Source: a virus
Length of the DNA stretch: 64,000 bases
Direction: 5' to 3' (one strand)
IMG/VR virus record: IMGVR_UViG_3300024262_000015
Location: 64,001 to 128,000 of that record
The translations under genes were made by a program, and so were the position numbers. Below the pieces are notes generated by a model. It saw only the letters and a program-made list of their open reading frames with translations, was not told where the DNA came from and did no database searches. Shown one piece after another: positions 1-64,000 of this stretch; position 1 is the first letter of the stretch, and every line of letters starts with the position of its first letter.

Positions 1-128
1 ATCACGAACGAGAAAAATTGTTTGCAGAATTTTTAGTACAAGAAAACCTTTTAACTAAAGAAGAAGCAAAACAAATCTCTCTAGCAGCCAGACCCCCTCC
101 GTTTGCTCCTAAAAGCCAAAGAAGATAA
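1..128 (+). CDS. 3' end of a hypothetical protein entering from upstream of the window
   Basis: Frame open from position 3 (HEREKLFAEFLVQENLLTKEEAKQI...) to TAA at 126-128. Confidence 0.6.
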   Translation, partial: HEREKLFAEFLVQENLLTKEEAKQISLAARPPPFAPKSQRR

Positions 129-131
129 ATG

Positions 132-400
132 TTATTTTAACCTAGCCAATTTCTTTCGCTCTGTCCAAGACATTCTTTCCCCCGTTTCATATCCCAACGC
201 TTTAAGCTCTAAATATTTTTCATGCTTCCGGGTTAAATAAACATTAGCATCCTTGTAGATCCAATGAAGAAATTTATAGGCTTGATGATTGCTTGTTTTC
301 TATGAACATTAACTATCGTCCCTATCTTAGAAATAGAAGTTCCCTTGTTATATTCCTATATGATGATGTGCTTGGTATTTTCTGACATTCATAGGAAATC
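132..400 (-). pseudogene. Degraded LAGLIDADG-type homing endonuclease remnant
   Basis: Minus strand reads QAYKFLHWIYKDANVYLTRKHEKY, typical of LAGLIDADG C-termini. Upstream the frame hits TAG, and an HTH-like EYNKGTSISKIG lies in another frame. Confidence 0.5.
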
Positions 401-491
401 TTAGCATGTTTTTGAATGCTTACAAAATCTTATACAGGACTTAAATGAAAAATCGAAAACCTCAACAATATCAAGGAGTTATATCCTAAAA

Positions 492-1172
492 TTGGTACAA
501 ACAGGTTACGGGTTACCCATGAGTTGGCCTGTAGACCCTAATTCAACCTTTCAACCAGGCCAAATAGCACAACTGGGAGCGCTAGGTAATAACATCGTCT
601 GTGGTGTTTCTGATGGTACGGCTCCTATTGGTATTATAGATGATATCAAAACAAAGGCCTTCACCGCTCCCTCAATTAATGAGGTTGTCATTGCTCCCGC
701 TATTGGTGAACGTAGAGACGGCCAAATCGTTTCTATCCATGACGTTAATGCTCTATTAAAGAACTCTAATATCACAGCATCAAGCTTCATTAGCGACCCC
801 GTAAGTGTAGAATTGGTCCCTAAAAATGGAGTCATCATCTTTCCTGCTGGTACCCCTCTAAACTTTTCTCTAGAAGGAACCGGTAACTTCGACTCTATTC
901 GAACCGTTGTTAACTACACCTATCAAGTCCCCAACGTGCCTGGTGATGATACAACCCAAGCGTCTGGCCATGTAACAGTCTGGTTTCAACGTATGATCTT
1001 TCAAACCGATCAGTATGAAACCAATCAACGTTATGCTCTAGGAGATAACGTGTTTGTTAATGAATCCGGACTCCTAACTAGCAGACAGGTAAGCGCTATT
1101 AATCCTGGAGTTGGGCTTATTACTGGCCCTCCCACGAGTCCTTTTAGTATGATAGAGTGCTTGTGGTTGTGA
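492..1172 (+). CDS. Putative capsid decoration/cement-like protein (paralog of 3610 and 10372 ORFs)
   Basis: 226 aa ORF. Shares PIGIIDD / TVW..F.TD..E / Y..GD..F blocks with the ORF directly upstream of MCP. Start may be ATC at 483. Confidence 0.55.
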   Translation: MVQTGYGLPMSWPVDPNSTFQPGQIAQLGALGNNIVCGVSDGTAPIGIIDDIKTKAFTAPSINEVVIAPAIGERRDGQIVSIHDVNALLKNSNITASSFISDPVSVELVPKNGVIIFPAGTPLNFSLEGTGNFDSIRTVVNYTYQVPNVPGDDTTQASGHVTVWFQRMIFQTDQYETNQRYALGDNVFVNESGLLTSRQVSAINPGVGLITGPPTSPFSMIECLWL

Positions 1173-1284
1173 TTACTCCACTCCCTACAAGGCCATTTTG
1201 GAACTTAGAGGTAGCTGCCTGCTGGTCATACAAATAAAAGCTTTTAAAATTTGCTAAACGCTGCTCTGGTGTTATAGTAAAGAT

Positions 1285-2406
1285 ATGTTCATTTATAAAG
1301 TTACACATAAGGTAAGTAAAAGAGTTTATGTTGGCCAAGCTATTGATGTGAAAAAGCGTTGGGGTGAACATAAAACCAAGGCTCGTGCTGTTTTGCGAGG
1401 GGATAAGACTATTGAAAATAAAGATATTCAAAAATTTCATGTTGCCTTAGCTAAAGAGGGTTTAGAGAATTTTGTATTTGAAATTATCGAGCCTGTTAAG
1501 AGTCGTAACTTAGCAAATGAACGAGAGGCTTATTGGATGGGGTTTTATAGAGCCTCAACCGAAGGATATAATGGAAGTCCCCGAGTTTGTGGGTTAGAAA
1601 AACATTCGGAAAAAACACTTCAGCTACTAAAAAGCAATTGGGCCAAAGATCATCCTCCAGAATCCATAGAAAAAACGGCCGAAGCAAATCGCGGGAGGAT
1701 AATGACCGATGAGCAAAAACGAAAAATCTCAGAAGCCAACAAAGGCAATCAAAATTGTTTAGGAACCAAGCAATCTCAAGAAACAATTAATAAACGCCGA
1801 ATTGTACAAGCCAAAAATTATGGTCCTAAGCTATGTTCTGCTCCGGACTGTGAGAGAACGGATGGTTTCAAGGTCAAAAGCGAAACCTTTTACTGTCAAA
1901 TGCATGCGGCCCGATTGAGGCTGCATGGGTCTTTGGAAGAACCTATTCGTCCGTCTCCTCCAAACAAAGGGGTGCCGATGTCTGAGGAGACTAAGAGAAA
2001 GGTTTCAGAAGGTCGTAAAGGAAAATGTATGGGTGAAGCAAATCCTTTTTATGGAAAGAAGCATGACCCTGAAACAATGGAAAGAATTCGGCAGCATAGT
2101 TTAGGAAAAGAGCCGCCCAATAAAATTAAGTTTACCCCGGAGCAAGAAAAAGAAATTGCTCATGACAAACGAAGCATGCATGTAGTAGCCAAGGAATGGG
2201 GAGTAAGTCATCGTGTAATATCTCGTTTAAGGAAGGAGCATGGTATCTCTGGGCGTTTGGATAGAAGAATATTTAGCAAGGAAGAGCGAGAGAAAATAGC
2301 TTTAGATCCTCGGATACTTAGAGAGGTAGCTAAGGATTGGGGAGTGAGTCGGGATACAATTAGATCAGTTAAAAAAGAGCATAAACAGCTACTTAATCAT
2401 GTGTAA
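1285..2406 (+). CDS. Free-standing GIY-YIG homing endonuclease with NUMOD3-like repeats and HTH tail
   Basis: FIY...VYVGQ...RWGEH...E...GYN catalytic motifs. Repeats HSEKT, MTDEQKRKISEA, MSEETKRKVSE, GEANPFYGKKH. Two C-terminal VAKEWGVS/VAKDWGVS HTH units. Confidence 0.9.
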   Translation: MFIYKVTHKVSKRVYVGQAIDVKKRWGEHKTKARAVLRGDKTIENKDIQKFHVALAKEGLENFVFEIIEPVKSRNLANEREAYWMGFYRASTEGYNGSPRVCGLEKHSEKTLQLLKSNWAKDHPPESIEKTAEANRGRIMTDEQKRKISEANKGNQNCLGTKQSQETINKRRIVQAKNYGPKLCSAPDCERTDGFKVKSETFYCQMHAARLRLHGSLEEPIRPSPPNKGVPMSEETKRKVSEGRKGKCMGEANPFYGKKHDPETMERIRQHSLGKEPPNKIKFTPEQEKEIAHDKRSMHVVAKEWGVSHRVISRLRKEHGISGRLDRRIFSKEEREKIALDPRILREVAKDWGVSRDTIRSVKKEHKQLLNHV

Positions 2407-2445
2407 GAAGGTGTTCCAAAATTAAGCATATTTTCGAGTTAAAAT

Positions 2446-2688
2446 ATGGATTCAGTAATAAAATATGCTGCTGTTTATAAAACTGCTGTTGAAGAAGAGT
2501 TTAGCTTTGAAGAGGTCAAAGAAGAGGAACCTGAAGGGCTTGACGAAGAATCTTCTAAAGTTATAAGTGCATTAGAACACTTTTCTCCTCGTCAATTAGC
2601 TCTTCATTCAAGTCATGAAAGCCCTTTAGTTAGGGCGGCGGTTATTCCCTACTTAACTCTTGAAGGAGTTTTTAGTGTTAAGAGATGA
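2446..2688 (+). CDS. HEAT-like repeat protein, N-terminal part (KxA motifs)
   Basis: 80 aa ORF with HESPLVRAAVI HEAT-like unit. Overlaps the next ORF in the +1 frame. Confidence 0.55.
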   Translation: MDSVIKYAAVYKTAVEEEFSFEEVKEEEPEGLDEESSKVISALEHFSPRQLALHSSHESPLVRAAVIPYLTLEGVFSVKR

Positions 2689-2995
2689 AGAAGATCCAAT
2701 AGTATTTGAAGCTATAGCTGCGCGTCCAGAAAAAGAAGTTGTAAGGTCTTTAATACATCCTCGTCTTAAAAGGTTGTTTTTCCCTGAGATAATGGACACG
2801 CTCATTGAGGTTCATGGCCCAGAGTTAAAAAAAATAGAGATTTCACATATTCTTAGAAACCTTAAGCAGTATCCGGAAACACAATTAAAAGCTCTTCAAT
2901 ATATCCCGAAAGAACTGTATAAGGATATGGCTAAAGATAAAAGAACATTTTCTTATGAGATGAGGAAAGCTCTCCGAGAAATGGGTAGAAGCTAA
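2660..2995 (+). CDS. HEAT-like repeat protein, C-terminal part (frameshift continuation or GTG start at 2675)
   Basis: DEEDPIVFEAIA continues the repeat. AAGGAG lies 6 nt before GTG 2675. Confidence 0.55.
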   Translation: MKEFLVLRDEEDPIVFEAIAARPEKEVVRSLIHPRLKRLFFPEIMDTLIEVHGPELKKIEISHILRNLKQYPETQLKALQYIPKELYKDMAKDKRTFSYEMRKALREMGRS

Positions 2996-3582
2996 TCTTG
3001 CCACACCCGTTCTTTTTTAGGAGTAGAATCTAGCATTATTACTTTGCCCTTAGATCTTGGGGACGGGAGAAAATGAAACCATGCATATTCACAAGCATCC
3101 GTTCCTCCGTCTGTAAAGGACGGTCTATTAGGAAGAACATACATATCTGGCATATGATTTTTTAAAAAGTCATGACGCTTTTGAGACCCAAGAAAATTAA
3201 TTCTTAGTAGCATGATTGTATGAGGGGCTTGGGTTATGGCTTCTTTAATAAATTCTAGAGCATATCTATATGGGGGATTGGTAAAAATCACATCTGCCTT
3301 TGGTTTAGATGATACTTTTAGATAATCGGCTATTTGGTATTCATCAATGGAGCTTTCGAGTGAGTTGATATATTTATTTTGTATCTCTATTCCGGCTGTT
3401 GTGGCTTGAGGAGAGAACTTTTTAATGACAGATAGGAGATGACCACTACCCGCACAAGGGTCCAGGTAAGAGCCAGATGAGGGAAGGAACGGCATCTTTT
3501 CTAAAGCTCTACGGATGGCCCATGAAGGTGTGGGGTAATCGTCTAAGAACATACGGGGAGCGCCTCTTTGGGTTGCTGACAT
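2992..3582 (-). CDS. Orphan SAM-dependent DNA amino-methyltransferase (likely N6-adenine)
   Basis: Motif I LDPCAGSG, GIEI and motif IV TNPPY, with N-terminal DDYPTP. Confidence 0.85.
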   Translation of the reverse strand: MSATQRGAPRMFLDDYPTPSWAIRRALEKMPFLPSSGSYLDPCAGSGHLLSVIKKFSPQATTAGIEIQNKYINSLESSIDEYQIADYLKVSSKPKADVIFTNPPYRYALEFIKEAITQAPHTIMLLRINFLGSQKRHDFLKNHMPDMYVLPNRPSFTDGGTDACEYAWFHFLPSPRSKGKVIMLDSTPKKERVWQD

Positions 3583-3609
3583 AGGGGAGAGCTTAGCAGG
3601 GAGTTAATA

Positions 3610-3996
3610 GTGTTTCAAGTAAGAGAAGCGACCGGAAAGCCATCACGTTATTTCCCTCACCCAGATTATGATTTTAAGGCGGGGTCTCCAGTTTCTATAG
3701 ATGATAATGGGTTAGTGGTACCTTGCTTATCTAATTCTCCTATAGGAATAATAGGAGGCGATTGTGATAGTGGTATGTATTCAATATCGCCTGAAAATTT
3801 TGTATATGTTTGGACTTGTAGGATCTTATTTGATACGGACAATATAGAGGATGGGGCTTATTTTAGTGGAGATTTGTTATATATAAAAGATGGTAAATTT
3901 ACTAGGATAATTCAGGGACCGGAGCTTTTAGCGGTAGGAAGAGTGGTTGTTGCTAATGAGGCTAAGTACCCTTGTATTACGGCGTTGGTGTTTTAA
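3610..3996 (+). CDS. Short paralog of the decoration-like protein
   Basis: PIGIIG, VWTCRILFDTDNIE and YFSGDLLY match blocks of the 492 ORF. Confidence 0.55.
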   Translation: MFQVREATGKPSRYFPHPDYDFKAGSPVSIDDNGLVVPCLSNSPIGIIGGDCDSGMYSISPENFVYVWTCRILFDTDNIEDGAYFSGDLLYIKDGKFTRIIQGPELLAVGRVVVANEAKYPCITALVF

Positions 3997-4064
3997 TTGG
4001 TTCTCTGTTACTAGAATAATATGTAAGGGAGGGATGATTACATCAATTTAAAGGATTTGTTCTT

Positions 4065-4379
4065 ATGGACATGGACAATCGTGCATTAATGGACTCAGAG
4101 ATTTTTCGAGCATTCGCAGCACACGAAGCCCAGAAAAAACGAGAAGAAGAGGAAGCCAAGGATCCATTTAAAGATCGAGTAGCTTCCGTGTGTGAAAAGG
4201 TAAAGGTAGTTGAGGCTTGGGTAGAGTTTGAGAAGAAGGTAAATTCTACTCCCTACTTGCTGTCATACTTTAAGAAAGCCAGGGCTACATTAGATGAGCA
4301 TCCCGAGCTTAGAGAAAAGGTTAATAAGAAATTTCTCATGGCTTTAGATTCATTAAATTTGGAGCAAGAAGATGAATAA
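4065..4379 (+). CDS. Hypothetical protein
   Basis: 104 aa ORF with AAGGA SD, overlapping the next start. Confidence 0.75.
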   Translation: MDMDNRALMDSEIFRAFAAHEAQKKREEEEAKDPFKDRVASVCEKVKVVEAWVEFEKKVNSTPYLLSYFKKARATLDEHPELREKVNKKFLMALDSLNLEQEDE

Positions 4380-7300
4380 ACGAGTAGAGGCAGCGGCACA
4401 AGAGCTAGTTCAAAAGAATAACGCTCGATTAAGCAATAAGCTTTATACTTTGGTATCTGGACTTAAAAAGAAAGGATATGTAAAAGAGGCTGCTGAATTA
4501 GAGCAAGCGGTTTTTAATTATAAGACATCTGAGATCCATCTTTACAATGTATTTGATCGGACCGGTGAAGATTTTTTGGAAGAAGCGTATCCTGATGGTG
4601 GGTATGATGTAGATCCAGAAAGTGAATACGGAAAATTTTATACTCCATTAGAACAGGCTCGAATAATGCGAGAGCTTGTTAGCAAGAGGCCTACTGGTAA
4701 TTTAAATCTTGTTGTTAAAAAAAAAGCTAGCTACATAAAAAAAGCTAGTAAAGAAGCTGAGTATGAAGCATGGGTAGAGGCAACAAGGGCGGCTCATAAG
4801 AACACCTCTTCTGATCCTTTTCCTGAGGAATTTTATCAAAATAATGTATTTAATAAAAAACGCCAATCTATGGGACTTTCTCCAATAAGCTTTGAAAAAG
4901 AAACGGAAGTAACTTCTCAGCCATCTAGTGAATCTAGTGATAGAGAAGTTACTTCTGAACAATTAACGAATATGCTAGCTGAAAATGCCAGAAAACTGTA
5001 TTCGGTTATCACTAAAGAAGGAGTTGAAACAGTAGACGATATCATCAAAGTTAAAAATTTTCTTACTCTATATTATGGTCTTGAAAAGGACGAGTGGACC
5101 GATACTCCAGTCGAATTGGCGGAACCGATTTTGGATGCGGCTATAGCAATAGAACATATAGGTATTCCCAACACCAGTACTGGTCTTAAAGAAATGAAAT
5201 CTGAAGTCAATCAGTGGTTTATGACCGATACTGACATGGATGATAATAAAATCAAAATCTGGGCAAGAAGTGTTAAAGAATGGTTAAGTGATAAAAACTT
5301 ATCTGCTGCACAGATTGAAAAGCTTGAAGAGGATATGGCGAAGATTGATGAGCAATCACGCTCGCTTAAATCTCTAACAGGCAACCCCACAAACAGTCCT
5401 GAATGGTGGCACAACGTCTCAGTAATGGTTAACAACTTAATAAAACAAATCAAAGATGTGGGCTCAATCTTTGATTCAAAAATTGATAACCCGCTAAAAA
5501 TCCTTAAAAATATGCAGACGGAACTTGCTAAGCAGACTACCAAAACCAAAATTCGTTCTATCCTCCCTTCTTCACAAACAACGCCTCTAAATACTGATTT
5601 TGTTGGAATTCCTTTGGCAGTTTATACAGAGCTTACGGGACTCGCAGATACATTAATAGATAACTGGGAGGCCGTTCGCGAACAAATTCAAAGTAATCAG
5701 GATTTGGCTCCAGCGCTTCGCGGAAGAAAAGCTCAAGCAGCGGCGGATAACAAAGCCTTGTGGACTATGTTTAAAGAGGCTTTTTCTCCATTTAATCAGG
5801 GCCAAAAATTCTTGGATTTTCGCTCGGCTGTAGCAGACCACGATAGGCTTCGTCCCTATGGGGACACTCATCTTTCATCTCCTACAGCAATTAGAACTTT
5901 AAGCGCTCTTTCTACAAACCTACTTGAACAAATGCGTAAAGATTACGGCGGGGGAAACCGTAAGCCCCTTCCAAAACCCGGACTTCAAGGATCAGCAAAA
6001 GATCCCGCTCAAGAGCCGGCGGACGAGAGCGTTTCTTTTTTTAATGAGGAAATGGGCTTTAATACTCCCGCTAACTGGGAACCTGGAGGTATAAAAAAAA
6101 AGGCTTTCCTAGAAACCGGCGATCCTCCCACTAGAGGCGCCTCCCCCTCTTCCTCTCAAAGAAGAGGTCCAAGGCGGGGTCCGGGAGTTATTTTACCTGA
6201 GGTAGAAGCTCTTCAACAAACCCTTGTATCATTAGCAAATTTCCTTGCTACAGAAGACGGGCTTAAAAGAGCAACCACATCTCGTGAATTAGGTGGTTTG
6301 GGAGTAGAGCCGAATGAAATAAACAGGGTTATAGCTCAACTTAAACTAGTAGGAAATGCTGACAAAAAATGGGGACCTAATACTAACAAGGGTGTAACAG
6401 GGCTTAAAGATCTTTATAATTTGGCGACTGGGAAAACCGCCGATATCCCTTCTAACATCCATTTTAGATCTACTACCAAACCAGAACTTTTAGAGCAGGT
6501 AAGTAAAGCTTTAGGTTACATAAAAGAAATAAGCAATGAACTTGGAGTAGGTAATATTGCCCAACGTCGTCAAACAGCTACTACCAGTTCTATAATAGAT
6601 AAAATTAATCCAGCCTACCAAACAGCTAACTTGGTTGATTGGGATGTGGCTGTTGGGGAGCCAAGAATAAATGTAATGAGAAAAGACATTTCTTCTTTAT
6701 CTAATTTTGTTAATTTCCTAAGAAATAATAAATGGATTAAGGGAGCGTCTTCTCCTGTAGAATTGGCTTTACTAAAAATGGGACAAGCCCCGATGCCTAG
6801 TGCTGATTATCCAGCAGTTCCAGAAATGGGAGGAGAAGCCTCTAAACCTAACCGCACACCTCAGGTTACTGTACTTCCCCCTGGGTCTCAACAGGCTTCT
6901 CAACAAAGAACTCAAACCAAAATAAAAGAGCAGGAACAGGCCAGACGAAACCAAACGCACACAGGATTTACATTTGGAGACATGACCAGAGCGCTTAAAC
7001 TATTCGTGGCTCGTGGTAGACAAAAAGGATATGGGCGGGAAATGCTTGCGCTCCAGAACCAATGGCTTACGGGTCTTAATAATCACTTTCCAAAATATGC
7101 GCTAGCTCGGCCACTGTTTATAGAAGACATTGCTTTGGTATCAACAGGTCCTCTCCCCGGTCAAGGAAGTCGCCAACAAATCCAACAAGGTCAACCAGTG
7201 GCGGCTCAACCAGGGGCTCCTCAAACAGGCCAGTTACCAGGGAGTCCAGATATCTTTGGTCCAATTTTAAACTTAGGGATGAACGTTGGAGGGGTTGATG

Positions 7301-7677
7301 TACCCTTTGCACATCCAGGTTTTGAAACATTAGTTAAATTTACTCAATTAAGAAATTGGACCAGTGGGCAAGACGCACCCACTATCCTATTCAACGCTTT
7401 AGCCCCGACGCAGATTAAACAACAGCTTCAACGGCCAAAGGTACCTATCGAGAGAAGACGACCTAATGAAATTTATACACCAATGGATTGGGTACGTAGG
7501 CTTACACAATACATGAGTCTTTATTTGCCAGAGCTATGGAAGGCCTGGTCTGAAGGGAAAACTCATGAGGAAATAATAAAAGAATCTTCAAAATATCGCA
7601 AATGGGCGATGGCGGTTCAATATATGCCCGGATATATTGATGACATTGTACAGTTCTACAAAGGTCGAACGTATTAG
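4372..7677 (+). CDS. Large putative internal head/ejection protein with a peptidoglycan-binding-like segment
   Basis: 1101 aa, helical. KKA motifs at domain borders. VEALQQTL...DKKWGPNT resembles PG_binding_1. Confidence 0.5.
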   Translation: MNKRVEAAAQELVQKNNARLSNKLYTLVSGLKKKGYVKEAAELEQAVFNYKTSEIHLYNVFDRTGEDFLEEAYPDGGYDVDPESEYGKFYTPLEQARIMRELVSKRPTGNLNLVVKKKASYIKKASKEAEYEAWVEATRAAHKNTSSDPFPEEFYQNNVFNKKRQSMGLSPISFEKETEVTSQPSSESSDREVTSEQLTNMLAENARKLYSVITKEGVETVDDIIKVKNFLTLYYGLEKDEWTDTPVELAEPILDAAIAIEHIGIPNTSTGLKEMKSEVNQWFMTDTDMDDNKIKIWARSVKEWLSDKNLSAAQIEKLEEDMAKIDEQSRSLKSLTGNPTNSPEWWHNVSVMVNNLIKQIKDVGSIFDSKIDNPLKILKNMQTELAKQTTKTKIRSILPSSQTTPLNTDFVGIPLAVYTELTGLADTLIDNWEAVREQIQSNQDLAPALRGRKAQAAADNKALWTMFKEAFSPFNQGQKFLDFRSAVADHDRLRPYGDTHLSSPTAIRTLSALSTNLLEQMRKDYGGGNRKPLPKPGLQGSAKDPAQEPADESVSFFNEEMGFNTPANWEPGGIKKKAFLETGDPPTRGASPSSSQRRGPRRGPGVILPEVEALQQTLVSLANFLATEDGLKRATTSRELGGLGVEPNEINRVIAQLKLVGNADKKWGPNTNKGVTGLKDLYNLATGKTADIPSNIHFRSTTKPELLEQVSKALGYIKEISNELGVGNIAQRRQTATTSSIIDKINPAYQTANLVDWDVAVGEPRINVMRKDISSLSNFVNFLRNNKWIKGASSPVELALLKMGQAPMPSADYPAVPEMGGEASKPNRTPQVTVLPPGSQQASQQRTQTKIKEQEQARRNQTHTGFTFGDMTRALKLFVARGRQKGYGREMLALQNQWLTGLNNHFPKYALARPLFIEDIALVSTGPLPGQGSRQQIQQGQPVAAQPGAPQTGQLPGSPDIFGPILNLGMNVGGVDVPFAHPGFETLVKFTQLRNWTSGQDAPTILFNALAPTQIKQQLQRPKVPIERRRPNEIYTPMDWVRRLTQYMSLYLPELWKAWSEGKTHEEIIKESSKYRKWAMAVQYMPGYIDDIVQFYKGRTY

Positions 7678-7683
7678 GGGCCA

Positions 7684-8682
7684 ATGGAGTATCTTTTAAA
7701 GTTTGCTGGATATGAGGCTATTCAATCTTCTGTAGAGTCTGCTGCTAAAGCCGCTGTAACAAGCGAAAGTCCGGCCGGTAGGGTTAATGAGACGATTAAC
7801 TTTTTGACCCCTGCCAACCTTTTTTCTAACGATTTAGTAAGCGGACTTGTATCTGCTCTTGATAAATCTGGAGTTCCCGTTTTATCCACAACCAATGCTG
7901 TTTTAGATAAAGTTCATAAAGGTTTAAAGGATAAAGGAACTATTTCAGACCAAGAATTAAAGAGCATGATTTATGGAGTAACAGGAGAGCCGCCTCAAAT
8001 AACCGAAGCCTTTTATCGTTCTGAGGCTTTTGAAAAGTTCGCTAAAAAACAACCCAAAGCTCCAAGCACTTCTGTTTTAGGAAGGGCTTTAAATTTTATC
8101 AACCCATTTAGTCGAAGTGGATTTCTCGGTGGACTTTTATTTGGTCTTATTAAATGGACGCTTATAGGTGCGGGGCTTTTGGCTGGTGGAGTTGTAGTTA
8201 AAAAGCTATGGGATATTCATAAAGATAAAGATAAAGATAAAGATAAAACCCCCTCTAATCCGCAAACTCCAACTTCTTCTTCTTCTTCTTCTTCTCAAAT
8301 TGGAGCGGTTGAGATTGATCTGCCTTTAGAAAAGAAACTACGTATTAAAGGAAACTGGCCAGGATCAAGCAACCCAACCTTTCCAGTAGAAAGCAGTTGG
8401 GGGACTGAGTATTTTGATAATGATGATAACGAGCTTTGGGTAGTAGCGCTCGACAAGCCGCTTCCACAACAGCTTTTAAGTTGGGCAAATCAAATTTATC
8501 CTCATACTCAATCGTTAAATAGCAAATTAAAGAATAGTCCAGCATTTAATAAAGTGGTTTCTATTATGAGAAAGGGCGTAAACCCTCATAATCCTAATAG
8601 GGTAATTGTTCCTATGGGTGCTCACTCTATTAAAGAAATTGTAGACATGTTTGTAGGAGAGGTTGAACACGATGAAGAGTAA
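7684..8682 (+). CDS. Putative internal head protein with a transmembrane-like segment
   Basis: 332 aa. LLKFA and FEKFA motifs. Hydrophobic GFLGGLLFGLIKWTLIGAGLLAGGVVV followed by a low-complexity linker. Confidence 0.55.
   Translation: MEYLLKFAGYEAIQSSVESAAKAAVTSESPAGRVNETINFLTPANLFSNDLVSGLVSALDKSGVPVLSTTNAVLDKVHKGLKDKGTISDQELKSMIYGVTGEPPQITEAFYRSEAFEKFAKKQPKAPSTSVLGRALNFINPFSRSGFLGGLLFGLIKWTLIGAGLLAGGVVVKKLWDIHKDKDKDKDKTPSNPQTPTSSSSSSSQIGAVEIDLPLEKKLRIKGNWPGSSNPTFPVESSWGTEYFDNDDNELWVVALDKPLPQQLLSWANQIYPHTQSLNSKLKNSPAFNKVVSIMRKGVNPHNPNRVIVPMGAHSIKEIVDMFVGEVEHDEE
8221..8295 (+). repeat. In-frame microsatellites (AAAGAT)4 and (TCT)7
   Basis: Encode the KDKDKDKDK and poly-Ser linker. Confidence 0.9.
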
Positions 8683-10012
8683 AATCTTTGATGAGTACGC
8701 AAAACTAGCAAGCGAGTTAGGATGGATTGCGGAGGCCAAAGATTCCCCAGAGGAAATTGAAGACCTTTATAATGTAAGGCCTAATGGGGATGAGGATGAC
8801 CGAACATTAATGGAAAAGGCTCATCCTAATGGAGGCTTGGTTGTATCTCCCGCGTATGATGCAGTTAATGGAATTGCAATGACCAATCCTGAGCAATCTA
8901 GCTTAATGGCTCAAATTGCTACCAACCCTCCTAACGGAAACTATACTCAGGTTCCTTGGATTCAACGTGGAGATGAGCTTAAAAGACTTCTTGTACGTAT
9001 GGCTTTCAAATTAGATTCTGAAAATGAAACCGAGCTAATGGCATTGGCCGATGAATGTTTAGGCGGTGTGGTTGTTAAAACCTCATCGTTTCAAAAAGAA
9101 GCTTCATGGATTGGAATGGGAGCAAGACTTCTCGGAGCAATTGTCCTCCCTGGAATCGCGAGCAAATTATTTGAAGCGCATGAAGAAGGACAAGTAGCTA
9201 AAGGAATTAAGTCTGATAGTAGAGCATCCGGAAGAGGGATGCGAGGAATGGACCGAAAAAACTACAGTGCTGCTAAAGGTGCCCAACGAGCGGCCATGAG
9301 CAGTGCAATGGGACGAGGGGCGGCGCTAGGGGGAACTATTCTTCTTCTCTATGGACTAGTTAATAACATCAATCCCGTATCTCAAGGAATTCTTAACGAC
9401 CTTGAGTTTGCTAAAGAAGAGCTTAAGGATGCTACTGATGATGTCCATACGCCTGCTATCTTAATAAAGATAATGGCCCGTATTACCAAGTACATGTCTT
9501 CAGTTAATAAATGGCTTTCAAAGAAACGAAAAATCCTAACTTTAACTATGAACATGAAAAATACTGTTCAGGAAAATAAGGATTCAGAAGCTAATGAGCT
9601 AAAAATAGAGGCGGCCGAATTTCAAAAAGAAACAGAGCTTTTCGTTGGCTTTATAGATCGAGCGTTGGAAATATTGAGCACTCTCGATAGAAAAGAATCG
9701 GATTGGATTAAAGAGTTCCGTCCCCTTAAAACTGTAGTTCGTTGGATTGAGCCCCACGATTTAGATGAAGCCATTGGAGCTTTACAAACCGCAAAAAAAT
9801 CTGCTGAAGAAATGGTAAAAGAGTTTAATGAGGTAAAAAAAGAAGTAGATACTGCGGTAGATACTGAAGCCGCTAAGGCATTAGAGTATCTAGACGATCC
9901 CATAGAAGCAGCAAATGATAACGCTACCCAACAAGCTAAAGCTGCTTCGGTTGAAAGGGATTGGAAAATGATGATCAAACAACAAATTTCTGGAAAGGTT
10001 TGGGAGATTTAG
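8672..10012 (+). CDS. Putative internal head/ejection protein
   Basis: Shares LYNV...E.A.P.GG with the 4372 ORF. KLA and KEA motifs, two hydrophobic helices, coiled-coil C-terminus. ATG 8672 has a GAGG SD (track start 8663). Confidence 0.55.
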   Translation: MKSKIFDEYAKLASELGWIAEAKDSPEEIEDLYNVRPNGDEDDRTLMEKAHPNGGLVVSPAYDAVNGIAMTNPEQSSLMAQIATNPPNGNYTQVPWIQRGDELKRLLVRMAFKLDSENETELMALADECLGGVVVKTSSFQKEASWIGMGARLLGAIVLPGIASKLFEAHEEGQVAKGIKSDSRASGRGMRGMDRKNYSAAKGAQRAAMSSAMGRGAALGGTILLLYGLVNNINPVSQGILNDLEFAKEELKDATDDVHTPAILIKIMARITKYMSSVNKWLSKKRKILTLTMNMKNTVQENKDSEANELKIEAAEFQKETELFVGFIDRALEILSTLDRKESDWIKEFRPLKTVVRWIEPHDLDEAIGALQTAKKSAEEMVKEFNEVKKEVDTAVDTEAAKALEYLDDPIEAANDNATQQAKAASVERDWKMMIKQQISGKVWEI

Positions 10013-10013
10013 A

Positions 10014-10274
10014 GTGAAAAAGAAAGCCCAGCCTAAGATTGATGCCTTTTCCTGGGATGATTTTCAAACTGATCCGCCATTCTTTTCTAGATTTCTAATC
10101 ACCTCAGAGCAGTCAAAAATTCAGACTGGCAGACAAGAAAACTCTCAGGCTATAGGGGTTACTCATCAAGCACAACCAAAGTTTTCTGGTCAAGATTTAG
10201 ATGTAATGCTTAAAATTTTTTTGAAGCTTTTAAGCTCGGACCAAAAGCCACCTCTTAAAGACGAATTTAATTAG
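10014..10274 (+). CDS. Hypothetical protein
   Basis: 86 aa ORF abutting the previous stop, begins KKKAQ. Confidence 0.6.
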   Translation: MKKKAQPKIDAFSWDDFQTDPPFFSRFLITSEQSKIQTGRQENSQAIGVTHQAQPKFSGQDLDVMLKIFLKLLSSDQKPPLKDEFN

Positions 10275-10371
10275 CAATTTAATCCCTCTGCTTCTATGCC
10301 TAAATCAATATAAAGTGTTGAAGGTGTAAGTCTGCTGTAGCACTTTTTACGCTACAGAGAGGAAATTTCAA

Positions 10372-11073
10372 ATGGCTTTAAGATTAGAACAGCCTGGCAT
10401 TCAACCGCTAGGACAATTTGATGGATACGACGACCAAATTGCTACCATTCTTGGTGGTGAAGTTGGAGCGATTGTTGGTATTCTAGTGAGCAATCCGGAC
10501 CTTGCTGCATCTGATGCGGACGGTTCAGATGGTTATATTGGTGCTCCTCCACTACAACGACGTACGATTATTACGCGAAACCTTGTTGCTTCCAACATCA
10601 ATAGGCCTCTAGGGCTTTTGGATGATGGTACGTCTACTGGCTTCTCGTCAACTGGTTACGGAACCCTTTTGGGTGTTGTGGTTGGTGGAACTGCTGGTCG
10701 CCAGTCCGTTGGAGGGGTCGTACTCGGTCCGCCCACCGCACTTGGTTCCGGTAAAATTACTTTCTGGGATAAGCCCGGTTTGTATGCCACCACGCTAGAT
10801 GCGGTTGATAGAGATCCGGTTGACGGACTTCTACCTTCCAACCTAAGTCTCACCGTTGGTTCGCCGCTCTTTGCTACGGATACGGGTCTTTTGACTCCTG
10901 ATGCTGCTGAGAGCTTCGAGGTAGGACTTGTTCTTGCTCGTTTCCTTGAATTCATGACTGATGGTTCATTGGTCAACACGCCGGTTAGCTTGGTAGCCCC
11001 AGTAACTGGCCCCGGATCGCGCCCGCAAACGTTCACCCGAGCGGTTTACGAGTTCTATCCGCCACGCACGTAA
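10372..11073 (+). CDS. Putative capsid decoration protein
   Basis: Directly upstream of MCP, GAGGA SD, Gly/Thr/Val-rich, codon usage like MCP, two DGY motifs. Confidence 0.65.
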   Translation: MALRLEQPGIQPLGQFDGYDDQIATILGGEVGAIVGILVSNPDLAASDADGSDGYIGAPPLQRRTIITRNLVASNINRPLGLLDDGTSTGFSSTGYGTLLGVVVGGTAGRQSVGGVVLGPPTALGSGKITFWDKPGLYATTLDAVDRDPVDGLLPSNLSLTVGSPLFATDTGLLTPDAAESFEVGLVLARFLEFMTDGSLVNTPVSLVAPVTGPGSRPQTFTRAVYEFYPPRT

Positions 11074-11124
11074 GGTGTCTTAGCCCCTTTGGGAATTAAC
11101 CTGGAGGGGCTAAACCCTTTTTTT
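11072..11124 (+). terminator. Long hairpin with U-tract between the decoration gene and MCP
   Basis: TTAGCCCCTTTGGG...CCTGGAGGGGCTAA stem followed by T7. Confidence 0.6.
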
Positions 11125-11168
11125 GGCTGTTAACGAAAGTAGGCAGCTACTAACCAGGAGAAAAAAAT

Positions 11169-14100
11169 ATGAATATGTTTGATAACAAAGGGCAAATCAA
11201 CGCTGGGTCGTTGCAGGAAGCTCTTGGAACGATTGCGAAGTACGCATCGATTCTTGAAGAAAATCAGCCGTCCAATATGGCAATGGCTGGTACGCCGGGC
11301 TTTGATGAGCAGACCCGGAATGACCTTATCTCACGAGCTATGTTTACCCAAGACGGTAAGTATGCGCTTGCGCAGGTAATGGCCAATCCCAATTATTAGT
11401 AATAACGATTACGCAAATGGGATATAAAATCTGACTATATGCGGGAATTTCCGAAAGTTTTACCTACCCTGATATAAGATATAAAACGGCTAACCATAGA
11501 AGGTGGTCGTCTAGAGTCTGGGTAAGAATGGTAAAAATGAATGACGGGCAATCCGCAGGAAAGACAGACGTTAAAAAGATAGACTTAATAATTCAGCAAT
11601 ATGAAGCTGGATTGAAACCTAATAAGATTGTTGAAAACACTAATTATAATTTGGAAGATGTAATTCAAATTATAAAAACCAATCTTAAATGGGGGAAAAA
11701 TAAGTATCTTTCTAATTTAACTCAAGCTGAAGTTCAAGAGGTAATAAAATTATTTGATAATGGATGGCGTTTGAAATGCAAATTTCTTTAAAGTGAGTTG
11801 TAATTCAGTTACCCAACTTCTAAGATCAAATAATCGTAACCCTAGCTTTGAGTTATAAAATAATGCCTGAATCCTCAACGACTAATACGTCAGACATCCG
11901 GGAAAAAGATAGAACCAAGGGGTTTTTATCTAACCCGGTAATGATAGAGTCTGGTCCTTACAAAAATGTAAGGAGCTAAGCAGAAATGACTTAGCCAGTT
12001 CCCCTGAACTGTAACAAAAATGTTCGCCGTAACTTAGACTATCAGGGAGTGTTCCGTAGAGCACTAGTAGTCGATCCGTTAAATTAGGCAGCGGATCTAA
12101 AAATTGGCTGTATGCTGGAAAACCTAAAAGCTTCAATACTTTAACCTTAAAGCCCTTGCACTAAAGCAGGGTTAAATAAACTAAAGTAAAAATTTGAAGA
12201 TGATATAGACAATCAGCAGGAAAAAGATGAAAAACCCTAGCCTGGACAAAAAGCTTTTGAGAACCTTGTATGTAGAAAAGAAAAAAACTGCATATGAAAT
12301 TTCAGAGCTTTTACAAATAAAACAAGAAGTAGTTATCAACTCTTTAAAAGAGAATAATATTGATCACTCTCCTAAACTAAGAAAATATCGTTTAGTAAGA
12401 AAAGCCCCTTTAACTAGGGAACAAAAAGAAGCGATTATTGGGATGGTTTTGGGTGGAGGAAGAATTGTTTCTCATGGGAGTCGAAAAAAAACTTATCATT
12501 TAGAAACTTCTAATCTTGAAAAGGACAAAGATCTAATCCTTTATAAAAAAGGAACCCTCGGGAATCTTTGTAATTTGATAAGAGAAGAAGAAAAAAAAGA
12601 TAAGAAATTTTTAAAATTGATAACAGCTAATCACCAAGAGTTGAAATGGTACTCAGATTTATTTTATAACAACCATAAAAAAGTTATAAAAGAAAATTTA
12701 TTATACCATGTGTCACCTCGTTCGGTGGCTTTTTGGGCTATGGACAAAAGTTATATGCGAACTGAAGATAATCAATTTTGGATGCGCTTCAGTACGTATG
12801 AATTTTCAAAAGAAGAACATAAGTTGCTTCAAGCTATGTTAAAAATAAACTTCAATATAAGAAGTAAGGTTTGTGAATATAAGTGGAAGGGTAAAGTTTG
12901 TAATTACCTTTCTTTAAATAAACGCAACACTTTATTAATGGCCGAATTAACCGAGCCATTTTATAAAGAAGCTAACAGATACATAGTTCATCTTGATCCT
13001 CAACGACTAGAATGCCAATCTTCAGAAAATAAAAACTCTGAATGATGATACAGTCTGACCTTTACTGAGAAGTAAAGAGCCAAGCAGAAATGACTTGGCC
13101 TTGTAACAACCCCTGTGCCTCAGGGTGCTATTCCTCGCTATGACCGGGACATTGATGTCGCTGCGGTTGTCGTATCCAGCAATGGTGCGCCTCCGGAAAG
13201 CCGCGTATTCGGTGACTCGGTTATTGTTCCTGAATTCGAGATCGTTTCTAACCCGACCATCCGTACCTCTGAGGTTCGGCGTCGGCGCTTTAACGTAATC
13301 GACCGTGCTGTTCAAAAGGCACGTCAGGAAATCATGGCGCAGGAGGATGCGAATGGTTTTGCTTCACTCGATGCGGCAGCCGAAGTCGAAAATATCCCTC
13401 AGGATATTGCCGATAGCGGTCTTCTAAAGCGAGATCTTGCTGCGATTAAGCGGCAGGTTGACCATTGGGACCTAGTGACGACCAAGTTCTTCATGAACAT
13501 CAATGAGTTCACGGACATCCTTAACTGGGGTTCCGGTGGTGGTCAGGGCGCAACTGGTGGCGACGTTGATCCTGTTGGAAATCACTATAATTAGTGATAG
13601 TGGCAGCCTTAAGAATGTGAATTCTTTTGGAAAAATTTGGCTATATGCTGGAACCTCCGAATACCTAACAACTTTAAAGATATAGATTAGTCATTGAAGA
13701 CAATCTTTAAAAGATAAAGCAAAAGGTTAGGATGAAACGGACAATCAGCAGGAAAGTTAATGAAAATTTACCAACTAGCGAAGTTAAAAAACTTTTCTTT
13801 GAGGAAAATAAAAGCCGCTTAGAAATTGCCGAGATTTTTAATACTAATAGTTCTTCTATTTCAAAAATTTTGGGTCGGCCTCCCTACCCAAAAAACAAAA
13901 TAGAAGAAATAAAATCTTTGCATATTTCTCAGCTACAAAAGGAATTTATAATTGGCTCTACTCTGGGAGACGCTTCTTTACTTAAAAGAATTAATTTCAA
14001 AAATTGTTCTTTTAAAGTTAGCCATTGTGAAGCGCAAAAAGAGTACTTGTTATGGAAAGCTGATTTTTTAAATCCTTTTGTAAATAGTGTGGCGAGAAGT

Positions 14101-14901
14101 AAAGACAAAAGAGGAAACTCTATAATGTATGGTTTTACTTCATTAAGTCATCAGGACTTTTATCCCTTAAGAGAAATGTTTTATAAAGATAAAATAAAAG
14201 TTGTTAAAAAAGATATTCAAGCTTATTTAACTCCTTTTGCTTTAGCTATTTGGTTTATGGACGACGGTACGGTTTTGAGAAGTGATTGTAGGTTATCTAC
14301 CGACAGTTTTACTTATCAAGAAAACCAACTTTTATCTCAAATGTTAAAAGAAAATTTTGGGTTTAATGTTAAGGTTAGAAAATATATTAGAAATAATAAA
14401 CGTTTTAACTTCCTTTCTTTTACCCAACCTGACCGTCCTAAGCTTAGAGATCTCATAAAGCCTTTTTTGGTAGAATGTATGAGCTATAAGCTTCCTTAGC
14501 CTCCTCAACGACTATATGCCAAACATCTCGTTAAAGAGATGATGATATAGTCTGACCTTTACTGAAAAGTAAAGAGCCAAGCAGAAATGACTTGGCAGGG
14601 ATTTATCCCTTAACAAAAGTGTACGCAACGTGAAATTCTTCAGACTGGGCTTTATGCTCATCTCTGGGGTGCTGATATCATTGTTTCCAAGGTTGTTCCT
14701 CCGGGTACTGTCTTTGGTTGTGCTGACCCTGAGTTCGTAGGGGTTATGCCGATTCGTCAGGACATTGAAGTAATGCCTGCCGATGAGCCGAAACAACTCA
14801 AGCTAGGTTGGATCGTTTCTGAAGAAATTGGTATCGCAATCGTCAACCCGCGTGGTTGTTCCAAGGGTCTAAAGAGCTTGGTTATTAACCCCGCTCCCTA
14901 A
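11169..14901 (+). CDS. Major capsid protein (HK97-like fold), spliced from exons 11169-11391, 12023-12079, 13116-13575, 14622-14901; 339 aa
   Basis: Joined exons give a continuous 1020-nt frame ...MANP-I-RRNLDYQGVFRRALVVDP-L-PQGAIPRY...GDVDP-V-TQREILQTGLYAHLWGADII...EEIGIAIVNPRG. Strong SD (AGGAG) and a downstream terminator. Confidence 0.88.
11392..12022 (+). mobile_element. Group I intron 1 in MCP
   Basis: P ATGCGGGAA, Q AATCCGCAGG, R CTCAACGACTA, S GATAGAGTCT, P3 CTGAC/GTCAG, terminal G 12022. The 5' boundary is inferred from the reading frame. Confidence 0.85.
11528..11856 (+). pseudogene. Remnant intron-encoded endonuclease (HTH repeats only, frameshifted)
   Basis: IIQQYEAGLKPNKI and EVIKLFDNGW are HTH-like. 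It continues out of frame as ANFFKVSCNSVTQLLR. No LAGLIDADG motif remains. Confidence 0.6.
12080..13115 (+). mobile_element. Group I intron 2 in MCP
   Basis: P1 GATCCGT/GCGGATC with U-G at the splice site, P ATGCTGGAAA, Q AATCAGCAGG, R CTCAACGACTA, S GATACAGTCT, P3 TTGGC/GCCAA, terminal G 13115. Confidence 0.92.
12227..13045 (+). CDS. Intron-encoded LAGLIDADG protein with N-terminal HTH and degenerate catalytic motifs
   Basis: IIGMVLGGG and VAFWAMDKS align with IIGSTLGDA and LAIWFMDDG of the intron 3 ORF. Confidence 0.85.
   Translation: MKNPSLDKKLLRTLYVEKKKTAYEISELLQIKQEVVINSLKENNIDHSPKLRKYRLVRKAPLTREQKEAIIGMVLGGGRIVSHGSRKKTYHLETSNLEKDKDLILYKKGTLGNLCNLIREEEKKDKKFLKLITANHQELKWYSDLFYNNHKKVIKENLLYHVSPRSVAFWAMDKSYMRTEDNQFWMRFSTYEFSKEEHKLLQAMLKINFNIRSKVCEYKWKGKVCNYLSLNKRNTLLMAELTEPFYKEANRYIVHLDPQRLECQSSENKNSE
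13576..14621 (+). mobile_element. Group I intron 3 in MCP
   Basis: P1 CTGT/GCAG with U-G, P ATGCTGGAA, Q AATCAGCAGG, R CTCAACGACTA, S GATATAGTCT, terminal G 14621. Confidence 0.92.
13732..14499 (+). CDS. Intron-encoded two-motif LAGLIDADG homing endonuclease with N-terminal HTH
   Basis: IIGSTLGDAS and LTPFALAIWFMDDG motifs intact. EIAEIFNTNSSSISKIL is an HTH. Confidence 0.92.
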   Translation: MKRTISRKVNENLPTSEVKKLFFEENKSRLEIAEIFNTNSSSISKILGRPPYPKNKIEEIKSLHISQLQKEFIIGSTLGDASLLKRINFKNCSFKVSHCEAQKEYLLWKADFLNPFVNSVARSKDKRGNSIMYGFTSLSHQDFYPLREMFYKDKIKVVKKDIQAYLTPFALAIWFMDDGTVLRSDCRLSTDSFTYQENQLLSQMLKENFGFNVKVRKYIRNNKRFNFLSFTQPDRPKLRDLIKPFLVECMSYKLP

Positions 14902-14926
14902 GATCAATAGGTAAGAACGAAAGATG

Positions 14927-14959
14927 AAAAGGCCTGGGTGTTCCCAGGCCTTTTCTTTT
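14927..14959 (+). terminator. Rho-independent (possibly bidirectional) terminator after MCP
   Basis: AAAAGGCCTGGG-TGTT-CCCAGGCCTTTTCTTTT. Confidence 0.9.
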
Positions 14960-14980
14960 GTTTTCTGCAAACACCCAGGT

Positions 14981-14994
14981 CAATATAAAGGTAT
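14981..14994 (+). promoter_or_regulatory. Example of the recurring putative phage promoter (CAATAT-N4-GTAT)
   Basis: Similar elements at 2426, 22618, 24162, 31566, 34231, 35862 and 49802, each 20-23 nt before a start codon. Confidence 0.5.
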
Positions 14995-15003
14995 AAAAAG
15001 GAA

Positions 15004-15774
15004 ATGGGAATTAAATTATCCTTGCCTGAAAAAGCCAAGCTGGCAAAATTAGCCGCTTCCGATTTTAAACAGTATGTTGATTGGGGACGAAAAGACTGTC
15101 CTTCACAACAAAGCTATGAACTCTCTTGCTCTCCTAATCCAGATTTTTCTGATTTAAGAATCGAGGCTTTTAATAAATTAGCTACCCCACAAACGCCCAT
15201 TACCAAACTAGCTTTTGATACTCGTCGTATTGACCCTAAAGCTCGTAACCCTAGAGGTAACCTACAAAATTGGAAACGCAGTGCACCGTTTGTTACCAAT
15301 GATGATAAGGAAAAACTAGGCAAGTTTGGAAAAGTCTTTATAGCTACCAAAGAGTTAAAGACAGAGCTTGAAGGACAACAGGGGTGGTTTGATAGCTTTG
15401 CGCGGCTTCTTTACGATACATTACATAGAACTTTACGTAAAAAACAAGGAACAGTAGAGATTTCTCAACCTCAATTTTCTTATCTTGAACAGCTTCTTTT
15501 TAATAGATATCGAATAAGCATGGAAGATGTGGAAAGTTTATCTAATTCCGAACTTCAAAAACGCATTCTATCTAAAGATGAAGAACTTTTGGAACAAGCT
15601 CAGAGCCTTAGAAAGGATGGCAAAATCCCTTCTGATTTGCAAACTTTCTCTAAGGAGATTAAAGAGGAATCTGCGTCAGCAAAAGAAATCGTAAACAACC
15701 TTTTTAAGAAAATAACCTCAGGAAATGGAACGAGAACAATAACAATAACCATTTCCAATCAAGAGGTTAAATAA
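15004..15774 (+). CDS. Hypothetical protein with repeated KLA motifs
   Basis: 256 aa with AKLAKLAAS, NKLAT and TKLAF. Confidence 0.75.
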   Translation: MGIKLSLPEKAKLAKLAASDFKQYVDWGRKDCPSQQSYELSCSPNPDFSDLRIEAFNKLATPQTPITKLAFDTRRIDPKARNPRGNLQNWKRSAPFVTNDDKEKLGKFGKVFIATKELKTELEGQQGWFDSFARLLYDTLHRTLRKKQGTVEISQPQFSYLEQLLFNRYRISMEDVESLSNSELQKRILSKDEELLEQAQSLRKDGKIPSDLQTFSKEIKEESASAKEIVNNLFKKITSGNGTRTITITISNQEVK

Positions 15775-15775
15775 A

Positions 15776-16387
15776 ATGAGTGTTGGGTTTATTATATCTC
15801 GCGAGCCAGCGATTCTCTTTCCCGTTTGCCCAACTGTATTTATTGTTAGAAATATATCTAGGAAAACCTTATCTATTTTTACCTATCCTGTAAGCATTCA
15901 GCAAACCAGAGATCTAATGGCTATTCCATTTGTATCTGAAGCAGACATCAGAAACTCTCTTTTAAAAGGAGAGCTTTTTGTAAAGGCTAAAGCGGGAGAA
16001 ATAATTGTAGTCAACAGCAACATTGATCTTCTTCAGTTTGATGATTGTCAAAGAGATTTTCTTGAAAGCATTGGAATCACTAAAGGCATTTCAGTTACTG
16101 ACGGAGATCTTCCTTTTGCTTTTAAACAAAACATAAATTTAATTGGACCAACTGATGGGGTCAATAGAACTTTTTTTACTCCTGATGTATTTATCAATGG
16201 TCCTGAGCCTGTAGACAACTCCTTTAAATTACAGCTTGACCATAATGGGCGGCACTTAATTGAAGGCATTGATTACGTTGTAGGAGAGTCTGGAGGTCCC
16301 GGAACAGGTTTTGATACTGTAAATCTAATTTCTTTGACTCCGACTAGCACCAGTAAATTAACTTGCAATTATACCATCCGAATCTAA
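15776..16387 (+). CDS. Putative virion structural protein
   Basis: C-terminal GPTDGVNRTF...HNGRHLIEGIDY beta module. N-terminal domain resembles the 22852 ORF. Confidence 0.6.
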   Translation: MSVGFIISREPAILFPVCPTVFIVRNISRKTLSIFTYPVSIQQTRDLMAIPFVSEADIRNSLLKGELFVKAKAGEIIVVNSNIDLLQFDDCQRDFLESIGITKGISVTDGDLPFAFKQNINLIGPTDGVNRTFFTPDVFINGPEPVDNSFKLQLDHNGRHLIEGIDYVVGESGGPGTGFDTVNLISLTPTSTSKLTCNYTIRI

Positions 16388-16430
16388 TTAAACGTAAAAT
16401 TAAATACAAATCTTAGAATAAATACATATA

Positions 16431-16512
16431 CAGTGAGACCGATAGTTTACTCAAAGGCCGGCCGAACCATTCAATAAAGCGCCGGATGACGTAAGTCAAT
16501 CCACCCTCACAA
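16431..16512 (+). ncRNA. Candidate structured 5' leader RNA
   Basis: GTGAG/CTCAC closing stem enclosing CCGGC/GCCGG and TGAC-GTAA-GTCA hairpins, just before an AAGGA SD. Confidence 0.35.
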
Positions 16513-16526
16513 ATTTAAAGGAAAAA

Positions 16527-18026
16527 ATGGGTTTTTCACGTACTAATGCGCTTAATCAAGCGCTCGATGTAGCCGGCTCTTTTACAGTTAATTCGGCTAA
16601 AGTTCTTACCGACGAATCTGCAGGCTTAGGCCAATCGCAGCAAACCGGAGTTGATGGTTACCTAACTGGTTCCTCACCGACTATTACTCTAACTGCAGCT
16701 TCTGCTACATTCACTGCAGCCAGTGTTGGTAACTTTGTTACTATTACTGGCTCAGGAACGGGTGCAAATAACAGCACTCACTTAATCGTAGCGTTTAGCA
16801 GCCCTACTGTTGTCGATCTTAGTATCGTTGGCGGCGCGGCTGATGCTTTACCGCTACCTTGGACCGAACGCGCTCCATATAACATTGAAGATGACCTCAA
16901 CTTTGAACGTACTGACCGTGCCGCAATTAAGGGTGTTGCCTATGATACGGCTGTAACTCCCTACAGCCGTCCTTCTACCTCTACCACTCTTACGCCGATG
17001 AACCTTGAGCAAATCTCGGGCAAAACCCTTGATGCTAAAGCACTAATCGTTAACCGTACGGAAGAAAACGCTCCAGTTGAAGATGGTTATACCGTACTTG
17101 TTCTTTCTGGTGCCTTCCAATATGCCGATGCTGTAGATCAAACTGGTTATCCGATTAATGATGGATTTGATGCGGGCAACCTTTCGGCTACCTATTGTGA
17201 AATCATCGACCCAAGTACCGAAGCTGGGGTAGTTATTCCGGATGGTTATGCAAATGCTGGTCAACGAATTTATGGTATCGCTCAACAGGGGTCTCAAACT
17301 GAAGGCTTAGGCATTGAAATTGCTTTTTATCGAGTTGCTCTTGGCGACCCGATTACTACGGCAAATCCCTACACTTGGAATGCTGGTCCAGAAATGCCTA
17401 CACAGCTTGACCTTTTCCTCGGTTATCGTACCCAAATGGATGACATGGGGGAAGCAGACCTTCGTGTTACCATGGTTAATGGTCTTATCGGTGATTCTGG
17501 CGCACAGCTTGAGATTAATGATATTCGTCAAACCATTGGTACGGTTCAGGGCGATACGGATCTCGGCACCTATCTTACCAACCAAACGCCGTTTTATATC
17601 TTTGACGACCTAAGCCTTACGCCCACTGTTGTTGAAGCTCTAAACGTTCTTAACCTAGAGATTGGTAACCGAGATTATACAGGTGCTATTCTTACCGATG
17701 GTTATACAATCACCGCGTCTCTTCAACAGCTATCAGATGCTATTGCTGAGAATGCAGATGTTCTTCGTACGATTGAACGTTTGACTGTAAATGCTGCCGC
17801 TGGAGTAGCGCACACTGTTCCTGATTCTCTAACGTATGATATAGATGTCTCAAACAATGGTCGCGGCATGTGGCTTTACTGGCGAGGTGTTCTTAGAGAT
17901 CCGGGCCCTGTTGTTGATGGAAATGACTATGAGGAAACAAGCACATCTTCATTCACTCCTTATGCTACTATTAATAGTGGCGATCACATCAACTACTTTA
18001 TCATAACCGAGACTAACTCTCCGTAG
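16527..18026 (+). CDS. Putative abundant virion surface protein
   Basis: 499 aa, acidic and Thr/Gly-rich, codon usage like MCP, four DGY motifs. Confidence 0.65.
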   Translation: MGFSRTNALNQALDVAGSFTVNSAKVLTDESAGLGQSQQTGVDGYLTGSSPTITLTAASATFTAASVGNFVTITGSGTGANNSTHLIVAFSSPTVVDLSIVGGAADALPLPWTERAPYNIEDDLNFERTDRAAIKGVAYDTAVTPYSRPSTSTTLTPMNLEQISGKTLDAKALIVNRTEENAPVEDGYTVLVLSGAFQYADAVDQTGYPINDGFDAGNLSATYCEIIDPSTEAGVVIPDGYANAGQRIYGIAQQGSQTEGLGIEIAFYRVALGDPITTANPYTWNAGPEMPTQLDLFLGYRTQMDDMGEADLRVTMVNGLIGDSGAQLEINDIRQTIGTVQGDTDLGTYLTNQTPFYIFDDLSLTPTVVEALNVLNLEIGNRDYTGAILTDGYTITASLQQLSDAIAENADVLRTIERLTVNAAAGVAHTVPDSLTYDIDVSNNGRGMWLYWRGVLRDPGPVVDGNDYEETSTSSFTPYATINSGDHINYFIITETNSP

Positions 18027-18049
18027 GTCTAAATTGATATATATTAGCT

Positions 18050-18361
18050 ATGTTAAAGGCTGATATAATTCAAAGACAAGTAACTGCTCCACCTGGAGGC
18101 CATTGTGATTCTGGCCATCGGGTGGAGTTTTTATTTAAAGGCCGTAAAGAAGAGCCGGGCGAGGTAAGATTTTATCACGTAAGTGGAAAAGGTATTAATA
18201 ATCCTGGAATATATTGTGAGCCTTGTGTTATTTTAATGAATGCTATGGCTGCGGAAAAAAGAAAAGGTACAATTCCTACATCTAAAGGAAATTTTCTTAA
18301 AGTTCCGGATATAAAAAATATTATAGAAGATCGGGTTAAGAAAGGAAAGAAGAATAAATGA
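18050..18361 (+). CDS. Small Zn-finger-like protein
   Basis: CDSGH...CEPC. Confidence 0.6.
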   Translation: MLKADIIQRQVTAPPGGHCDSGHRVEFLFKGRKEEPGEVRFYHVSGKGINNPGIYCEPCVILMNAMAAEKRKGTIPTSKGNFLKVPDIKNIIEDRVKKGKKNK

Positions 18362-18828
18362 GCGACCAAAAAGAAACAGCTTCTGCTTACAAAGAATCTT
18401 TACGAGGACTAAGAGCTATTGTTCAAGAAGCTTTAATAAATAATGTTATTGACGAAGACAACAAACCTATCTATGAAGCAACTTTAATTCAGCTTCTTAA
18501 TGAAACCGAAAAAAGGCGTCAGAAGCTAATATCCATTGCTGAAGATCATAAACGACGAGCCCTTCAAGCAGACTCTCAAGCTGAAGGTTTTGCTACCATG
18601 GGAGCTATTTTAGAAAATGTTGTTAGAGGATTTGTATTCCAAGCCCAAAAAGTAGCAGCCGAAGATAAAGAACGAGAACAAGAAAACTTAGAAAAATCTG
18701 AGCGTATCCAACAAGCAGAACTACTTCATGAACCTAGCGTAGTAATTCCACCGAAGGACGAAGAAGAAGAGCAGCATACAGGTGAAGAAGAGAAGAAGTC
18801 TGCTCGTAGGAGTCGATCTAAAAGCTAG
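18358..18828 (+). CDS. Coiled-coil hypothetical protein
   Basis: 156 aa charged helical ORF with ATGA overlap. Confidence 0.7.
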   Translation: MSDQKETASAYKESLRGLRAIVQEALINNVIDEDNKPIYEATLIQLLNETEKRRQKLISIAEDHKRRALQADSQAEGFATMGAILENVVRGFVFQAQKVAAEDKEREQENLEKSERIQQAELLHEPSVVIPPKDEEEEQHTGEEEKKSARRSRSKS

Positions 18829-18873
18829 CGATATTTATGCGTAACAGTAGGGCCAAACTTTACTGGGACACAT

Positions 18874-19572
18874 ATGGTTGAAATTGACAGGTTTGACTTA
18901 GCTGATGTAGGAGTATCCGATCAAGTTGAGCTTCAGTCTGATTATACAGGATTTTATAAATCTGTAACTTTAGCTGATACAACCTCAGGTACCGCCACTA
19001 TAGTTGTATCAACAGTCAGCGATAACCTTCTTCATGCAGATAATCCTGTGGAGTCAGGTGATACTGTAGTTATTGCGGGTAATGCAGCAGCCGGAACATA
19101 CACGATTGATGTCATGATAAGTGATACTCAATTTACTGTAGTAGAATCTCTGCCCGACTCTACTGGTGGTACTTCTAGTTTTAGATATCCTCCTGGGGCC
19201 CAAAAGGTTGGATTTTATGTTGCTCCATTAAGCTTTACATCTGATGCTCCTAATGTTCAAAAAGTTATGGAGGCCATGGACGGCTACAAGCTTGCTGAAG
19301 AGTCTTTATCTTTAGCCATTAATTATGTCCAAAACGGATTTGAGGAAATAACTTATTCGGGAACCAAAGCTACAAATATAACACTTTGGGAAACGGCATC
19401 AAAACTAATTAAAGTACGAGAATCTCAACTAACCTATGATGGAAATAATGTATCTCAAGTTATCGATATTCAATACGATGCACTTGGAATAGAAAAGTAC
19501 CGCTTAACTCAAACCTATGTCTATACTGGAAACATGATCACATCTTCTACCCAAACCCGCACTGATGTATAA
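18874..19572 (+). CDS. Putative virion structural protein
   Basis: Beta-rich. GDTVVIAG...GTYTI module, YD-like C-terminal strands, one DGY. Confidence 0.6.
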   Translation: MVEIDRFDLADVGVSDQVELQSDYTGFYKSVTLADTTSGTATIVVSTVSDNLLHADNPVESGDTVVIAGNAAAGTYTIDVMISDTQFTVVESLPDSTGGTSSFRYPPGAQKVGFYVAPLSFTSDAPNVQKVMEAMDGYKLAEESLSLAINYVQNGFEEITYSGTKATNITLWETASKLIKVRESQLTYDGNNVSQVIDIQYDALGIEKYRLTQTYVYTGNMITSSTQTRTDV

Positions 19573-19618
19573 TAACGTTATATAATAAATAGCCCTGTTT
19601 AAGTTTTAAGGAAGAACC

Positions 19619-19933
19619 ATGCCCATAGTCGTACCCAAAAATACTGAAGGTTACAAGTACAACCAATTTGAATTACTTACTGTAGCTGATACGGTATTTC
19701 CTGAATTTGCACAATTTGGCATCAATATTCCTTTTCAAAGAGGACTGCTTTTGATCAATTATGGTCCTGGCATTGCCGAATATTCTTTTGATGGAATTTC
19801 TGTTCATGGGGATATGCGGCCCGGCACTCCTAGTGAGAAGTTAAACTTTTCAGTTGTAAGGGTTTTCAGCGGTATTTGGTTTCAATCAGCAGGCAGTCCA
19901 GAAATTCGGATAGAAGCATGGTCAGGAACGTAA
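19619..19933 (+). CDS. Small beta-sandwich hypothetical protein
   Basis: 104 aa with AAGGA SD. Confidence 0.7.
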   Translation: MPIVVPKNTEGYKYNQFELLTVADTVFPEFAQFGINIPFQRGLLLINYGPGIAEYSFDGISVHGDMRPGTPSEKLNFSVVRVFSGIWFQSAGSPEIRIEAWSGT

Positions 19934-19970
19934 CACAATTAATAGTTAGTAAAACTTGGAAAGATGTTAA

Positions 19971-20906
19971 GTGAGAGCATTGATCCTCTCAGGTGGAGCC
20001 GGTAGAGGTTCGTTTCAAGTCGGAGTATTAAGAGGGTTACTAAAAAAAAATAAAGATTTAGATTATGACATATATGTTGGAAGCAGTGTCGGAGCTTTCA
20101 ATGCTGGGATTTTAGCTGGTGGACCTTTAAAAGAAACCGTACCAATTTTAGAAGATATTTGGCTTAAGAAAATCACTGGCAGACATTCTATTTGGCACCA
20201 CCTTTTAGCTAAAAGATTATTAATATTTGTAGCTATATTTGCTGGATTTATAAACCTAGCTTTTTTTTCTTTCCTAGCAGACAACCCTAAATGGTTAACT
20301 ACACTTCTTGCTTTAATTGCTTGGATTTGTATTTATTTGCCCTATAGGATGGTTAAACAAACACGCTCTGTTTATACAGCCACACCCTTAAAGCGAGAAC
20401 TTAGCAAGTACATTTTACAAGAACGAATTTTGCATGGTGGAAAGTCTTTAGTGGTAGCAGCTACTTGTCTTAGGACGGGAGAGCTTTTTTACTTTACGGA
20501 AAGCGATGTAGATCTAATTGAAGGAATTCATGCCTCGATGGCTTTTCCGGTTTTCTTTCCTCCAGTTTTTGTAAGAAACGAATGGTGTACTGATGGAGGA
20601 TTAAAAACTTATGCAGATATAAGTTCGGCTATAGATTTGGGAGCTACCGAAGTGGATGTAATTCTTACTGTTCCATTAGAAGAGTATAAAGATTTTAAGC
20701 CTACTATTTTTTCTCAAGTTATTCAGGTTATAGACGTTGTAACCATGGGAATTATCCAAAACGATATAAAGAAACACCGCTTCTCCGATGTTAAAATTAA
20801 TATTTACATGCCACCTAAAGGATTTTCTCATAAAAACCCTTTAAAGTTTGAACCAGCCTCTCTTAAAAAATCTTATAATGTTGGAGTTAAAGTAGGAGAA
20901 AAATGA
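19971..20906 (+). CDS. Patatin-like phospholipase with a two-helix membrane insertion
   Basis: LSGGAGRG oxyanion loop, GSSVG nucleophile elbow, DGG catalytic Asp, hydrophobic insertion. Confidence 0.9.
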   Translation: MRALILSGGAGRGSFQVGVLRGLLKKNKDLDYDIYVGSSVGAFNAGILAGGPLKETVPILEDIWLKKITGRHSIWHHLLAKRLLIFVAIFAGFINLAFFSFLADNPKWLTTLLALIAWICIYLPYRMVKQTRSVYTATPLKRELSKYILQERILHGGKSLVVAATCLRTGELFYFTESDVDLIEGIHASMAFPVFFPPVFVRNEWCTDGGLKTYADISSAIDLGATEVDVILTVPLEEYKDFKPTIFSQVIQVIDVVTMGIIQNDIKKHRFSDVKINIYMPPKGFSHKNPLKFEPASLKKSYNVGVKVGEK

Positions 20907-21976
20907 GCAAGCTTATTTATCTAGATGCAAATGCCCACGTCCCCATGAATAAGCAGGCCATCAAAGCTTATTGTGAATATCATGAGTCTATGGACGGTCA
21001 TGGTCATCCACTTTCAATGACTACTCCTGGTATTGGGGCCTCAATTAAACTGGAAGAAGCTCGTGAAAATATAGCTAACTGTATTGGTAGCGAAGAGGCA
21101 GGAAACGTTGTATTTACTTTTAACTGCACTCAAGCATGTGAATGGGCTATCAAAATCTTAGCTGATAATTGTCCTGTAACCTTTATTTCTGAGGGTGAAC
21201 ATTCTGCTGTTACTATGGCCTATAGAAAGTGGATAGGAGAGCCAAAATTTATAACTGAATATGTAGAAAACCATGATGGCTATAAAGACGCTGGCCTTGG
21301 GTGCATAAGAGTTCAAAACGAAACGGGATTAATTTATCCTGATTTAATCCACATGCCTTCCAAGTTATTATTTTGTGATATGAGTCAAGCTTTGGGCAAA
21401 ATAAATGTAGATGTTACAGGATTAGATATTGCCGCTTTCGGAGGTCATAAATTTGGTGGAACTAACTTAGGTTTCCTTTATTTTAAGGATCCTTCTTTAT
21501 GTGAAGAACTTAATTCTGGGTCTAGATATTTCCTTGATGCTCCTGGTACACCTAATGTGGCGGCTGCTGTAGCTACTTCTGTTGCTCTTATGGATGCGAT
21601 TCGAACTTTAGATGAACGCACCGAAAAAATGCGACAATTCCAAACTACTATTGAAGATTATTTTCAAAATAAAAACATTACAGTGGTTCATAAAGACAAG
21701 CCTCGTTCCCCCAATACTACTTTTATACACCTTCCTCACGCAATAAACCTTATCCATTCATTGTCTCAAAAGGGAATATTTGTAGGACTTGGCTCAGCAT
21801 GCGGTGCTCTACATGAAGGGTTAAGTCCTTTTATGAAATACTCTGGATATAATAATTCTTCTTCTCAAGACTTTATGAGGATAAGTCAATTTGGAGAATA
21901 TGGTATTGAGGAAGCCAAGCTGTTTATAGACCAATTTGATAAAAGCTTTGAAGAAGTTTTTCATAAGCCAGCATGA
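20903..21976 (+). CDS. NifS/IscS-like PLP-dependent cysteine desulfurase
   Basis: IYLDANA, EHSAV, NETG, DMSQALGK, GHKFGG (PLP Lys), GTPNV, GSAC (catalytic Cys). Confidence 0.9.
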   Translation: MSKLIYLDANAHVPMNKQAIKAYCEYHESMDGHGHPLSMTTPGIGASIKLEEARENIANCIGSEEAGNVVFTFNCTQACEWAIKILADNCPVTFISEGEHSAVTMAYRKWIGEPKFITEYVENHDGYKDAGLGCIRVQNETGLIYPDLIHMPSKLLFCDMSQALGKINVDVTGLDIAAFGGHKFGGTNLGFLYFKDPSLCEELNSGSRYFLDAPGTPNVAAAVATSVALMDAIRTLDERTEKMRQFQTTIEDYFQNKNITVVHKDKPRSPNTTFIHLPHAINLIHSLSQKGIFVGLGSACGALHEGLSPFMKYSGYNNSSSQDFMRISQFGEYGIEEAKLFIDQFDKSFEEVFHKPA

Positions 21977-22293
21977 AAAAGCCGAAGAAAATAAAATGTG
22001 AAATTTGTGGTTTAAAACAGCCTAAAGCCTTGCACTTGCATCATCTGACAGAACGGGTTGAGGCTAACTGTACCAACCACCCTTTAAACCTTCTGGTAGC
22101 CTGTGGTTCTTGTCACAGCTTAATTCATCAAAAAATTATCGAGGTTATAGGTATATGGCCTAGCTCTAACCCCACAAACGGGCGTACTGTCGTTTTCAAG
22201 AAGGAGGGGAGGTGTAACATACCAGAACTTGAAAACGTCTCACCACCTCATATATCCCAAGCACCAAGGATGAAAATTTATGGGAAAACGTAA
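21973..22293 (+). CDS. HNH endonuclease-like protein
   Basis: CEIC...LHLHH...NHPLNLLVACGSCHSLIH. Confidence 0.8.
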   Translation: MKKPKKIKCEICGLKQPKALHLHHLTERVEANCTNHPLNLLVACGSCHSLIHQKIIEVIGIWPSSNPTNGRTVVFKKEGRCNIPELENVSPPHISQAPRMKIYGKT

Positions 22294-22600
22294 TCCTAAG
22301 AAGTTAAATAAAAACAGAGTTCAATCAGAACCAGAAACTCGTGCTCAGCTTTATGAGATGATTCGGCTTTGGGGTGGAGATCCTAAAGAGGCAGAAATCA
22401 TTATCACAAAATATGAAAAAGCAATGCAAAAATCCAGAGACCCTGTAGAACAAAAACAAATAGCCTATATGGGGCTTTTGGAGCTTCACAAACACTATGG
22501 AATCCGTAGCGCTTTGGTAGGGGACGGCATTGTTTTAGCTGAAGCTCGTGAAGGCTGGACTGATCCTTTTGAAAATGAACGTAAAATTAAGCCTGTATAA
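22280..22600 (+). CDS. Hypothetical protein
   Basis: 106 aa ORF with AAGGA SD. Confidence 0.7.
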   Translation: MGKRNPKKLNKNRVQSEPETRAQLYEMIRLWGGDPKEAEIIITKYEKAMQKSRDPVEQKQIAYMGLLELHKHYGIRSALVGDGIVLAEAREGWTDPFENERKIKPV

Positions 22601-22637
22601 TCTCTCCGACTAAAGAGCAATATCACAGCATTTATGC

Positions 22638-22880
22638 GTGAAACAAAAATTCATTGGCACAGTAGTCTGGTTTGATAAAGGACCAAACTACGGATTTATA
22701 GACGGCCCAGGAGGTGAAGCGGGCCAGGATGTATTCGTACACTGGAGTGATATTCAGATGGAAGGCTTTAAGATTCTCAAAAAGGGTCAAAGGGTTGAGT
22801 ATTTTATTGGAGAAAATAACCAGGGTAAACCTAAAGCAATAGAGGTAGAAGTTGTGGAAGAAGCCGATAAAGAGACCTGA
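22638..22880 (+). CDS. Cold-shock domain protein
   Basis: GTVVWFD, NYGFI (RNP1), DVFVHWSDI (RNP2), GFKILKKGQRVEY. Confidence 0.93.
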   Translation: MKQKFIGTVVWFDKGPNYGFIDGPGGEAGQDVFVHWSDIQMEGFKILKKGQRVEYFIGENNQGKPKAIEVEVVEEADKET

Positions 22881-23295
22881 GTTTTGGATAACTAACATTT
22901 CTCAGAGACTCAATGTATCTATAGATGACCTAGGAATTCGTTTGAATCCCTTACAGAGCATAGATTTATTCTCAGGTCGATACCCTTTAATAACTGGTGA
23001 AGATATTAAAAATTCTGCTATAGCCGGCTCAATATATAAAAAGAGTAAATATATAAAAATTAGAGTAGAGCAGCCGCCAAAACTTATTCCTCCAGGCATT
23101 TATGTTTCAGATAAGCCCCGACAATATGATCTCAAAAACCTTACCCCCAATGCTCCTAAAAAAGAGTATGAGGAACTTGATGGCTTAGATAATTCTACAG
23201 ATACACAATGGGCGGCAGATGAAGCAGAAATGGCCGAAGCTGACCGGACCGCTGGATTATCTCCTAAAGCAACTAGTGAAAAAGAAAAAGAATAA
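22852..23295 (+). CDS. Hypothetical protein, N-terminal domain related to the 15776 ORF
   Basis: FWITNIS...DIKNSAIAGSIYKK versus FIVRNIS...DIRNSLLKGELFVK. Confidence 0.65.
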   Translation: MWKKPIKRPEFWITNISQRLNVSIDDLGIRLNPLQSIDLFSGRYPLITGEDIKNSAIAGSIYKKSKYIKIRVEQPPKLIPPGIYVSDKPRQYDLKNLTPNAPKKEYEELDGLDNSTDTQWAADEAEMAEADRTAGLSPKATSEKEKE

Positions 23296-23338
23296 TCACC
23301 ACCCTTATTCTCCAGGCATTTAAAATCATTTAAATAGT

Positions 23339-23674
23339 ATGACTACTTCTATGTTTGCCAACCCAGGCCAAACGGTTACATTAACTGTTCAAACTGTTGA
23401 TGGTTATGGAGAAAGAGCTAATGTCGCTGCCCTTCCTAGAATAATGAGCGTTTTGTATCCTAGTCTCTCCCCGGTCTTAGGGTATCCACAAAACATGTCC
23501 AATGTTCAAACAGGGCTCTATGCTCATCAACTCACTCTTCCTACAGGGCCAGTTTCTTTAGGAACCTTTGTTGTTAGCACACGCTATGTAGCTTTGAATG
23601 GCAGTATTGTTTGGGACACTTTTCTTATTCAAGTAGCTCTCCCATTTGGAAATAGTTCGCTTTCCCCTTGCTAG
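23339..23674 (+). CDS. Single Ig-like domain virion protein
   Basis: PGQTVTL...TGLYAHQLTLP...LGTFVV pattern, one DGY. Confidence 0.6.
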   Translation: MTTSMFANPGQTVTLTVQTVDGYGERANVAALPRIMSVLYPSLSPVLGYPQNMSNVQTGLYAHQLTLPTGPVSLGTFVVSTRYVALNGSIVWDTFLIQVALPFGNSSLSPC

Positions 23675-23680
23675 GACCCC

Positions 23681-24151
23681 ATGAAACACGATCTTAAAGC
23701 TCAAATTGATTTGGTTTGGAAAAAGGTGGCCGCAGAACCTAAGCCTGTTGTTCCCAACCTTCCTACCCGAAGCCCAGATGACCCAAACCCTAAAGTAAGA
23801 CAAAAACTAATAGAATACAAAAAAATACTCGGCCTAGCTCACGAAAATGTAGATGTGCTAGAAAAACTTTTGCCACTAATTAAAGACGATAGGGAGCGTA
23901 AATACCGAGAAGACAATTCTTTAAGATCCGCTAAAGATAGAGTTAAGCTTTATAAACAATTTGTAGACCTGCTTCCTCAATTTAAACTATTTGAGGATAA
24001 ATCTATTGAAACAGAACTGGATGATATCAATCCTAATTTAGCAGAATTATACACTACTGCTAATCCTACAACTCTAAGAACCAATTTACGAGTTGAAATA
24101 CAAATGAATAAACAAAGAATTGTAGATATTACATTAGGCCGAAGCGATTAA
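23681..24151 (+). CDS. Hypothetical protein (KVA motif)
   Basis: 156 aa helical ORF with AGGA SD. Confidence 0.7.
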   Translation: MKHDLKAQIDLVWKKVAAEPKPVVPNLPTRSPDDPNPKVRQKLIEYKKILGLAHENVDVLEKLLPLIKDDRERKYREDNSLRSAKDRVKLYKQFVDLLPQFKLFEDKSIETELDDINPNLAELYTTANPTTLRTNLRVEIQMNKQRIVDITLGRSD

Positions 24152-24184
24152 ACTTCTCTTCGCATACATTCATATATTAGTGTT

Positions 24185-25132
24185 ATGGCTATTGTCTGCC
24201 CCCCAATCATACCTCCTCAACCAGAAATAGTAATCCCGACCCGAATTGTTCCAAGAAGTGAAATAGCTCAGCCGGGAGATGCTATCGTTCTTTGCATGGA
24301 GTTTCGTGGACCCAATGGAGAACTAACCAATCTAGACGAGGTTCCTTCTATTGATATTGTTGAGCCTAATGGAAGAGTACGCACAAGCCAAAGCAAAGGC
24401 ATTTACCAACAGGGTACAGGAAAATATGCTTTTAATTTTGAAGTTGGGATAGCTCCAGATCTGGGTGTGTGGACCGATATTTGGAAAGGTATTATTAATG
24501 GGTTTGAGGTCTTTGGGTCTGGAAACTTTGTAGTAGCCACCTCTCAAATGCCCGCTCTTAACACAGATGGGTATAAACATTTAGGCGATGATCCGGGTTT
24601 TGACTACTCTCAAAATGCTATCTGTAATATAAATAGCTTAATTCAAATGCTTAGGGCTCGTTTAAGAAGCTCTGGAAAACGCCCTACTCACGATGAATAT
24701 GGCAACACTATCTTTGAAAATTGTGACATTTTTACTGTAGAAGAAATGGTAACCTTCCTGTGTACGTCTCTTGAACACTTTAATGCAGAGCCAACCTTCA
24801 CGTTTTTTAGCTTTGAAGATACCCCAATTGTTCAAAACTTTGGCTCAGTCTTAGTTCAGGGCGCTACTGTTTTTGCTTTAGGCGCTCAAGCTCTAGTAGA
24901 AAAAGGCAGAGAGCTAAACATTACTGATAACGGAATTAGCTTTACTCCACCTCAAGTATCTGATTTATTAAATACTCAATACTCCACCGAAATGACGCAG
25001 TGGATTGAAATGGTGCAGCGCGTCAAGAGAAATATGAAACCGAATCCTCTGGGGCTTGGTACATTCAGACCTCTTTCCGCTGCACCTCAAGTATTACGTT
25101 TACGCTGGCTTCGAGCTAGGCGGATCTTTTAA
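24185..25132 (+). CDS. Putative head-tail adaptor/neck protein with N-terminal Ig-like domain
   Basis: Ig-like GTGKYAFNF...GVWTDIW, then a helical domain with IFTVEEM and ITDNGISF typical of adaptors. Confidence 0.55.
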   Translation: MAIVCPPIIPPQPEIVIPTRIVPRSEIAQPGDAIVLCMEFRGPNGELTNLDEVPSIDIVEPNGRVRTSQSKGIYQQGTGKYAFNFEVGIAPDLGVWTDIWKGIINGFEVFGSGNFVVATSQMPALNTDGYKHLGDDPGFDYSQNAICNINSLIQMLRARLRSSGKRPTHDEYGNTIFENCDIFTVEEMVTFLCTSLEHFNAEPTFTFFSFEDTPIVQNFGSVLVQGATVFALGAQALVEKGRELNITDNGISFTPPQVSDLLNTQYSTEMTQWIEMVQRVKRNMKPNPLGLGTFRPLSAAPQVLRLRWLRARRIF

Positions 25133-25143
25133 GGCTTGGAAAA

Positions 25144-25290
25144 ATGACAGACCAAGAAATCGAAGAATTAATTTAAGAGCATAAGAGGTTAGATAGGCGG
25201 GATGAAAAACGAACCTTCATCTTATATATGATTGCCATGGGTATCATCCTTACATCCTGTGTCATTTCGTTTGTTTGTATCTTATTATAG
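25144..25290 (+). pseudogene. Small membrane-protein gene with an internal TAA
   Basis: MTDQEIEELI*EHKRLDRRDEKRTFILYMIAMGIILTSCVISFVCILL*. Confidence 0.4.
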
Positions 25291-25310
25291 GGCTCTTTTC
25301 ATATAGTTTT

Positions 25311-25826
25311 ATGTCACTGCAAAAAGAGTACTCAAAACTTCTTAGCAAGATAGCTAAATTAGAAGCACAAGCCCAAAGAATAAAATTAGCTTCCGATTTT
25401 AGAACTGAAGAAGACCGCAAAAGTTACGAGCGATTTAAAGCCAAAGAGGACTATATTAATTCTAAAGTAAAGAAAGAGGATTTTTCTGAAGTCGAGGAAT
25501 GGCTTTCAAGCTCGGACTCAGACTTGAGAGCAGCGGCCTTTTACAATGTGCCTAAAGAAATAGTTCTAGATCTAGTGGACTTAAAAGATCTCGTCACCGA
25601 TCCCAACCCTGATATTAGGCGGGCTGCAGCAGAAAATTTCTTTAAAGAAATTGGAGCAGACTCTGAACTTATGGAGATTGTTTTAGATGAAGAAGGTTAT
25701 GGAATGCTTAGAGCACTAGGGTCAAAAGACTTTGCGTTTGATATTCTTGGCCCTTATAAAGACCACCCTGAAGTAAGAAAAGAATTAGAGTCATTTAGAA
25801 ATCCGCCTGAAGGTTTTTGGGACTAA
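25311..25826 (+). CDS. HEAT-like repeat protein with KIA/KLA motifs
   Basis: SDSDLRAAAF and DPNPDIRRAAA repeats. ATG 25311 is preferred over the track start 25275. Confidence 0.65.
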   Translation: MSLQKEYSKLLSKIAKLEAQAQRIKLASDFRTEEDRKSYERFKAKEDYINSKVKKEDFSEVEEWLSSSDSDLRAAAFYNVPKEIVLDLVDLKDLVTDPNPDIRRAAAENFFKEIGADSELMEIVLDEEGYGMLRALGSKDFAFDILGPYKDHPEVRKELESFRNPPEGFWD

Positions 25827-25946
25827 GACTCTCTTTGCAAGAACAGCCAAGCATCCCCGACAATATAGTTCTCCCTTTTCCAAGAATACTGTATTCGCAT
25901 GACGTTTACATTGGGAGCATTGGGGGCGCAGGAGAACGGGATCCAT
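25791..25946 (-). CDS. 51 aa Zn-finger microprotein (below track cutoff)
   Basis: MDPVLLRPQCSQC...ELYCRGCL. Confidence 0.55.
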   Translation of the reverse strand: MDPVLLRPQCSQCKRHANTVFLEKGELYCRGCLAVLAKRVLVPKTFRRISK

Positions 25947-25993
25947 AAAAGAGCAGGATAGCACCGGTCAGCTTATATTCTCATATAAGATTC

Positions 25994-26173
25994 ATGGACC
26001 TTAAAAAAATTGGCGATGCGGTAATGTTATGTTGTGGAAGGAAGCGTTGTCCTATCCTCACCAAATCTAAAGACGGTAGTTATGATCTTACTGATGATTT
26101 TGGTGGGAAGGTAAAGCTAAGCAGGGAACAGCTTTTATTAATTAGTGATGCTATAATTCAGTTAGATGATTGA
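25994..26173 (+). CDS. 59 aa Cys-containing microprotein (below track cutoff)
   Basis: MDLKKIGDAVMLCCGRKRCP...LTDDFGGKVKLSREQL, overlapping the next start. Confidence 0.65.
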   Translation: MDLKKIGDAVMLCCGRKRCPILTKSKDGSYDLTDDFGGKVKLSREQLLLISDAIIQLDD

Positions 26174-26456
26174 ACTGCTTGCTTGCCTTGGTTTAATGTG
26201 GATTCTTAAATACGGAACCATTTTAGACACTCCCAGAAATATTATTAAATCCAAAAGCAAATTTTTAACTGAACTTTTGAATTGCAGTTTATGTTTAGGG
26301 TTTTGGTGTGGGGTTCTAATCACCCTTCCCCTTTGCCTTTATTCATTTACCATACAATATCTTTTGTTGCCATTAGCTTCGTCAGCAGTTTGTTGGTCAC
26401 TGGATTCGGTAGTTGAGCTTATTCATGTAGCTACTAATAAAATTGAAAAATTATAA
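26166..26456 (+). CDS. Small membrane protein with CxxC (DUF1360-like)
   Basis: FLTELLNCSLCLGFW plus hydrophobic helices. Confidence 0.65.
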   Translation: MIELLACLGLMWILKYGTILDTPRNIIKSKSKFLTELLNCSLCLGFWCGVLITLPLCLYSFTIQYLLLPLASSAVCWSLDSVVELIHVATNKIEKL

Positions 26457-26498
26457 CTCAGCCAAAAATAAAAGATATTCATAAACCCATATGATAGT

Positions 26499-26930
26499 GT
26501 GGGCTTTCTTGACCAAACATTAAAAGTTTTTTCAGCTAAACTTAGAGTTCCCCAATTATTTATTGAAGGAACAGAAAAATTTAGTATTACCAATTCCTCC
26601 GTTTATCAGCGTGTAGGATTTGTACAACCTTATAAATATAACCAAATTATAATTAGAACACCTGGGCTTTATTTAGTCGAGGTATGCTTTGCTTTTGCAC
26701 CAACCGACTTTCCTCCTGAATTTCCCGGCTACTCTATCTTTGCACAAATGCCTGGACAAAAGGCTATTGTTGTAAGCTCTGGATCAGTGTCTACCAATAC
26801 TTCTCCCGATACAATTACCGTGTCTAAAAGCTTACAAATCCGAAAATCTACTGTTCTTTCTTTTCAATTCACTACCCAATTTGCTGGACGCTTGACTGAG
26901 GGTTCGGGATTCACCTTAATTTTAACTTAG
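26499..26930 (+). CDS. C1q/TNF-like beta-sandwich protein, putative fibre accessory
   Basis: IIIRTPGLYLVEVCF pattern, adjacent to a fibre gene. Confidence 0.5.
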   Translation: MGFLDQTLKVFSAKLRVPQLFIEGTEKFSITNSSVYQRVGFVQPYKYNQIIIRTPGLYLVEVCFAFAPTDFPPEFPGYSIFAQMPGQKAIVVSSGSVSTNTSPDTITVSKSLQIRKSTVLSFQFTTQFAGRLTEGSGFTLILT

Positions 26931-26936
26931 GATCAA

Positions 26937-29345
26937 ATGGCTATTCAGGTAAAATTAACTAACCTAACAAATGAAGGCGTAGAAGTAGATGGCTATGGAA
27001 TTAATCCTCCTGCTGGAACTACGTTAACTCTAGATTTTAGTGATACAGATTATGAAAACATTAAGCCCGCCCTAGAGACTGCTGCGGGGATGGGAGAGAT
27101 TTCTGTAGGGATCAGATTTGTTCCAGGCTCCCCTCCTTTAATAACAAAAGAGGATGGTGTAATTATTGTTCCAGCTACCTCTGCAATGAATTTAAGTGGA
27201 GGAGTAGATGTAGATCTTTCTTCTGATGGCTATACTGCTGATGTTTTTATTCCTGGGGTTAGGGCTACGGTTTTAAATTCCCCTTCTGGAGCAGATGAAG
27301 TTTTAAAAAGCCTGGATGCTAACACTGCTTCTTGGCAAGAAGAGGCAATAATAACCGAAGAATATTTAGTTGGACTTCCTGGAAGTGGTGCTCCATATTC
27401 CTCTATACAAGCAGCTAATGACCAACGAATTTTAGATGGCCATGTAACAGTAAATAACTCTGCTCTAGTTAAAGTTTTGCCCGGTCGTTATGTAGAAGAT
27501 GTTTCTATAAGAACCCCTGGAATTGTAGTTACCGCCGGATACACGGGCGATCCTAAGGGAGGGATAACAAACAACGCTAATTTCTCTACCTTGGTTGGAA
27601 CACTAACTATAGATCTTTCAATTAATCCCGGCACAACTATTTCTGAAAACACCATCCGATGGGAACAGGTAGGATTAGAAAACCAAACAGGATATTGTGT
27701 TGAGTTTTCAGGGTCTATAGCCCAAAAAGTTATCTTTGTTAACGTCAGTGCTGATGGAAACGGGATTCTACGAATGACCAATGGAGGCTTTGGCGGCTCC
27801 TTATCCAGTCCTTATTCTGACGACATTGAGGCACCTACTGCGTCTGCTTGGTATTCAAGTGTATGGTGGTATGGGGGATGGCTGCGCACTGTGTCAGGGT
27901 CTACTAATCCAGTTCTTAAACACGAAGCAGGACAGTTTATAGGTACAGAAACCGCTCTATGGAGAGATGATCGTAGTTTAACTTCAATAGAGTGCTCTTC
28001 TACTCGCGCATGCCTTCTTACTGATGGTTCTGCCTTGGGCACCGTTCTTATGGCAGGCACTAATGCTTTTATTTTAACTCGAAGTTCAATAACTGCTTTT
28101 GATGCAATAGCTATTGATTTCCAAACCGGAAGCTTAACCTTAAGTGATTGTAGTTTATCTGCTTATAATGTCGTTAATAGTATTGCTGGTCCTTCTTCAG
28201 GACGCTTACGTTTTTTTAACCTAAGACAGTTAGATACCGCTCCTTTTACATTAGGAACAGCATGGGATGTTCCTAATGCAGATGTCCAAAGCCTTTATAA
28301 TTCGGTTGGTGCGATACTAAATTTTAGTGATAGCTCCGCCCCTTATAAAGAACAAGATCCTAGCGCTCTTGTCCAGTTACAAAGCAAAGAACGAGGTTTT
28401 CTCCCTCCCGTAATGTCATCTTTTGATCGACTAAACATTGCTACTCCGGCTAGAGGATTAGAGGTTTATGACTCAGATATTAATTACCCCTTTCATTTTA
28501 ACGGAATCCAGTGGTCTGGAGACGGTTACTATTCGCCCCTCGTTCCAAATAATTGGGCACCCCCTATTCCAAATAGCACATCTGAGGCTTTAGATGATCT
28601 AGCAGGAATACCATTTCCTAACCGGGTAAATATATCTGTTAACAAATCTACAATAGATAACTATCAACGAGTAATACCTACCCTGCGTTCACAAACTGGA
28701 CCCAATTTAACTGGAGCTTACAATGGCGGGGGAATCGGGAATAAGCCTATCTTAGGGCTTAGAGGATTTTCGGGCCTTCCTTTAGGAGATATAGATTCCA
28801 TTGAATTTACATGGGAAGATCTTTTACCTGAAACAACTACTTTACTATTATCCTCAGGGCCTGTAGTAGGAGATCATGGAGAGCCTTTGGGATCTTCAGC
28901 CATTGCTTTACTTCCATTTATAAATTTAATTGTTGACCTTAATGGAGATGGCAGTCTAATAAAAATCTTTAACATGTCCCAAACCCTACCGCCCACCAGT
29001 GATACAAACTTTACTGTTACCGCTCTTGGTCCTGATAAATACAACTATCTTTTTGACCCATTGGTAAATACCTTCGAGATAGTACTAGGCCTTCCTCCGG
29101 TTCCCTTTGTCGCGCCTTTTATTAATAATGGCCCGTCTTGGTTTGCCCAGGCCTTCCGAATGGAAGACATTATTGCTCTGGGTGCTTATCCAAACGCAAC
29201 GCTCATAGATATAGCCAGTGGAGATGGTGGGATGCCTAAAGATGTTGTTACGCCTTCTATTGTATTAGCTATGGGCGGATCTAGCAATGTAGATGCAGGG
29301 CTTAAGATAATAGAAGAAATAAAATTTAATGGAGTAAGGCAATGA
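26937..29345 (+). CDS. Putative fibre/spike protein with a beta-helix region
   Basis: YSSIQAA...VLPGRYVEDV beta-helix cap, SALVQLQSKERGFLPPVM...GLEVYDSD fibre module, three DGY. Confidence 0.7.
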   Translation: MAIQVKLTNLTNEGVEVDGYGINPPAGTTLTLDFSDTDYENIKPALETAAGMGEISVGIRFVPGSPPLITKEDGVIIVPATSAMNLSGGVDVDLSSDGYTADVFIPGVRATVLNSPSGADEVLKSLDANTASWQEEAIITEEYLVGLPGSGAPYSSIQAANDQRILDGHVTVNNSALVKVLPGRYVEDVSIRTPGIVVTAGYTGDPKGGITNNANFSTLVGTLTIDLSINPGTTISENTIRWEQVGLENQTGYCVEFSGSIAQKVIFVNVSADGNGILRMTNGGFGGSLSSPYSDDIEAPTASAWYSSVWWYGGWLRTVSGSTNPVLKHEAGQFIGTETALWRDDRSLTSIECSSTRACLLTDGSALGTVLMAGTNAFILTRSSITAFDAIAIDFQTGSLTLSDCSLSAYNVVNSIAGPSSGRLRFFNLRQLDTAPFTLGTAWDVPNADVQSLYNSVGAILNFSDSSAPYKEQDPSALVQLQSKERGFLPPVMSSFDRLNIATPARGLEVYDSDINYPFHFNGIQWSGDGYYSPLVPNNWAPPIPNSTSEALDDLAGIPFPNRVNISVNKSTIDNYQRVIPTLRSQTGPNLTGAYNGGGIGNKPILGLRGFSGLPLGDIDSIEFTWEDLLPETTTLLLSSGPVVGDHGEPLGSSAIALLPFINLIVDLNGDGSLIKIFNMSQTLPPTSDTNFTVTALGPDKYNYLFDPLVNTFEIVLGLPPVPFVAPFINNGPSWFAQAFRMEDIIALGAYPNATLIDIASGDGGMPKDVVTPSIVLAMGGSSNVDAGLKIIEEIKFNGVRQ

Positions 29346-30325
29346 AGATACAGCGAGTTGGAAGTAAAGCATTTATTGAAGAAGACGTTTACCGTTTTTT
29401 AAAGAAAGCACAAGAGGCTGAAGAAATAGAAGCAGAGTTCTCAACCGTTCTGGAGCCGGGAGAAGATTTAACTGAAGCACAAAAAGAACATTATAAAAAA
29501 CATCCATGGCCGTCTTCCTCAGATAAAATGCGCTTAGAAAGACGAGATAAAACACCTCTTAATCGGGATCAGCCCCCTTCTCATGATGCCCCTATTGGTA
29601 AAGGACTACAGCCATTTGAAGAAGCAGAAGGGGATTTATTAAGCACAGAAAGAAAAAAAGAAATTTTTGATGCTCTTGATAATTTAGATTCTGGAGTAGG
29701 AAGCAATGAGGAAGCTTATAAGGTTATTATAAATTACATAAAGAGCATCTGGCAACAGCTTTCTCCTAAAGAACAAACCAATCAACTTTCTTCATCTAAC
29801 CTTGAAAATATTTTAGAATCAGTAGCAATTTTACATGGTAGCTCAGGTCTTAAAGAAAAGGGAAATGAAAAAAGCAATGTTAAAGAGTTTATCTCTTCAG
29901 TTCTTAATAGTACTGAACTAGCTGGTCCATTTTCTTCAGAATCAAAAAAAATGTATGTAGATCTGCTTAGACAATTAGCCGATCCTTCAGCTTGGGAAGG
30001 AAAACAAAATAAACGTTTAGAGCAAGGAACACTTTTAGTTAAAGGGCTTGGATCCTTTATTCCTAAAATGTTAGACCGATTAATTAGTAAAGACCCAGAA
30101 AGTGCTCAAGCTTTTTGGCCAGAAATGCGCAAAACATTAGAACAAGCAAAGTCCTTAACCACTAATGAGCTTTCTCCTACAGAAAGAAAAAATGTTGCTA
30201 ATTTAATTACTTCCTATTTAAGCGATGTCTATTCGGCTCTACAAAAGGCCTATACAAAGGAAGAGATTATTAGACTAACTAAAAATAGGTACCTAAACCA
30301 ATTCAAAAAACCTCGTGCGTTTTAA
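29342..30325 (+). CDS. Putative internal head protein
   Basis: 327 aa helical ORF with FLKKAQ near the N-terminus. Confidence 0.6.
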   Translation: MKIQRVGSKAFIEEDVYRFLKKAQEAEEIEAEFSTVLEPGEDLTEAQKEHYKKHPWPSSSDKMRLERRDKTPLNRDQPPSHDAPIGKGLQPFEEAEGDLLSTERKKEIFDALDNLDSGVGSNEEAYKVIINYIKSIWQQLSPKEQTNQLSSSNLENILESVAILHGSSGLKEKGNEKSNVKEFISSVLNSTELAGPFSSESKKMYVDLLRQLADPSAWEGKQNKRLEQGTLLVKGLGSFIPKMLDRLISKDPESAQAFWPEMRKTLEQAKSLTTNELSPTERKNVANLITSYLSDVYSALQKAYTKEEIIRLTKNRYLNQFKKPRAF

Positions 30326-30733
30326 AAACATGTAAAATCTTTCTTTAATCTCATTAATAGATTTCGAACTATCTGTTTGACTTCTAACCAACACAACTGA
30401 ATGGTGGTCCATAAGTTTATAAAAAGATTTTCTATATCTAATATTTAGATTATCATTACATCTAAAAATAGAAGCAATGCCAGACTCATACAATAAGCGA
30501 AAACTATAGATCTTTTCTAAGGACGATGTGGGCTCCTCTAGAGGACATTTCACACTAAGCTCTTTTTTTAAAAATGACTCTAAAAGAGATTCCTGTACTA
30601 CCTTGTCAGAAAACGGTATTAAAGGTCGAATAAATTTATCCCTTTCTTCTTCAGTAAGATCTTCGGCCCAGGAGCTTACTAAAAAATATAATGTTGATTC
30701 AGGACATAACATAGACTTGCAATAGGTATTCAC
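30293..30733 (-). CDS. Hypothetical protein
   Basis: 146 aa ORF filling a gap in + strand genes. Confidence 0.55.
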   Translation of the reverse strand: MNTYCKSMLCPESTLYFLVSSWAEDLTEEERDKFIRPLIPFSDKVVQESLLESFLKKELSVKCPLEEPTSSLEKIYSFRLLYESGIASIFRCNDNLNIRYRKSFYKLMDHHSVVLVRSQTDSSKSINEIKERFYMFLKRTRFFELV

Positions 30734-30813
30734 GAAAAAAGAATGTCAAAAAACAATATGAAAGTCAAGATCTTTTATTCTCTCCATTGATATAATATTC
30801 GAGTATAGATACG

Positions 30814-31089
30814 ATGATCCCTGATGACCTCAAAAAGGCTGCTCTTTCTATCGGCGCTCGTCCCGTTACAGTTTCTTCAGAAAATTCACGGGCGTTTATG
30901 CTGTGGTTTGCCATCCTTATAGGAGTTGGAACCTTGTTTAACGCAGCATTCGTTTGGCTGGTTTCCATTTTTCTACCCGTCTTAGCACTCCCTCTTATGA
31001 TGGGTCCCAGTGCTTGGATGATGTGGTGGGTAATTACACAAAGATCAAAAGGGCATCTTAAACTTGAAGATAAAGAAGGAGATTTCTAA
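30814..31089 (+). CDS. Small membrane protein
   Basis: Long hydrophobic stretch. TGATATATAAT extended -10-like element upstream. Confidence 0.65.
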   Translation: MIPDDLKKAALSIGARPVTVSSENSRAFMLWFAILIGVGTLFNAAFVWLVSIFLPVLALPLMMGPSAWMMWWVITQRSKGHLKLEDKEGDF

Positions 31090-31090
31090 C

Positions 31091-31486
31091 ATGTACAAAT
31101 ACTCACAAACCAATGTTACTTCTACAAGTGACCTGGATCCCCCCTCCACCCAACTATTTTTAGACAAGAATGAAGATAAAATCCGTAGAGCCGCTCAAGG
31201 AAAATCGGGCCAAGAGAATGTAATTGCTTTTCTTGATTGGGCAGATCATCTTCTGAATCCTAAAGAGGGTTTTGGGGCAGTTACTAGTGGACAACAAGCT
31301 GCAATTTCTGGTGGCGAAATGGTTAAGAAAATGTTTAAAGAAGACGAAATCTCTTTGCCTACTTCTGCACAGTCCCGAAGCGCAATAAGAATTGTAGATC
31401 ACATTATTGACGCTATTAGAAATACTAAAACTGCCTCACTCCCTAAGTATGTTTACGACATGCTCAAGGTTGCTAGCCGATTCTAA
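31091..31486 (+). CDS. Hypothetical protein (KTA, KVA motifs)
   Basis: ATG 31091 with AAGGAG SD (track start 31064). Confidence 0.7.
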   Translation: MYKYSQTNVTSTSDLDPPSTQLFLDKNEDKIRRAAQGKSGQENVIAFLDWADHLLNPKEGFGAVTSGQQAAISGGEMVKKMFKEDEISLPTSAQSRSAIRIVDHIIDAIRNTKTASLPKYVYDMLKVASRF

Positions 31487-31586
31487 TTAGAAAATTTTCA
31501 AACTTATATTCCTAGCTATTTTAAATAGTTAGGAATGTTTGTTTATAAGTCATTAAAAGTGAACCTAATTTTGGTGCATTTTATAT

Positions 31587-31865
31587 ATGACTGAAGAGTT
31601 TATTGAACTACTAGAAGCTTTAATTGTTAGTTACATTGCCGATGAGGGAGAAAAATTACAAGAGGTGTATAAAGCTATAGCCTACAGTCTAGGAAAAATC
31701 GAAACATTAGCGAAACAAAAAGATGTAGATATAGAAATTTTGGAACGCATTTTTAAAGCTCACTATCAAATTGGAAAAGATGATGCTTTAGATTATGTAA
31801 ACAAAGATGAAAATATAAAAATAAAAGATGAAAAAATAAAAGATCCAAATAAGTTAATGAATTAA
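31587..31865 (+). CDS. Hypothetical protein
   Basis: 92 aa helical ORF. Confidence 0.7.
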   Translation: MTEEFIELLEALIVSYIADEGEKLQEVYKAIAYSLGKIETLAKQKDVDIEILERIFKAHYQIGKDDALDYVNKDENIKIKDEKIKDPNKLMN

Positions 31866-32484
31866 ACTACCTTGGGTTTTGAAAAAGATATCAGGTTGTT
31901 TCTCCAAAACCAATGAAGGCTCGAATATAGGACTCTAAGTTTAGCCGTACCCCTAAACAGCGCTATACTAGGGGTACGTTCTACCATCTCTGTAAAAAGA
32001 GAGCGCGTTCCCATCAGTGAGCCTTCAGTCTTACACAACTGGGAGAACTATTAGGAAATACCTAATAGTTGAGATCATATAGCTGAAGTATGGAGTTTTG
32101 AGCAACCCCGCCCTCTCTAGATCAAACAGAATGCAACGAGAGTACACCACAACCAGGACAACCTCGCTCTAGCACGGGTTCTGGGCTCTGGCGCGATTCA
32201 AGGCTACATCAAAAAGTAATCAAGATCCTAATTACTGAGAAACGTTTAGAAGGAACGACTGGGAATAGAGGTAACCTTTCTTCGTTTAACTATCTCTTTA
32301 ATTGATTACGCTTCATTTAGTAAGATCAGGAAACAGTAGAAGAGTCTGAATTAGCATCTATTAGGCCTATAGAGTTCTGTATTAGATCTATAAGGTACCT
32401 AAGGTAGGCTACGCAGAGCATCTCCAGAACGCAGACCCCCTCCCCACGAGGCAGGTTAGTGCTAGCTTTAGAAGGGTAGATAAA

Positions 32485-33186
32485 ATGGAAACAAAGGTAG
32501 ATCCTCAAGGAAGAAAGGTTTTTACACAACCTAAGTTAGAAATCGTAGATGATGATGGCAAAATAAAAAGAAAGAGTAGTAAGTTTAAAAGAGTAGAGTG
32601 GGCACAAAGAGTAGGTAAATCTCCTGATGTTTTGGGAATAGATTGGGGACCAAAGTATTTAATAACAAGTGATGGTAAAAAGATTAATAATTATGAAGCA
32701 GGAATTTCCGAGTTAGACTTAAGGAAATATTTTAGAGAAGTGGGGAAAGAACTCTTTACAGAAAAGAAGGTAGTTGTTTTAGAGAGTTTAAATCATCCTA
32801 ATTCTAAAATATTAAATAATGTTTTTTCTGCAGTAGAAGATGGAAAAGTATTGTTTGCACATACATGGTTTCCTTCTACACAAACATGTAATTCGTGTCT
32901 TTATAGGGGCTTTCCTCTTCAGGGCTCAACACGAAGCTGGACTTGTACTAGGTGTAAAGCTAAGTTGGATAGAGATATAAATGCAGCCCAGAATTTACAG
33001 CTTCTTGGGTCTTTGTATGAAAGCCAGGGAAAGACGGATAAACATATTCCTATTTCCTTTTGGTATCCTCCCTCTACAGAAGCACGGAAAAAATTTGATA
33101 GGAAGTTATGCAAAAAAAGAAAAAAAGAACGAAAAAGAAAAGCAAATTCTCGGGTAAGAAGCAATCCAAGTTATCAAAGGTTTTAA
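32485..33186 (+). CDS. Truncated TnpB-like (IS200/IS605) RuvC and Zn-ribbon protein
   Basis: LGIDWG, VVLESL, PSTQTCNSC...WTCTRC...LDRDINAAQNL. The N-terminal half of TnpB is absent. Confidence 0.8.
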   Translation: METKVDPQGRKVFTQPKLEIVDDDGKIKRKSSKFKRVEWAQRVGKSPDVLGIDWGPKYLITSDGKKINNYEAGISELDLRKYFREVGKELFTEKKVVVLESLNHPNSKILNNVFSAVEDGKVLFAHTWFPSTQTCNSCLYRGFPLQGSTRSWTCTRCKAKLDRDINAAQNLQLLGSLYESQGKTDKHIPISFWYPPSTEARKKFDRKLCKKRKKERKRKANSRVRSNPSYQRF

Positions 33187-33283
33187 AGCGGAAGGTTTCT
33201 AAATATGCTTGGGAGACAACTAAGACGGCTATTGCTCCATCATTTAGAACGGAGGATTTAGAAGAGATGAAGAAAGGAGTTTT

Positions 33284-33676
33284 ATGAAAGAGGAAAAGGT
33301 ATCAGGAGTTTTATTTTATTGTCCCGAAGACCAAACTGTATTCCTTGTTCTCCGAGGGCCTGGTGGCGACTATGAGAACACTTGGGGCGTACCAGGAGGG
33401 CACATCGAAAAGGGCGAAGGGAGCTTAGAAGCGGCGCTGAGAGAGGTTAAGGAGGAGCTTGGAGGTATGCCGGCTTGTACCCTTAGAGGTAGCTGTTTAA
33501 CCCATGTTCCCAAACTCTACAGGACATTTAAAGCTGATTTAGATAAAGAAGCAAAAGAAAAATGGCGACCCAAGCTTAATAAAGAAAACTATGAAGGAAA
33601 GTGGTTTAGCATTAAAGATCTTCCTAAAAAAAAGCATCCTAGTTTAGAAGATATTGTGCAGAAGCTGGTATCTTAG
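33284..33676 (+). CDS. Nudix hydrolase
   Basis: Nudix box [22 protein letters not shown]. Confidence 0.93.
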
Positions 33677-33678
33677 GT

Positions 33679-34158
33679 ATGGGTCATAAAGAAGATCTTG
33701 TAATTATTATCCGCGTGAAGGAAAAAATTAAAGATCATCCTGTTGTTAAAAGGATGTTTAGGAAGTATAAAGTTCCTGATGATGAATTAGATTATGTACC
33801 AATGGCTTTTAAAGAGGGCCTAGATGTGTCTGCTAGAACTGCTCATGGTTGTATATTCTTTAATCCTGATTTAAAGAATGCAGATGAAGAAGAACAAGAG
33901 CATTATATGATTCATGAGCTTTTACATTATCTTGATCAAAGCACAGGAACCGAGCCAACTAACGGCTCAGAGCATGGAAGCTATCTTGATAATCCAGAAG
34001 AAGTTGAGGCTTTTCAAAATCAAATAGCCTATATTCACGATTCTCAAAGCCCTCGTGATGCTCATGAGTATGTTGAAAAGGTTGTGAATCATCATGACTT
34101 AAAGGGCAAGAAAAGACACAAGAAGAAGGAACAGCTTTTAGATAAGTGTGATGATTAA
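33679..34158 (+). CDS. Zincin-like metallopeptidase-motif protein
   Basis: HELLH (HExxH) with downstream YLDNPEEVEAF. Confidence 0.7.
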   Translation: MGHKEDLVIIIRVKEKIKDHPVVKRMFRKYKVPDDELDYVPMAFKEGLDVSARTAHGCIFFNPDLKNADEEEQEHYMIHELLHYLDQSTGTEPTNGSEHGSYLDNPEEVEAFQNQIAYIHDSQSPRDAHEYVEKVVNHHDLKGKKRHKKKEQLLDKCDD

Positions 34159-34252
34159 GGACTATTGATCGTGAGCTTTTAGATAGTCATCGCATTGAAG
34201 CCCGACAAAGGAGTTCGCTTAATGCCTTATCAATGTTTTAGTATTTCTTTGT

Positions 34253-35848
34253 ATGTCTCCTTGTTTTCCGCCTCGACCAGTATATGCCAACCCTCCGCTT
34301 AGAGGCATAGATCTAGCTGCCTCTATTGGTGATGGCGATCATATTAAATTACGTTGGTTCCGAGCTTATTCTCCTGACCCAGCTTATCAGGTTGTAAACA
34401 ATATTTATTATTCCACAAGATATGAAGATGTGTTTGCCGAGGGGGTTAAGTATGTTGTTATTGATCCTTTAGAGTTAAAGATTATTTTTGGAGACTTTAG
34501 GCCAGGCGATACATTTTATTTTGGTGTGAAATCCGCTCTTCATCAAATTAGTCTTAATGATATAAATGGCCTTCCTTTAAGTATTGAGGGTTGTCGTTTT
34601 TATCCTGAAGAGCCTCTAGTCTCAACCATATCTGCTACAGCTTTAGTGGTACCGATTTTGGATGTAACTGATTTTCCCCCGTATGGAGTTCTGCAAATAG
34701 GGGCAGAGCTAATGAGTTACGAAAACAAAAATGCTGTTGATAATACTCTTTTGATTGGTGAAAGAGGACTGTATGGGACGTTTCCTAGAGAGCATACACC
34801 CGATGGATATGATGGGTATCGGTTTTATGATAACCCGTTAGTTAGATTTTTTATCGGATGGCAAGATGATAATATTGGTTTAGATCTTTCTACCAGCACT
34901 TTTATTTATCCGCATCAAATATGGACGCCTTCAGATGGGTATGCCAAAGTTACACAGGATTTAGTTACAACTCCTTTGGGGGCGGTTGAAGTAGAGGAGG
35001 AAGGGTTTAAGCCTTTTGATTATTCGGGTTATCGAAGAACTGATTTTATTAAAATGTTAAATGGCGAGTGTGTTGCGTCTTATTATGGTGGGGACATTTA
35101 TTGCGATGATGGTTATGGAAAGTGTGTGCGAGTTCGCGGGTTGCCTATTAATGAGTTCAATAGTCAGCGTGAAGAGCTTTTGTTGAGCTTGACCGGAGAA
35201 CCAGTTGTTTTGGTTCGTAGAATGTGGACCGGGATAAGGTGCGATTGTGTAGGAATAGATCGAGAAACCCCTGAATATCGTTGCCCAAATTGCTATGGAG
35301 GAGGGTTTGTTACCAGCTATAATCAGTATTACAATCCTAGGAGAAGTGATAGAAGAATAATGATGAGGTTTGAGCCGGCGGTTGATGACTTAATTCCGAT
35401 TGAGTCTGGTTTAGAATTAGATTATAAACCGAACTCTTGGACCCTTATTGTTCCGACTCTTAAAGAACGAGATTTTGTAATTAGATTTAATGTTGATGGT
35501 ACTGAAGAATTTCGTTACATGATTATGAATGTAACAAGAAATAAAATTCTTCTTAATCATTATGGTGCTCAGAAAATGGCTTTGGCTCGGATTAGAAAAA
35601 CTGATCCGATCTATCAGTGGAACGCCCTTCCAGATGCACAGAACTTTCCAGAAAATCTTATTACTTCTATTGGGTTTGTTCCTGGCCCTGAAGGAATCCC
35701 ACCTCATACTCATAGATGGGTTAAGTCCGAAAGAATGGAAGATGATTGCTTAAATCAGACCACTAGTATTTCTCAAGACCACAATCATCCAATACGTGGA
35801 AATGAGGTAGTGCCTGTATTAGGACATACACATCGATTAATATTTTAA
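34253..35848 (+). CDS. Putative head-closure/neck protein with FN3-like N-terminus and Cys/His metal sites
   Basis: GEPVVLVRR...CDC...CPNCYGGGF block, C-terminal HTH/HNH/HTH His triplets, four DGY. Confidence 0.6.
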   Translation: MSPCFPPRPVYANPPLRGIDLAASIGDGDHIKLRWFRAYSPDPAYQVVNNIYYSTRYEDVFAEGVKYVVIDPLELKIIFGDFRPGDTFYFGVKSALHQISLNDINGLPLSIEGCRFYPEEPLVSTISATALVVPILDVTDFPPYGVLQIGAELMSYENKNAVDNTLLIGERGLYGTFPREHTPDGYDGYRFYDNPLVRFFIGWQDDNIGLDLSTSTFIYPHQIWTPSDGYAKVTQDLVTTPLGAVEVEEEGFKPFDYSGYRRTDFIKMLNGECVASYYGGDIYCDDGYGKCVRVRGLPINEFNSQREELLLSLTGEPVVLVRRMWTGIRCDCVGIDRETPEYRCPNCYGGGFVTSYNQYYNPRRSDRRIMMRFEPAVDDLIPIESGLELDYKPNSWTLIVPTLKERDFVIRFNVDGTEEFRYMIMNVTRNKILLNHYGAQKMALARIRKTDPIYQWNALPDAQNFPENLITSIGFVPGPEGIPPHTHRWVKSERMEDDCLNQTTSISQDHNHPIRGNEVVPVLGHTHRLIF

Positions 35849-35882
35849 ATATAAACTCCATTAATGAAACAGCATTCTTCTT

Positions 35883-36248
35883 ATGGAAGATACATTAGCT
35901 CAGGTTTTAACTCTATCAAATGTGGTTTTTTGTTTAATGATTTCGGTCCTTGTCTTTGTTATTAGACGTGGAGTAAATGCATTTTGGAAAAGCGCCAAAC
36001 AAAATAAAATATGGAATGAATTAATTCTTCCTATTCTTCCTTTGGTAACTGGAGGATGTTTGGCTGCATCCATTTCTGCGTGGCCCTACCCAGAAGACTT
36101 TCAAACCTTCGGGGCCAGAGTAATTTTTGGATGTGTGGCCGGGCTTTTTTCCGCACATACTTATAGAGTAGTCCACAATATGATTAAGAAAAGGGAAGAG
36201 GAAAAAGGAGTGGAGAAATCGTCCGAAAATTTAGGTGGGCCCCTATAG
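35883..36248 (+). CDS. Holin-like membrane protein
   Basis: Three hydrophobic helices, LPILPLVTG and GCVAGLFS, charged C-terminal tail. Confidence 0.6.
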   Translation: MEDTLAQVLTLSNVVFCLMISVLVFVIRRGVNAFWKSAKQNKIWNELILPILPLVTGGCLAASISAWPYPEDFQTFGARVIFGCVAGLFSAHTYRVVHNMIKKREEEKGVEKSSENLGGPL

Positions 36249-36263
36249 TTTTTATCACCCACC

Positions 36264-36298
36264 AAAAAAAGCCCAGACCCCTCATAAGAGGTCTGGGC
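36264..36298 (-). terminator. Rho-independent terminator for the minus-strand gene
   Basis: A7-GCCCAGACC...GGTCTGGGC. Confidence 0.85.
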
Positions 36299-36322
36299 AC
36301 AACCTGGAAAGGGAGAGGGTTG

Positions 36323-36901
36323 TTAGACGGTGAGATTATTGAGCCACTCTTTGTCGGAATCAGTAAGCTTGTTGCTGATTACGCGCCAGTTAAGAGCGTA
36401 CATGGGGTTGATGGAAAGCTGCTCTGCTTCCAAACCGTTTTGACGAGACTGGATGGAGGGGAAAGCAATGGCCTGGATTTGGTGCGTGTAGCCCTGGCCC
36501 GAGATGGTAAGGTTGGCGTTCCACTGCGAAAGAGTCATCACAGTGTTAGCAACAGCGGCTACGGGCAGGTTCTTGAGGGAGACAAGGTTGCCATCACGAA
36601 GAGCCGAAAGAATCTCTCCGATTGCTGACGAATGGTCCGGGTCAAATGAGGTGGCGGGGATTTCGAGGTTGCCCATGATGAGAGTGCCGTTGTCCAATTT
36701 GCGAGCAGCACCGATTTCGTTAGCACCAAAAAATGCCTCGTCCGTTCTTTCCTCTAGGTAATTGCGGTCGATGCTGGTTGCTACAGTAAACTGAACTCCA
36801 AAAATTTTATTGAGACCTTGTACTACCGGATTGAGAAAAGCTTCGGTGGGCTGAGAGGAAGATCCGTTGGTTTGTTCTTGATTGTTTTCAGTGGTTTCCA
36901 T
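36323..36901 (-). CDS. Hypothetical protein on the opposite strand
   Basis: 192 aa ORF with its own terminator and C-rich codon usage. Confidence 0.75.
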   Translation of the reverse strand: METTENNQEQTNGSSSQPTEAFLNPVVQGLNKIFGVQFTVATSIDRNYLEERTDEAFFGANEIGAARKLDNGTLIMGNLEIPATSFDPDHSSAIGEILSALRDGNLVSLKNLPVAAVANTVMTLSQWNANLTISGQGYTHQIQAIAFPSIQSRQNGLEAEQLSINPMYALNWRVISNKLTDSDKEWLNNLTV

Positions 36902-37141
36902 GATTTAAATCGCTTTCTATAGAGTCCGACCGGCTGATCGGATGGCCAATCTACTCTCTTCTTTTACGGTGTCCACTCTTTTTTGTCATAGCGCGTAATT
37001 TTTGTTCAAGGACAATGAGAGCGAAAAGTTTTGGTCTATATCAAATTCTCGCTATTTGGTTTAGCTAATTAAACTCTACCTAAAATCGCACTTTATTTGG
37101 ATAGTAGGAGCGGTTTGTTTAAAGAAGATAGAAGAGGGTAA

Positions 37142-40100
37142 ATGACAAGATATCCTAATGGAATTGATGATGACGCTACATTACCTCGTGTTGACAATAA
37201 CTTAACTCAGATCTCAGGACTAGCAATTAATTCATTGCGGTCTGCCGTTTTTGCAATTGAGACAACTCTTGGAGCAAATCCTCAGGCATCTGCTGCGAGT
37301 GTAGCTGCACGTTTAAACAAGTCCCTTAACCCTGATGGATCTATTCGGGGCTCAGCTTTACAGAGTGCTGGGCTGGCCAGTCTTCCGATTGATAATAATC
37401 AGGTGGGAGTTAATGCTGGAATTGAAGAAAGTAAACTTAAACTAAATTTTAGTACTATTAGTCTTCATACTTTAATTTTAGCCAACATTGCTTCTATTGA
37501 TTCGGTTAGTGATCTTTCTGAAGAGAATAGATGCAATCTCCGACTTCATATTCAAGGTGCTGTTCATCTTCTTGATGGAATTACCTTGGCTCGTCATGTA
37601 GCTAGCCAAATTGATTTAAATGCGGTTCCGTTTGATCCCCGTGATCCGAGTTATATTTGGCCGGGGCTTAGAAATAGATATGGAGATTTGCGTCCGGCCA
37701 CTCAGGTAGCTTCTGCTTTATTAGAAATCAATGAAGATTTAATTGATCACCTAAATAGAATTTTAGATGCTCATCCGGCTACAGCCATTGTGGTGGATAC
37801 GAGCAATTTTTCTGAGATACCTAAGACCGCGACTAATGCTCAATTAGCTTTTCAGGCTTTGGATGATCAAGATCGTTTAACCATGGGAGTTCACCGTGCC
37901 AATATGCATGTGAATGGAATTCCTCGTTGGACTCGTTCTACTACTCTTGAAGAAGACTCGCTTAATTTTGATGGGTACAATGTTTTAATTGTCCCTCCCA
38001 CAACTGTCCAAGCTTATCTTTATGGTCCGCCTCCTTCTGCTAACCCTGTAGATAGCACTACAGATGGTGATGATGTAATTGAATTCTTTCCGGATAATAC
38101 TGGAAATGAATTTGATGAAAAGTTTACTAAGGTTAGAAGCGGAGACATTCTTTATATTAATTATGGAAATGGTTTAAGCGCTCGGTGGATTGTTGAGTCT
38201 TATAGGTTTGTTCCTGGCTCTCAATGGTTTGCGAGAATTAATGGTGTAAACCTAGCAGAAGCTGAAGGGATTGCGTCCATTTATAGGCCAAAATTTGATC
38301 GCAATGTATATGGGGTTTTAGCTGTAGCTCCGGCTAACAATGATATTACCACTTCTGTAAGGGCCAGTGCAATTGTTGGCGATCCTCGTGGCGCGAATGT
38401 TTTAGGAAATGGTTTTGAGGCTTCTGAATTAGATGCCGAGCATTATAATCTTTGGCTTGTTATTTATCCAACTGGAAATCCTGAAGATTTAACCATACCT
38501 TTATCAGCCATTGATGTTACTGGAAATGCGGGCGCTACTCCTGGTGCTTATACTTTAGATAGCGTTGTAAGAACCACAAATAATGCTTTAAGAGCAAAGG
38601 GTTTTAATTATAGGTTTATAGCATATGAACGAGATGGAGAGTTTGGTCTTATGTTGGCTGACTCTATTAATTCTGTTTCCTTCTCTATAATTAGTGGTGA
38701 GGTTGTTGGTGGGGTTTTGGTTGAAAGCTCATTTGTTAAAAATGTAATTGGTGATGCGTCACGAGGCGGGAACCCTTCAGATGGTTTTGATGCTTTAGGT
38801 TTAGGTTCGGCTAAGGGTGGGTTTGCGGGGGTTCCTTTTGGTCAGCCTTATTCTTCTGCTCTTGAGGCGGCGAGCTTTCCTACTGAGGTAATTCCGGCGC
38901 TCAAGTTTAGAAACTATGTGGTGAATGGGATTCGAAGAGATGATTTTGCTCCTACTCCATTTGCAGGCTATTCTGAAGATGATGGTTACTTTGCAATTGA
39001 AGATGGTTATTGGGTAGGCACATTAATTTCTAGGAATGCGATTAGTGGTTCTGCTACGTATGAGATACCAATTGATTTACGTTCTGTAGAGCTAAGGCCT
39101 GGAGGAACCATTGTTATTCAGCCTACGGTTCCTTGGACAACAGGCGGGCTTAACAACGCAGATTATGGCCGCTTTATACTTGAATCTGTTACCTATGGAG
39201 ATCCGTGCCCTCCTGTAGTAGCAAAGATGACCTTGACCGTTTTGAATGCGGATATGGATGGTGTCGGCTCTGATCCCACGCTTCCTGTTCGCATTTATTG
39301 GAATGAGAGCACGGTAGGTTTTGATGCTCTTAATATGGTGGACACTGCTTCGGTTATTGTATACAAGAGGTGGTTTCAGATATTTATTGATGATGAAGGA
39401 AATACTTTTAGTCATGAAAGGTGTCGCTTCCCCATTCAAGTAGAGGGGGCAGTTTTAGCAGAAGATTTGGGTACGGCCTTGTGGAAAACGGAAGATGTGT
39501 CTGCCAAATTGCGAGGATTTAATTCTGGAGCAGCACAAGCGAAATTTTTTGTTAGATTCCAAATCACCGCATACGATAATGCTACGGGAGAATTTTCAGG
39601 ATGGCTAGGTGAACCTGATGGAGCTACAGGTATTAAGAACACTGGCCAATTGGTTACTAGTAAAAAGAATACTAAGACAAGATTTTATGATAACTCCAAT
39701 GTAGATTTTATTGAACTTGAATATGTAGATGTGGCTGGCTCCTCTCCTGTTACAACTGGGGTTCCAAGATTTGTTGACATTGAGATATTTGATTCTCTTT
39801 CAAGGGATCAAGAGGTCTTTTATATAGGAAGTTGTGAACTTACTGATGGCAATAATAGAATTGATGCTGCTCAGGATCAAAGAGAGCTAGGCAGTGTAAG
39901 TGAAGAGAATTTTACCGATTCAGCAGTAGCGTTTGTAGAAGCTGGAGATAGAGTTCTTCATGATAATGGTATTATTAGAGGTTTTGCTGCTGTTCAAGAT
40001 TTGGTTGAGCCTACACAAGTAAAGGCTGATGGTGGGTTTGCGGTAGTTAACGGAAGTGTGGTTGCTGGAAATCCTTCGTTAGTTGTGATTCCGGAAATTG

Positions 40101-42601
40101 TAGAGGCTTCTGTAGGGTCTGGAGATATCATTGATTGGGCGATATGTGTGAACCAAGAGGGCAACTTCGAGACTCATATTATTACTCCTACCAAGCAACA
40201 ATTCTTAGCTTCTTTGCCTGCTGGTGGGCCTTCATTTTATGTTCAATCTTTTACCTTTAGTGAATTGGTTGATACAAGAAGGGATTTGGTACCGATTGCA
40301 ATTGTTAATGTGACCATTGCATCTACAACTATCAATTCGGTTTCTGATGCTAGACGGTTTGTTCATACAGAAACGTTCAATATACCTTTTACATTTAGTA
40401 CAGAAAATGGGTCTAGCAGTTTTAATAGTTTGGAGCAGCTAACAACATGGTTACGGATTTATACTGCTGGTCATCGTGAGGTAAAAATAGTTGGCAAGCA
40501 TTTGATTACAGACCATTTGAATTGGACCAACCTTCCGCCCTTTACGATTGTGGGAGAAGGGATTGGGCTATATGCGGATTCTGGATCTGGCTATACGGTA
40601 TCTGATTTTTCTCAATTAAAGTTTGCTAGTGGCAAGATTTTGTTTTTAGATGGAACGAGTATAACGGCTAGGAATTTGACTTTTCAGTTTGATGTTGAAA
40701 CCCCTGTAGCTGTTGATCTTGGGGCTGGAAGCGAAAATAGACCTGTGCTTTTTGAAGATGTAGAATTTGTTTTCTTGGGTTCAAATATAGGGGTAAATTT
40801 AGCGAGCTATTCTGAGTTTAACCGATGTCGTTTTGATTGGAGCATGAGCAGTCCAAGTGGGGGCGGCTTTATTGAGGCGTTAGGTGGGGGTTGTTTATAT
40901 AGGAGAACAGATAATCAAGAGGTTTTTGATGATGCTAGCATAACTAATTGTAGATTTATAAGCAGAGTTCAAGATCGTTATCCGTTTATTTCTTTAATTC
41001 AAAATAGTGTTGGGATTGCTACAACTACAATTTTTAATTCTAATATTGTAATTACTGGAAACTATTTTGAAAGCAAGGGAGTATCAGTTAGTCGGGCTGC
41101 GGTAGCTCTCGTTCGCCCTCTTTCTAATAGTGCTAGGGGCGGGTTTAGAAGTTGCATTATTTCTAATAACGTTGCGGGTCAAGATCAGGGAATTTACATT
41201 ACTAGTACTTTCCAGCTTAATGGAAACTTTGGATACCTTCAAGCGCAACAAGTTACGATAGATGGTAACAGGTGTGGTCGTATTGGATATTATGTAAGAA
41301 ATCTAGATCAGGGCCATGATCTTCTTAGGATAGCCAACAATTTTTGTACCTTTATTGGCAACCTTGATGCTGATGGGTTGGCGAGCATAGATTTATCCAA
41401 CAATACTTCTGCCCTAGGTGTTGTGAGGATTGAGGGTAATGCTTGTAATTGGATTCAGTGTTTTAATGGAGGTGGCCAGGCTGGGGATCAGATAAGGAGC
41501 AAGGTTATTATTACTGATAACTCGCTTAATGCCGCCGACCCAGCTTATTTAATTAATCTTAACAGCGCCACAGTTACTCTTCTAAATGATGGCATTTCTA
41601 TTCAAGACACGAATGATGAGATAGCATTATTGGGAACCAATGCTATTGTTCAAAACAACCAATTATCAACAGGTCAGGGAGGGTTGTTTTTTACAGATCA
41701 GTATTATAAGCGAGGAATATTTTGCAGTGGCGCGTATATAAAGAATAATATTGTTGATGGTTTTTCGGCCGAGAGTGGTGCAGTAGGGATTCAAAACATG
41801 GCGTTCGGCGCAGTTATTGGAAATGAGGTTCGATTTGGTGCGCCTTCAAATAATGAGACAATTGGAATTCTATCATTTGTTTTTGTTCAAATTTCTGACA
41901 ATCAGCTTTTTAGAGGAACACAAGATATCGAGCATTATATTAATATAGGCGGTCTTTGTAATGTAGTAGATAATGCTTTTGATAGTCCTTATATTAATAT
42001 TCTTAATACAGATCTTAATGTTATTGGGATAGTGGGGGCGCCTGGTGGAAGTATAGTTGAAAGAAATATAAATCAAACAGTTAATGCATTTATTAGTGGG
42101 TCGTTAGGAACCAAATCAATAGGGTTTGTTTCAGGTAATGTTTTGTTTGATACTATTACTGGGTTACCATCAGATGTTCAAATAGAATTAATTCCCCCTA
42201 CAGTTAGTACCTCAGAAACTTTAACTTTTCAGGTATCTTCAGGTAGTAAGCGCACTTTTGATTGGACTATTCCATTAAGTGAAGTTATCCCGTATGAAGT
42301 CAAATTGTTGAGCTTGCAGTTAACTTATACCCTTTCTACCATTTTGGATGCGGGAGAAATTAAAGTCACCCTGGCTCCAGCAAAAGGGGGCACGATTATA
42401 CAATCAACCTTGGACCTGGCTGGGTTGCCTGCGGGTACAGCTACTTTTGATGTACCAACTCCTCCTGCTTCTTTTGTTTCTTCGTACCACAAGTTGGCAG
42501 ATCCTTATGTTCTTAAAATTTCTGCTCAAACAGATCACTCTATAGGAATGACCTTAACCTTACGCAATGTATCTTTTACTTATAGATGGACGCCTGTATA
42601 A
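37142..42601 (+). CDS. Very large tail fibre/spike protein with C-terminal parallel beta-helix
   Basis: 1819 aa. MTRYPNGIDD...AVFAIETTLGANP fibre N-terminus, HVASQI/HPATAI motifs, many I..N.. beta-helix rungs, three DGY. Confidence 0.75.
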   Translation: MTRYPNGIDDDATLPRVDNNLTQISGLAINSLRSAVFAIETTLGANPQASAASVAARLNKSLNPDGSIRGSALQSAGLASLPIDNNQVGVNAGIEESKLKLNFSTISLHTLILANIASIDSVSDLSEENRCNLRLHIQGAVHLLDGITLARHVASQIDLNAVPFDPRDPSYIWPGLRNRYGDLRPATQVASALLEINEDLIDHLNRILDAHPATAIVVDTSNFSEIPKTATNAQLAFQALDDQDRLTMGVHRANMHVNGIPRWTRSTTLEEDSLNFDGYNVLIVPPTTVQAYLYGPPPSANPVDSTTDGDDVIEFFPDNTGNEFDEKFTKVRSGDILYINYGNGLSARWIVESYRFVPGSQWFARINGVNLAEAEGIASIYRPKFDRNVYGVLAVAPANNDITTSVRASAIVGDPRGANVLGNGFEASELDAEHYNLWLVIYPTGNPEDLTIPLSAIDVTGNAGATPGAYTLDSVVRTTNNALRAKGFNYRFIAYERDGEFGLMLADSINSVSFSIISGEVVGGVLVESSFVKNVIGDASRGGNPSDGFDALGLGSAKGGFAGVPFGQPYSSALEAASFPTEVIPALKFRNYVVNGIRRDDFAPTPFAGYSEDDGYFAIEDGYWVGTLISRNAISGSATYEIPIDLRSVELRPGGTIVIQPTVPWTTGGLNNADYGRFILESVTYGDPCPPVVAKMTLTVLNADMDGVGSDPTLPVRIYWNESTVGFDALNMVDTASVIVYKRWFQIFIDDEGNTFSHERCRFPIQVEGAVLAEDLGTALWKTEDVSAKLRGFNSGAAQAKFFVRFQITAYDNATGEFSGWLGEPDGATGIKNTGQLVTSKKNTKTRFYDNSNVDFIELEYVDVAGSSPVTTGVPRFVDIEIFDSLSRDQEVFYIGSCELTDGNNRIDAAQDQRELGSVSEENFTDSAVAFVEAGDRVLHDNGIIRGFAAVQDLVEPTQVKADGGFAVVNGSVVAGNPSLVVIPEIVEASVGSGDIIDWAICVNQEGNFETHIITPTKQQFLASLPAGGPSFYVQSFTFSELVDTRRDLVPIAIVNVTIASTTINSVSDARRFVHTETFNIPFTFSTENGSSSFNSLEQLTTWLRIYTAGHREVKIVGKHLITDHLNWTNLPPFTIVGEGIGLYADSGSGYTVSDFSQLKFASGKILFLDGTSITARNLTFQFDVETPVAVDLGAGSENRPVLFEDVEFVFLGSNIGVNLASYSEFNRCRFDWSMSSPSGGGFIEALGGGCLYRRTDNQEVFDDASITNCRFISRVQDRYPFISLIQNSVGIATTTIFNSNIVITGNYFESKGVSVSRAAVALVRPLSNSARGGFRSCIISNNVAGQDQGIYITSTFQLNGNFGYLQAQQVTIDGNRCGRIGYYVRNLDQGHDLLRIANNFCTFIGNLDADGLASIDLSNNTSALGVVRIEGNACNWIQCFNGGGQAGDQIRSKVIITDNSLNAADPAYLINLNSATVTLLNDGISIQDTNDEIALLGTNAIVQNNQLSTGQGGLFFTDQYYKRGIFCSGAYIKNNIVDGFSAESGAVGIQNMAFGAVIGNEVRFGAPSNNETIGILSFVFVQISDNQLFRGTQDIEHYINIGGLCNVVDNAFDSPYINILNTDLNVIGIVGAPGGSIVERNINQTVNAFISGSLGTKSIGFVSGNVLFDTITGLPSDVQIELIPPTVSTSETLTFQVSSGSKRTFDWTIPLSEVIPYEVKLLSLQLTYTLSTILDAGEIKVTLAPAKGGTIIQSTLDLAGLPAGTATFDVPTPPASFVSSYHKLADPYVLKISAQTDHSIGMTLTLRNVSFTYRWTPV

Positions 42602-42697
42602 AATTAGCCAAGGAAACCTGTGAACTGGAAGATAACTAGTCTTGTGCTGTAGGTAGTCACAAAGCTATGCAACTAAGACTTATAAAGCATCGTATAG

Positions 42698-43489
42698 ATG
42701 GCTACCGGCACTCTTTATTATACGGATTTATTTCAGCTAAATAATGTCGTCCAAAACACTCTTCTTACTTTTCCAAAAGAAGTGGCTATCGATCTTTTAA
42801 GAGATGAATTTAATAAAGATAGCTACTTTCATTTTGTAAGAGATGAGTGGGGATTTGTAAAAACCCCAAGCCTTCTTGGTGTTCCATCTGAGGCTGGGCT
42901 TCATGATGATGAGACAACAAGAATTTTTATTGCAGAGAAATGGCGGTTTAACACAATCTTTTATCCGGCTGTTTTAGTTTCTATGGGCAACATGGATTCT
43001 ACTCCTCTTTCTTTTAATAGGGATAGAGGGACTGTTCAATGGGAGGCAGTAAGGGTTTATGATGGGTATGGGAATTTTAAAAATATTTTTACTCCCAAAG
43101 CTTTTCTTTTTAATGGAGCTTGGCAGGGATCAATTAATGTAGATGTTTGGACGCGAGGAATTCGGGCCAGAGATGAAATTGTAGAATTTATTTCTTTAGC
43201 TTTTGTAGATATTCTTGAAAAAAGATTATGGAAAGCTGGTGTTTTTATTAGGGGTCTTAAAATTAGTGCACCTTCGGAAGGGGATGATTTAAATGAAAAA
43301 CTTTATAAGCAAACAATTACTGTAGATATTCGAACAGAATGGGCTAGAGCCATACCTGTTCAGAGTGTTTGTGATGCAATTGCCTTGTGTGTGGAGTTTG
43401 GAGTTCTCGATCCACCACCCCCAAGAATAGCGCCTAATTTGACTATTAGAACGGATGTGAATTTGCTTGATAAACTTGAAAGTCTTTAA
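42698..43489 (+). CDS. Putative tail terminator/completion protein
   Basis: Immediately before the sheath gene. YPAVLV...INVDVWT...RDEIVEFI pattern. Confidence 0.6.
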   Translation: MATGTLYYTDLFQLNNVVQNTLLTFPKEVAIDLLRDEFNKDSYFHFVRDEWGFVKTPSLLGVPSEAGLHDDETTRIFIAEKWRFNTIFYPAVLVSMGNMDSTPLSFNRDRGTVQWEAVRVYDGYGNFKNIFTPKAFLFNGAWQGSINVDVWTRGIRARDEIVEFISLAFVDILEKRLWKAGVFIRGLKISAPSEGDDLNEKLYKQTITVDIRTEWARAIPVQSVCDAIALCVEFGVLDPPPPRIAPNLTIRTDVNLLDKLESL

Positions 43490-43577
43490 ACAAAAAAAAT
43501 ACATGCACTAACAAGACATTAGATTGGTTAGTAGGAATATTAACGTATTTTTTCGAACTTTGTAAGCGAGGAGAGGT

Positions 43578-46058
43578 GTGGGCGCAAATTTCCCAGGAGC
43601 CGGAAATGCATTACCTGATAGTTATGTAGAAATTGTTACTCGAAGTCGGGGCGCTAGTGTTCCCAGTGGAAACCGTTTTGCGGTTATCATGGGGGAAGGG
43701 CAGCGAGAACTGATTTTAGTAACATCTGCATTGGGTGGTGGCAATGATGGTCTTGACGGTCCCGGTGGCTTAGCGCCGCCTTGTACAACCGAGAGTGGTT
43801 CAGATGGGCGTCACTTCCTTCTTCCGGACGCACCTCTTATATCTAACAGAACTTCTATTATCAAAAATGGAATTCCTTTAGCAGTCCTTGAAGGGCCAAT
43901 TAATACTCAAGGGTTTGATTCAGATTTTGGAGCTAAAGTAGATATAGCTACTGGCTGTGTTGAGCTTCAAGCTGCTCATATTGTTGATCAGGGCGGCCAA
44001 GAGTTTCAACCTGCTTCTAACAACATTGGCAATGGAACGCTTAGTGCCCTTGAGCTAGTAGATGATAATGCTCCTACTGAAACTTGGACTGTTCGGTGTT
44101 CTAGTGTACGAAGAGATGGGTACGGCAATCCCATTGATGGCTATGCTAAGTTTATTGCTAATGGAACCGTGTCTGGTTTCATTTTAGATGGTTATGGACA
44201 ACAGATTGTTTGGACCTCTAACGGCTCTCTTCTTTCTAATGGCATACTAGAATTTGCGGTGGATGAAGGCGCAACTCCTTTTGAGGAAGGAGATAGTTTT
44301 GTTATTTTTGTTCAAGGAGGAGCTTTAAATGAGGGAGATACTTTATCGGCTCAATACATAGCGGTCATAGATATAAATGATCCGGTGTTTTTTACCGACA
44401 TGGATAACTTTAGAAGTTTCCATGGTGCTCCAACAATTAACAATACTTTAGCTTTAGGGGCTCAGATTCTTATGCAAAATGGAGCCCCTGGTTTCTTTGC
44501 ACTACAGACTGCCCCTCCATTGCCTCGGCGTCAGTCTGTTGTTTTAGTTGAGGATGCGCCAGGAGAATCTGATCTAGAAGATTTAGAGTTTCCGTTGCCG
44601 TTAAATCTTGTACCGGATGCGGACTTAAATATTAACTTCTTTATTACTAATCCAGTAACAAATAAAGAGACGCAGATTATTCCTAATAAAGTTCCTTTTT
44701 ATAATCCAATTTATAATACTACTCCTGCAGCCTTTGTTTTTGGACCAGACGTGTTCTCTTATACAGTAGTAGAAACCGTTCAGGTTACAAAGCAAGGGGT
44801 AGATGGAGTTCTTACTACCTTAACCCCCTTAACTGCCAAGATGTCGTCAGTAACGGTAGGGTTTGATGCGGGGGATACTGGCTTTGATATCCAGCTTTTC
44901 AATTCTACTAACCCCGCTAATGATGGTGTCTTTACAGTTACTGGAGTTCTAAATGGTGAGCTTCAGATCTCTAGGACTTCAGGAAGCTTTATAGGAACTG
45001 AGACGAGTGTTGATTTCCGTCTCATTAATCCTAATCCGCTAGTTAAGAGCACAAAGATTTTGTTTACCCAAGATTTGGCTTTGGACGCGGGTGAAAAGCT
45101 TAGGGCCACAATTGTTGATGTTAAAGATGCAGATTTCTTTGATGTAGGTTGGACTAACGCTTATGCTTCGGCTGAAAAGATTGAGGTGGACATGGTTGTT
45201 CCCCTTCCTCGCCAAACCATAAGTGCTATTTTTCAGAACGGCAAAACCCACGTTCGTAAAATGAGTACCATTAAGAATAAGCATGAACGAATGCTTTTCA
45301 TTGGTGCCATTAAGGGACTGGATCCGGCTGAGATTATCGGAACCCAGTTAGCAGCAGTAGAAGATATTGGTATTCTTGAAGGAATTCAGGGAGATGATAT
45401 TGCTGAAATTCTGGCTGGAGATAATGAGGATTTAACCAATTATAGTATCTACGATAATTTTGGAAACACCTTTCGCGTTGTTTACATGTATCCGGATGAG
45501 GTAGTGGTTCAGGCTGGGGCAAACCGTCTATTGCTGGATGGTTTTTATATGGCTCCAGCAGCAGCAGGGTTTTTTGCTGGAACATCAAATGTAACCATTC
45601 CACTAACACGCAAAAACTTAACGGGCTTCCAGCTTCTTAGGAACATGATTTTCCCGCCCATTATTCTAGAAGAAATTGCTGCAGCGGGCGCGTGTCTTAT
45701 GCAGCCTATTGCAGGTGGTGGGGTTTGCTTGTGGGGAAGAACTACAACCGCCAGTGGGTTTGCTGAAGAGGAAGAAATTAGCATTGTCTTTATTCGTGAC
45801 CGCATTGCTAAAATTCTACGGGCTGCCTTTAGAGGCTTTATTGGTCAGCCAGAAAGTCCAGATTTTGGTTCAACCTTAGCGGCCAGGATTAATAGTGTCC
45901 TCATTGCGCTGACCACTCGTAGGCTTATTACTCGATTTACAGATGTAGTTGTTCAAAGAGATCCGGTTGAGCCAAGGCAATGGAACATAGGGGTAAGCGT
46001 CCAACCGACCTACCCTGTTAACTGGATTTATATAAGGGTAGATCTAGGGCTCATCTAA
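43578..46058 (+). CDS. Tail sheath protein
   Basis: PDSYVEI N-terminus. C-terminal EISIVFIRD...FIGQ...DPVEPRQWNIGVSVQPTYPVNWIYI sheath signature. Confidence 0.9.
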   Translation: MGANFPGAGNALPDSYVEIVTRSRGASVPSGNRFAVIMGEGQRELILVTSALGGGNDGLDGPGGLAPPCTTESGSDGRHFLLPDAPLISNRTSIIKNGIPLAVLEGPINTQGFDSDFGAKVDIATGCVELQAAHIVDQGGQEFQPASNNIGNGTLSALELVDDNAPTETWTVRCSSVRRDGYGNPIDGYAKFIANGTVSGFILDGYGQQIVWTSNGSLLSNGILEFAVDEGATPFEEGDSFVIFVQGGALNEGDTLSAQYIAVIDINDPVFFTDMDNFRSFHGAPTINNTLALGAQILMQNGAPGFFALQTAPPLPRRQSVVLVEDAPGESDLEDLEFPLPLNLVPDADLNINFFITNPVTNKETQIIPNKVPFYNPIYNTTPAAFVFGPDVFSYTVVETVQVTKQGVDGVLTTLTPLTAKMSSVTVGFDAGDTGFDIQLFNSTNPANDGVFTVTGVLNGELQISRTSGSFIGTETSVDFRLINPNPLVKSTKILFTQDLALDAGEKLRATIVDVKDADFFDVGWTNAYASAEKIEVDMVVPLPRQTISAIFQNGKTHVRKMSTIKNKHERMLFIGAIKGLDPAEIIGTQLAAVEDIGILEGIQGDDIAEILAGDNEDLTNYSIYDNFGNTFRVVYMYPDEVVVQAGANRLLLDGFYMAPAAAGFFAGTSNVTIPLTRKNLTGFQLLRNMIFPPIILEEIAAAGACLMQPIAGGGVCLWGRTTTASGFAEEEEISIVFIRDRIAKILRAAFRGFIGQPESPDFGSTLAARINSVLIALTTRRLITRFTDVVVQRDPVEPRQWNIGVSVQPTYPVNWIYIRVDLGLI

Positions 46059-46085
46059 TAGGGGCGTATCTAATAGAAGGATAAA

Positions 46086-46727
46086 ATGGCCATAACTGCT
46101 AATACAGGATCGATAGTTCAAGGCCCCGAGGGGGAAAGCGTTACACGTACTTCTGTAAGTACAAATATAATTATTGAAGTAGATGGAAATAAAATTGGCG
46201 CTGTTAAAAACCTTTCGGTGACGGAAGCTCGAAGTGTATCAATGATTGATGAAGTAGGAACAGATGGTCATATAGACTCTGTGCCGAATAAATCAACTGA
46301 CATTAGTGGAAGCTGTAAGAGAACTCGTTTTGGTAACTTAAGAATTGCCGCCGCATTTAGCAGGCCTTTTATTCATGCGGCCTCTCAGCGTATTCCTTTT
46401 GATATTATCATTAAGGATATTTTTGCGTCAGAGGCAGATTCCACTACCTTGACTACTGTTATCAAGAATGTTTGGATTACTCAAATTAGTTATCAGTATC
46501 AAGATACAGACTTTGTTATTGTGGATGATATGAATTGGCAGGCTGAAGCAATTTACTCTACAATGGGTCCGAATAGTGGTGCCGTTCCGATTCCGGGTGG
46601 CCCGATTGGTAGTCGAGACATGCCGCTTACAGATCTTAATCCGATTGAACAGGCAACTGATAAGGGCGATTTCCGTGGTGCTCTTACGGCTGGTGGCCTT
46701 TTGTTCGCAATTGACGAAACTGCTTAA
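46086..46727 (+). CDS. Tail tube protein
   Basis: Follows the sheath gene. IGAVKNLSVTEAR...EVG...PFDIII...NVWITQISY. Confidence 0.85.
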   Translation: MAITANTGSIVQGPEGESVTRTSVSTNIIIEVDGNKIGAVKNLSVTEARSVSMIDEVGTDGHIDSVPNKSTDISGSCKRTRFGNLRIAAAFSRPFIHAASQRIPFDIIIKDIFASEADSTTLTTVIKNVWITQISYQYQDTDFVIVDDMNWQAEAIYSTMGPNSGAVPIPGGPIGSRDMPLTDLNPIEQATDKGDFRGALTAGGLLFAIDETA

Positions 46728-46765
46728 GGTCGTCTGATATATCCTTTAAGTAGAAAGGAATATCT

Positions 46766-47404
46766 ATGGCCGGTATCAGAAGCACACTAGGAACAACCAA
46801 AGGAACAGGAACGTCTATGCCCAATTTTCGGGTGGAGGATGAAACTGAGGCGCTAGATGAAATATCAAAGCCTCTTCCTGCTAAAGCCGTCCAACAGCCT
46901 CAAGAGTTTAAGAGCTATGAAGAGGTTCAGAGGTTTAGAGAACAGCATACGAGCCAGCCTTCTGTTGCGCCTGATGCTAGAAAAAGAATTGAGCTTTTAT
47001 TAGGCATTGGAAAGCTAAACAAAGAGGTTGTTGTAGGGAGTGGCAAAGAGAAAATTACATTTTCTCTAAGGACATTAAAAAATAAAGAGAACGCATCTTT
47101 AATTGGGCTAGGTACGAGGGTTCAAGATGGAGATATTAAAGCCTTTTTAGAGCTTAAGATTAATACCTTGGCTTTTGCTATTGAGAGCGTAGAGGGTATT
47201 CCTTTAGATGTGTTCCTAGGACTTGCGGGACAGACGGAAGAAGATAAGCTTGCTATTAAGCTAGGTTTTTTTGATGATATGGAAACCAGTATTGTGAGCC
47301 ATTTATATGAAGAGTTTTCTGCTCTATCTCAAGAGAGCGGAAAACAATATGGTATTACGACTCTTGAAGATGCCGAGCAGGTTAGCGGTGACCTAAAAAA
47401 ATAG
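46766..47404 (+). CDS. Tail assembly chaperone (G-like)
   Basis: Between tube and tape measure. FSLRTL...LAFAIESVEG...HLYEEF. Ends in a slippery A7. Confidence 0.8.
   Translation: MAGIRSTLGTTKGTGTSMPNFRVEDETEALDEISKPLPAKAVQQPQEFKSYEEVQRFREQHTSQPSVAPDARKRIELLLGIGKLNKEVVVGSGKEKITFSLRTLKNKENASLIGLGTRVQDGDIKAFLELKINTLAFAIESVEGIPLDVFLGLAGQTEEDKLAIKLGFFDDMETSIVSHLYEEFSALSQESGKQYGITTLEDAEQVSGDLKK
47395..47401 (+). other. Programmed -1 ribosomal frameshift site A AAA AAA
   Basis: GAC CTA AAA AAA TAG. The -1 frame is open from 47401 (IAKETEQQFLFFLCQVFRKLPSDP) into the 47458-47769 ORF. Confidence 0.8.
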
Positions 47405-47769
47405 CCAAGGAAACCGAGCAGCAATTTCTCTTTTTCCTATGTCAAGTATTCAGAAAATTGCCAAGTGATCCGTTCATTCAGGATATGGATCCGCTTATTA
47501 AGATGTGGTTCTTGGAATGTTGGCGTGGGGAACAGGAAATACAGGCTGATAAAAGGCGAAATTTAGGCATCCTTGTAGGCGCATTCACTAATCCTGAAAT
47601 GGCTCGCAAGATGACCGAAGAGCCTATTACTACTTCAGATGAGGATTTTGAGGCGTCTACTCAGGAGTTCCTTGATGATGAAAAGCGCGTTAAAACCGAG
47701 GCTCTTCTAGAAAAAGAGAAGAGCAAAAAACGGATTTCACGACGTAAGAAAAGAAGAAGAGTAATATAA
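47401..47769 (+). CDS. Tail assembly chaperone frameshift extension (GT-like)
   Basis: No good independent start. In frame with the -1 shift. Confidence 0.75.
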   Translation: MAKETEQQFLFFLCQVFRKLPSDPFIQDMDPLIKMWFLECWRGEQEIQADKRRNLGILVGAFTNPEMARKMTEEPITTSDEDFEASTQEFLDDEKRVKTEALLEKEKSKKRISRRKKRRRVI

Positions 47770-47770
47770 A

Positions 47771-49807
47771 ATGGCAGAAATACCCCCCGGTACAAAGGTA
47801 AATGTATCTCCAGATCTTTTGAAAACGCTTCTTGGCACCACCAAAGAAGCAAAAGCATCTACCGATGCGATCAAGGATTTAAATGATGCGGTGGGGCAGT
47901 TCAAAAATGTGTTTAGCGTTTTGGGGTTGGAAAAGTTTACTTTAGGTTTCGAAGATTTAGGAACGGCATTAAAAAGTATACCAACTGTTATCGGACATCT
48001 TGATGCTGCCTTTAAGCTGCTACCACGTCATGGGGCTGAGATTGGAAACCTGACTACTGGAATAAAAACTTTTGGCACAAGTTTAAAGGGGGCAGGAGAT
48101 GATGTAGCCTTTACTCTACAAAAAATAGGAGCCCTTACAGGTTTGGGCAAAGAACTGACTGATAATTATATTGAAGCAGCCGATCATGCGAATCAATTTA
48201 AACTAATGCAAATCAGTTTAGCAGCAGCCAGTGGGACTACAGCAGAGTTTTTTGGTAGAAATAATGACAATCTTAAAACTTTAGATCAAACTACCCAAGG
48301 ATTTCTTAACTCAACTATAGAGGTAGCTGCTGCTCAAGGATTACTTGCACGAGATTTGCAGCCAGTAGCGGCTGAGCTTTATAAAATTCCGGGAGCCCAA
48401 GAGGAAGGCATTAGGGTTGGGAATGCTTTTAAATTTAATCAATTAGAAATGGCAGCCTCTCTAGGACAAGCATTTGGACAGGACCCTAAAAGTTTTGCTA
48501 ACCTTATGGTAAAGTATCATCGAACTTTGGGGACTACAGGAAAGGATGCGGTTAAGATTTTTGGTTCCATGGCCAAAGCTGCGAATGAGGTTGGTATTCC
48601 AATGGAGCTACTAATTAAGCAGGCCGACGATATGACTGTAGGAATGGAGTATGTAGGAGGATCTTTTGAAGATGCCGCTGAAATGGCTGCTCTCTTTAAA
48701 AAAGGTATGCCAAATCTGAGCGTAGAAGCGGCAGTTAATTTTGGGAAATCCCTATCTTCCGGAATTGCTAAGCTTGACATGGATCAGTTATTTGAGCTTT
48801 CGGGGTTGTTGGGGCGATCTACAAGCGCTCGTTCTACTCTTCAATTAAGAGAAGACCTAAGAGGACCCGAAGGTTCAGCGGGCAGAGTAAAAATCTTGGA
48901 AGAAATTCAGTCCCGGATAACTCAGATGGGCCCCATTCTGACCGGTAAGGAAGCTATTGATGCAGGAGAAGGGGCCTCACAGCTTTTAAATCAACAGCGC
49001 TCTTATTTATTGAAGATTGCTGCCCTCACCAAACAAGACCCTCTCCAGGTTGAGGCTTGGTTAGAGCTTATGGCTAAAGGAAAAACCTTTGCCCAAGCCG
49101 TGGCGGAGGCGAAAGAAGGCACTGAAGAAGGAGGCCGAGATAAAGATATTCTTGAGTTTATGGAGAGAGGAAAGGCTACTGGGGCAGCGATGGCTACTGT
49201 GCTAACGACCGGAGCCCAAGAGCAAGAGCGCCAATACTATGCCCATATGATGGAGGCTAATAAGGTCTTACAAAACCTTACAAAAAGTTTTTTAGATTTG
49301 GGGGGTGCGACTAACTCTTTGGTAAAAGGTTTAACCCGAGAAGGAGGGATGACGGTAGATTCAGGTGTAACTTATGGGAAGGGCGCCAAGTCCATGGAAG
49401 ATGATCTATGGAAGGAGAAGACTGCTGGGGGAAAAATAATTGAAGCCGTAATTAACGCTTTTAAAATTCCTGGTTTGGAATCTAAAACACCTTCTACTAC
49501 CGCTGCTTCTTCTGATCAAGATGTGACAAGACAGGCTCTTACTCAATCTATGAAAGATCAAGAGGCTAATGCTGCTGCTATTGTTGCTGCTCAGTCTTCC
49601 CTTCCCCAAGGAAACGCAGTGGTTTCAGAGCTACAGAATTTAACAAAGGCTTTTCAGACAGCTTCAACCCAGCCTATTATAGTAAAGGTAGAGATTACAA
49701 ATGCAGACGGGACGGTTACTCGAAAAGAGGTTCAGGGAATGATTGAACAGAATGCTGCTGGAGCGGATAGTCAAAACCAAGCTGGAACAAATGCAGGTGC
49801 GCAATAG
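47771..49807 (+). CDS. Tape measure protein
   Basis: 678 aa, Ala/Gly/Leu helical, follows the chaperones, ends with IIVKVEI. Confidence 0.75.
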   Translation: MAEIPPGTKVNVSPDLLKTLLGTTKEAKASTDAIKDLNDAVGQFKNVFSVLGLEKFTLGFEDLGTALKSIPTVIGHLDAAFKLLPRHGAEIGNLTTGIKTFGTSLKGAGDDVAFTLQKIGALTGLGKELTDNYIEAADHANQFKLMQISLAAASGTTAEFFGRNNDNLKTLDQTTQGFLNSTIEVAAAQGLLARDLQPVAAELYKIPGAQEEGIRVGNAFKFNQLEMAASLGQAFGQDPKSFANLMVKYHRTLGTTGKDAVKIFGSMAKAANEVGIPMELLIKQADDMTVGMEYVGGSFEDAAEMAALFKKGMPNLSVEAAVNFGKSLSSGIAKLDMDQLFELSGLLGRSTSARSTLQLREDLRGPEGSAGRVKILEEIQSRITQMGPILTGKEAIDAGEGASQLLNQQRSYLLKIAALTKQDPLQVEAWLELMAKGKTFAQAVAEAKEGTEEGGRDKDILEFMERGKATGAAMATVLTTGAQEQERQYYAHMMEANKVLQNLTKSFLDLGGATNSLVKGLTREGGMTVDSGVTYGKGAKSMEDDLWKEKTAGGKIIEAVINAFKIPGLESKTPSTTAASSDQDVTRQALTQSMKDQEANAAAIVAAQSSLPQGNAVVSELQNLTKAFQTASTQPIIVKVEITNADGTVTRKEVQGMIEQNAAGADSQNQAGTNAGAQ

Positions 49808-49821
49808 TATAGTATATTGTT

Positions 49822-50742
49822 ATGGGTTTTCCTCCGTCATTACCATTAGATCCATTTGAAAGAGCTGGCCAGAATTTGGGAGATGCTACTCAGCTTCTTC
49901 CAGGTTATAATCCTATTCCTGCAAACATAGGATCGTCAAGTGCTGCTGCAAGACAGGTTCCTAGAAATGCTAGTGTTTTAGGAAGCTTTACTAGAGATTT
50001 AATTCGTTGGTATGTGCCAGAGCAAGGCACAGTAGAGATGTATATTAATCCTGAAAATATTAATTATAAGTTTTCTAAGGTTGTAAATGAAACGCGCACT
50101 AAGGGTGGCTATATACTTCAGTATTGGGGAGAAGAGCTTGTAAGAATAAGTCTTTCTGGTACCACAGGAAGCTCTGGAATTGAAGGCATTAATGCTTTGT
50201 TTGGAGTGTATCGTGGAGAGCAGCTTGCGTTTGATCCTTTTGCTTTGGCAGTAGCGGCTCAAAATGTCCCTGATAATTTTTCTGATGTATTTGCTGCTGA
50301 TGGGATTCAGTCGGTAGATAACTTTTTAGATATTGCTACCGACCTTGCTACCTTTGGAGGGGCGTTAACACCAGGAGAAATTCCTACCTTAGCTGCATTA
50401 GCATTTTCAGTAGAGATGTATTATTCTGGATGGATATTTCGTGGCTATTTTAAAAGCTTTGGAATAAAAGAAAGCGTCAGCCATCTTGGTTTATTTAATT
50501 ATGATATTGAGTTTGTGGCTACTCAAATGAGCGGGAGCCGACGCAACTTTTTGGGTTGGCATAGGAATCCTGGATATGGTCCTTCGAATTCGGATCCGAA
50601 TTTTGGTGTTCCCTTTAGTTATAGTGGATTAGAGGAGAGGGGCACTATAGCTCCTCCTTTGGGTCCCCGTCCTAGAACTCCGGCTGAAAACTTTGAAGAT
50701 CGATTGGAGTCTGGGGATTCAATTTTTGACCTTATTTTTTAA
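49822..50742 (+). CDS. Baseplate tube-initiator-like protein
   Basis: MYINPENI...TKGGYILQYWGEELVRISLSGTTG...FRGYFKSF...FNYDIEF. Confidence 0.7.
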   Translation: MGFPPSLPLDPFERAGQNLGDATQLLPGYNPIPANIGSSSAAARQVPRNASVLGSFTRDLIRWYVPEQGTVEMYINPENINYKFSKVVNETRTKGGYILQYWGEELVRISLSGTTGSSGIEGINALFGVYRGEQLAFDPFALAVAAQNVPDNFSDVFAADGIQSVDNFLDIATDLATFGGALTPGEIPTLAALAFSVEMYYSGWIFRGYFKSFGIKESVSHLGLFNYDIEFVATQMSGSRRNFLGWHRNPGYGPSNSDPNFGVPFSYSGLEERGTIAPPLGPRPRTPAENFEDRLESGDSIFDLIF

Positions 50743-50757
50743 TAAGGAGAGGAAAGA

Positions 50758-53700
50758 ATGGGTGCGTTTAGTGATCTTGGAAACTGGCTTGATGATGCCG
50801 GATCTTCTGTTAGGGGTTTTCGGGATCTGATTTCTCGTGATACTCCTGATCCTACTGGAGGGCGCACCTATTTAGAAGATGGTTTTATACGAAATGTGCG
50901 ACCACAGCTTAGAGAGGTTTTGTGGCAAGCTCCTAATACCACTATTGTTATTAAAAAGAGAGCGTTCTCGTCTTTAGCAGAGAATTATAATCTAGATCTT
51001 TTAGAAGAAAAAGAAAAGCTATTTTATAGAGCTACTAAAAAGCTTTTCCAAAACAAAGCAAAAGCATTGGCGGCCTATGAACGTCTTACTAAAATAGAAA
51101 AGATTTCTTCTGTAACGGGAAGAGTTAATTCTCATTTAATGCCAACCATTTTGAATTCGGTTGCAGAGCTAGAAGACCAAGGACTATTTAATATTTTTGA
51201 TAACAAAACCCAATGCGCAATTCAAAGATTAAGAAACATTGACGCCTTTAGTGATCCTACTGAGTTCTCTCAATGGTGGGTTGAGCCAGGTCAGCCTTTT
51301 AATGGAACCCTAGGTGCTGGCACAGGGTCTTTTGATTTAACCGTGTTGTCTAGTGTAAGAACAACCACGTCTGTAAAGCTTGGGGGTGGTGGCTGTTCTA
51401 TAGAGCTTCAGAATCCCTATGATATAATGCTTATAGGTCAGGCAGATATTACGCGGGCTATTGTTGAGGCTACCAACTTTACCGAAAATTCTGGGGCTGA
51501 ATTAGAAAGAACAAATGATAATTTAATTCAAACCTTAAATAACCTTAGGCTTGGGACTCGACAGGGAGATTCGGAAAACAATCTTGATCTTTCTTTGATA
51601 GGAGGACAAGGAAATGTCTTTAGTTCCAGTCTTCCCAACCAGCCACCGATTACGTTTACTGTTCAGCCTACCTTTCGAACGAGACCGGTAAGAGCCTTTA
51701 TTGAGCAGCTAGGAATAGTAATTCCTTATACTTATGTTCCTGGTTTAGTTCCTGTTGTAGAGGTACAGGACATTCCACAATTAACAGCCGAAGAAAGAAG
51801 GCTAGTAGAAATTATTATTGGAAATTACATAACTCTAATAGATTTACAAACGGTTCAAAGATTTGATACAATAACTTTTAATAAAAATGTAAATTATGTT
51901 CGAAGAAAAATGACTTTACATTATGATAGCAAATCTATGATTCAGCCAATGGACATAGTAAATATATTTATGACTTCTAATACCCAAAGCGATGGCGCTC
52001 TAACCAGTGGTATGGGTCAAGAATCTACTGGATCAACTTTAGCAGGAAAGATTAATGGGATTCTTGGTCACATGAAAACAACTTATGGTCGTCTAGATGA
52101 AAAGAATGGGACAACCGGAAAGTTTGTCACTCAAGATGAATTAGAAAAGATAGCAGTTGCAGGTCCTGGGTTTCCTAATTGGATGTGGAGAGAGTATAAG
52201 GGTGCGCTTACATCTCAACCTGAGGGACTAGCGGTATTTGTAGGGGTAGTTAAAGAGGCAGAGAGTTCGTATAGAGATGGTGAGTTTCAGTTAAGCGTTT
52301 CATGTGGAGACAATTCTGAATATTTTGATCATACTCAAGTAAATATTAATCCTTCTTTAAATGTTCCCAATGGTGATTTGCTTGATCCACTTACTCCCTT
52401 TAATGTGAGTTTTGATGCTGTTACTGGCTTGGCTCCTGGAGGGCAACCTGAAGTGCTTCCAGAAAACCAAACCCTTCTCGACACAAAAGTAGCGAGGGTT
52501 TATAGTGGGCGATGGCGGGGGTATGGGGCGATTACTCAAGATATCTTTAATTCTAGAGATGGAGATATATCCGGCTCTAGTCTTCAAGAGATATTGGCTA
52601 CGCCCGCAGGATTTGTTTATAGATGGAAAGAAGGAATTGGTGGCTGGGTAGGGAGTGGTCCATCTACAACCTTAGGTTCTAGGTCAGTTCAGCCACGCAT
52701 AGTAACTGATCCCTTTGCGGGACAGGATGTAATGAATGCTTTATCTTTATTGGTAACAGCACAGCCATACAACTTTAATTTGTTTTTACAGAATGCTATG
52801 CAGAGCACTCTTACCTCTGCTGATGCTCAAGGCCCGGATTCTAATACCGGAGATTTTTCTGCGAAGACATTTTTGGAAAGTCTTTTGGGAGAAGTTCGGA
52901 GACTTAATTCAGTTTGGGGCGGCTTTCTTCCGTTCAAGTCTTTGGTAATAGGGTCAGCCGCCGAGACTGCTATCCTTACCCAACAGGCTCAGCTTGTAAC
53001 AGAAAGTTTGGAGATAAACCGCCTTCTTACTCAACAGGCCGCGTTAATCCAGGCATTAATAGTAGGGAGCCCTAATCCTACACAAATTTCTAATCAGCTT
53101 AAAGGTAAGACTCCAGAAAATGTTCCTACTATTGCTACATCTCAGGCTACATCTGAGGCAAAAATTAAGCTTGGGTTGGTACAAAATAAGCTGGATGAAA
53201 GAACGGCTCAATTTGTACGAATGCAGCGGAACCTAAATGAAGCAAACCTTCAGGGTGGCTTTAAGATTTTGGGAAACAATATTCTTTATGATCCTGTTCT
53301 TTCCCCTGCAGAAGATACAAACGATTCAGTACAAAAAGAAAAGAGCCAGTCTGCCTTTAGAGATAGGTTGGGGTTCCTTACTTTAAGAAGGATTTGGCAG
53401 GTACGAGCAAACTTTGACAAGAATTATTTTGTTGTTGACGATCAGTATGATAAAAACGGAGAGATACAGGCTTTTGAAAGAAAAGTAAACAGTTCCAATA
53501 TGAAACTGTTTGAAAGTGAGTATACAGATCTTAAACAAAAAATGATTAAAGCCGCAGAGGTTTTGGGTCTAGAAGTTTTTGCTAGCACTCAAGGTCACAT
53601 TGTTGCGCGTCCACCTTTATATAATCGCATCCCTAGTAGTGTTTTAAATGATTTGTTTTTACAAACTGAAGAGACTGGTATCCAATTTTTCCCTGAGTTT

Positions 53701-55974
53701 TTTCAAAATCTTTTCGTAAATCAAGGCCAAACTCTTCTTAGAGATATTGAAGTTCTAGAGACGCAGATAAGAATAATTGGAGTTATTTTAGGGTTTGCTA
53801 GGGATGCCCAAACGTTAGATGTTAAATTAAGTAAATTTTTATCTAAGTCTGTTGCAGATGGGTCGTTGTTTGCTTTTATTACTACAGTAAGCGGGAACCT
53901 GGCTGATTTTGGATTAGAAAAGCTTTTTACTCTTACCAATCCAGATATGTTGGATCCTAAATTGACCGATTCTTTGGATGCATTATCAAGGTTAAGATTC
54001 CAGGCTGGGGCCAGAGAGATTTTTCCTGTAACTAATCAGGTAGAGGCCTTTACTGAAACGCTAAATATACGTGCTTTGAGTGAAACGCTTCCTTCAGAGT
54101 CAGAAGAGATTATTAGAGTTTTATCTAATAAATATCTTCTTCTTACTCAGCAACAGGCTCCTATTGATGAGTGGGTTAAAGAAGCTAGTACAGCGCCGGG
54201 GCGAAGGCATCTTATTTCGAATTTGGCTGAGTTTATAAATACTCGTCAAACGTCAGCGGTGTCGGCAGCTAATGTGGTTAAGAATATTCAAGAGCTTGCT
54301 GACTTTAATCGAAACCCTTCTAAAGCAATTCAAACCGCATCTTTTCCTAATCTAAATTCTAAAAGCACTCTTCCTTCAGTCATTGAACATATGATTGAAA
54401 AAGAGAATAATGATGAATTAGGTCCAGGATCAGGTCAGAGATTTATAATTAAAGATGTGGAAATTATTTCTTGGAGTTTAGAAGAAAAGGCTCCAGATTA
54501 CAATACGGTTTTGGTTACTGGGAAGATTGATACAATTACTGGGCGGATCGGCGGCCAGGTGGAGGCTCCTCCAGGGTTAGCATTTAAATCATCACCAGGA
54601 AATGTTGGTGGCAATCTTATGACCACCGCAATGGCCGTAGATTATGACATGTGGAGGATGTATGGGCTTAAGACTTCTGAAGGGATAGAGGCTCCGTTCT
54701 TTGGAGACGCAGAAAGCCAATGTCTTCCTTATGCTGTCTATCTTTTGAATCTTCAGCGTAGAAATATTTTTAGAGGCAGCATTACTTTACGGGGAAATGA
54801 ATATTACCAGCCTGGAGATGTGGTCTTTATAGAGAGCCGGGGGATGCTTTTTTATGTAGAAAAAGTTTCGCATTCCTTAGGGTTTAATAGAAGCTTTCAA
54901 ACTACTTTGACTTTGACATATGGAAGGAAGCCAGGCGAATTTATTCCTACTATGCTAGATATGGTTGGTCAGCTTTTGTATGCTCCTGCTAAGCGTGGTC
55001 AGTTTCAGCGAAGCTCGCGCTTTAATGCTGAAGGGAAAAATGTACCATTGGCCTTAGGAGGAATTGCCATTTCGTTGGCTGGGCTTCCATCTGTAGAGGA
55101 GGAGAAGAGCGCTGGAAGAACTACAACTACGAGAACTGTTACCATTGTTACAACTACCCCTCCGGGTGTTACGCCGCCACCCATTGTGCCATCCACCGCT
55201 GCACAGAAGACTGAAGCCGAATCCCGCGCTCTTGTTTCCGGTCAAATATTAAATGGTCCATTAGGATTAAGAAATCAAAATATTATGCAGGGTGTATTAT
55301 CGGCATTATCTGGTGAGCTAGGCGTAACAAATAAAACTAAAAATATTGTTATTATAAGAACTTTTACGACGAAAAGAGTAACTCCAGAAAGAAAAGAAAT
55401 AATTGAGAAAGGTCCCGAGGTTGTTAAGCAATGGCTTCTTAATCCTACGACTTTTTGTGAAGACGGCACTTCTCCAGTCACTAGCGATACCCTTGCTCCT
55501 TTAAGGCTGAGTCCAGATAATATTCAAATAGTAATAACTGATTTAGATGCAGAAGGTGCTGGTCAAACCACTAAGGTTGGAGCAAGCATAGAAGAAGCTG
55601 CAGAAGAGGGAGAGCTAAGCAAATTTCGTTTTTTTGCTCCGGTCTCGGCTCAAGCTTGGGGTGCGGCTCGGTTATTGTCTACACAAGGATCTTTTGCGCG
55701 TGTAACTCAGGCTGCTTCTTGTGAAGGAGATATTCCGTCAGCTAATGAGCTTCTGAAAACTTTAGTTTCTCAGGTTATAGAGTTATGGTTGGTTAAGGAA
55801 GCGGTTATTCCTTCTATTGAGCGACCTCAAAATCAGTCTAATCCTAGTCAAGCTTCACAAGATGATAACTTGGCAATGAATGAGGCGGGACTAGCGAGGG
55901 CTGAAGATAAGCGAGTAGACGATGCTGCCGCGCTTCCTGAGGTTAATGAAAGCACCGCAGGAGAGCCGCTATGA
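50758..55974 (+). CDS. Large baseplate hub protein
   Basis: 1738 aa. IQPMDIVNIF, VFVGVV, GLEVFASTQGHIVARPP, GSITLRGNEYYQPGDVV...YVEKVSHS...TTLTLTYGR. Confidence 0.75.
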   Translation: MGAFSDLGNWLDDAGSSVRGFRDLISRDTPDPTGGRTYLEDGFIRNVRPQLREVLWQAPNTTIVIKKRAFSSLAENYNLDLLEEKEKLFYRATKKLFQNKAKALAAYERLTKIEKISSVTGRVNSHLMPTILNSVAELEDQGLFNIFDNKTQCAIQRLRNIDAFSDPTEFSQWWVEPGQPFNGTLGAGTGSFDLTVLSSVRTTTSVKLGGGGCSIELQNPYDIMLIGQADITRAIVEATNFTENSGAELERTNDNLIQTLNNLRLGTRQGDSENNLDLSLIGGQGNVFSSSLPNQPPITFTVQPTFRTRPVRAFIEQLGIVIPYTYVPGLVPVVEVQDIPQLTAEERRLVEIIIGNYITLIDLQTVQRFDTITFNKNVNYVRRKMTLHYDSKSMIQPMDIVNIFMTSNTQSDGALTSGMGQESTGSTLAGKINGILGHMKTTYGRLDEKNGTTGKFVTQDELEKIAVAGPGFPNWMWREYKGALTSQPEGLAVFVGVVKEAESSYRDGEFQLSVSCGDNSEYFDHTQVNINPSLNVPNGDLLDPLTPFNVSFDAVTGLAPGGQPEVLPENQTLLDTKVARVYSGRWRGYGAITQDIFNSRDGDISGSSLQEILATPAGFVYRWKEGIGGWVGSGPSTTLGSRSVQPRIVTDPFAGQDVMNALSLLVTAQPYNFNLFLQNAMQSTLTSADAQGPDSNTGDFSAKTFLESLLGEVRRLNSVWGGFLPFKSLVIGSAAETAILTQQAQLVTESLEINRLLTQQAALIQALIVGSPNPTQISNQLKGKTPENVPTIATSQATSEAKIKLGLVQNKLDERTAQFVRMQRNLNEANLQGGFKILGNNILYDPVLSPAEDTNDSVQKEKSQSAFRDRLGFLTLRRIWQVRANFDKNYFVVDDQYDKNGEIQAFERKVNSSNMKLFESEYTDLKQKMIKAAEVLGLEVFASTQGHIVARPPLYNRIPSSVLNDLFLQTEETGIQFFPEFFQNLFVNQGQTLLRDIEVLETQIRIIGVILGFARDAQTLDVKLSKFLSKSVADGSLFAFITTVSGNLADFGLEKLFTLTNPDMLDPKLTDSLDALSRLRFQAGAREIFPVTNQVEAFTETLNIRALSETLPSESEEIIRVLSNKYLLLTQQQAPIDEWVKEASTAPGRRHLISNLAEFINTRQTSAVSAANVVKNIQELADFNRNPSKAIQTASFPNLNSKSTLPSVIEHMIEKENNDELGPGSGQRFIIKDVEIISWSLEEKAPDYNTVLVTGKIDTITGRIGGQVEAPPGLAFKSSPGNVGGNLMTTAMAVDYDMWRMYGLKTSEGIEAPFFGDAESQCLPYAVYLLNLQRRNIFRGSITLRGNEYYQPGDVVFIESRGMLFYVEKVSHSLGFNRSFQTTLTLTYGRKPGEFIPTMLDMVGQLLYAPAKRGQFQRSSRFNAEGKNVPLALGGIAISLAGLPSVEEEKSAGRTTTTRTVTIVTTTPPGVTPPPIVPSTAAQKTEAESRALVSGQILNGPLGLRNQNIMQGVLSALSGELGVTNKTKNIVIIRTFTTKRVTPERKEIIEKGPEVVKQWLLNPTTFCEDGTSPVTSDTLAPLRLSPDNIQIVITDLDAEGAGQTTKVGASIEEAAEEGELSKFRFFAPVSAQAWGAARLLSTQGSFARVTQAASCEGDIPSANELLKTLVSQVIELWLVKEAVIPSIERPQNQSNPSQASQDDNLAMNEAGLARAEDKRVDDAAALPEVNESTAGEPL

Positions 55975-57980
55975 GTTTAGGTCCGGTTTTTCTTTCTTCG
56001 CGTACAGGAACAATCTTGGGGTTTAATCCCCAGAAGAAAACTATTCGCATTGCTCTTAACTCTGCCCAAGTTCCATTTAGTAAAGCGGGATTAGAGATTG
56101 AGACCGATCTGCCGTCCTCTTGGTTTGGAGCCAATGGAGAACTGGGAGGAATGTATCCGGTTACAGGCTCTACGGTTAATGTAGTTATTGGCCAGGGTGG
56201 AGAGTGGAGGTGCTTGGGTTATGCCAACTCTAGCAATTATACTACCAACAATGATGCTTTTCCAAAGAGTTATTTTGAAAAGAATAAATTAGCCGCATTT
56301 GTTCCTGGCGTTTCTTTAAGTCAGGTCGAAAATAATGTACAGCAAACGATAAGTGTTGCTGGTATCATGACCGGCAATCCAGTTAATCAAACCTGTGCCG
56401 ACCCAGAACAGAATATCTTTAGTGTAAATTTTGGTCAGTACTTGGGATTTTCTGAGGCCTCTACTTTAGTTTCTGGCATTGTGTTTAGGGATTTGGGGTC
56501 TAATGTAACTAGAAATTTGGCTGGGTCTGCACGCACCTCTCATGTTTATGGTAAATCGCTCACGCCTATTGGAATGGATCCGCGTACGACTCCGGGGCTT
56601 GGCTTTGTAAGAAACCCTCCCTTTGTAGAAAATCGGGAGATGGTCTACGAGTTTGCTTATGACTTTGGTTTTACTGAAGATGATAAGGAGACTGAGCTTT
56701 ATCAAAAAGAAAAAAACCCGGCTCTAGCAAACTACTTTGATAGAAATGAAAGCCGAGCTAACACTTTAAACTTAAATCTTACGGCACCCAACTTTTTAAT
56801 TGAGCAAACTAAAGGGACGGTTGTAGATACTTATGGGAACGTCCTAGATTTAAATAGGCTACCTTTACCTGTTGGAAGCGGAAACTTATCTTTAAGAGAA
56901 ACAGAGATTGATTTATCGGAGACTTTTAAACAGATAAGAAAGATAGAACGAAAAAGTATAGCTTATCATTTCGAAATTAATGCTCGTAAAGAACTTCCAT
57001 TACCCAATCTTCAAAGCACTACGGATTATTCTAGATCAAAGAGTCGGTTTTCTTTAGACATAGATAAAGAGGGGCAGTTTAAATTAAATGTTCCCAGTTC
57101 TAGTCCAGAAGGAAACGTTTCATTGCCAGTTAGGTATGAAAATTATTCTTGTATTAAAGCTGATCTGGATGATACTGGCCGCCCAAATGCTTTTATTAGA
57201 AATACAACTAACCAGGATATTTTTGTTAATAGCTTTGGTGTTGGGGCAATAGATATTTCCGATGAAGACCAGAAAGAAGGAAAGGCTGCTCCTATTGATT
57301 GGATTAAAAAAACCAATATAAAATTAGGAACTCCTTACCATAATATAACTACAGCAGGTTTAGCGCAACAAAGACCGGACCCAATTGAGAACTGGGCGCC
57401 CAATAGTCTTTTGAATAACCCACTAAACACACCTGTTCTAACGGATGTAGTAAATACAAATATTATTGTAGGGGGAAAGGATTCTAATGCTGGAGGGCGA
57501 AGTGGGTACATCAATATGGATGGGTTCATGTCCTTAAGCTTGGGCGCCAATACCTCAGATAGACAATCTCTTTGGATAGATTATGCAGGAGGGGTAGTGG
57601 CCAACATAGGAAGAGATTTAAGGGGACGCAGTTATGTTGGGACTATGAATGGAGATCTTTTTCTTACTATAGGTGGGCCGGGGGTAACTACTGACTCTCG
57701 CTTCCCCGCTGAAAAGGACCCAGCTAGAAATGGCGTTTACGATGGGACGTTGGATATACGAGTGGTACGTAATGGAGAGCTTTCAATATTTAGAATTGGT
57801 CCCAAAGGAGTTAATGTAGCTACTCCTGGTCGTATAACTTTGGAGGCGGGCCAGGATATATTAATAAGTACTCCGTCTAATCTTTTTCTTAATGCAGATA
57901 ATATTTATATGTATGCGAATGAGGTTGGTGATGTTCAAACCGGCAGATTGGTTGCAAGAAAGCCCAAGCTTACTATTTAG
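55971..57980 (+). CDS. Baseplate central spike-like protein
   Basis: N-terminal OB-fold-like YPVTGSTVNV and C-terminal beta-strand repeats, follows the hub. Confidence 0.6.
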   Translation: MSLGPVFLSSRTGTILGFNPQKKTIRIALNSAQVPFSKAGLEIETDLPSSWFGANGELGGMYPVTGSTVNVVIGQGGEWRCLGYANSSNYTTNNDAFPKSYFEKNKLAAFVPGVSLSQVENNVQQTISVAGIMTGNPVNQTCADPEQNIFSVNFGQYLGFSEASTLVSGIVFRDLGSNVTRNLAGSARTSHVYGKSLTPIGMDPRTTPGLGFVRNPPFVENREMVYEFAYDFGFTEDDKETELYQKEKNPALANYFDRNESRANTLNLNLTAPNFLIEQTKGTVVDTYGNVLDLNRLPLPVGSGNLSLRETEIDLSETFKQIRKIERKSIAYHFEINARKELPLPNLQSTTDYSRSKSRFSLDIDKEGQFKLNVPSSSPEGNVSLPVRYENYSCIKADLDDTGRPNAFIRNTTNQDIFVNSFGVGAIDISDEDQKEGKAAPIDWIKKTNIKLGTPYHNITTAGLAQQRPDPIENWAPNSLLNNPLNTPVLTDVVNTNIIVGGKDSNAGGRSGYINMDGFMSLSLGANTSDRQSLWIDYAGGVVANIGRDLRGRSYVGTMNGDLFLTIGGPGVTTDSRFPAEKDPARNGVYDGTLDIRVVRNGELSIFRIGPKGVNVATPGRITLEAGQDILISTPSNLFLNADNIYMYANEVGDVQTGRLVARKPKLTI

Positions 57981-57986
57981 GAATGA

Positions 57987-60035
57987 ATGCCCTGCGATCC
58001 TGGTGACAATAATTTAAATCCTCCGGTTCTCCCGCCGCCTCCTTTGGTACCAGGATTTGGGATCCCTTTTTCTCCTATCCAGATTCCTTATCCTGATGTT
58101 GCTATCCCTGAAGGAATTCCTGAAGATGTCCTTGCATTAGTAAATTCAATTTTTGCATGGCTTCCTGGAGGATTCAATTTAAAAGCTGTAACCAGTGAAA
58201 CCCTCCAAAACACATTGGACGCGGTAGCTAGCGTTCTAGGTAGTATTCAGCCTTGGCTTAGTTTATATACTTTTTTTCAACCAGTTCTAGATATTATTCT
58301 TTGTATTTTGGATATTATATGTGCATGGCCAAATCCATTTAAAGTAATTCGAGCTACCAAGAGATTGTTTAAAGAATGCATTCCGGCTTTTCTAAGCTTG
58401 TTTCCTTGGTTTGCGTTGGTGGCTTTAATTTATAGTTTGCTGCTTCTTTTAATAGAGCTTTTGTTATTTATGATTCAAAAGCTTACTGAGTTTATTGAAC
58501 AGCTTATAGCCAACCTTCTTGTTTTGGCCCAAGCCGCTGCTCTTAAAAGCGAAGAAGCGGTTTTAGCCGCAACGCTTAAGATTGCTTATTTGTTTTGCAT
58601 CTTTGAACAACTGTTTGCGGTACTGGTGATGTTCCAAGTAATCTTTGGATCAATTAAATCAGTTCTTGGGCTGTCCGGAAAGTTTGTGTGTTTTGGTTCA
58701 AGCTCAGATTGTTGTGATGAATGTCCGACGTTTCCTGAGGAGGGAATTACAGGAACATTAGGGGCTCTGTTTTATCTTAATGAAGTGGAACAAAACCCTC
58801 CAGCCTTTCCACCATTAAGAAATGAATCATGGCAGTTTGGTGATGCATCTTCTCCTCCACAAGCACCGGACGAGCAAATAATAAGCATTGTAACTCCAAT
58901 AAACTTTTGGCCAGAGGGGATAACCTTTACGGCTGACTCTACTCCGGCCAAGGTTCCTTATACTGTGGATATGAAATTAACTTTAGATCCGCATGTGTTT
59001 CATCCTTTATCACCAGCCGGTCTTAAAACGTTTAATATTACTAACTGCATTGTAAGTCAGCAGCCTGTACCTGGGGTAGAGGGTGCAACTCCTACCTCTA
59101 CTATTTCTTCAGGAGTTGTAAAGCTGGTTGGTGGGTTAGTAACAAACGCCGATGGTACTCCCTTTATGGTTCCGGTTGGTGCTCCTGCGGCTGACCAACA
59201 ACAAGCTACCTTAGAAACATTTATCCATCTAAGCCCTTCTATTTTCCCAGGAGGAAAAGAAGAGGTAATTCAAGATATTTCGTATACTCTTAAGATTAAT
59301 TATGAAGCTCTTTTGTTTTATCAACTTATTACAGTTGGTTGTGTTCCTGAAATAGCTTATGAGGCTGAACTGCTTAGCTTAAGGCTTCCAAATCTTGTAT
59401 CTTTAGAAGAAAAGATTGGTGGGCCGTTGCCAGATATGGATGCGGGCCTTTTGTGTCTGCAAACCTCTCTTAATAACCTTAGGAAAGATGTGTCTTTTGC
59501 TAAGGTGGGAGAGTTCCAGTTAGAAACAATTGCCTGTATTGATGTGATGAGGGCAGATGCGTGTCGAGGTCTTGTAAGCGCTTTAGAAAGCAGTATAGAT
59601 GTTTTCCATTCTACTATAGAGGTAGATCCAGAAACTCAGTTTATTAATCTGCCTATAAAAGCTACGGTTCAACTATATGATGCTAACAATACCCCATTGG
59701 CATTTCAAATACCTGAAGACTGTCCAGTGGATCTTGATTTGCAAGGACAGGTTACTTTGGGAGAAATATCGGACTTTGTTTTTGATCCTGGTACGGGTAC
59801 GTTTAATGCGGACATTAATAGTGCCAATGAGGGAGATGGGTATCTAAGCGTTACCTTTAATGGTGAAGCGTTTTCGGATGTAGAGGGGCTGGATGTAGAT
59901 GATCCTACTTCCATTGTTACCCGACTAGTTCCCTATACCTTTATTGGAATTGGTGGACTGACTGGAACAAGCGGTCAAGATCCATTACCACGCAGAGATG
60001 TTACCGATACTTCAGCTCTAGAGGGAGGTGATTAG
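57987..60035 (+). CDS. Baseplate-module protein with long hydrophobic helices and C-terminal Ig-like domain
   Basis: 682 aa, Pro-rich start, FPWFALVALIYSLLLLLIELLLFMI, Cys cluster, one DGY. Confidence 0.65.
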   Translation: MPCDPGDNNLNPPVLPPPPLVPGFGIPFSPIQIPYPDVAIPEGIPEDVLALVNSIFAWLPGGFNLKAVTSETLQNTLDAVASVLGSIQPWLSLYTFFQPVLDIILCILDIICAWPNPFKVIRATKRLFKECIPAFLSLFPWFALVALIYSLLLLLIELLLFMIQKLTEFIEQLIANLLVLAQAAALKSEEAVLAATLKIAYLFCIFEQLFAVLVMFQVIFGSIKSVLGLSGKFVCFGSSSDCCDECPTFPEEGITGTLGALFYLNEVEQNPPAFPPLRNESWQFGDASSPPQAPDEQIISIVTPINFWPEGITFTADSTPAKVPYTVDMKLTLDPHVFHPLSPAGLKTFNITNCIVSQQPVPGVEGATPTSTISSGVVKLVGGLVTNADGTPFMVPVGAPAADQQQATLETFIHLSPSIFPGGKEEVIQDISYTLKINYEALLFYQLITVGCVPEIAYEAELLSLRLPNLVSLEEKIGGPLPDMDAGLLCLQTSLNNLRKDVSFAKVGEFQLETIACIDVMRADACRGLVSALESSIDVFHSTIEVDPETQFINLPIKATVQLYDANNTPLAFQIPEDCPVDLDLQGQVTLGEISDFVFDPGTGTFNADINSANEGDGYLSVTFNGEAFSDVEGLDVDDPTSIVTRLVPYTFIGIGGLTGTSGQDPLPRRDVTDTSALEGGD

Positions 60036-61717
60036 TGGCGGATAATGAGGTAATTCCTGAGCAAGTTCCCGTTAATGATCCAAGGGATGATACCAATACT
60101 GTAGAGACCAATATTCTTTATTTGTTTAACACTATTTTGGCTCCGATTGCTTTTAAAAGAAGCAAATCTAGTCCTGCTGCTATTGAAGAAGTTCCAAAAC
60201 AAAAGGGCCAATGTGGAACTGTTTTGGCAGATCGATTAGCTATTGCTGGATTTTCTCCCGAGCCACAAGAAAGCCTCGCACATACTTTTTATAGGATGAT
60301 CGGGCTACCAATTATTGGGCGTGATGGAAATTTTTATAATCCCGGCTTTGACCCTACAAGAAATGTCAAGACGGCCGAAGCTCAGATTTCTATTTCACAA
60401 AATATTGACCAAACGTTAAGAGACATGGCGCGTCTAAGAGAAAATGCTGCTAGGGAGCGTTTGAGCATATTTAAAAAGAGAGGTCTTAATGCGGCTATCT
60501 ATGGAATGGTGATGGGAAAGGTGCCAATGCCTTTTCAAAATATGGACGCAAACAAAGAATTTAATGAATTAGACAAACAGATTTTTACTTTGCCAAGTCG
60601 TAAATCTTTTATAGAAAATAATTTTGAGGCTGCCGATCCAGAAAAAGAAATAACTAATTTTTTTGCTTCAGGCAATCATATGCTTAAGCCGTTTGTGTGT
60701 GACCCCATGATTTCGGATACTGTGATGCCAGGAAGCAGTTTGTTTGCTGCCCCATTTTTGAAGGACAAAACTGATCAGTATTGGGATAATGATATATATT
60801 TGGACCGTCCTATTTTAGAACAGGTGTTGCGTCAAAGGATTGAGCAGCGAAATCTAATAGGTGTTCTAGAAAGGGTGACGGGCCTGGTAGGAGGCAGTGA
60901 GTTCTTAGCTAATCTACAAGGTCTGAGTATAGACCAGCAACGCAATGTTGTATCTGCTTTATTAGCTAAAAAAGAAATAGATCCTGACCTTATTCCTGAG
61001 CTTCTTAAGTCTAATTCTGGCTTTGAGTTATCTAAAGTTACAGAAACAATACAAGCATTAAAGGGGATTATAACTAGATTGGTAGCTGCAGTGCAAGAGA
61101 TTGCGGCCGTTAACAAGACCTTGATTTGGACCCCTCTTGCAACCACCCTTGGTCCAGTAGGGGGAGTGGCTGAATTATCCAAACTTGTAAGAACTAAAGT
61201 TCAGATTGCCGAGCTAACACGTCAGATTGAGGCGATGCGTTTGGCTAATGTTGCTGCGGACTTTCAAATCCCTACAAGCCTAAATGAAATAGGTCCTTTT
61301 GCGTTGTTGGTTGCTGATCAAATTAGAAAGACTTTTAATGCTGATTTACATGCCTTAACTCAAAAGGAATTGGAATGTGTTAGAAAGGGAAGCGATGCCC
61401 TTAGAGATATTGAAATTATAACTGGAGAAATTTCAGGGTTTGGACTCGTTGATTATTTTGCTATTATGGCGACTCTTTGGTCACTGGATTTAAATGTTGT
61501 AATTAGTCTTTTGGATGAGTCATCTTTTGCGCGTCTTTATTCTAATAACATTGAGCTTATAAATCCTGAAGTTCAAGCGCGGAAGTCAGCGAAGAAACCG
61601 GTTGTTGAGATTAAGGAAGCAATAACACAATTTCAAAATAGGGTCGTTAATATTTTGGCATTTTGTGATGGGCTTAAGGCAGACGCATTGGGCCTTAAGA
61701 AACCGCAACAAAGTTAG
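60035..61717 (+). CDS. Hypothetical baseplate-module protein
   Basis: 560 aa with GGAGG SD and TAG/GTG overlap. Confidence 0.75.
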   Translation: MADNEVIPEQVPVNDPRDDTNTVETNILYLFNTILAPIAFKRSKSSPAAIEEVPKQKGQCGTVLADRLAIAGFSPEPQESLAHTFYRMIGLPIIGRDGNFYNPGFDPTRNVKTAEAQISISQNIDQTLRDMARLRENAARERLSIFKKRGLNAAIYGMVMGKVPMPFQNMDANKEFNELDKQIFTLPSRKSFIENNFEAADPEKEITNFFASGNHMLKPFVCDPMISDTVMPGSSLFAAPFLKDKTDQYWDNDIYLDRPILEQVLRQRIEQRNLIGVLERVTGLVGGSEFLANLQGLSIDQQRNVVSALLAKKEIDPDLIPELLKSNSGFELSKVTETIQALKGIITRLVAAVQEIAAVNKTLIWTPLATTLGPVGGVAELSKLVRTKVQIAELTRQIEAMRLANVAADFQIPTSLNEIGPFALLVADQIRKTFNADLHALTQKELECVRKGSDALRDIEIITGEISGFGLVDYFAIMATLWSLDLNVVISLLDESSFARLYSNNIELINPEVQARKSAKKPVVEIKEAITQFQNRVVNILAFCDGLKADALGLKKPQQS

Positions 61718-61723
61718 GGATGA

Positions 61724-62164
61724 ATGTCATTTGACCTAAGAATATCCGAAGGTGATCTTTCACTTTCAGCAGAAAACGATTTAGCTACTGTAGAGAATGG
61801 AGACAAGCTCATTCAAGATATATTAAAAATAATTCAAACCCCTATTGGAGGGAATGCCTTTTTTCCTTGGTATGGCTCTCCTGTGGCTAACACTTTAATC
61901 GGTACCTCTTTGGATACAGGATTTATTTCTTCGGTAGCATCTTCCCAATTGCGTGCCAGTTTGGATAATTTAAAGACGCTTCAGAATGCACAGTTAAGGG
62001 AGTTTGGCCAAAACGTTACTCCTCAAGAACAAATAGCTGCAATAGAGGGCGTTTCTGTAGAGCGTAATGCTATTGATCCCCGCTACTTCTCTGTTTATGT
62101 TTCTATTATTTCCAAAGCCAGAACACGAGAACAGGTAGAGATTCAAATAGATCCCACCTTGTAA
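61724..62164 (+). CDS. Baseplate wedge protein (gp25/gpW-like)
   Basis: DL.....GDL...KLIQDILKIIQTPIGGNAFFPWYGS. Confidence 0.85.
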   Translation: MSFDLRISEGDLSLSAENDLATVENGDKLIQDILKIIQTPIGGNAFFPWYGSPVANTLIGTSLDTGFISSVASSQLRASLDNLKTLQNAQLREFGQNVTPQEQIAAIEGVSVERNAIDPRYFSVYVSIISKARTREQVEIQIDPTL

Positions 62165-62280
62165 ACTCTTTAACTGCCGGCTGTAGGCTTTCTTTAATGT
62201 AGGCTATTAAAATCGGATGCATTATTACGCATTTGGGTTGGGTATAGTGTTAGTTAAGCCTTTTTTAGCAAGAGTGGTAC

Positions 62281-64000
62281 ATGGTAAGAATCCGAACTCA
62301 AAACGAGATTGTTCTGGATACAATCGATTTTTTTAGGAAAGCTAAGCCCCAGCTTGATACCAAACCAGGAACTGTAGCGCGGGATTTAGTTATTAATGCT
62401 CCTGCCTCTCAGCTTGCTCCATTATATGAAGCGCTAGCACAGGTGGAATCTAGCCAGGCCTTGATAAATGCTATTGGCCAAAACCTAGATAGACTAGGAC
62501 AAAACTTTGGAGCTTCTCGATTAGATGGTAGCCGATCTTCGGGAGAGGCGTTGCTGACTTTTGCAAGTTTAGAAGCTGACATAGTTATTAATGCCGGCAG
62601 TAGTATTGCTTCTAATAATGGGTCAACGTTTCAGGTTTCTCAAGGAATTACGATCAGTGTTATTCAAAAGAATTTCTATCGTTCCTTGGCTTCTAGGTTT
62701 AGGCAGGATTTAGATTTCGTTGGGATTACAGATGAGTTTGCGGCATTGGTTCCGGCGCAAGCAACTCAGCGTGGCTCCAGCAGCAATATATCTCGCTTTG
62801 CTTTAACTGCCACTGCTATACCGGGGGTCGATAACGTAACCAATCCCAATGCTTTTGGTGGTGGTACAGATTCAGAAACAGATGCGGCGTACAGACAGAG
62901 GATTTTAGGAGTTTTCTCAGGCGCTAATACAGGAACCACTACAGGTTATCGGCAGGCCATCCTTGGTATTGCAGCCGCTTTAGATGCGAGGGTAGTTGGT
63001 CCAGGCAATCCCCTAATGACGCGCGACGGAACGGATGTGGTTGACGTAGATGGGGTACGGATAATTGTGTCTGAGGGTACGGGTGGCAAGGTAGATATAT
63101 ACGTGTTCGGATTAAGAATTCAATCTATTCTAGATACATATATTTACCGAGATAAGAGCAATACCGGAGATGCTACAGCTACGATTAATGACTTTGTGTT
63201 GGGACAGATTGATGGTGATGAGGGCAAGACTGTTTCTACTCGAAGGGTAGAGAACTTACAAAATGAAACACTGCCAGATCAACCGGTTAACAATATTGTT
63301 TCTGTGGTTGGCTCGGCTAGTGGGGAAAACTTTTTGCCTATTTCCATTAACGAATTTGGGGTAATCTCGGGTAACTATCAATTAATAAGAGATACCGGAG
63401 CGTTTGGTGGAAGTCCTTGGGGTTTTGATAAGCTTCATTGGATCTCTAATCAGATAATAAACTTTAAGGAAGATCTTACTAAGGGAATTTTTAATGGCCA
63501 AGATCCCCTTTCGTTTACTGATGCTACTAGAATAGGGGGAGCGACTCAGCCTTACTCGGTAGCCAATGAAAATAGCGATGTAAATCCAGTAGATAGATCC
63601 TCTATTCAGCTACTACATTATCCCGTTACCAATGTAAGCCGAGTTTTTAATGTGACAACCGGAGAGAGGTATGTTGTATCTAATCAGAACCCAGATGGAA
63701 CAGGGGCACAAAACAATACTGGTAGAATAACAATCCGGGGAAATACTCTTCCTACAACTACAGATATTTTACAAATAGATTATACTTGGCTTTATAATTA
63801 CGATCCTAATTATGATTTTTATAATTTGGAGAGTGGAGAAAATATACGCCCTGCTGTGGATGTTATAGACTGGGGCTTTTCTAATGATGTACGGCAAGAA
63901 AGAGAGCCGGTTGAAGATGGTTATTTAAATGTTATTCATCCGGTAAGTTCTGTTATTAGCGTTAATACTTTTGAAGAGGTTCTTTCAACAGTAACTTCCG
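62281..64000 (+). CDS. Baseplate J-like wedge protein, truncated by the window end
   Basis: MVRIRTQNEI...KPGTVARDL...GQNLDRLGQNFG...GGTDSETDAAYRQRI. Confidence 0.85.
   Translation, partial: MVRIRTQNEIVLDTIDFFRKAKPQLDTKPGTVARDLVINAPASQLAPLYEALAQVESSQALINAIGQNLDRLGQNFGASRLDGSRSSGEALLTFASLEADIVINAGSSIASNNGSTFQVSQGITISVIQKNFYRSLASRFRQDLDFVGITDEFAALVPAQATQRGSSSNISRFALTATAIPGVDNVTNPNAFGGGTDSETDAAYRQRILGVFSGANTGTTTGYRQAILGIAAALDARVVGPGNPLMTRDGTDVVDVDGVRIIVSEGTGGKVDIYVFGLRIQSILDTYIYRDKSNTGDATATINDFVLGQIDGDEGKTVSTRRVENLQNETLPDQPVNNIVSVVGSASGENFLPISINEFGVISGNYQLIRDTGAFGGSPWGFDKLHWISNQIINFKEDLTKGIFNGQDPLSFTDATRIGGATQPYSVANENSDVNPVDRSSIQLLHYPVTNVSRVFNVTTGERYVVSNQNPDGTGAQNNTGRITIRGNTLPTTTDILQIDYTWLYNYDPNYDFYNLESGENIRPAVDVIDWGFSNDVRQEREPVEDGYLNVIHPVSSVISVNTFEEVLSTVTS

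Follow-up and report, generated by a model that had tools for sequence, protein, structure and literature searches.

Enrichment of an Asp-Gly-Tyr tripeptide in outer tail proteins of a huge-phage clade and its candidate role as a tyrosine glycosylation sequon

Short sequons that direct protein glycosylation are known from bacteria, such as D-(S/T)-(A/I/L/V/M/T) for O-glycosylation in Bacteroidota and D/E-X-N-X-S/T for PglB of Campylobacter. The tripeptide Asp-Gly-Tyr (DGY) described here resembles these in being a motif of three to five residues with an acidic first residue, occurring in many unrelated proteins and possibly served by one machinery. However, the residues modified in those sequons are Ser/Thr or Asn, and the reaction takes place beyond the cytoplasmic membrane. 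Here the candidate acceptor is Tyr, the target proteins are assembled in the cytoplasm, and glycosyltransferases of soluble-type GT-A/GT-B families are the candidate enzymes. O-glycosylation of tyrosine is rare; it occurs in S-layer proteins of Paenibacillus and Thermoanaerobacter, and glycogenin self-glucosylates on Tyr. These cases offer a precedent for an O-linked sugar on tyrosine, although their proteins and enzymes are unrelated to those considered here, and we know of no DGY-type sequon described for them. Chloroviruses glycosylate their capsid protein with virus-encoded cytoplasmic transferases, and the likeness to the present proposal is that a viral structural protein receives, at non-canonical sites, an oligosaccharide made by the virus's own set of soluble transferases. 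The chloroviruses differ in being eukaryotic viruses with N-linked glycans on the capsid protein, and the similarity to their enzyme B736L reported below is one of general GT-B fold only.

Amongst phages, the closest described case is that of mycobacteriophages, where glycans are reported at the C-termini of the subunits forming capsid and tail tube (Freeman et al. 2023, Cell Host Microbe, cited in PMC12619734). As far as that citation describes the system, it is similar to the present one in that transferases lie near structural genes in the relatives of our phage and in the proposed glycan coat made on the particle in the cytoplasm. It differs in that the candidate mark lies inside the protein chain, as a tripeptide in loops of the sheath, fibres and baseplate, and is absent from both the major capsid protein (MCP) and the tube (0/31 tube sequences). 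As mycobacteriophage glycans sit on exactly these two proteins, the absence counts against a glycosylation reading. Nevertheless the best reading of DGY, to which we assign a probability of roughly 40 %, is that of a tyrosine glycosylation sequon. A literature search found no paper on a DGY mark. The source is an IMG/VR record fragment (~33 % complete), of which one stretch of 64,000 nucleotides, hereafter the window, was analysed in detail.

Excess and strictness of the tripeptide

The 57 plus-strand ORFs of the window (18,994 aa) contain 26 DGY across 13 proteins, against 2.32 expected from per-protein composition (Poisson, 9e-19) and 4.06 expected from a first-order Markov model (P = 3e-13). 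A sequence-only reading of the same DNA had arrived at these numbers by eye and had roughly estimated from composition that only a handful should occur; our recount was identical, ORF by ORF, and the close pairs it singled out (DGYDGY, DDGYFAIEDGYW and RDGYGNPIDGY) are all present. DGY is the sole outlier among all tripeptides seen in the window, the runner-up reaching a P of only 1e-4. The excess does not extend to other DGx or xGY tripeptides: the residue following DG is Y in 26 cases, T in 11, F in 7 and W in none, and the residue preceding GY is D in 26 cases, T in 5, E in 3 and N in none. A contrast in P(Y|DG), which that reading had proposed to compute, also appears across the record. 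From 74.3 kb to the end, P(Y|DG) is 0.33, with 45 DGY against 2.80 expected, whereas the region from 1.1 to 74.3 kb (23,575 aa) holds 2 DGY against 2.80 expected, with Y after DG in 2/86 cases (Fisher P = 2.6e-9 for the late part versus the remainder of the record).

The ordinary background is itself above expectation. In the non-structural proteins of two whole relatives, G001 and G042, the observed/expected ratio of DGY is 1.6-1.8, and a 50-kb structural region of T4 holds 10 DGY against 2.7 expected (3.7 fold). For this reason the excess over ordinary background is about 5-7 fold and not 11 fold. To our knowledge T4 has no transferase battery of the kind described below, and its surplus of the tripeptide despite this also counts against the glycosylation reading. 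A short linear motif over-represented in its target proteins and not elsewhere is what was found at the level of the window, the record and the clade.

The possibility of a DNA repeat or a restriction/methylation site was considered and rejected, because the whole record has 56 GAYGGNTAY on its + strand (47 in frame, summed per ORF) but only 5 on the - strand, and the codons vary. The earlier claim of codon variation stands for Gly and Tyr, placing the signal at the protein level; Asp is GAT in 24/26 window sites. Around 109 non-redundant sites, only four flanking positions deviate at P < 0.01, namely +1 (for G, 2.5x, and W), -1 and -5 (both for Y) and +6 (for P); the excess of G yields D-G-Y-G. 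DGY is thus supported as a strict, ordered, protein-level tripeptide. Neither Phe nor Trp can stand in for Tyr, and neither Asn nor Glu for Asp, a pattern that fits recognition of, or chemistry at, the tyrosine hydroxyl.

Genes that carry the tripeptide and genes that lack it

All genes of the window discussed here lie on the + strand. The first carrier, of 233 aa, is encoded immediately before the split MCP gene (10372..11073; DGY at residues 17 and 53) and has no Pfam or PHROG family; its orthologs hold one DGY in G001 and none in G042. The 499-aa product of 16527..18026 carries DGY at 43, 186, 239 and 391 and has no assigned family, its single PHROG match being weak ('pectin lyase activity', E = 0.004); the G001 ortholog has one. 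Single sites are found in a 232-aa protein (18874..19572, at 136; two in the G001 ortholog), a 111-aa protein (23339..23674, DGYG at 21; one in G001) and a 315-aa protein (24185..25132, at 128; none in the G001 ortholog, one in that of G042). An 802-aa protein (26937..29345; DGY at 18, 97 and 529) has neither a Pfam/PHROG family nor a homolog in G001 or G042, and a 531-aa protein (34253..35848) carries DGYDGY at 184 and 187 with further sites at 228 and 286, its orthologs holding four in G001 and one in G042. A virion role for ORFs 10372, 16527, 18874, 23339, 24185, 26937 and 34253 is putative, assigned by gene position only.

Upstream of the sheath lies a 1819-aa protein without a Pfam family (37142..42601; DGY at 277, 614 and 621), whose syntenic counterparts in relatives, of 1441-1958 aa, carry 3-11 DGY each, tandem runs included. 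It is followed by a 263-aa protein (42698..43489) with DGYG at 122, a single alignment column common to 17/21 sequences. The 826-aa product of 43578..46058 is a contractile tail sheath, in which a conserved core bears variable outer domains as insertions: Foldseek matched it to the sheaths of phiCD508, phi812, P1, T4 and phiKZ (E = 7e-12 to 1e-5), and distant homologs align to residues ~610-826 only. Inserted domains of tail sheaths face outward, and the three DGY of this protein (180, 187 and 204) lie in loops of such a variable inserted domain. Further downstream are a 682-aa baseplate-region protein (57987..60035; DGY at 617, one in the G001 ortholog) and a baseplate J-like protein of 1083 aa that extends past the window (62281..64000; PF04865, E = 1e-17; DGY at 546).

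One carrier stands apart. The ORF at 20903..21976, which has no ortholog in G001 or G042, encodes a class-V aminotransferase / cysteine-desulfurase-like enzyme (PF00266, E = 4e-25), and given this identity its lone DGY at 125 is probably a chance occurrence outside the mark. The description of the carriers as surface virion proteins in the sequence-only reading is shown only for the sheath, by its fold match, and for baseplate J, by Pfam.

The proteins said to lack the tripeptide do lack it. The MCP gene spans 11172..14883 in four exons (11172-11390, 12022-12081, 13100-13576 and 14620-14883), which were located by tblastn with the 338-aa G001 ortholog and are interrupted by ORFs for LAGLIDADG proteins; it encodes no DGY. 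Neither does the 213-aa protein after the sheath (46086..46727), a tube protein by position, and DGY occurs in 0/30 of its homologs from the sheath loci (0/31 with ORF 46086). The 1738-aa protein at 50758..55974, a tape measure by size and position, has none, nor do the tape measures of 10 relatives with listed ORFs, and ORFs 47771, 49822, 55971 and 60035 are likewise free of it.

Loop placement and turnover in relatives

In AlphaFold models of the sheath and the second fibre, 11/12 DGY tyrosines were assigned to coil by DSSP, against 52 % of all residues (P = 0.005), which bears out the suggestion of a turn or loop setting in unrelated proteins. All three sheath sites are coil, in a stretch with pLDDT of 84-91, and here DGY takes the place of D-(A/S/D)-N in ordinary D-x-x-G turns at hairpin tips. 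The run DGYDGYADGY lies within a loop of pLDDT < 50.

DGY enrichment is shared by the relatives, where, judging from alignments, sites are partly conserved and partly replaced. The 30 sheath-linked loci contain 188 DGY against 23.6 expected, or 169 against 21.2 after removal of two duplicate sheath loci. Sheaths (n = 29) retain 1-3 DGY, in columns that differ between lineages. The 64 homologs found for fibre 2 have 1-12 apiece; in an alignment of 24 of them DGY occupies 28 columns, seven of these in at least half of the sequences and 13 in a single sequence. Tandem runs recur, for example DGYDGYDGYDGY and DGYDGYDGYGGDGYDGYGTDGY.

The position of DGY at strand ends and turns, the over-representation of G at +1 and the background excess outside this clade's outer proteins would suit a structural loop or turn motif without any reader, in which Asp forms a cap, Gly the turn and Tyr packs on the strand, and which spreads by drift and gene conversion in beta-rich proteins. 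However, beta-rich inner proteins such as the tube are devoid of it in 31/31 sequences, tandem runs occur in low-confidence, probably flexible loops, gains are convergent at many columns with per-protein counts kept, and the excess of 8-17 fold exceeds that of the non-structural background (< 2 fold; 3.7 fold in the T4 region). We consider this explanation distinctly unlikely. A docking tag for a decoration protein, covalently or non-covalently coating the tail exterior, would account for outer location, multiplicity and strictness, yet no candidate reader protein was found and a tripeptide offers very little length for recognition between proteins; it appears highly improbable.

The adjoining transferase block and what the mark may mean

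The record terminates 467 bp past the second fibre gene. In four relatives and G001, baseplate J is followed by fibre 1, fibre 2, a GT4-like gene and then GT2 genes. GT2 matches number 4-9 in each of the five large relatives and mostly form a cluster that lies 33-40 kb downstream of the sheath. In one relative, Pfam assigned 8 transferases among 10 ORFs scanned in the block: a GT4/GT1-like protein, four GT2, a GT10-like, a GT11 and a Glyco_trans_1_2. The profile of the GT4-like protein matches GT-B enzymes, including chlorovirus B736L (PDB 3oy2_A, E = 1.8e-5). Across 64 GT4-like loci, each of at least 20 kb, the 10 kb upstream of the gene contain 781 DGY against 46.2 expected, with at least 5 per locus, and the 10 kb downstream contain 22 against 30.8 expected. 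These loci are kin of one large clade, with several near-duplicates and five from records already counted, and therefore represent few independent events rather than 64. A broader comparison lends the link no support: GT2 genes were found in 8/22 records with in-frame DGYDGYDGY versus 2/13 with the pattern out of frame, most of these records being small fragments. In G042, a complete genome from a sister clade with one GT2 and two GT4-like genes, fibres have 8 DGY against 1.16 expected and the rest of the genome 24 against 14.7, so that few transferases accompany a fibre-limited excess in a dose-like contrast.

The record itself (~33 % complete) has no match to GT2, GT1 or GT8 models, and the 51 genes that follow fibre 2 in four relatives gave no hit in it. 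As it holds no glycosyltransferase, the link to an enzyme is one of synteny in the relatives. The sequence-only reading had named no responsible enzyme in the window, which is explained by the fragment ending exactly where relatives carry the battery. Of the enzyme classes it proposed, glycosyltransferases do adjoin the DGY-rich genes in relatives. Transferases located beside fibre genes may have a different target, either DNA or a glycan on the host surface, a possibility that speaks against a sequon; both uses are cited in PMC12619734.

Strictness and placement are equally compatible with another modification of Tyr or Asp by a phage or host enzyme, be it phosphorylation, sulfation, nucleotidylation, DOPA hydroxylation, tyrosine crosslinks or succinimide/isoaspartate formation at Asp-Gly. 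In its favour, the head module of the record encodes a tyrosine/dual-specificity phosphatase-domain protein (genome 54749-55939; PF03162, E = 3.5e-14) that has a homolog in G001 but not in G042. Such phosphatase domains serve other known purposes in viruses, however, and no member of the kinase, sulfotransferase, PIMT, Fic, tyrosinase or radical SAM families was seen among 80/131 called ORFs of this one-third-complete record, nor any syntenic partner on a par with the transferase block. We regard such a modification as clearly unlikely.

An unmodified adhesion or binding motif would place Tyr at loop tips beside Asp for weak contacts with polysaccharide, mineral, a metal ion or the host surface layer, with runs raising avidity. 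It agrees with the restriction of DGY to loops of outer proteins, with its multiplication in runs, with the hairpin-tip positions in the sheath and with the lack of any enzyme in the record. Yet it is unusual for three residues to form a binding surface whatever the fold around them. Phe and Trp share the ability to stack on sugars but show no enrichment, nor do Asn and Glu, and the adhesion reading leaves unexplained why DGY-rich genes always stop at the transferase block. This alternative seems unlikely.

Under the glycosylation reading, DGY would be a short linear motif that selection maintains in the exposed loops and the flexible tandem runs of outer virion proteins, namely the outer domain of the sheath, the large pre-sheath protein, the baseplate, two giant fibres and several unassigned late proteins. 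A phage-encoded glycosyltransferase may read Asp-Gly-Tyr in the cytoplasm, on virion proteins that are folded or still folding, and add a sugar onto the tyrosine hydroxyl; other transferases of the same block would lengthen it into an oligosaccharide, and the tail exterior would be covered by a glycan coat. We infer here the modification itself, glycosylation as its type, Tyr as acceptor and the starter transferase. A fuller version, somewhat less probable, is a virion-wide tyrosine O-glycosylation of the huge-phage clade in which the GT4-like enzyme would start a chain on the Tyr of each exposed DGY, GT2, GT10-like and GT11 enzymes would extend it into a fucose-containing glycan, and density would be tuned by gain, loss and tandem multiplication of tags.

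Even without modification, an 8-17 fold excess of one ordered tripeptide in one protein class is a testable signal of constraint. Should DGY prove to be a modification sequon, it would be the first to be defined on phage particles and would add a new sequon directed at tyrosine. The tag is short, portable and tolerant of tandem repetition, and together with its transferase could serve site-specific glycosylation in the bacterial cytoplasm. Modified sites would be predictable from sequence in hundreds of uncultured huge phages, which would then devote a block of at least eight transferases to coating their tails, with bearing on host recognition, on particle stability and on shielding against proteases or against binding factors of the host or the environment.

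DGY in the window and along the record

The sequence-only reading had counted 26 occurrences of the tripeptide Asp-Gly-Tyr (DGY) in 13 proteins, and exactly these 26 were recovered, at the same places, in 13 of the 57 non-nested plus-strand ORFs (18,994 aa) of the window, including the close pairs DGYDGY, DDGYFAIEDGYW and RDGYGNPIDGY. The excess over composition that it had roughly estimated proved to be large, with 2.32 occurrences expected from per-protein composition (Poisson 9e-19) and 4.06 from a first-order Markov expectation (3e-13), and DGY was the sole tripeptide of the window ORFs with P < 1e-4. The motif is ordered and strict: the residues following Asp-Gly were Y 26, T 11, F 7 and W 0 times, and those preceding Gly-Tyr were D 26, T 5, E 3 and N 0 times. 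Glycine and tyrosine codons vary between sites, Asp being GAT at 24 of 26, and the DNA word GAYGGNTAY occurs in the whole record 56 times on the plus strand and 5 times on the minus strand, 47 of the 56 lying in the frame of a called ORF (summed from the per-ORF list). These frame and strand counts are unlike those of a DNA word and rule out a DNA-level explanation; together with the Gly and Tyr codon variation they place the signal in the protein, as had been claimed.

The parent of the window is a single 139,564-base contig, an IMG/VR record without terminal repeats and 33% complete (CheckV). DGY counts were 2 against 1.33 expected at 1.1-37 kb of the record (replication and chaperone genes), 0 against 1.47 at 37-74.3 kb (terminase and large head-region proteins) and 45 against 2.80 from 74.3 kb to the record end, where tyrosine follows Asp-Gly with a frequency of 0.33, compared to 2/86 across 1.1-74.3 kb (Fisher P = 2.6e-9). 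Two giant fibre genes lie just past the window, fibre 1 (2214 aa) with 10 DGY and fibre 2 (970 aa) with 9, including DGYDGYADGY. The DGY-free late proteins comprise 6,233 aa with 0 DGY where the rate of the DGY-bearing late proteins would give 25.6, a partition that was drawn after the data had been seen and is not counted as a test. The early region (genome 2649-36433, segments L031 and L032) encodes a topoisomerase I, a DNA polymerase III alpha subunit, an SbcCD-like pair, a RecA-like protein, trigger factor and DnaJ. Two large head-region proteins (genome 56725-61482, L034:2726-7483, and 44971-47988, L033:8972-11989) probably carry inteins, as they show Hint/intein and LAGLIDADG_3 matches.

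The marked ORFs had been regarded as surface virion proteins, and this stands for the tail sheath, ORF 43578, which was recognised by fold (Foldseek matches to the sheaths of phiCD508, phi812, P1, T4 and phiKZ, best E 7e-12), and for the baseplate J-like protein, ORF 62281. For the remaining marked ORFs, which gave no Pfam or PHROG family match, we infer a virion role from gene position, and ORF 20903 is an enzyme, a class-V aminotransferase whose single DGY, in an accessory-gene insert absent from the large relative G001, is best taken as chance. This insert (window 19971-22293) places a patatin-like phospholipase, the aminotransferase and an HNH endonuclease among late genes, and further on, at window 32485-33186, a protein of 233 aa that contains a TNB domain of the Cas12f1/TnpB type; most of these accessory genes have no counterpart in G001 or in G042, a complete genome of the sister clade. 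The reported absence from capsid, tube and tape measure agrees with 0 DGY in the major capsid protein, ORF 46086 (tube position) and ORF 50758 (tape-measure size), and ORFs 47771, 49822, 55971 and 60035 have none either. A tblastn search with the G001 ortholog, which is uninterrupted and 338 aa long, traced the major capsid gene to four exons (11172-11390, 12022-12081, 13100-13576 and 14620-14883), and two ORFs between them (12227 and 13732) are LAGLIDADG proteins.

Background level, relatives and structural setting

A search of INPHARED for close relatives gave one weak sheath match only, to Eggerthella phage LE2-3 (25% identity), and a 50-kb structural stretch of this phage holds 2 DGY against 3.8 expected. 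In phiKZ, 50 kb in which structural genes are mixed with others hold 5 where 2.2 are expected, and the structural region of T4 (75001-125000) has 10 against 2.7 (P = 5e-4), one each in 10 proteins, so that the excess in tail proteins is partly ordinary. With 20 against 11.0 in the non-structural parts of G001 and 24 against 14.7 in those of G042, ordinary proteins carry about 1-2 times the number estimated from composition, rising to 3.7 times for the T4 structural region, and the excess here is about 5-7 fold above ordinary background. The DGY runs have no counterpart in the control stretches.

A sheath search yielded 30 viral loci (39-60% identity), whose ORFs contain 188 DGY against 23.6 expected, or 169 against 21.2 without two duplicate loci. 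On alignment of 29 sheaths, DGY was found at eight columns, three of them common (24, 22 and 13 sequences), and since lineages lacking the common columns have DGY at other columns, every sheath retains 1-3 sites. Among the 150 best sheath homologs of 1.84 billion representatives, DGY is 6-12 times expected in all rank bins, and short sheaths of about 440-590 aa are mostly without it. The 263-aa protein before the sheath has DGY at one column in 17/21 sequences, the tube has none in 31/31, and the counterparts of ORF 37142 (syntenic large proteins upstream of the sheath) have 3-11, including DGYDGYDGYDGY and DGYGDGYVDGYFGADGY. When the viral collection was scanned for DNA that encodes three consecutive DGY, 45 loci were detected, 27 of which read as DGYDGYDGY, mostly within proteins of more than 1,000 aa.

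At the common sheath columns, relatives without DGY have D-N-S, D-S-F, D-A-N or D-S-N before Gly or Asn; DGY thus takes the place of both residues at the tip of usual D-x-x-G hairpin turns. In the sheath model (pLDDT 84-91 over residues about 130-310), D180, D187 and D204 each begin a loop between strands. Considering also the fibre-2 model, built on 24 sequences (mean pLDDT 77.6), DGY tyrosines are in DSSP coil in 11/12 cases, compared with 52% for residues overall (P = 0.005) and 15/34 for other tyrosines, and the terminal fibre-2 DGY run lies within a stretch of pLDDT < 50. In sheaths, the variable domains that are inserted into the core point to the outside. A rival reading that fits such locations, a turn motif peculiar to this lineage and lacking a reader, is considered very unlikely.

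The inserted sheath domain that bears DGY (residues about 130-250, window about 43965-44327) recurs in six non-sheath proteins of 243-1097 aa in the representative library (P0099, P0115, P0117, P0120, P0124 and P0127), four of which contain 6 DGY apiece, some of them at the turns marked in the sheath. As the whole source of DGY, however, a shared homologous domain is ruled out; the sites occur in unrelated contexts, in keeping with the unrelated folds described from sequence, and their flanks are almost free of preference. Over 109 non-redundant sites, just four flanking residues departed from expectation at P < 0.01, namely, at +1, G (2.5x) and W, then Y at both -1 and -5, and P at +6; the signal at -1 arises from tandem DGY runs. 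The unit is the tripeptide itself. Among other readings of this unit, we regard a docking tag as highly improbable and an adhesion motif that acts unmodified as unlikely.

Transferase genes adjoining the fibres

No responsible enzyme had been recognised in the window, and no transferase, kinase, sulfotransferase, PIMT or radical SAM enzyme was found by Pfam on 80/131 record ORFs or by PHROGs on 10, nor did GT2, GT1 and GT8 glycosyltransferase models match the record in six frames; this absence says little because the record is about 33% complete. The sole Tyr-related item of the record scan was a 396-aa head-module protein (genome 54749-55939, L034:750-1940) that has a tyrosine/dual-specificity phosphatase domain at its N terminus (PF03162, E = 3.5e-14); G001 encodes a homolog (34% over 157 aa) and G042 does not. 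A modification of the Tyr or Asp other than glycosylation is considered quite unlikely. A 321-aa protein of no known family (genome 9366-10331, L031) sits among early genes of the record, and its G001 homolog (33%, E = 2e-63) is encoded with a GT2 gene on either side; G042 lacks the protein, which was dropped as a candidate enzyme on account of viral hypothetical clusters, a poor model and one weak PIN-domain PDB match.

Enzymes co-occurring with the motif were found in related phages, the five large relatives (G001-G005) having 4-9 GT2 matches each, mostly clustered 33-40 kb downstream of the sheath. Their common gene order is baseplate J, fibre 1, fibre 2, a GT4-like gene (about 380 aa) and then GT2 genes, some having one or two small genes between fibre 2 and the GT4-like gene. 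In G003, 8/10 scanned ORFs after fibre 2 are transferases (GT4/GT1-like, four GT2, GT10-like, GT11 and Glyco_trans_1_2). The present record ends 467 bp past fibre 2, and given the gene order of the relatives a transferase block is predicted just beyond the contig end. The last small ORF of the record has homologs in the post-fibre-2 neighbourhood of relatives, and none of the 51 genes that follow fibre 2 in four relatives had a match in the record.

A search of the viral collection with a GT4-like protein profile found 156 relatives, of which 80 loci were kept and the 64 of at least 20 kb used, 16 shorter ones being left out. The 10 kb upstream of the GT4-like gene contain 781 DGY where 46.2 are expected, and no locus has fewer than 5; the 10 kb downstream contain 22 against 30.8. 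The DGY boundary thus coincides with the GT4-like gene in 64/64 loci, which are kin, several near-identical and five from records already used, and therefore represent conserved synteny and not 64 independent events. Fibre-2 homologs carry DGY in 64/64 of these loci (1-12 each), and an alignment of 24 shows 28 DGY columns, 7 in at least half the sequences and 13 in one only.

In the sister clade, with sheaths of 996-1137 aa, DGY around the sheath is close to expected and GT2 genes number 0-1 per record, in other places. G042 has two GT4-like genes after its fibres and a DGY excess in its two fibres only (8 against 1.16, with 24 against 14.7 elsewhere). In this clade the mark is confined to the fibres that adjoin the GT4-like genes. 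The contrast, a single comparison, fits a link between fibre-adjacent transferases and the DGY mark. Little weight attaches to the detection of GT2 in 8/22 records with in-frame DGYDGYDGY and 2/13 with out-of-frame ones, as most of these records are fragments, or to that of transferase-cluster gene homologs at 3/27 in-frame and 0/18 other such loci, which are too short.

A candidate glycosylation sequon

Our tentative reading, held at a probability of about 0.4, is that DGY may be a sequon for tyrosine glycosylation by phage enzymes, whereby phage transferases would attach sugar at the DGY tyrosine in the cytoplasm. It draws on the strict requirement for Tyr and Asp, the location in loops and flexible runs, the restriction to outer proteins, the turnover of sites with counts kept and the constant adjoining block of several transferases. 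The fibre-linked transferases could instead act on DNA or on glycans of the host surface, two uses that PMC12619734 cites.

The closest systems to the proposed glycosylation are mycobacteriophage virion glycosylation, bacterial glycosylation sequons, Tyr-linked S-layer glycans and chlorovirus capsid glycosylation, and the DGY case is unlike each of the four in acceptor, targets or cell compartment. The mycobacteriophage glycan targets named in PMC12619734, capsid and tube, are exactly the proteins without DGY here. Literature searches returned no publication that describes a DGY motif in phages. A record can carry the DGY mark without the enzymes simply through a cut at the boundary between fibres and transferases.

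What the first reader, a model, noticed from the sequence alone, without database searches (positions are those of the whole stretch)
11169..14901. Major capsid gene split by three group I introns
Seen: three complete group I cores with covarying P3 (CTGAC/GTCAG versus TTGGC/GCCAA) and P4 (TGCGG/CCGCA versus TGCTG/CAGCA). Removing them restores a 339 aa capsid frame, and the ORF track misses exons 2 and 4 entirely. Established: phage group I introns mostly sit in nucleotide-metabolism, polymerase, terminase or lysin genes. Three in the most highly expressed structural gene makes capsid output depend on three splicing events.
Basis: partly seen in the sequence, partly recalled or inferred. Interest (0 to 1): 0.78.

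Follow-up and report, generated by a model that had tools for sequence, protein, structure and literature searches.

The report
Huge-phage capsid gene with three introns
The coat-protein gene of this uncultured huge phage is interrupted by three related self-splicing (group I) introns that must be cut out of the RNA to make the protein; this is real, but the same kind of thing is already published for other phages.

Summary
The window is part of a 139.6-kb IMG/VR virus record rated 33% complete. Region 11169-14901 (+) holds one HK97-type major capsid gene in four exons: 11169-11391, 12023-12079, 13116-13575 and 14622-14901. They join to 1020 nt / 339 aa without stops. The product is 279/337 identical to an intronless homolog, with gaps only at the end.

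The three inserts are 631, 1036 and 1046 nt and belong to one group I intron family.
- The stated P3 and P4 covariation is real.
- A model built only from relatives' introns hits the window exactly three times (E 4e-27 to 2e-19).
- Rfam's own threshold is missed (47.6 and 32.7 bits against 50; intron 1 gets no hit).

The endonuclease genes are at three stages of decay. Intron 3 has an intact I-SceI-like LAGLIDADG gene. Intron 2's has lost both catalytic Asp residues. Intron 1 keeps only an N-terminal remnant.

One oddity: the only homolog-like join at intron 1 puts an A-U pair, not the usual U.G, at the 5' splice site.

No RNA data exist, so splicing is inferred. Capsid-gene introns are published (LittleE, crAss-like Zeta group), and this scan has found multi-intron capsid genes on other DNA. 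It is a new member of a known kind.

The parts
11080..11113 (+). Terminator-like hairpin after the upstream head gene (10372-11073); it marks the upstream edge of the capsid-gene unit
   Evidence: 14-pair stem followed by a T run
11169..11391 (+). Capsid gene exon 1 (223 nt; Met1 to the first base of the Ile75 codon)
   Evidence: aligns to residues 1-74 of the intronless homolog P0001 (68% identity)
11392..12022 (+). Group I intron 1 (631 nt). P1 is ATCCCA/TGGGAT with an A-U pair at the splice site; the last base is G
   Evidence: (93.8 bits, E 1.6e-19)
11528..11791 (+). 87-codon ORF in intron 1: N-terminal helix-turn-helix remnant of a LAGLIDADG endonuclease gene. The catalytic core is deleted
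   Evidence: aligns only to the N-terminal columns of the full-length enzymes; the intron 1 row is gapped across about 610 columns that encode the core; no LAGLIDADG hit
12023..12079 (+). Exon 2 (57 nt mini-exon)
   Evidence: 19/20 identical to P0001 residues 75-94
12080..13115 (+). Group I intron 2 (1036 nt). P1 is GATCCGT/GCGGATC with U.G; P10 is TGCCT/AGGCA
   Evidence: RF00028, 32.7 bits, E 1e-5; 94 bits. P1 and P10 covary with the exon in L004, L015, L065 and L207
12227..13045 (+). Intron 2 LAGLIDADG ORF (272 aa). Both catalytic Asp positions are replaced (LGGG and MDKS)
   Evidence: PF03161, 1.2e-23; alignment A4
13116..13575 (+). Exon 3 (460 nt)
   Evidence: PHROG 2522, 5.9e-28; 44% to phage G major head protein; 85% to P0001
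13576..14621 (+). Group I intron 3 (1046 nt). P1 is CTGT/GCAG with U.G, plus an extra P2 hairpin
   Evidence: RF00028, 47.6 bits, E 3.4e-10; 127.2 bits, E 3.7e-27. An intron at the same site occurs in L207 and L208
13732..14499 (+). Intron 3 LAGLIDADG homing endonuclease gene (255 aa), I-SceI-like, with both motifs intact (LGDA, MDDG)
   Evidence: PF03161, 5.3e-38; I-SceI, E 7e-14
14622..14901 (+). Exon 4 (280 nt including the stop codon)
   Evidence: 86% to P0001 residues 248-337; PHROG 2522, 2.4e-9
14926..14955 (+). Strong intrinsic-terminator hairpin 25 nt after the capsid stop codon
   Evidence: 13 pairs, 8 of them G-C, then a T run. The weak Thr/Phe-leader hits fall on this same hairpin

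Best explanation
This is the single major capsid (HK97-type, phage-G-like) gene of an uncultured huge phage. It is transcribed as one pre-mRNA of about 3.7 kb, lying between two terminator-like hairpins. Three related group I introns interrupt it, each inside one of the most conserved peptide stretches of the protein. Each intron folds into the usual core: P1, P3 to P9, an extended P5 arm, and P9.1 with or without P9.2. Each is inferred to splice itself out in the guanosine-initiated two-step reaction. The four exons are thereby joined into an mRNA for a 339-aa capsid protein.

The introns carry I-SceI-like LAGLIDADG homing-endonuclease genes in the P6 loop, and these are at three stages of the homing cycle. 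Intron 3's gene looks active and would cut intron-less capsid alleles of co-infecting relatives, copying the intron in. Intron 2's gene is full length but has lost both catalytic Asp residues. Intron 1's gene is reduced to an N-terminal DNA-binding remnant.

Shown here: the exon and intron structure, collinearity with intronless homologs, the RNA helices with compensatory changes, and the state of the endonuclease motifs. Inferred: actual splicing, endonuclease activity, and the exact 5' junction of intron 1.
For: Gene identity.
- PHROG 2522 'major head protein' matches exon 3 at 5.9e-28 and the last ORF at 2.4e-9.
- Exon 3 is 44% identical to Bacillus phage G gp27, annotated major head protein.
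- It is the only match in the 139.6-kb record.

Collinearity.
- Phage G gp27 and P0001 each align as four ordered pieces.
- The joined product is 339 aa with no stops. It is 279/337 identical to P0001, and the only 2 gap columns are at the end.
- Among the 120 listed intronless homologs, the conserved junction contexts are present in 119, 113 and 119.

RNA structure.
- The 5' domain has 32 predicted pairs, 23 with double changes.
- The 3' domain has 20 predicted pairs, 14 with double changes.
- For P3, P4, P6 and P7 on the full-intron alignment, 97.5% of cells pair, against 25-48% when the partners are slid. Seven pairs show double changes, and 0 of 500 shuffles reach that.
- Model R1, built from relatives only, gives three hits and nothing else in the window. 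It gives none in the other 80.5 kb of the record.

Splice sites.
- All three introns end in G, and introns 2 and 3 follow U with a U.G pair.
- P1 and P10 covary with exon changes at sites 2 and 3 in relatives.

Endonucleases.
- PF03161 scores 84 and 131 bits against a cut-off of 25. I-SceI matches at E 7e-14. The motif states come from alignment A4.

Composition and assembly.
- Exon GC is 0.506 and intron GC 0.324.
- One 16.5-kb contig covers the whole stretch at depth 75 with 0 differences. It probably comes from the source sample, so it is not independent.
Against: There is no RNA evidence at all: no listed run holds this DNA as RNA.

Rfam RF00028 does not reach its gathering score (47.6 and 32.7 bits against 50), and intron 1 has no Rfam hit at E <= 10. 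Rfam's two alignments recruit endonuclease-gene 3' sequence as a stand-in for the 5' half of the model. So the ORF that separates the two halves of the core is my likely explanation for the low scores.

Intron 1 lacks the near-universal U.G wobble at its 5' splice site, and its contiguous P1+P10 score of 8 is within the random-flank control (95th percentile 9). Intron 3's P1+P10 score of 7 is also within that control.

The record is a fragment rated 33% complete, so a second, intact capsid gene elsewhere in the genome cannot be excluded.
Confidence: 0.85

Rival explanations
1. Same three introns, but intron 1 splices after U11394 rather than A11391. The product would be 340 aa, with Asn-Phe in place of the conserved Ile.
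For: This restores a U at position -1, stays in frame, and keeps the G at 12022 (model B). The exon stretch could still pair with the guide sequence, with one A.A mismatch (read).
Against: 119 of 120 homologs have exactly one residue, Ile, at this place. The alignment score to all five homologs tested drops by 15 and gains a gap. U11394 would face an A, so there is still no wobble pair. P10 would no longer abut P1.
Confidence: 0.15
2. The gene is dead. One or more introns, most likely intron 1 with its odd splice site and decayed endonuclease gene, no longer splice, so the contig represents a defective phage or one relying on another capsid gene.
For: Intron 1 has no U.G pair, only 33% of the genome is in hand, and there are no RNA data.
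Against: All four exons remain open and 68-95% identical to homologs, with no frameshift. All core helices of intron 1 are intact, and it scores as well as intron 2 against the relatives' model. The contig depth of 75 suggests a replicating phage (contigs only). Only one capsid match was found in 139.6 kb.
Confidence: 0.07
3. The inserts are free-standing endonuclease genes or inteins that split the capsid gene into separately translated pieces.
For: Free-standing homing-endonuclease genes do occur in this phage group. There is a GIY-YIG gene at 1285-2406, and LAGLIDADG genes sit just downstream of an intact capsid gene in L202.
Against: Exon 2 is 57 nt with no start codon. The exons lie in different frames and are separated by stop codons, which rules out inteins. 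Each insert carries a full group I core with compensatory changes.
Confidence: 0.02

Closest known systems
Mycobacteriophage LittleE major capsid gene intron (Pope et al. 2013, PMC3706429; abstract and passages read)
   Same: A self-splicing, probably group I, intron that carries a homing endonuclease gene and interrupts the major capsid gene of a tailed phage. The authors make the same point that a very highly expressed gene must be spliced efficiently. They showed splicing by RT-PCR and by N-terminal protein sequencing.
   Different: LittleE has one 819-bp intron, not three. Its endonuclease is an HNH enzyme on the opposite strand. The phage is a temperate siphovirus of a high-GC host. No splicing is shown for the present gene.
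crAss-like Zeta and Delta group phages: capsid gene split by group I introns (Yutin et al. 2021, PMC7886860; passages read)
   Same: [quoted passage not shown] That makes it a published multi-intron capsid gene. LAGLIDADG intron endonucleases are noted there too.
   Different: It is a different phage order and a different capsid family. The introns were recognised through their protein domains, and in the passages I read no RNA helices or splice sites are analysed. The supplementary figures were not visible to me.
Staphylococcus phage Twort orf142 (Landthaler and Shub 1999; only the title was seen, in the reference list of PMC6669764; the paper is not held)
   Same: A single phage gene with three group I introns.
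   Different: From recall, the Twort introns are small and lack endonuclease genes. I could not check the identity of the gene.
Jug huge gut phages (PMC12880540; passages read)
   Same: Huge phages (360-402 kb) whose essential genes are often interrupted by group I introns, 18.5 per genome on average. Metatranscriptome reads supported splicing for 37 of 76 predicted introns.
   Different: The genes named in the passages I read are terL, nrdD and the DNA polymerase, not the capsid gene. Those introns average about 206 nt. Tables S8 to S12 were not visible to me and may list capsid introns.
I-SceI (PDB 1r7m and 5a0m)
   Same: The intron 3 protein aligns over residues 58-255 at E 7e-14, including both LAGLIDADG motifs. 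It is a monomeric two-motif enzyme encoded inside a group I intron.
   Different: I-SceI is a yeast mitochondrial rRNA-intron enzyme. The sequence match is distant, and the target and activity are untested here.

Membership tests
Group I intron (Rfam RF00028) | Conserved core helices P3-P4-P6 and P7-P3'-P8, with the bulged P7, in the canonical order | tested here: met
   20 pairs, 97.5% paired, 7 with double changes, 0 of 500 shuffles; 23 of 32 and 14 of 20 pairs with compensatory changes; three hits at E <= 1.6e-19 to a model built from relatives only.
Group I intron (Rfam RF00028) | Score at or above Rfam's curated gathering threshold (50 bits) | tested here: not met
   no hit at gathering; 47.6 bits (intron 3), 32.7 bits (intron 2), and no hit at E <= 10 for intron 1. 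The 0.3-0.8 kb ORF that separates the two halves of the core probably accounts for this.
Group I intron (Rfam RF00028) | 5' exon ends in U, paired U.G with the internal guide sequence (P1) | tested here: inconclusive
   met for intron 2 (7-bp P1) and intron 3 (4-bp P1). Not met for intron 1 under the only homolog-like join (A-U). All 10 relatives' introns in the table have U at -1.
Group I intron (Rfam RF00028) | Intron ends in G (omega G), with P10 pairing to the 3' exon | tested here: met
   G at 12022, 13115 and 14621. Contiguous P10 is 5 bp in intron 2, 3 bp in intron 3 and 2 bp in intron 1 (4 of 5 if one mismatch is allowed, read). P10 covaries at site 2.
Group I intron (Rfam RF00028) | Removal restores a reading frame collinear with intron-less alleles | tested here: met
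Group I intron (Rfam RF00028) | Guanosine-dependent self-splicing | not testable with these tools
   No RNA holder is listed. This needs in-vitro splicing or RT-PCR.
LAGLIDADG homing endonuclease (Pfam PF03161; I-SceI-like) | Pfam match above the curated cut-off | tested here: met
   84.3 bits (intron 2 ORF) and 131 bits (intron 3 ORF) against a cut-off of 25. The intron 1 ORF has no match.
LAGLIDADG homing endonuclease (Pfam PF03161; I-SceI-like) | Two LAGLIDADG motifs, each ending in a catalytic acidic residue | tested here: inconclusive
   The intron 3 ORF has LGDA and MDDG, so the feature is met. The intron 2 ORF has LGGG and MDKS, so it is not met; 8 of the 9 full-length members keep Asp in motif 1 and 7 of 9 keep DDG in motif 2. 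The intron 1 ORF lacks the domain. That these Asp residues are the catalytic ones is recalled knowledge.
LAGLIDADG homing endonuclease (Pfam PF03161; I-SceI-like) | Cleaves the intron-less allele at the insertion site | not testable with these tools
   Needs a cleavage assay.
HK97-fold major capsid protein (PHROG 2522; Bacillus phage G gp27 type) | Sequence membership and full-length collinearity with annotated capsid proteins | tested here: met
   One source names homolog P0008 'HK97-fold major capsid protein'. This Pfam copy gave no hit for P0001 or for the exons.
HK97-fold major capsid protein (PHROG 2522; Bacillus phage G gp27 type) | HK97 fold | not tested

The most novel reading that the evidence does not exclude
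Intron 1 is a natural group I intron that splices at a Watson-Crick A-U pair instead of the near-universal U.G wobble. It sits after the first base of an Ile codon that is invariant in 119 of 120 homologs, so the exon base cannot become U. The guide sequence has U where all the related introns have G. In L207, the corresponding intron sits one base further on and has a normal U.G pair.

More broadly, this intron family has colonised at least seven positions in three conserved stretches of this capsid gene across related phages. All three window sites lie just downstream of ATCC. That would fit choice, or survival, of sites by guide-sequence pairing (reverse splicing or a splicing-competence filter) in a protein-coding gene.
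Probability: 0.4. Interest if true: 0.55.

Novelty: new member of a known kind. Interest (0 to 1): 0.33.

Why it matters
For annotation, gene callers break this capsid gene into fragments and miss the 57-nt exon. The same will happen in many huge-phage genomes, since 9 of the 80 closest IMG/VR relatives also have interrupted capsid genes.

For biology, the phage's most heavily used structural gene depends on three ribozyme reactions. Within one gene it also shows all stages of the homing cycle: an active-looking endonuclease, a catalytically dead one and a truncated one.

The only point that could surprise a specialist is the apparent A-U 5' splice site of intron 1, and a single RT-PCR would test it. 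A further point is the clustering of related introns at sites that share the P1 target motif. That is circumstantial evidence on how group I introns reach new sites in protein-coding genes. The review I read says such evidence exists mainly for rDNA (PMC3984707, passages read).

Tried and rejected
Rfam at gathering threshold found nothing in the window or in the rest of the record. In E-value mode, introns 2 and 3 appear only below threshold.

Pfam gave no family for the exon pieces or for homolog P0001, although the protein database lists PF25209 for it. I therefore rely on PHROG 2522 and phage G.

RNA evidence: no RNA holder was listed. Laying the two DNA runs' contigs showed no joint, meaning no intron-less form among the contigs. 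X2 holds only short, diverged pieces. Neither result counts for or against splicing.

Alternative junctions were rejected.
- An intron 2 3' site after G13103 adds four residues that no homolog has and breaks the P10 pattern.
- Inteins and separately translated fragments are rejected because of stop codons and frame changes.

A search for closer relatives of intron 1 by its 17-nt P3-P4 signature found 3 IMG/VR loci, none in a capsid gene.

Gene conversion between introns 2 and 3: a 56-nt block from J8/7 to P9.1 differs at only 2 positions (by eye). Over the whole 3' domain, however, intron 2 is no closer to intron 3 (71%) than to its same-site relative L004 (70%), so I make no claim.

The ATCC test was designed after seeing the data. 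At site 3 the ATCC is not part of P1, so guide-RNA targeting is not the only reading. Shared endonuclease half-sites or chance remain possible.

The intron subgroup (IA, IB or IC) was not assigned because no subgroup models were at hand. Landthaler and Shub 1999 is not held.
Full report
WHAT THE DNA IS. The window is bases 64001-128000 of a 139,564-bp IMG/VR virus record that CheckV rates 33% complete. By simple proportion that implies a genome of roughly 400 kb. The closest protein relatives of the gene studied lie on contigs of up to 480 kb. The best match among isolated phages is the major head protein gp27 of the 497-kb Bacillus phage G, at 44% identity over exon 3. The run that holds the DNA is labelled a subsurface metagenome.

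The ORF list for 11169-14901 on the + strand shows three kinds of pieces:
- a 76-codon ORF starting at 11169;
- a 159-codon ORF at 13115-13594;
- a 51-codon ORF ending at 14901.
Between them lie an 87-codon ORF and two ORFs of 272 and 255 codons. The two long ORFs are LAGLIDADG_2 endonucleases (PF03161, 1.2e-23 and 5.3e-38). PHROG 2522, 'major head protein', matches the 159-codon piece at profile positions 88-226 (5.9e-28) and the last piece at positions 275-317 (2.4e-9).

tblastn of phage G gp27 against the region gives four collinear pieces. So does tblastn of P0001, a 337-aa intron-less homolog from the protein database, whose pieces cover residues 1-74, 75-94, 89-247 and 248-337 at 68-95% identity.

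With exons at 11169-11391, 12023-12079, 13116-13575 and 14622-14901, the joined frame is 1020 nt / 339 aa with no internal stop. It is 279/337 identical to P0001, and the only two gap columns are at the C-terminal end. Across the five homologs tested, identical residues number 253-279.

All three junctions fall inside very conserved peptide stretches. Among the 120 listed homologs:
- 119 have MANP, one residue (Ile), then R[RK]NLD[YF];
- 113 have V[VI]DP, two residues, then QGA;
- 119 have DP[VI], two residues, then RE[IVL]LQ.

THE INSERTS ARE GROUP I INTRONS OF ONE FAMILY. Rfam's RF00028 stays below its threshold of 50 bits. Intron 3 scores 47.6 bits (E 3.4e-10), intron 2 scores 32.7 bits (E 1e-5), and intron 1 gets nothing. 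I therefore tested the structure directly.

The 80 closest capsid loci in IMG/VR were fetched; these are the best 80 of 349 relatives. Nine of them have a capsid gene interrupted by 1.05-2.4 kb: L004, L008, L009, L010, L011, L015, L016, L021 and L065. The other 71 show a single uninterrupted match, some cut by contig ends. L009, L010, L011 and L016 look like the same sequence.

I aligned the three window introns with seven of these introns (A1). The helices I call P3, P4, P6 and P7 comprise 20 pairs, and 97.5% of cells pair. Sliding the partners by 1-3 columns gives 25-48%. Seven pairs show changes on both sides, and 0 of 500 shuffles reach the observed values.

RNAalifold on the 5' domain (P4 and an extended P5 arm) predicts 32 pairs, 23 with compensatory changes. 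On the 3' domain (P9, P9.1, P9.2) it predicts 20 pairs, 14 with compensatory changes.

I then built a covariance model from the 3' domains of six relatives only (A5 and R1).
- In the 64-kb window it finds exactly three hits: 127.2, 94.0 and 93.8 bits, E 3.7e-27 to 1.6e-19. Each ends at or within 2 nt of an inferred 3' splice site.
- In the other 80.5 kb of the record it finds none.
- In the 80 capsid loci (754 kb) it finds 10 hits in 9 loci, all inside the capsid-gene interruptions. Six of those hits are its own training sequences.

Helix names follow the standard group I order and are my assignment. The subgroup was not determined.

Exon GC is 0.506 and intron GC is 0.324 (the profile is).

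SPLICE SITES.
Intron 2: the exon end GATCCGT pairs with GCGGATC, with U.G at the junction. The next five guide bases pair with the first five bases of exon 3. Relatives at the same site change exon and guide together. For P10 the pairs are TGCCT/AGGCA in the window, TACC/GGTA in L004 and TAGCT/AGCTA in L207. For P1, GATGCGT/GCGCATC occurs in L207.

Intron 3: P1 is only 4 bp (CTGT/GCAG, with U.G) plus a 3-bp P10. L207 and L208 have an intron at the same codon position, with CCGT/GCGG. That is again a double change.

Intron 1: the 3' end follows the family pattern TAACAA, a few bases, then G. The only join that gives the conserved Ile puts the 5' splice site after A11391. P1 is then ATCCCA/TGGGAT, ending in an A-U pair. 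P10 follows directly, with 2 contiguous pairs, or 4 of 5 if one C.A mismatch is allowed. All 10 relatives' introns in the table have U at -1. In 9 of the 10 the automated search pairs this U with G. In L009 it reports U-A, and a U.G pairing shifted by one base is also possible (my reading of the sequence). In L207 the corresponding intron sits one base later (after AT of the Ile codon) and has a normal U.G pair.

The strict P1+P10 score of intron 1 is 8 and that of intron 3 is 7. Both are inside the random-flank control (mean 5.1, 95th percentile 9). Ten of the 13 introns score 11-14.

The alternative is splicing after U11394. It is in frame but replaces Ile with Asn-Phe and scores worse against every homolog tested. 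I put about 0.6 on A11391 and about 0.15 on U11394. The remainder is failure to splice or something I have not thought of. This is the one real anomaly of the locus.

ENDONUCLEASE GENES. In all members, the endonuclease ORF starts just after P4' and the 5' strand of P6, and runs into the 3' core. The P6 bases AGGA lie 5-8 nt before the start codon in intron 2. I read this as a possible Shine-Dalgarno site masked by folding; that is inference.

Alignment of the nine full-length proteins plus the intron 1 ORF (A4) shows three states.
- The intron 3 protein keeps both motifs (LGDA, MDDG). It matches I-SceI at E 7e-14 over residues 58-255.
- The intron 2 protein has LGGG and MDKS at these places. 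Eight of the nine full-length proteins keep Asp in motif 1, and seven of nine keep DDG in motif 2.
- The intron 1 ORF aligns only with the N-terminal helix-turn-helix part, and the intron lacks about 610 alignment columns of coding sequence.

The two full-length window proteins are 27% identical to each other. The intron 2 protein is 48% and 46% identical to those of the same-site introns in L004 and L065. The closest IMG/VR relatives of the intron 3 protein are at most 41% identical.

So the three introns are not recent copies of one another. Each belongs to a site-specific lineage of one family.

THE CAPSID GENE IS AN INTRON HOT SPOT IN THIS PHAGE GROUP. Reading the junctions gives at least seven insertion positions.
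- Five lie within 17 nt around the MANPIRR codons: L021 first intron; L009; the window; L207; and L008 together with the second L021 intron.
- One lies at the DPL/PQG codons: the window, L004, L015, L065, L205, L207 and L208.
- One lies at the DPV/T codons: the window, L207 and L208.

L021 has two introns separated by a 16-nt exon. L015 has at least two. L207 has three, at nearly the same places as the window. Three introns is therefore not unique even within this family.

In the spliced window CDS there are 7 copies of ATCC, and 3 of them end 2-3 nt upstream of the three junctions. Fourteen of 1000 positions would qualify, and 0 of 200,000 random triples do as well. The test was designed after seeing the data. 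At site 3 the ATCC is not in P1.

Possible readings are:
- reverse splicing guided by the guide sequence;
- survival only of insertions that can still form P1;
- related endonucleases sharing a half-site.
The review I read treats reverse splicing as unproven, with its best circumstantial evidence coming from rDNA (PMC3984707, passages).

WHAT IS KNOWN.
- Capsid-gene introns are published for mycobacteriophage LittleE, with RT-PCR and protein sequencing. The same paper cites one in lactococcal phage Tuc2009 (PMC3706429, abstract and passages).
- For crAss-like phages, a Zeta-group capsid ORF split into five fragments is shown (PMC7886860, passages).
- Huge gut phages carry on average 18.5 group I introns per genome, in terL, nrdD and polymerase genes. 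Metatranscriptome support exists for 37 of 76 (PMC12880540, passages).
- A single phage gene with three introns is in the title of Landthaler and Shub 1999. I saw this only in a reference list, and the paper is not held.
- Earlier notes of this scan report multi-intron capsid genes, up to ten introns, on other DNA (unchecked by me).

VERDICT. The finding is real and correctly read. It is a new member of a known kind. The open, testable points are the A-U splice site of intron 1 and the way the family picks its sites.

Noticed in passing
window 1285-2406 (+): A 373-aa GIY-YIG plus NUMOD3 homing endonuclease gene (PF01541 4e-10, PF07460 1.2e-14, PHROG 314 1.2e-30). No group I signal was found around it (Rfam in E-value mode on 1-4500 found none), so it appears free-standing. 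The flanking ORFs have no family.
   Followed up: partly
L021:1097-3499: This related phage has two introns of the same family in its capsid gene, separated by a 16-nt micro-exon. Each carries a full-length LAGLIDADG ORF. One of those has DNG instead of DDG in motif 2.
   Followed up: partly
L207:526-3354, and L208: A more distant relative, whose capsid pieces are 61-77% identical to P0001, also has three introns in its capsid gene. They sit at almost the same three places. Its first intron lies one base downstream of the window's intron 1 and has a normal U.G pair. L208 has only the second and third introns.
   Followed up: partly
L202:1351-4294, and L203: The closest relative of the intron 3 endonuclease (41% identity) is here a free-standing gene. 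It begins 128 nt after the stop codon of an uninterrupted capsid gene and is followed by a second LAGLIDADG-like ORF. Model R1 found no intron core in L202 or L203. This could be a stage before or after the endonuclease gene's residence in an intron.
   Followed up: partly
window 13044-13099 and 14541-14596: By eye, the 56-nt block from J8/7 through P9.1 differs at only 2 positions between introns 2 and 3, and differs more from relatives at the same site. Whole-domain identities do not support recent gene conversion (71% against 70%).
   Followed up: partly
window 10372-11073 (+): The 233-aa ORF just upstream of the capsid gene has no Pfam or PHROG family. By eye, it shares its N-terminal sequence with the ORF upstream of the capsid gene in L202 (578-1252). 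In phage G the gene at that position is annotated 'capsid decoration'. It is probably a conserved head protein.
   Followed up: no
window 14923-15019 (-): Weak Rfam matches to the Thr and Phe leaders and to MicC (E 0.004 to 2) all fall on the capsid-gene terminator hairpin. I read them as artefacts of that hairpin.
   Followed up: yes
Many lie on 200-400 kb contigs, with up to 7 matches on one 357-kb contig. I did not look at which genes they interrupt.
   Followed up: no
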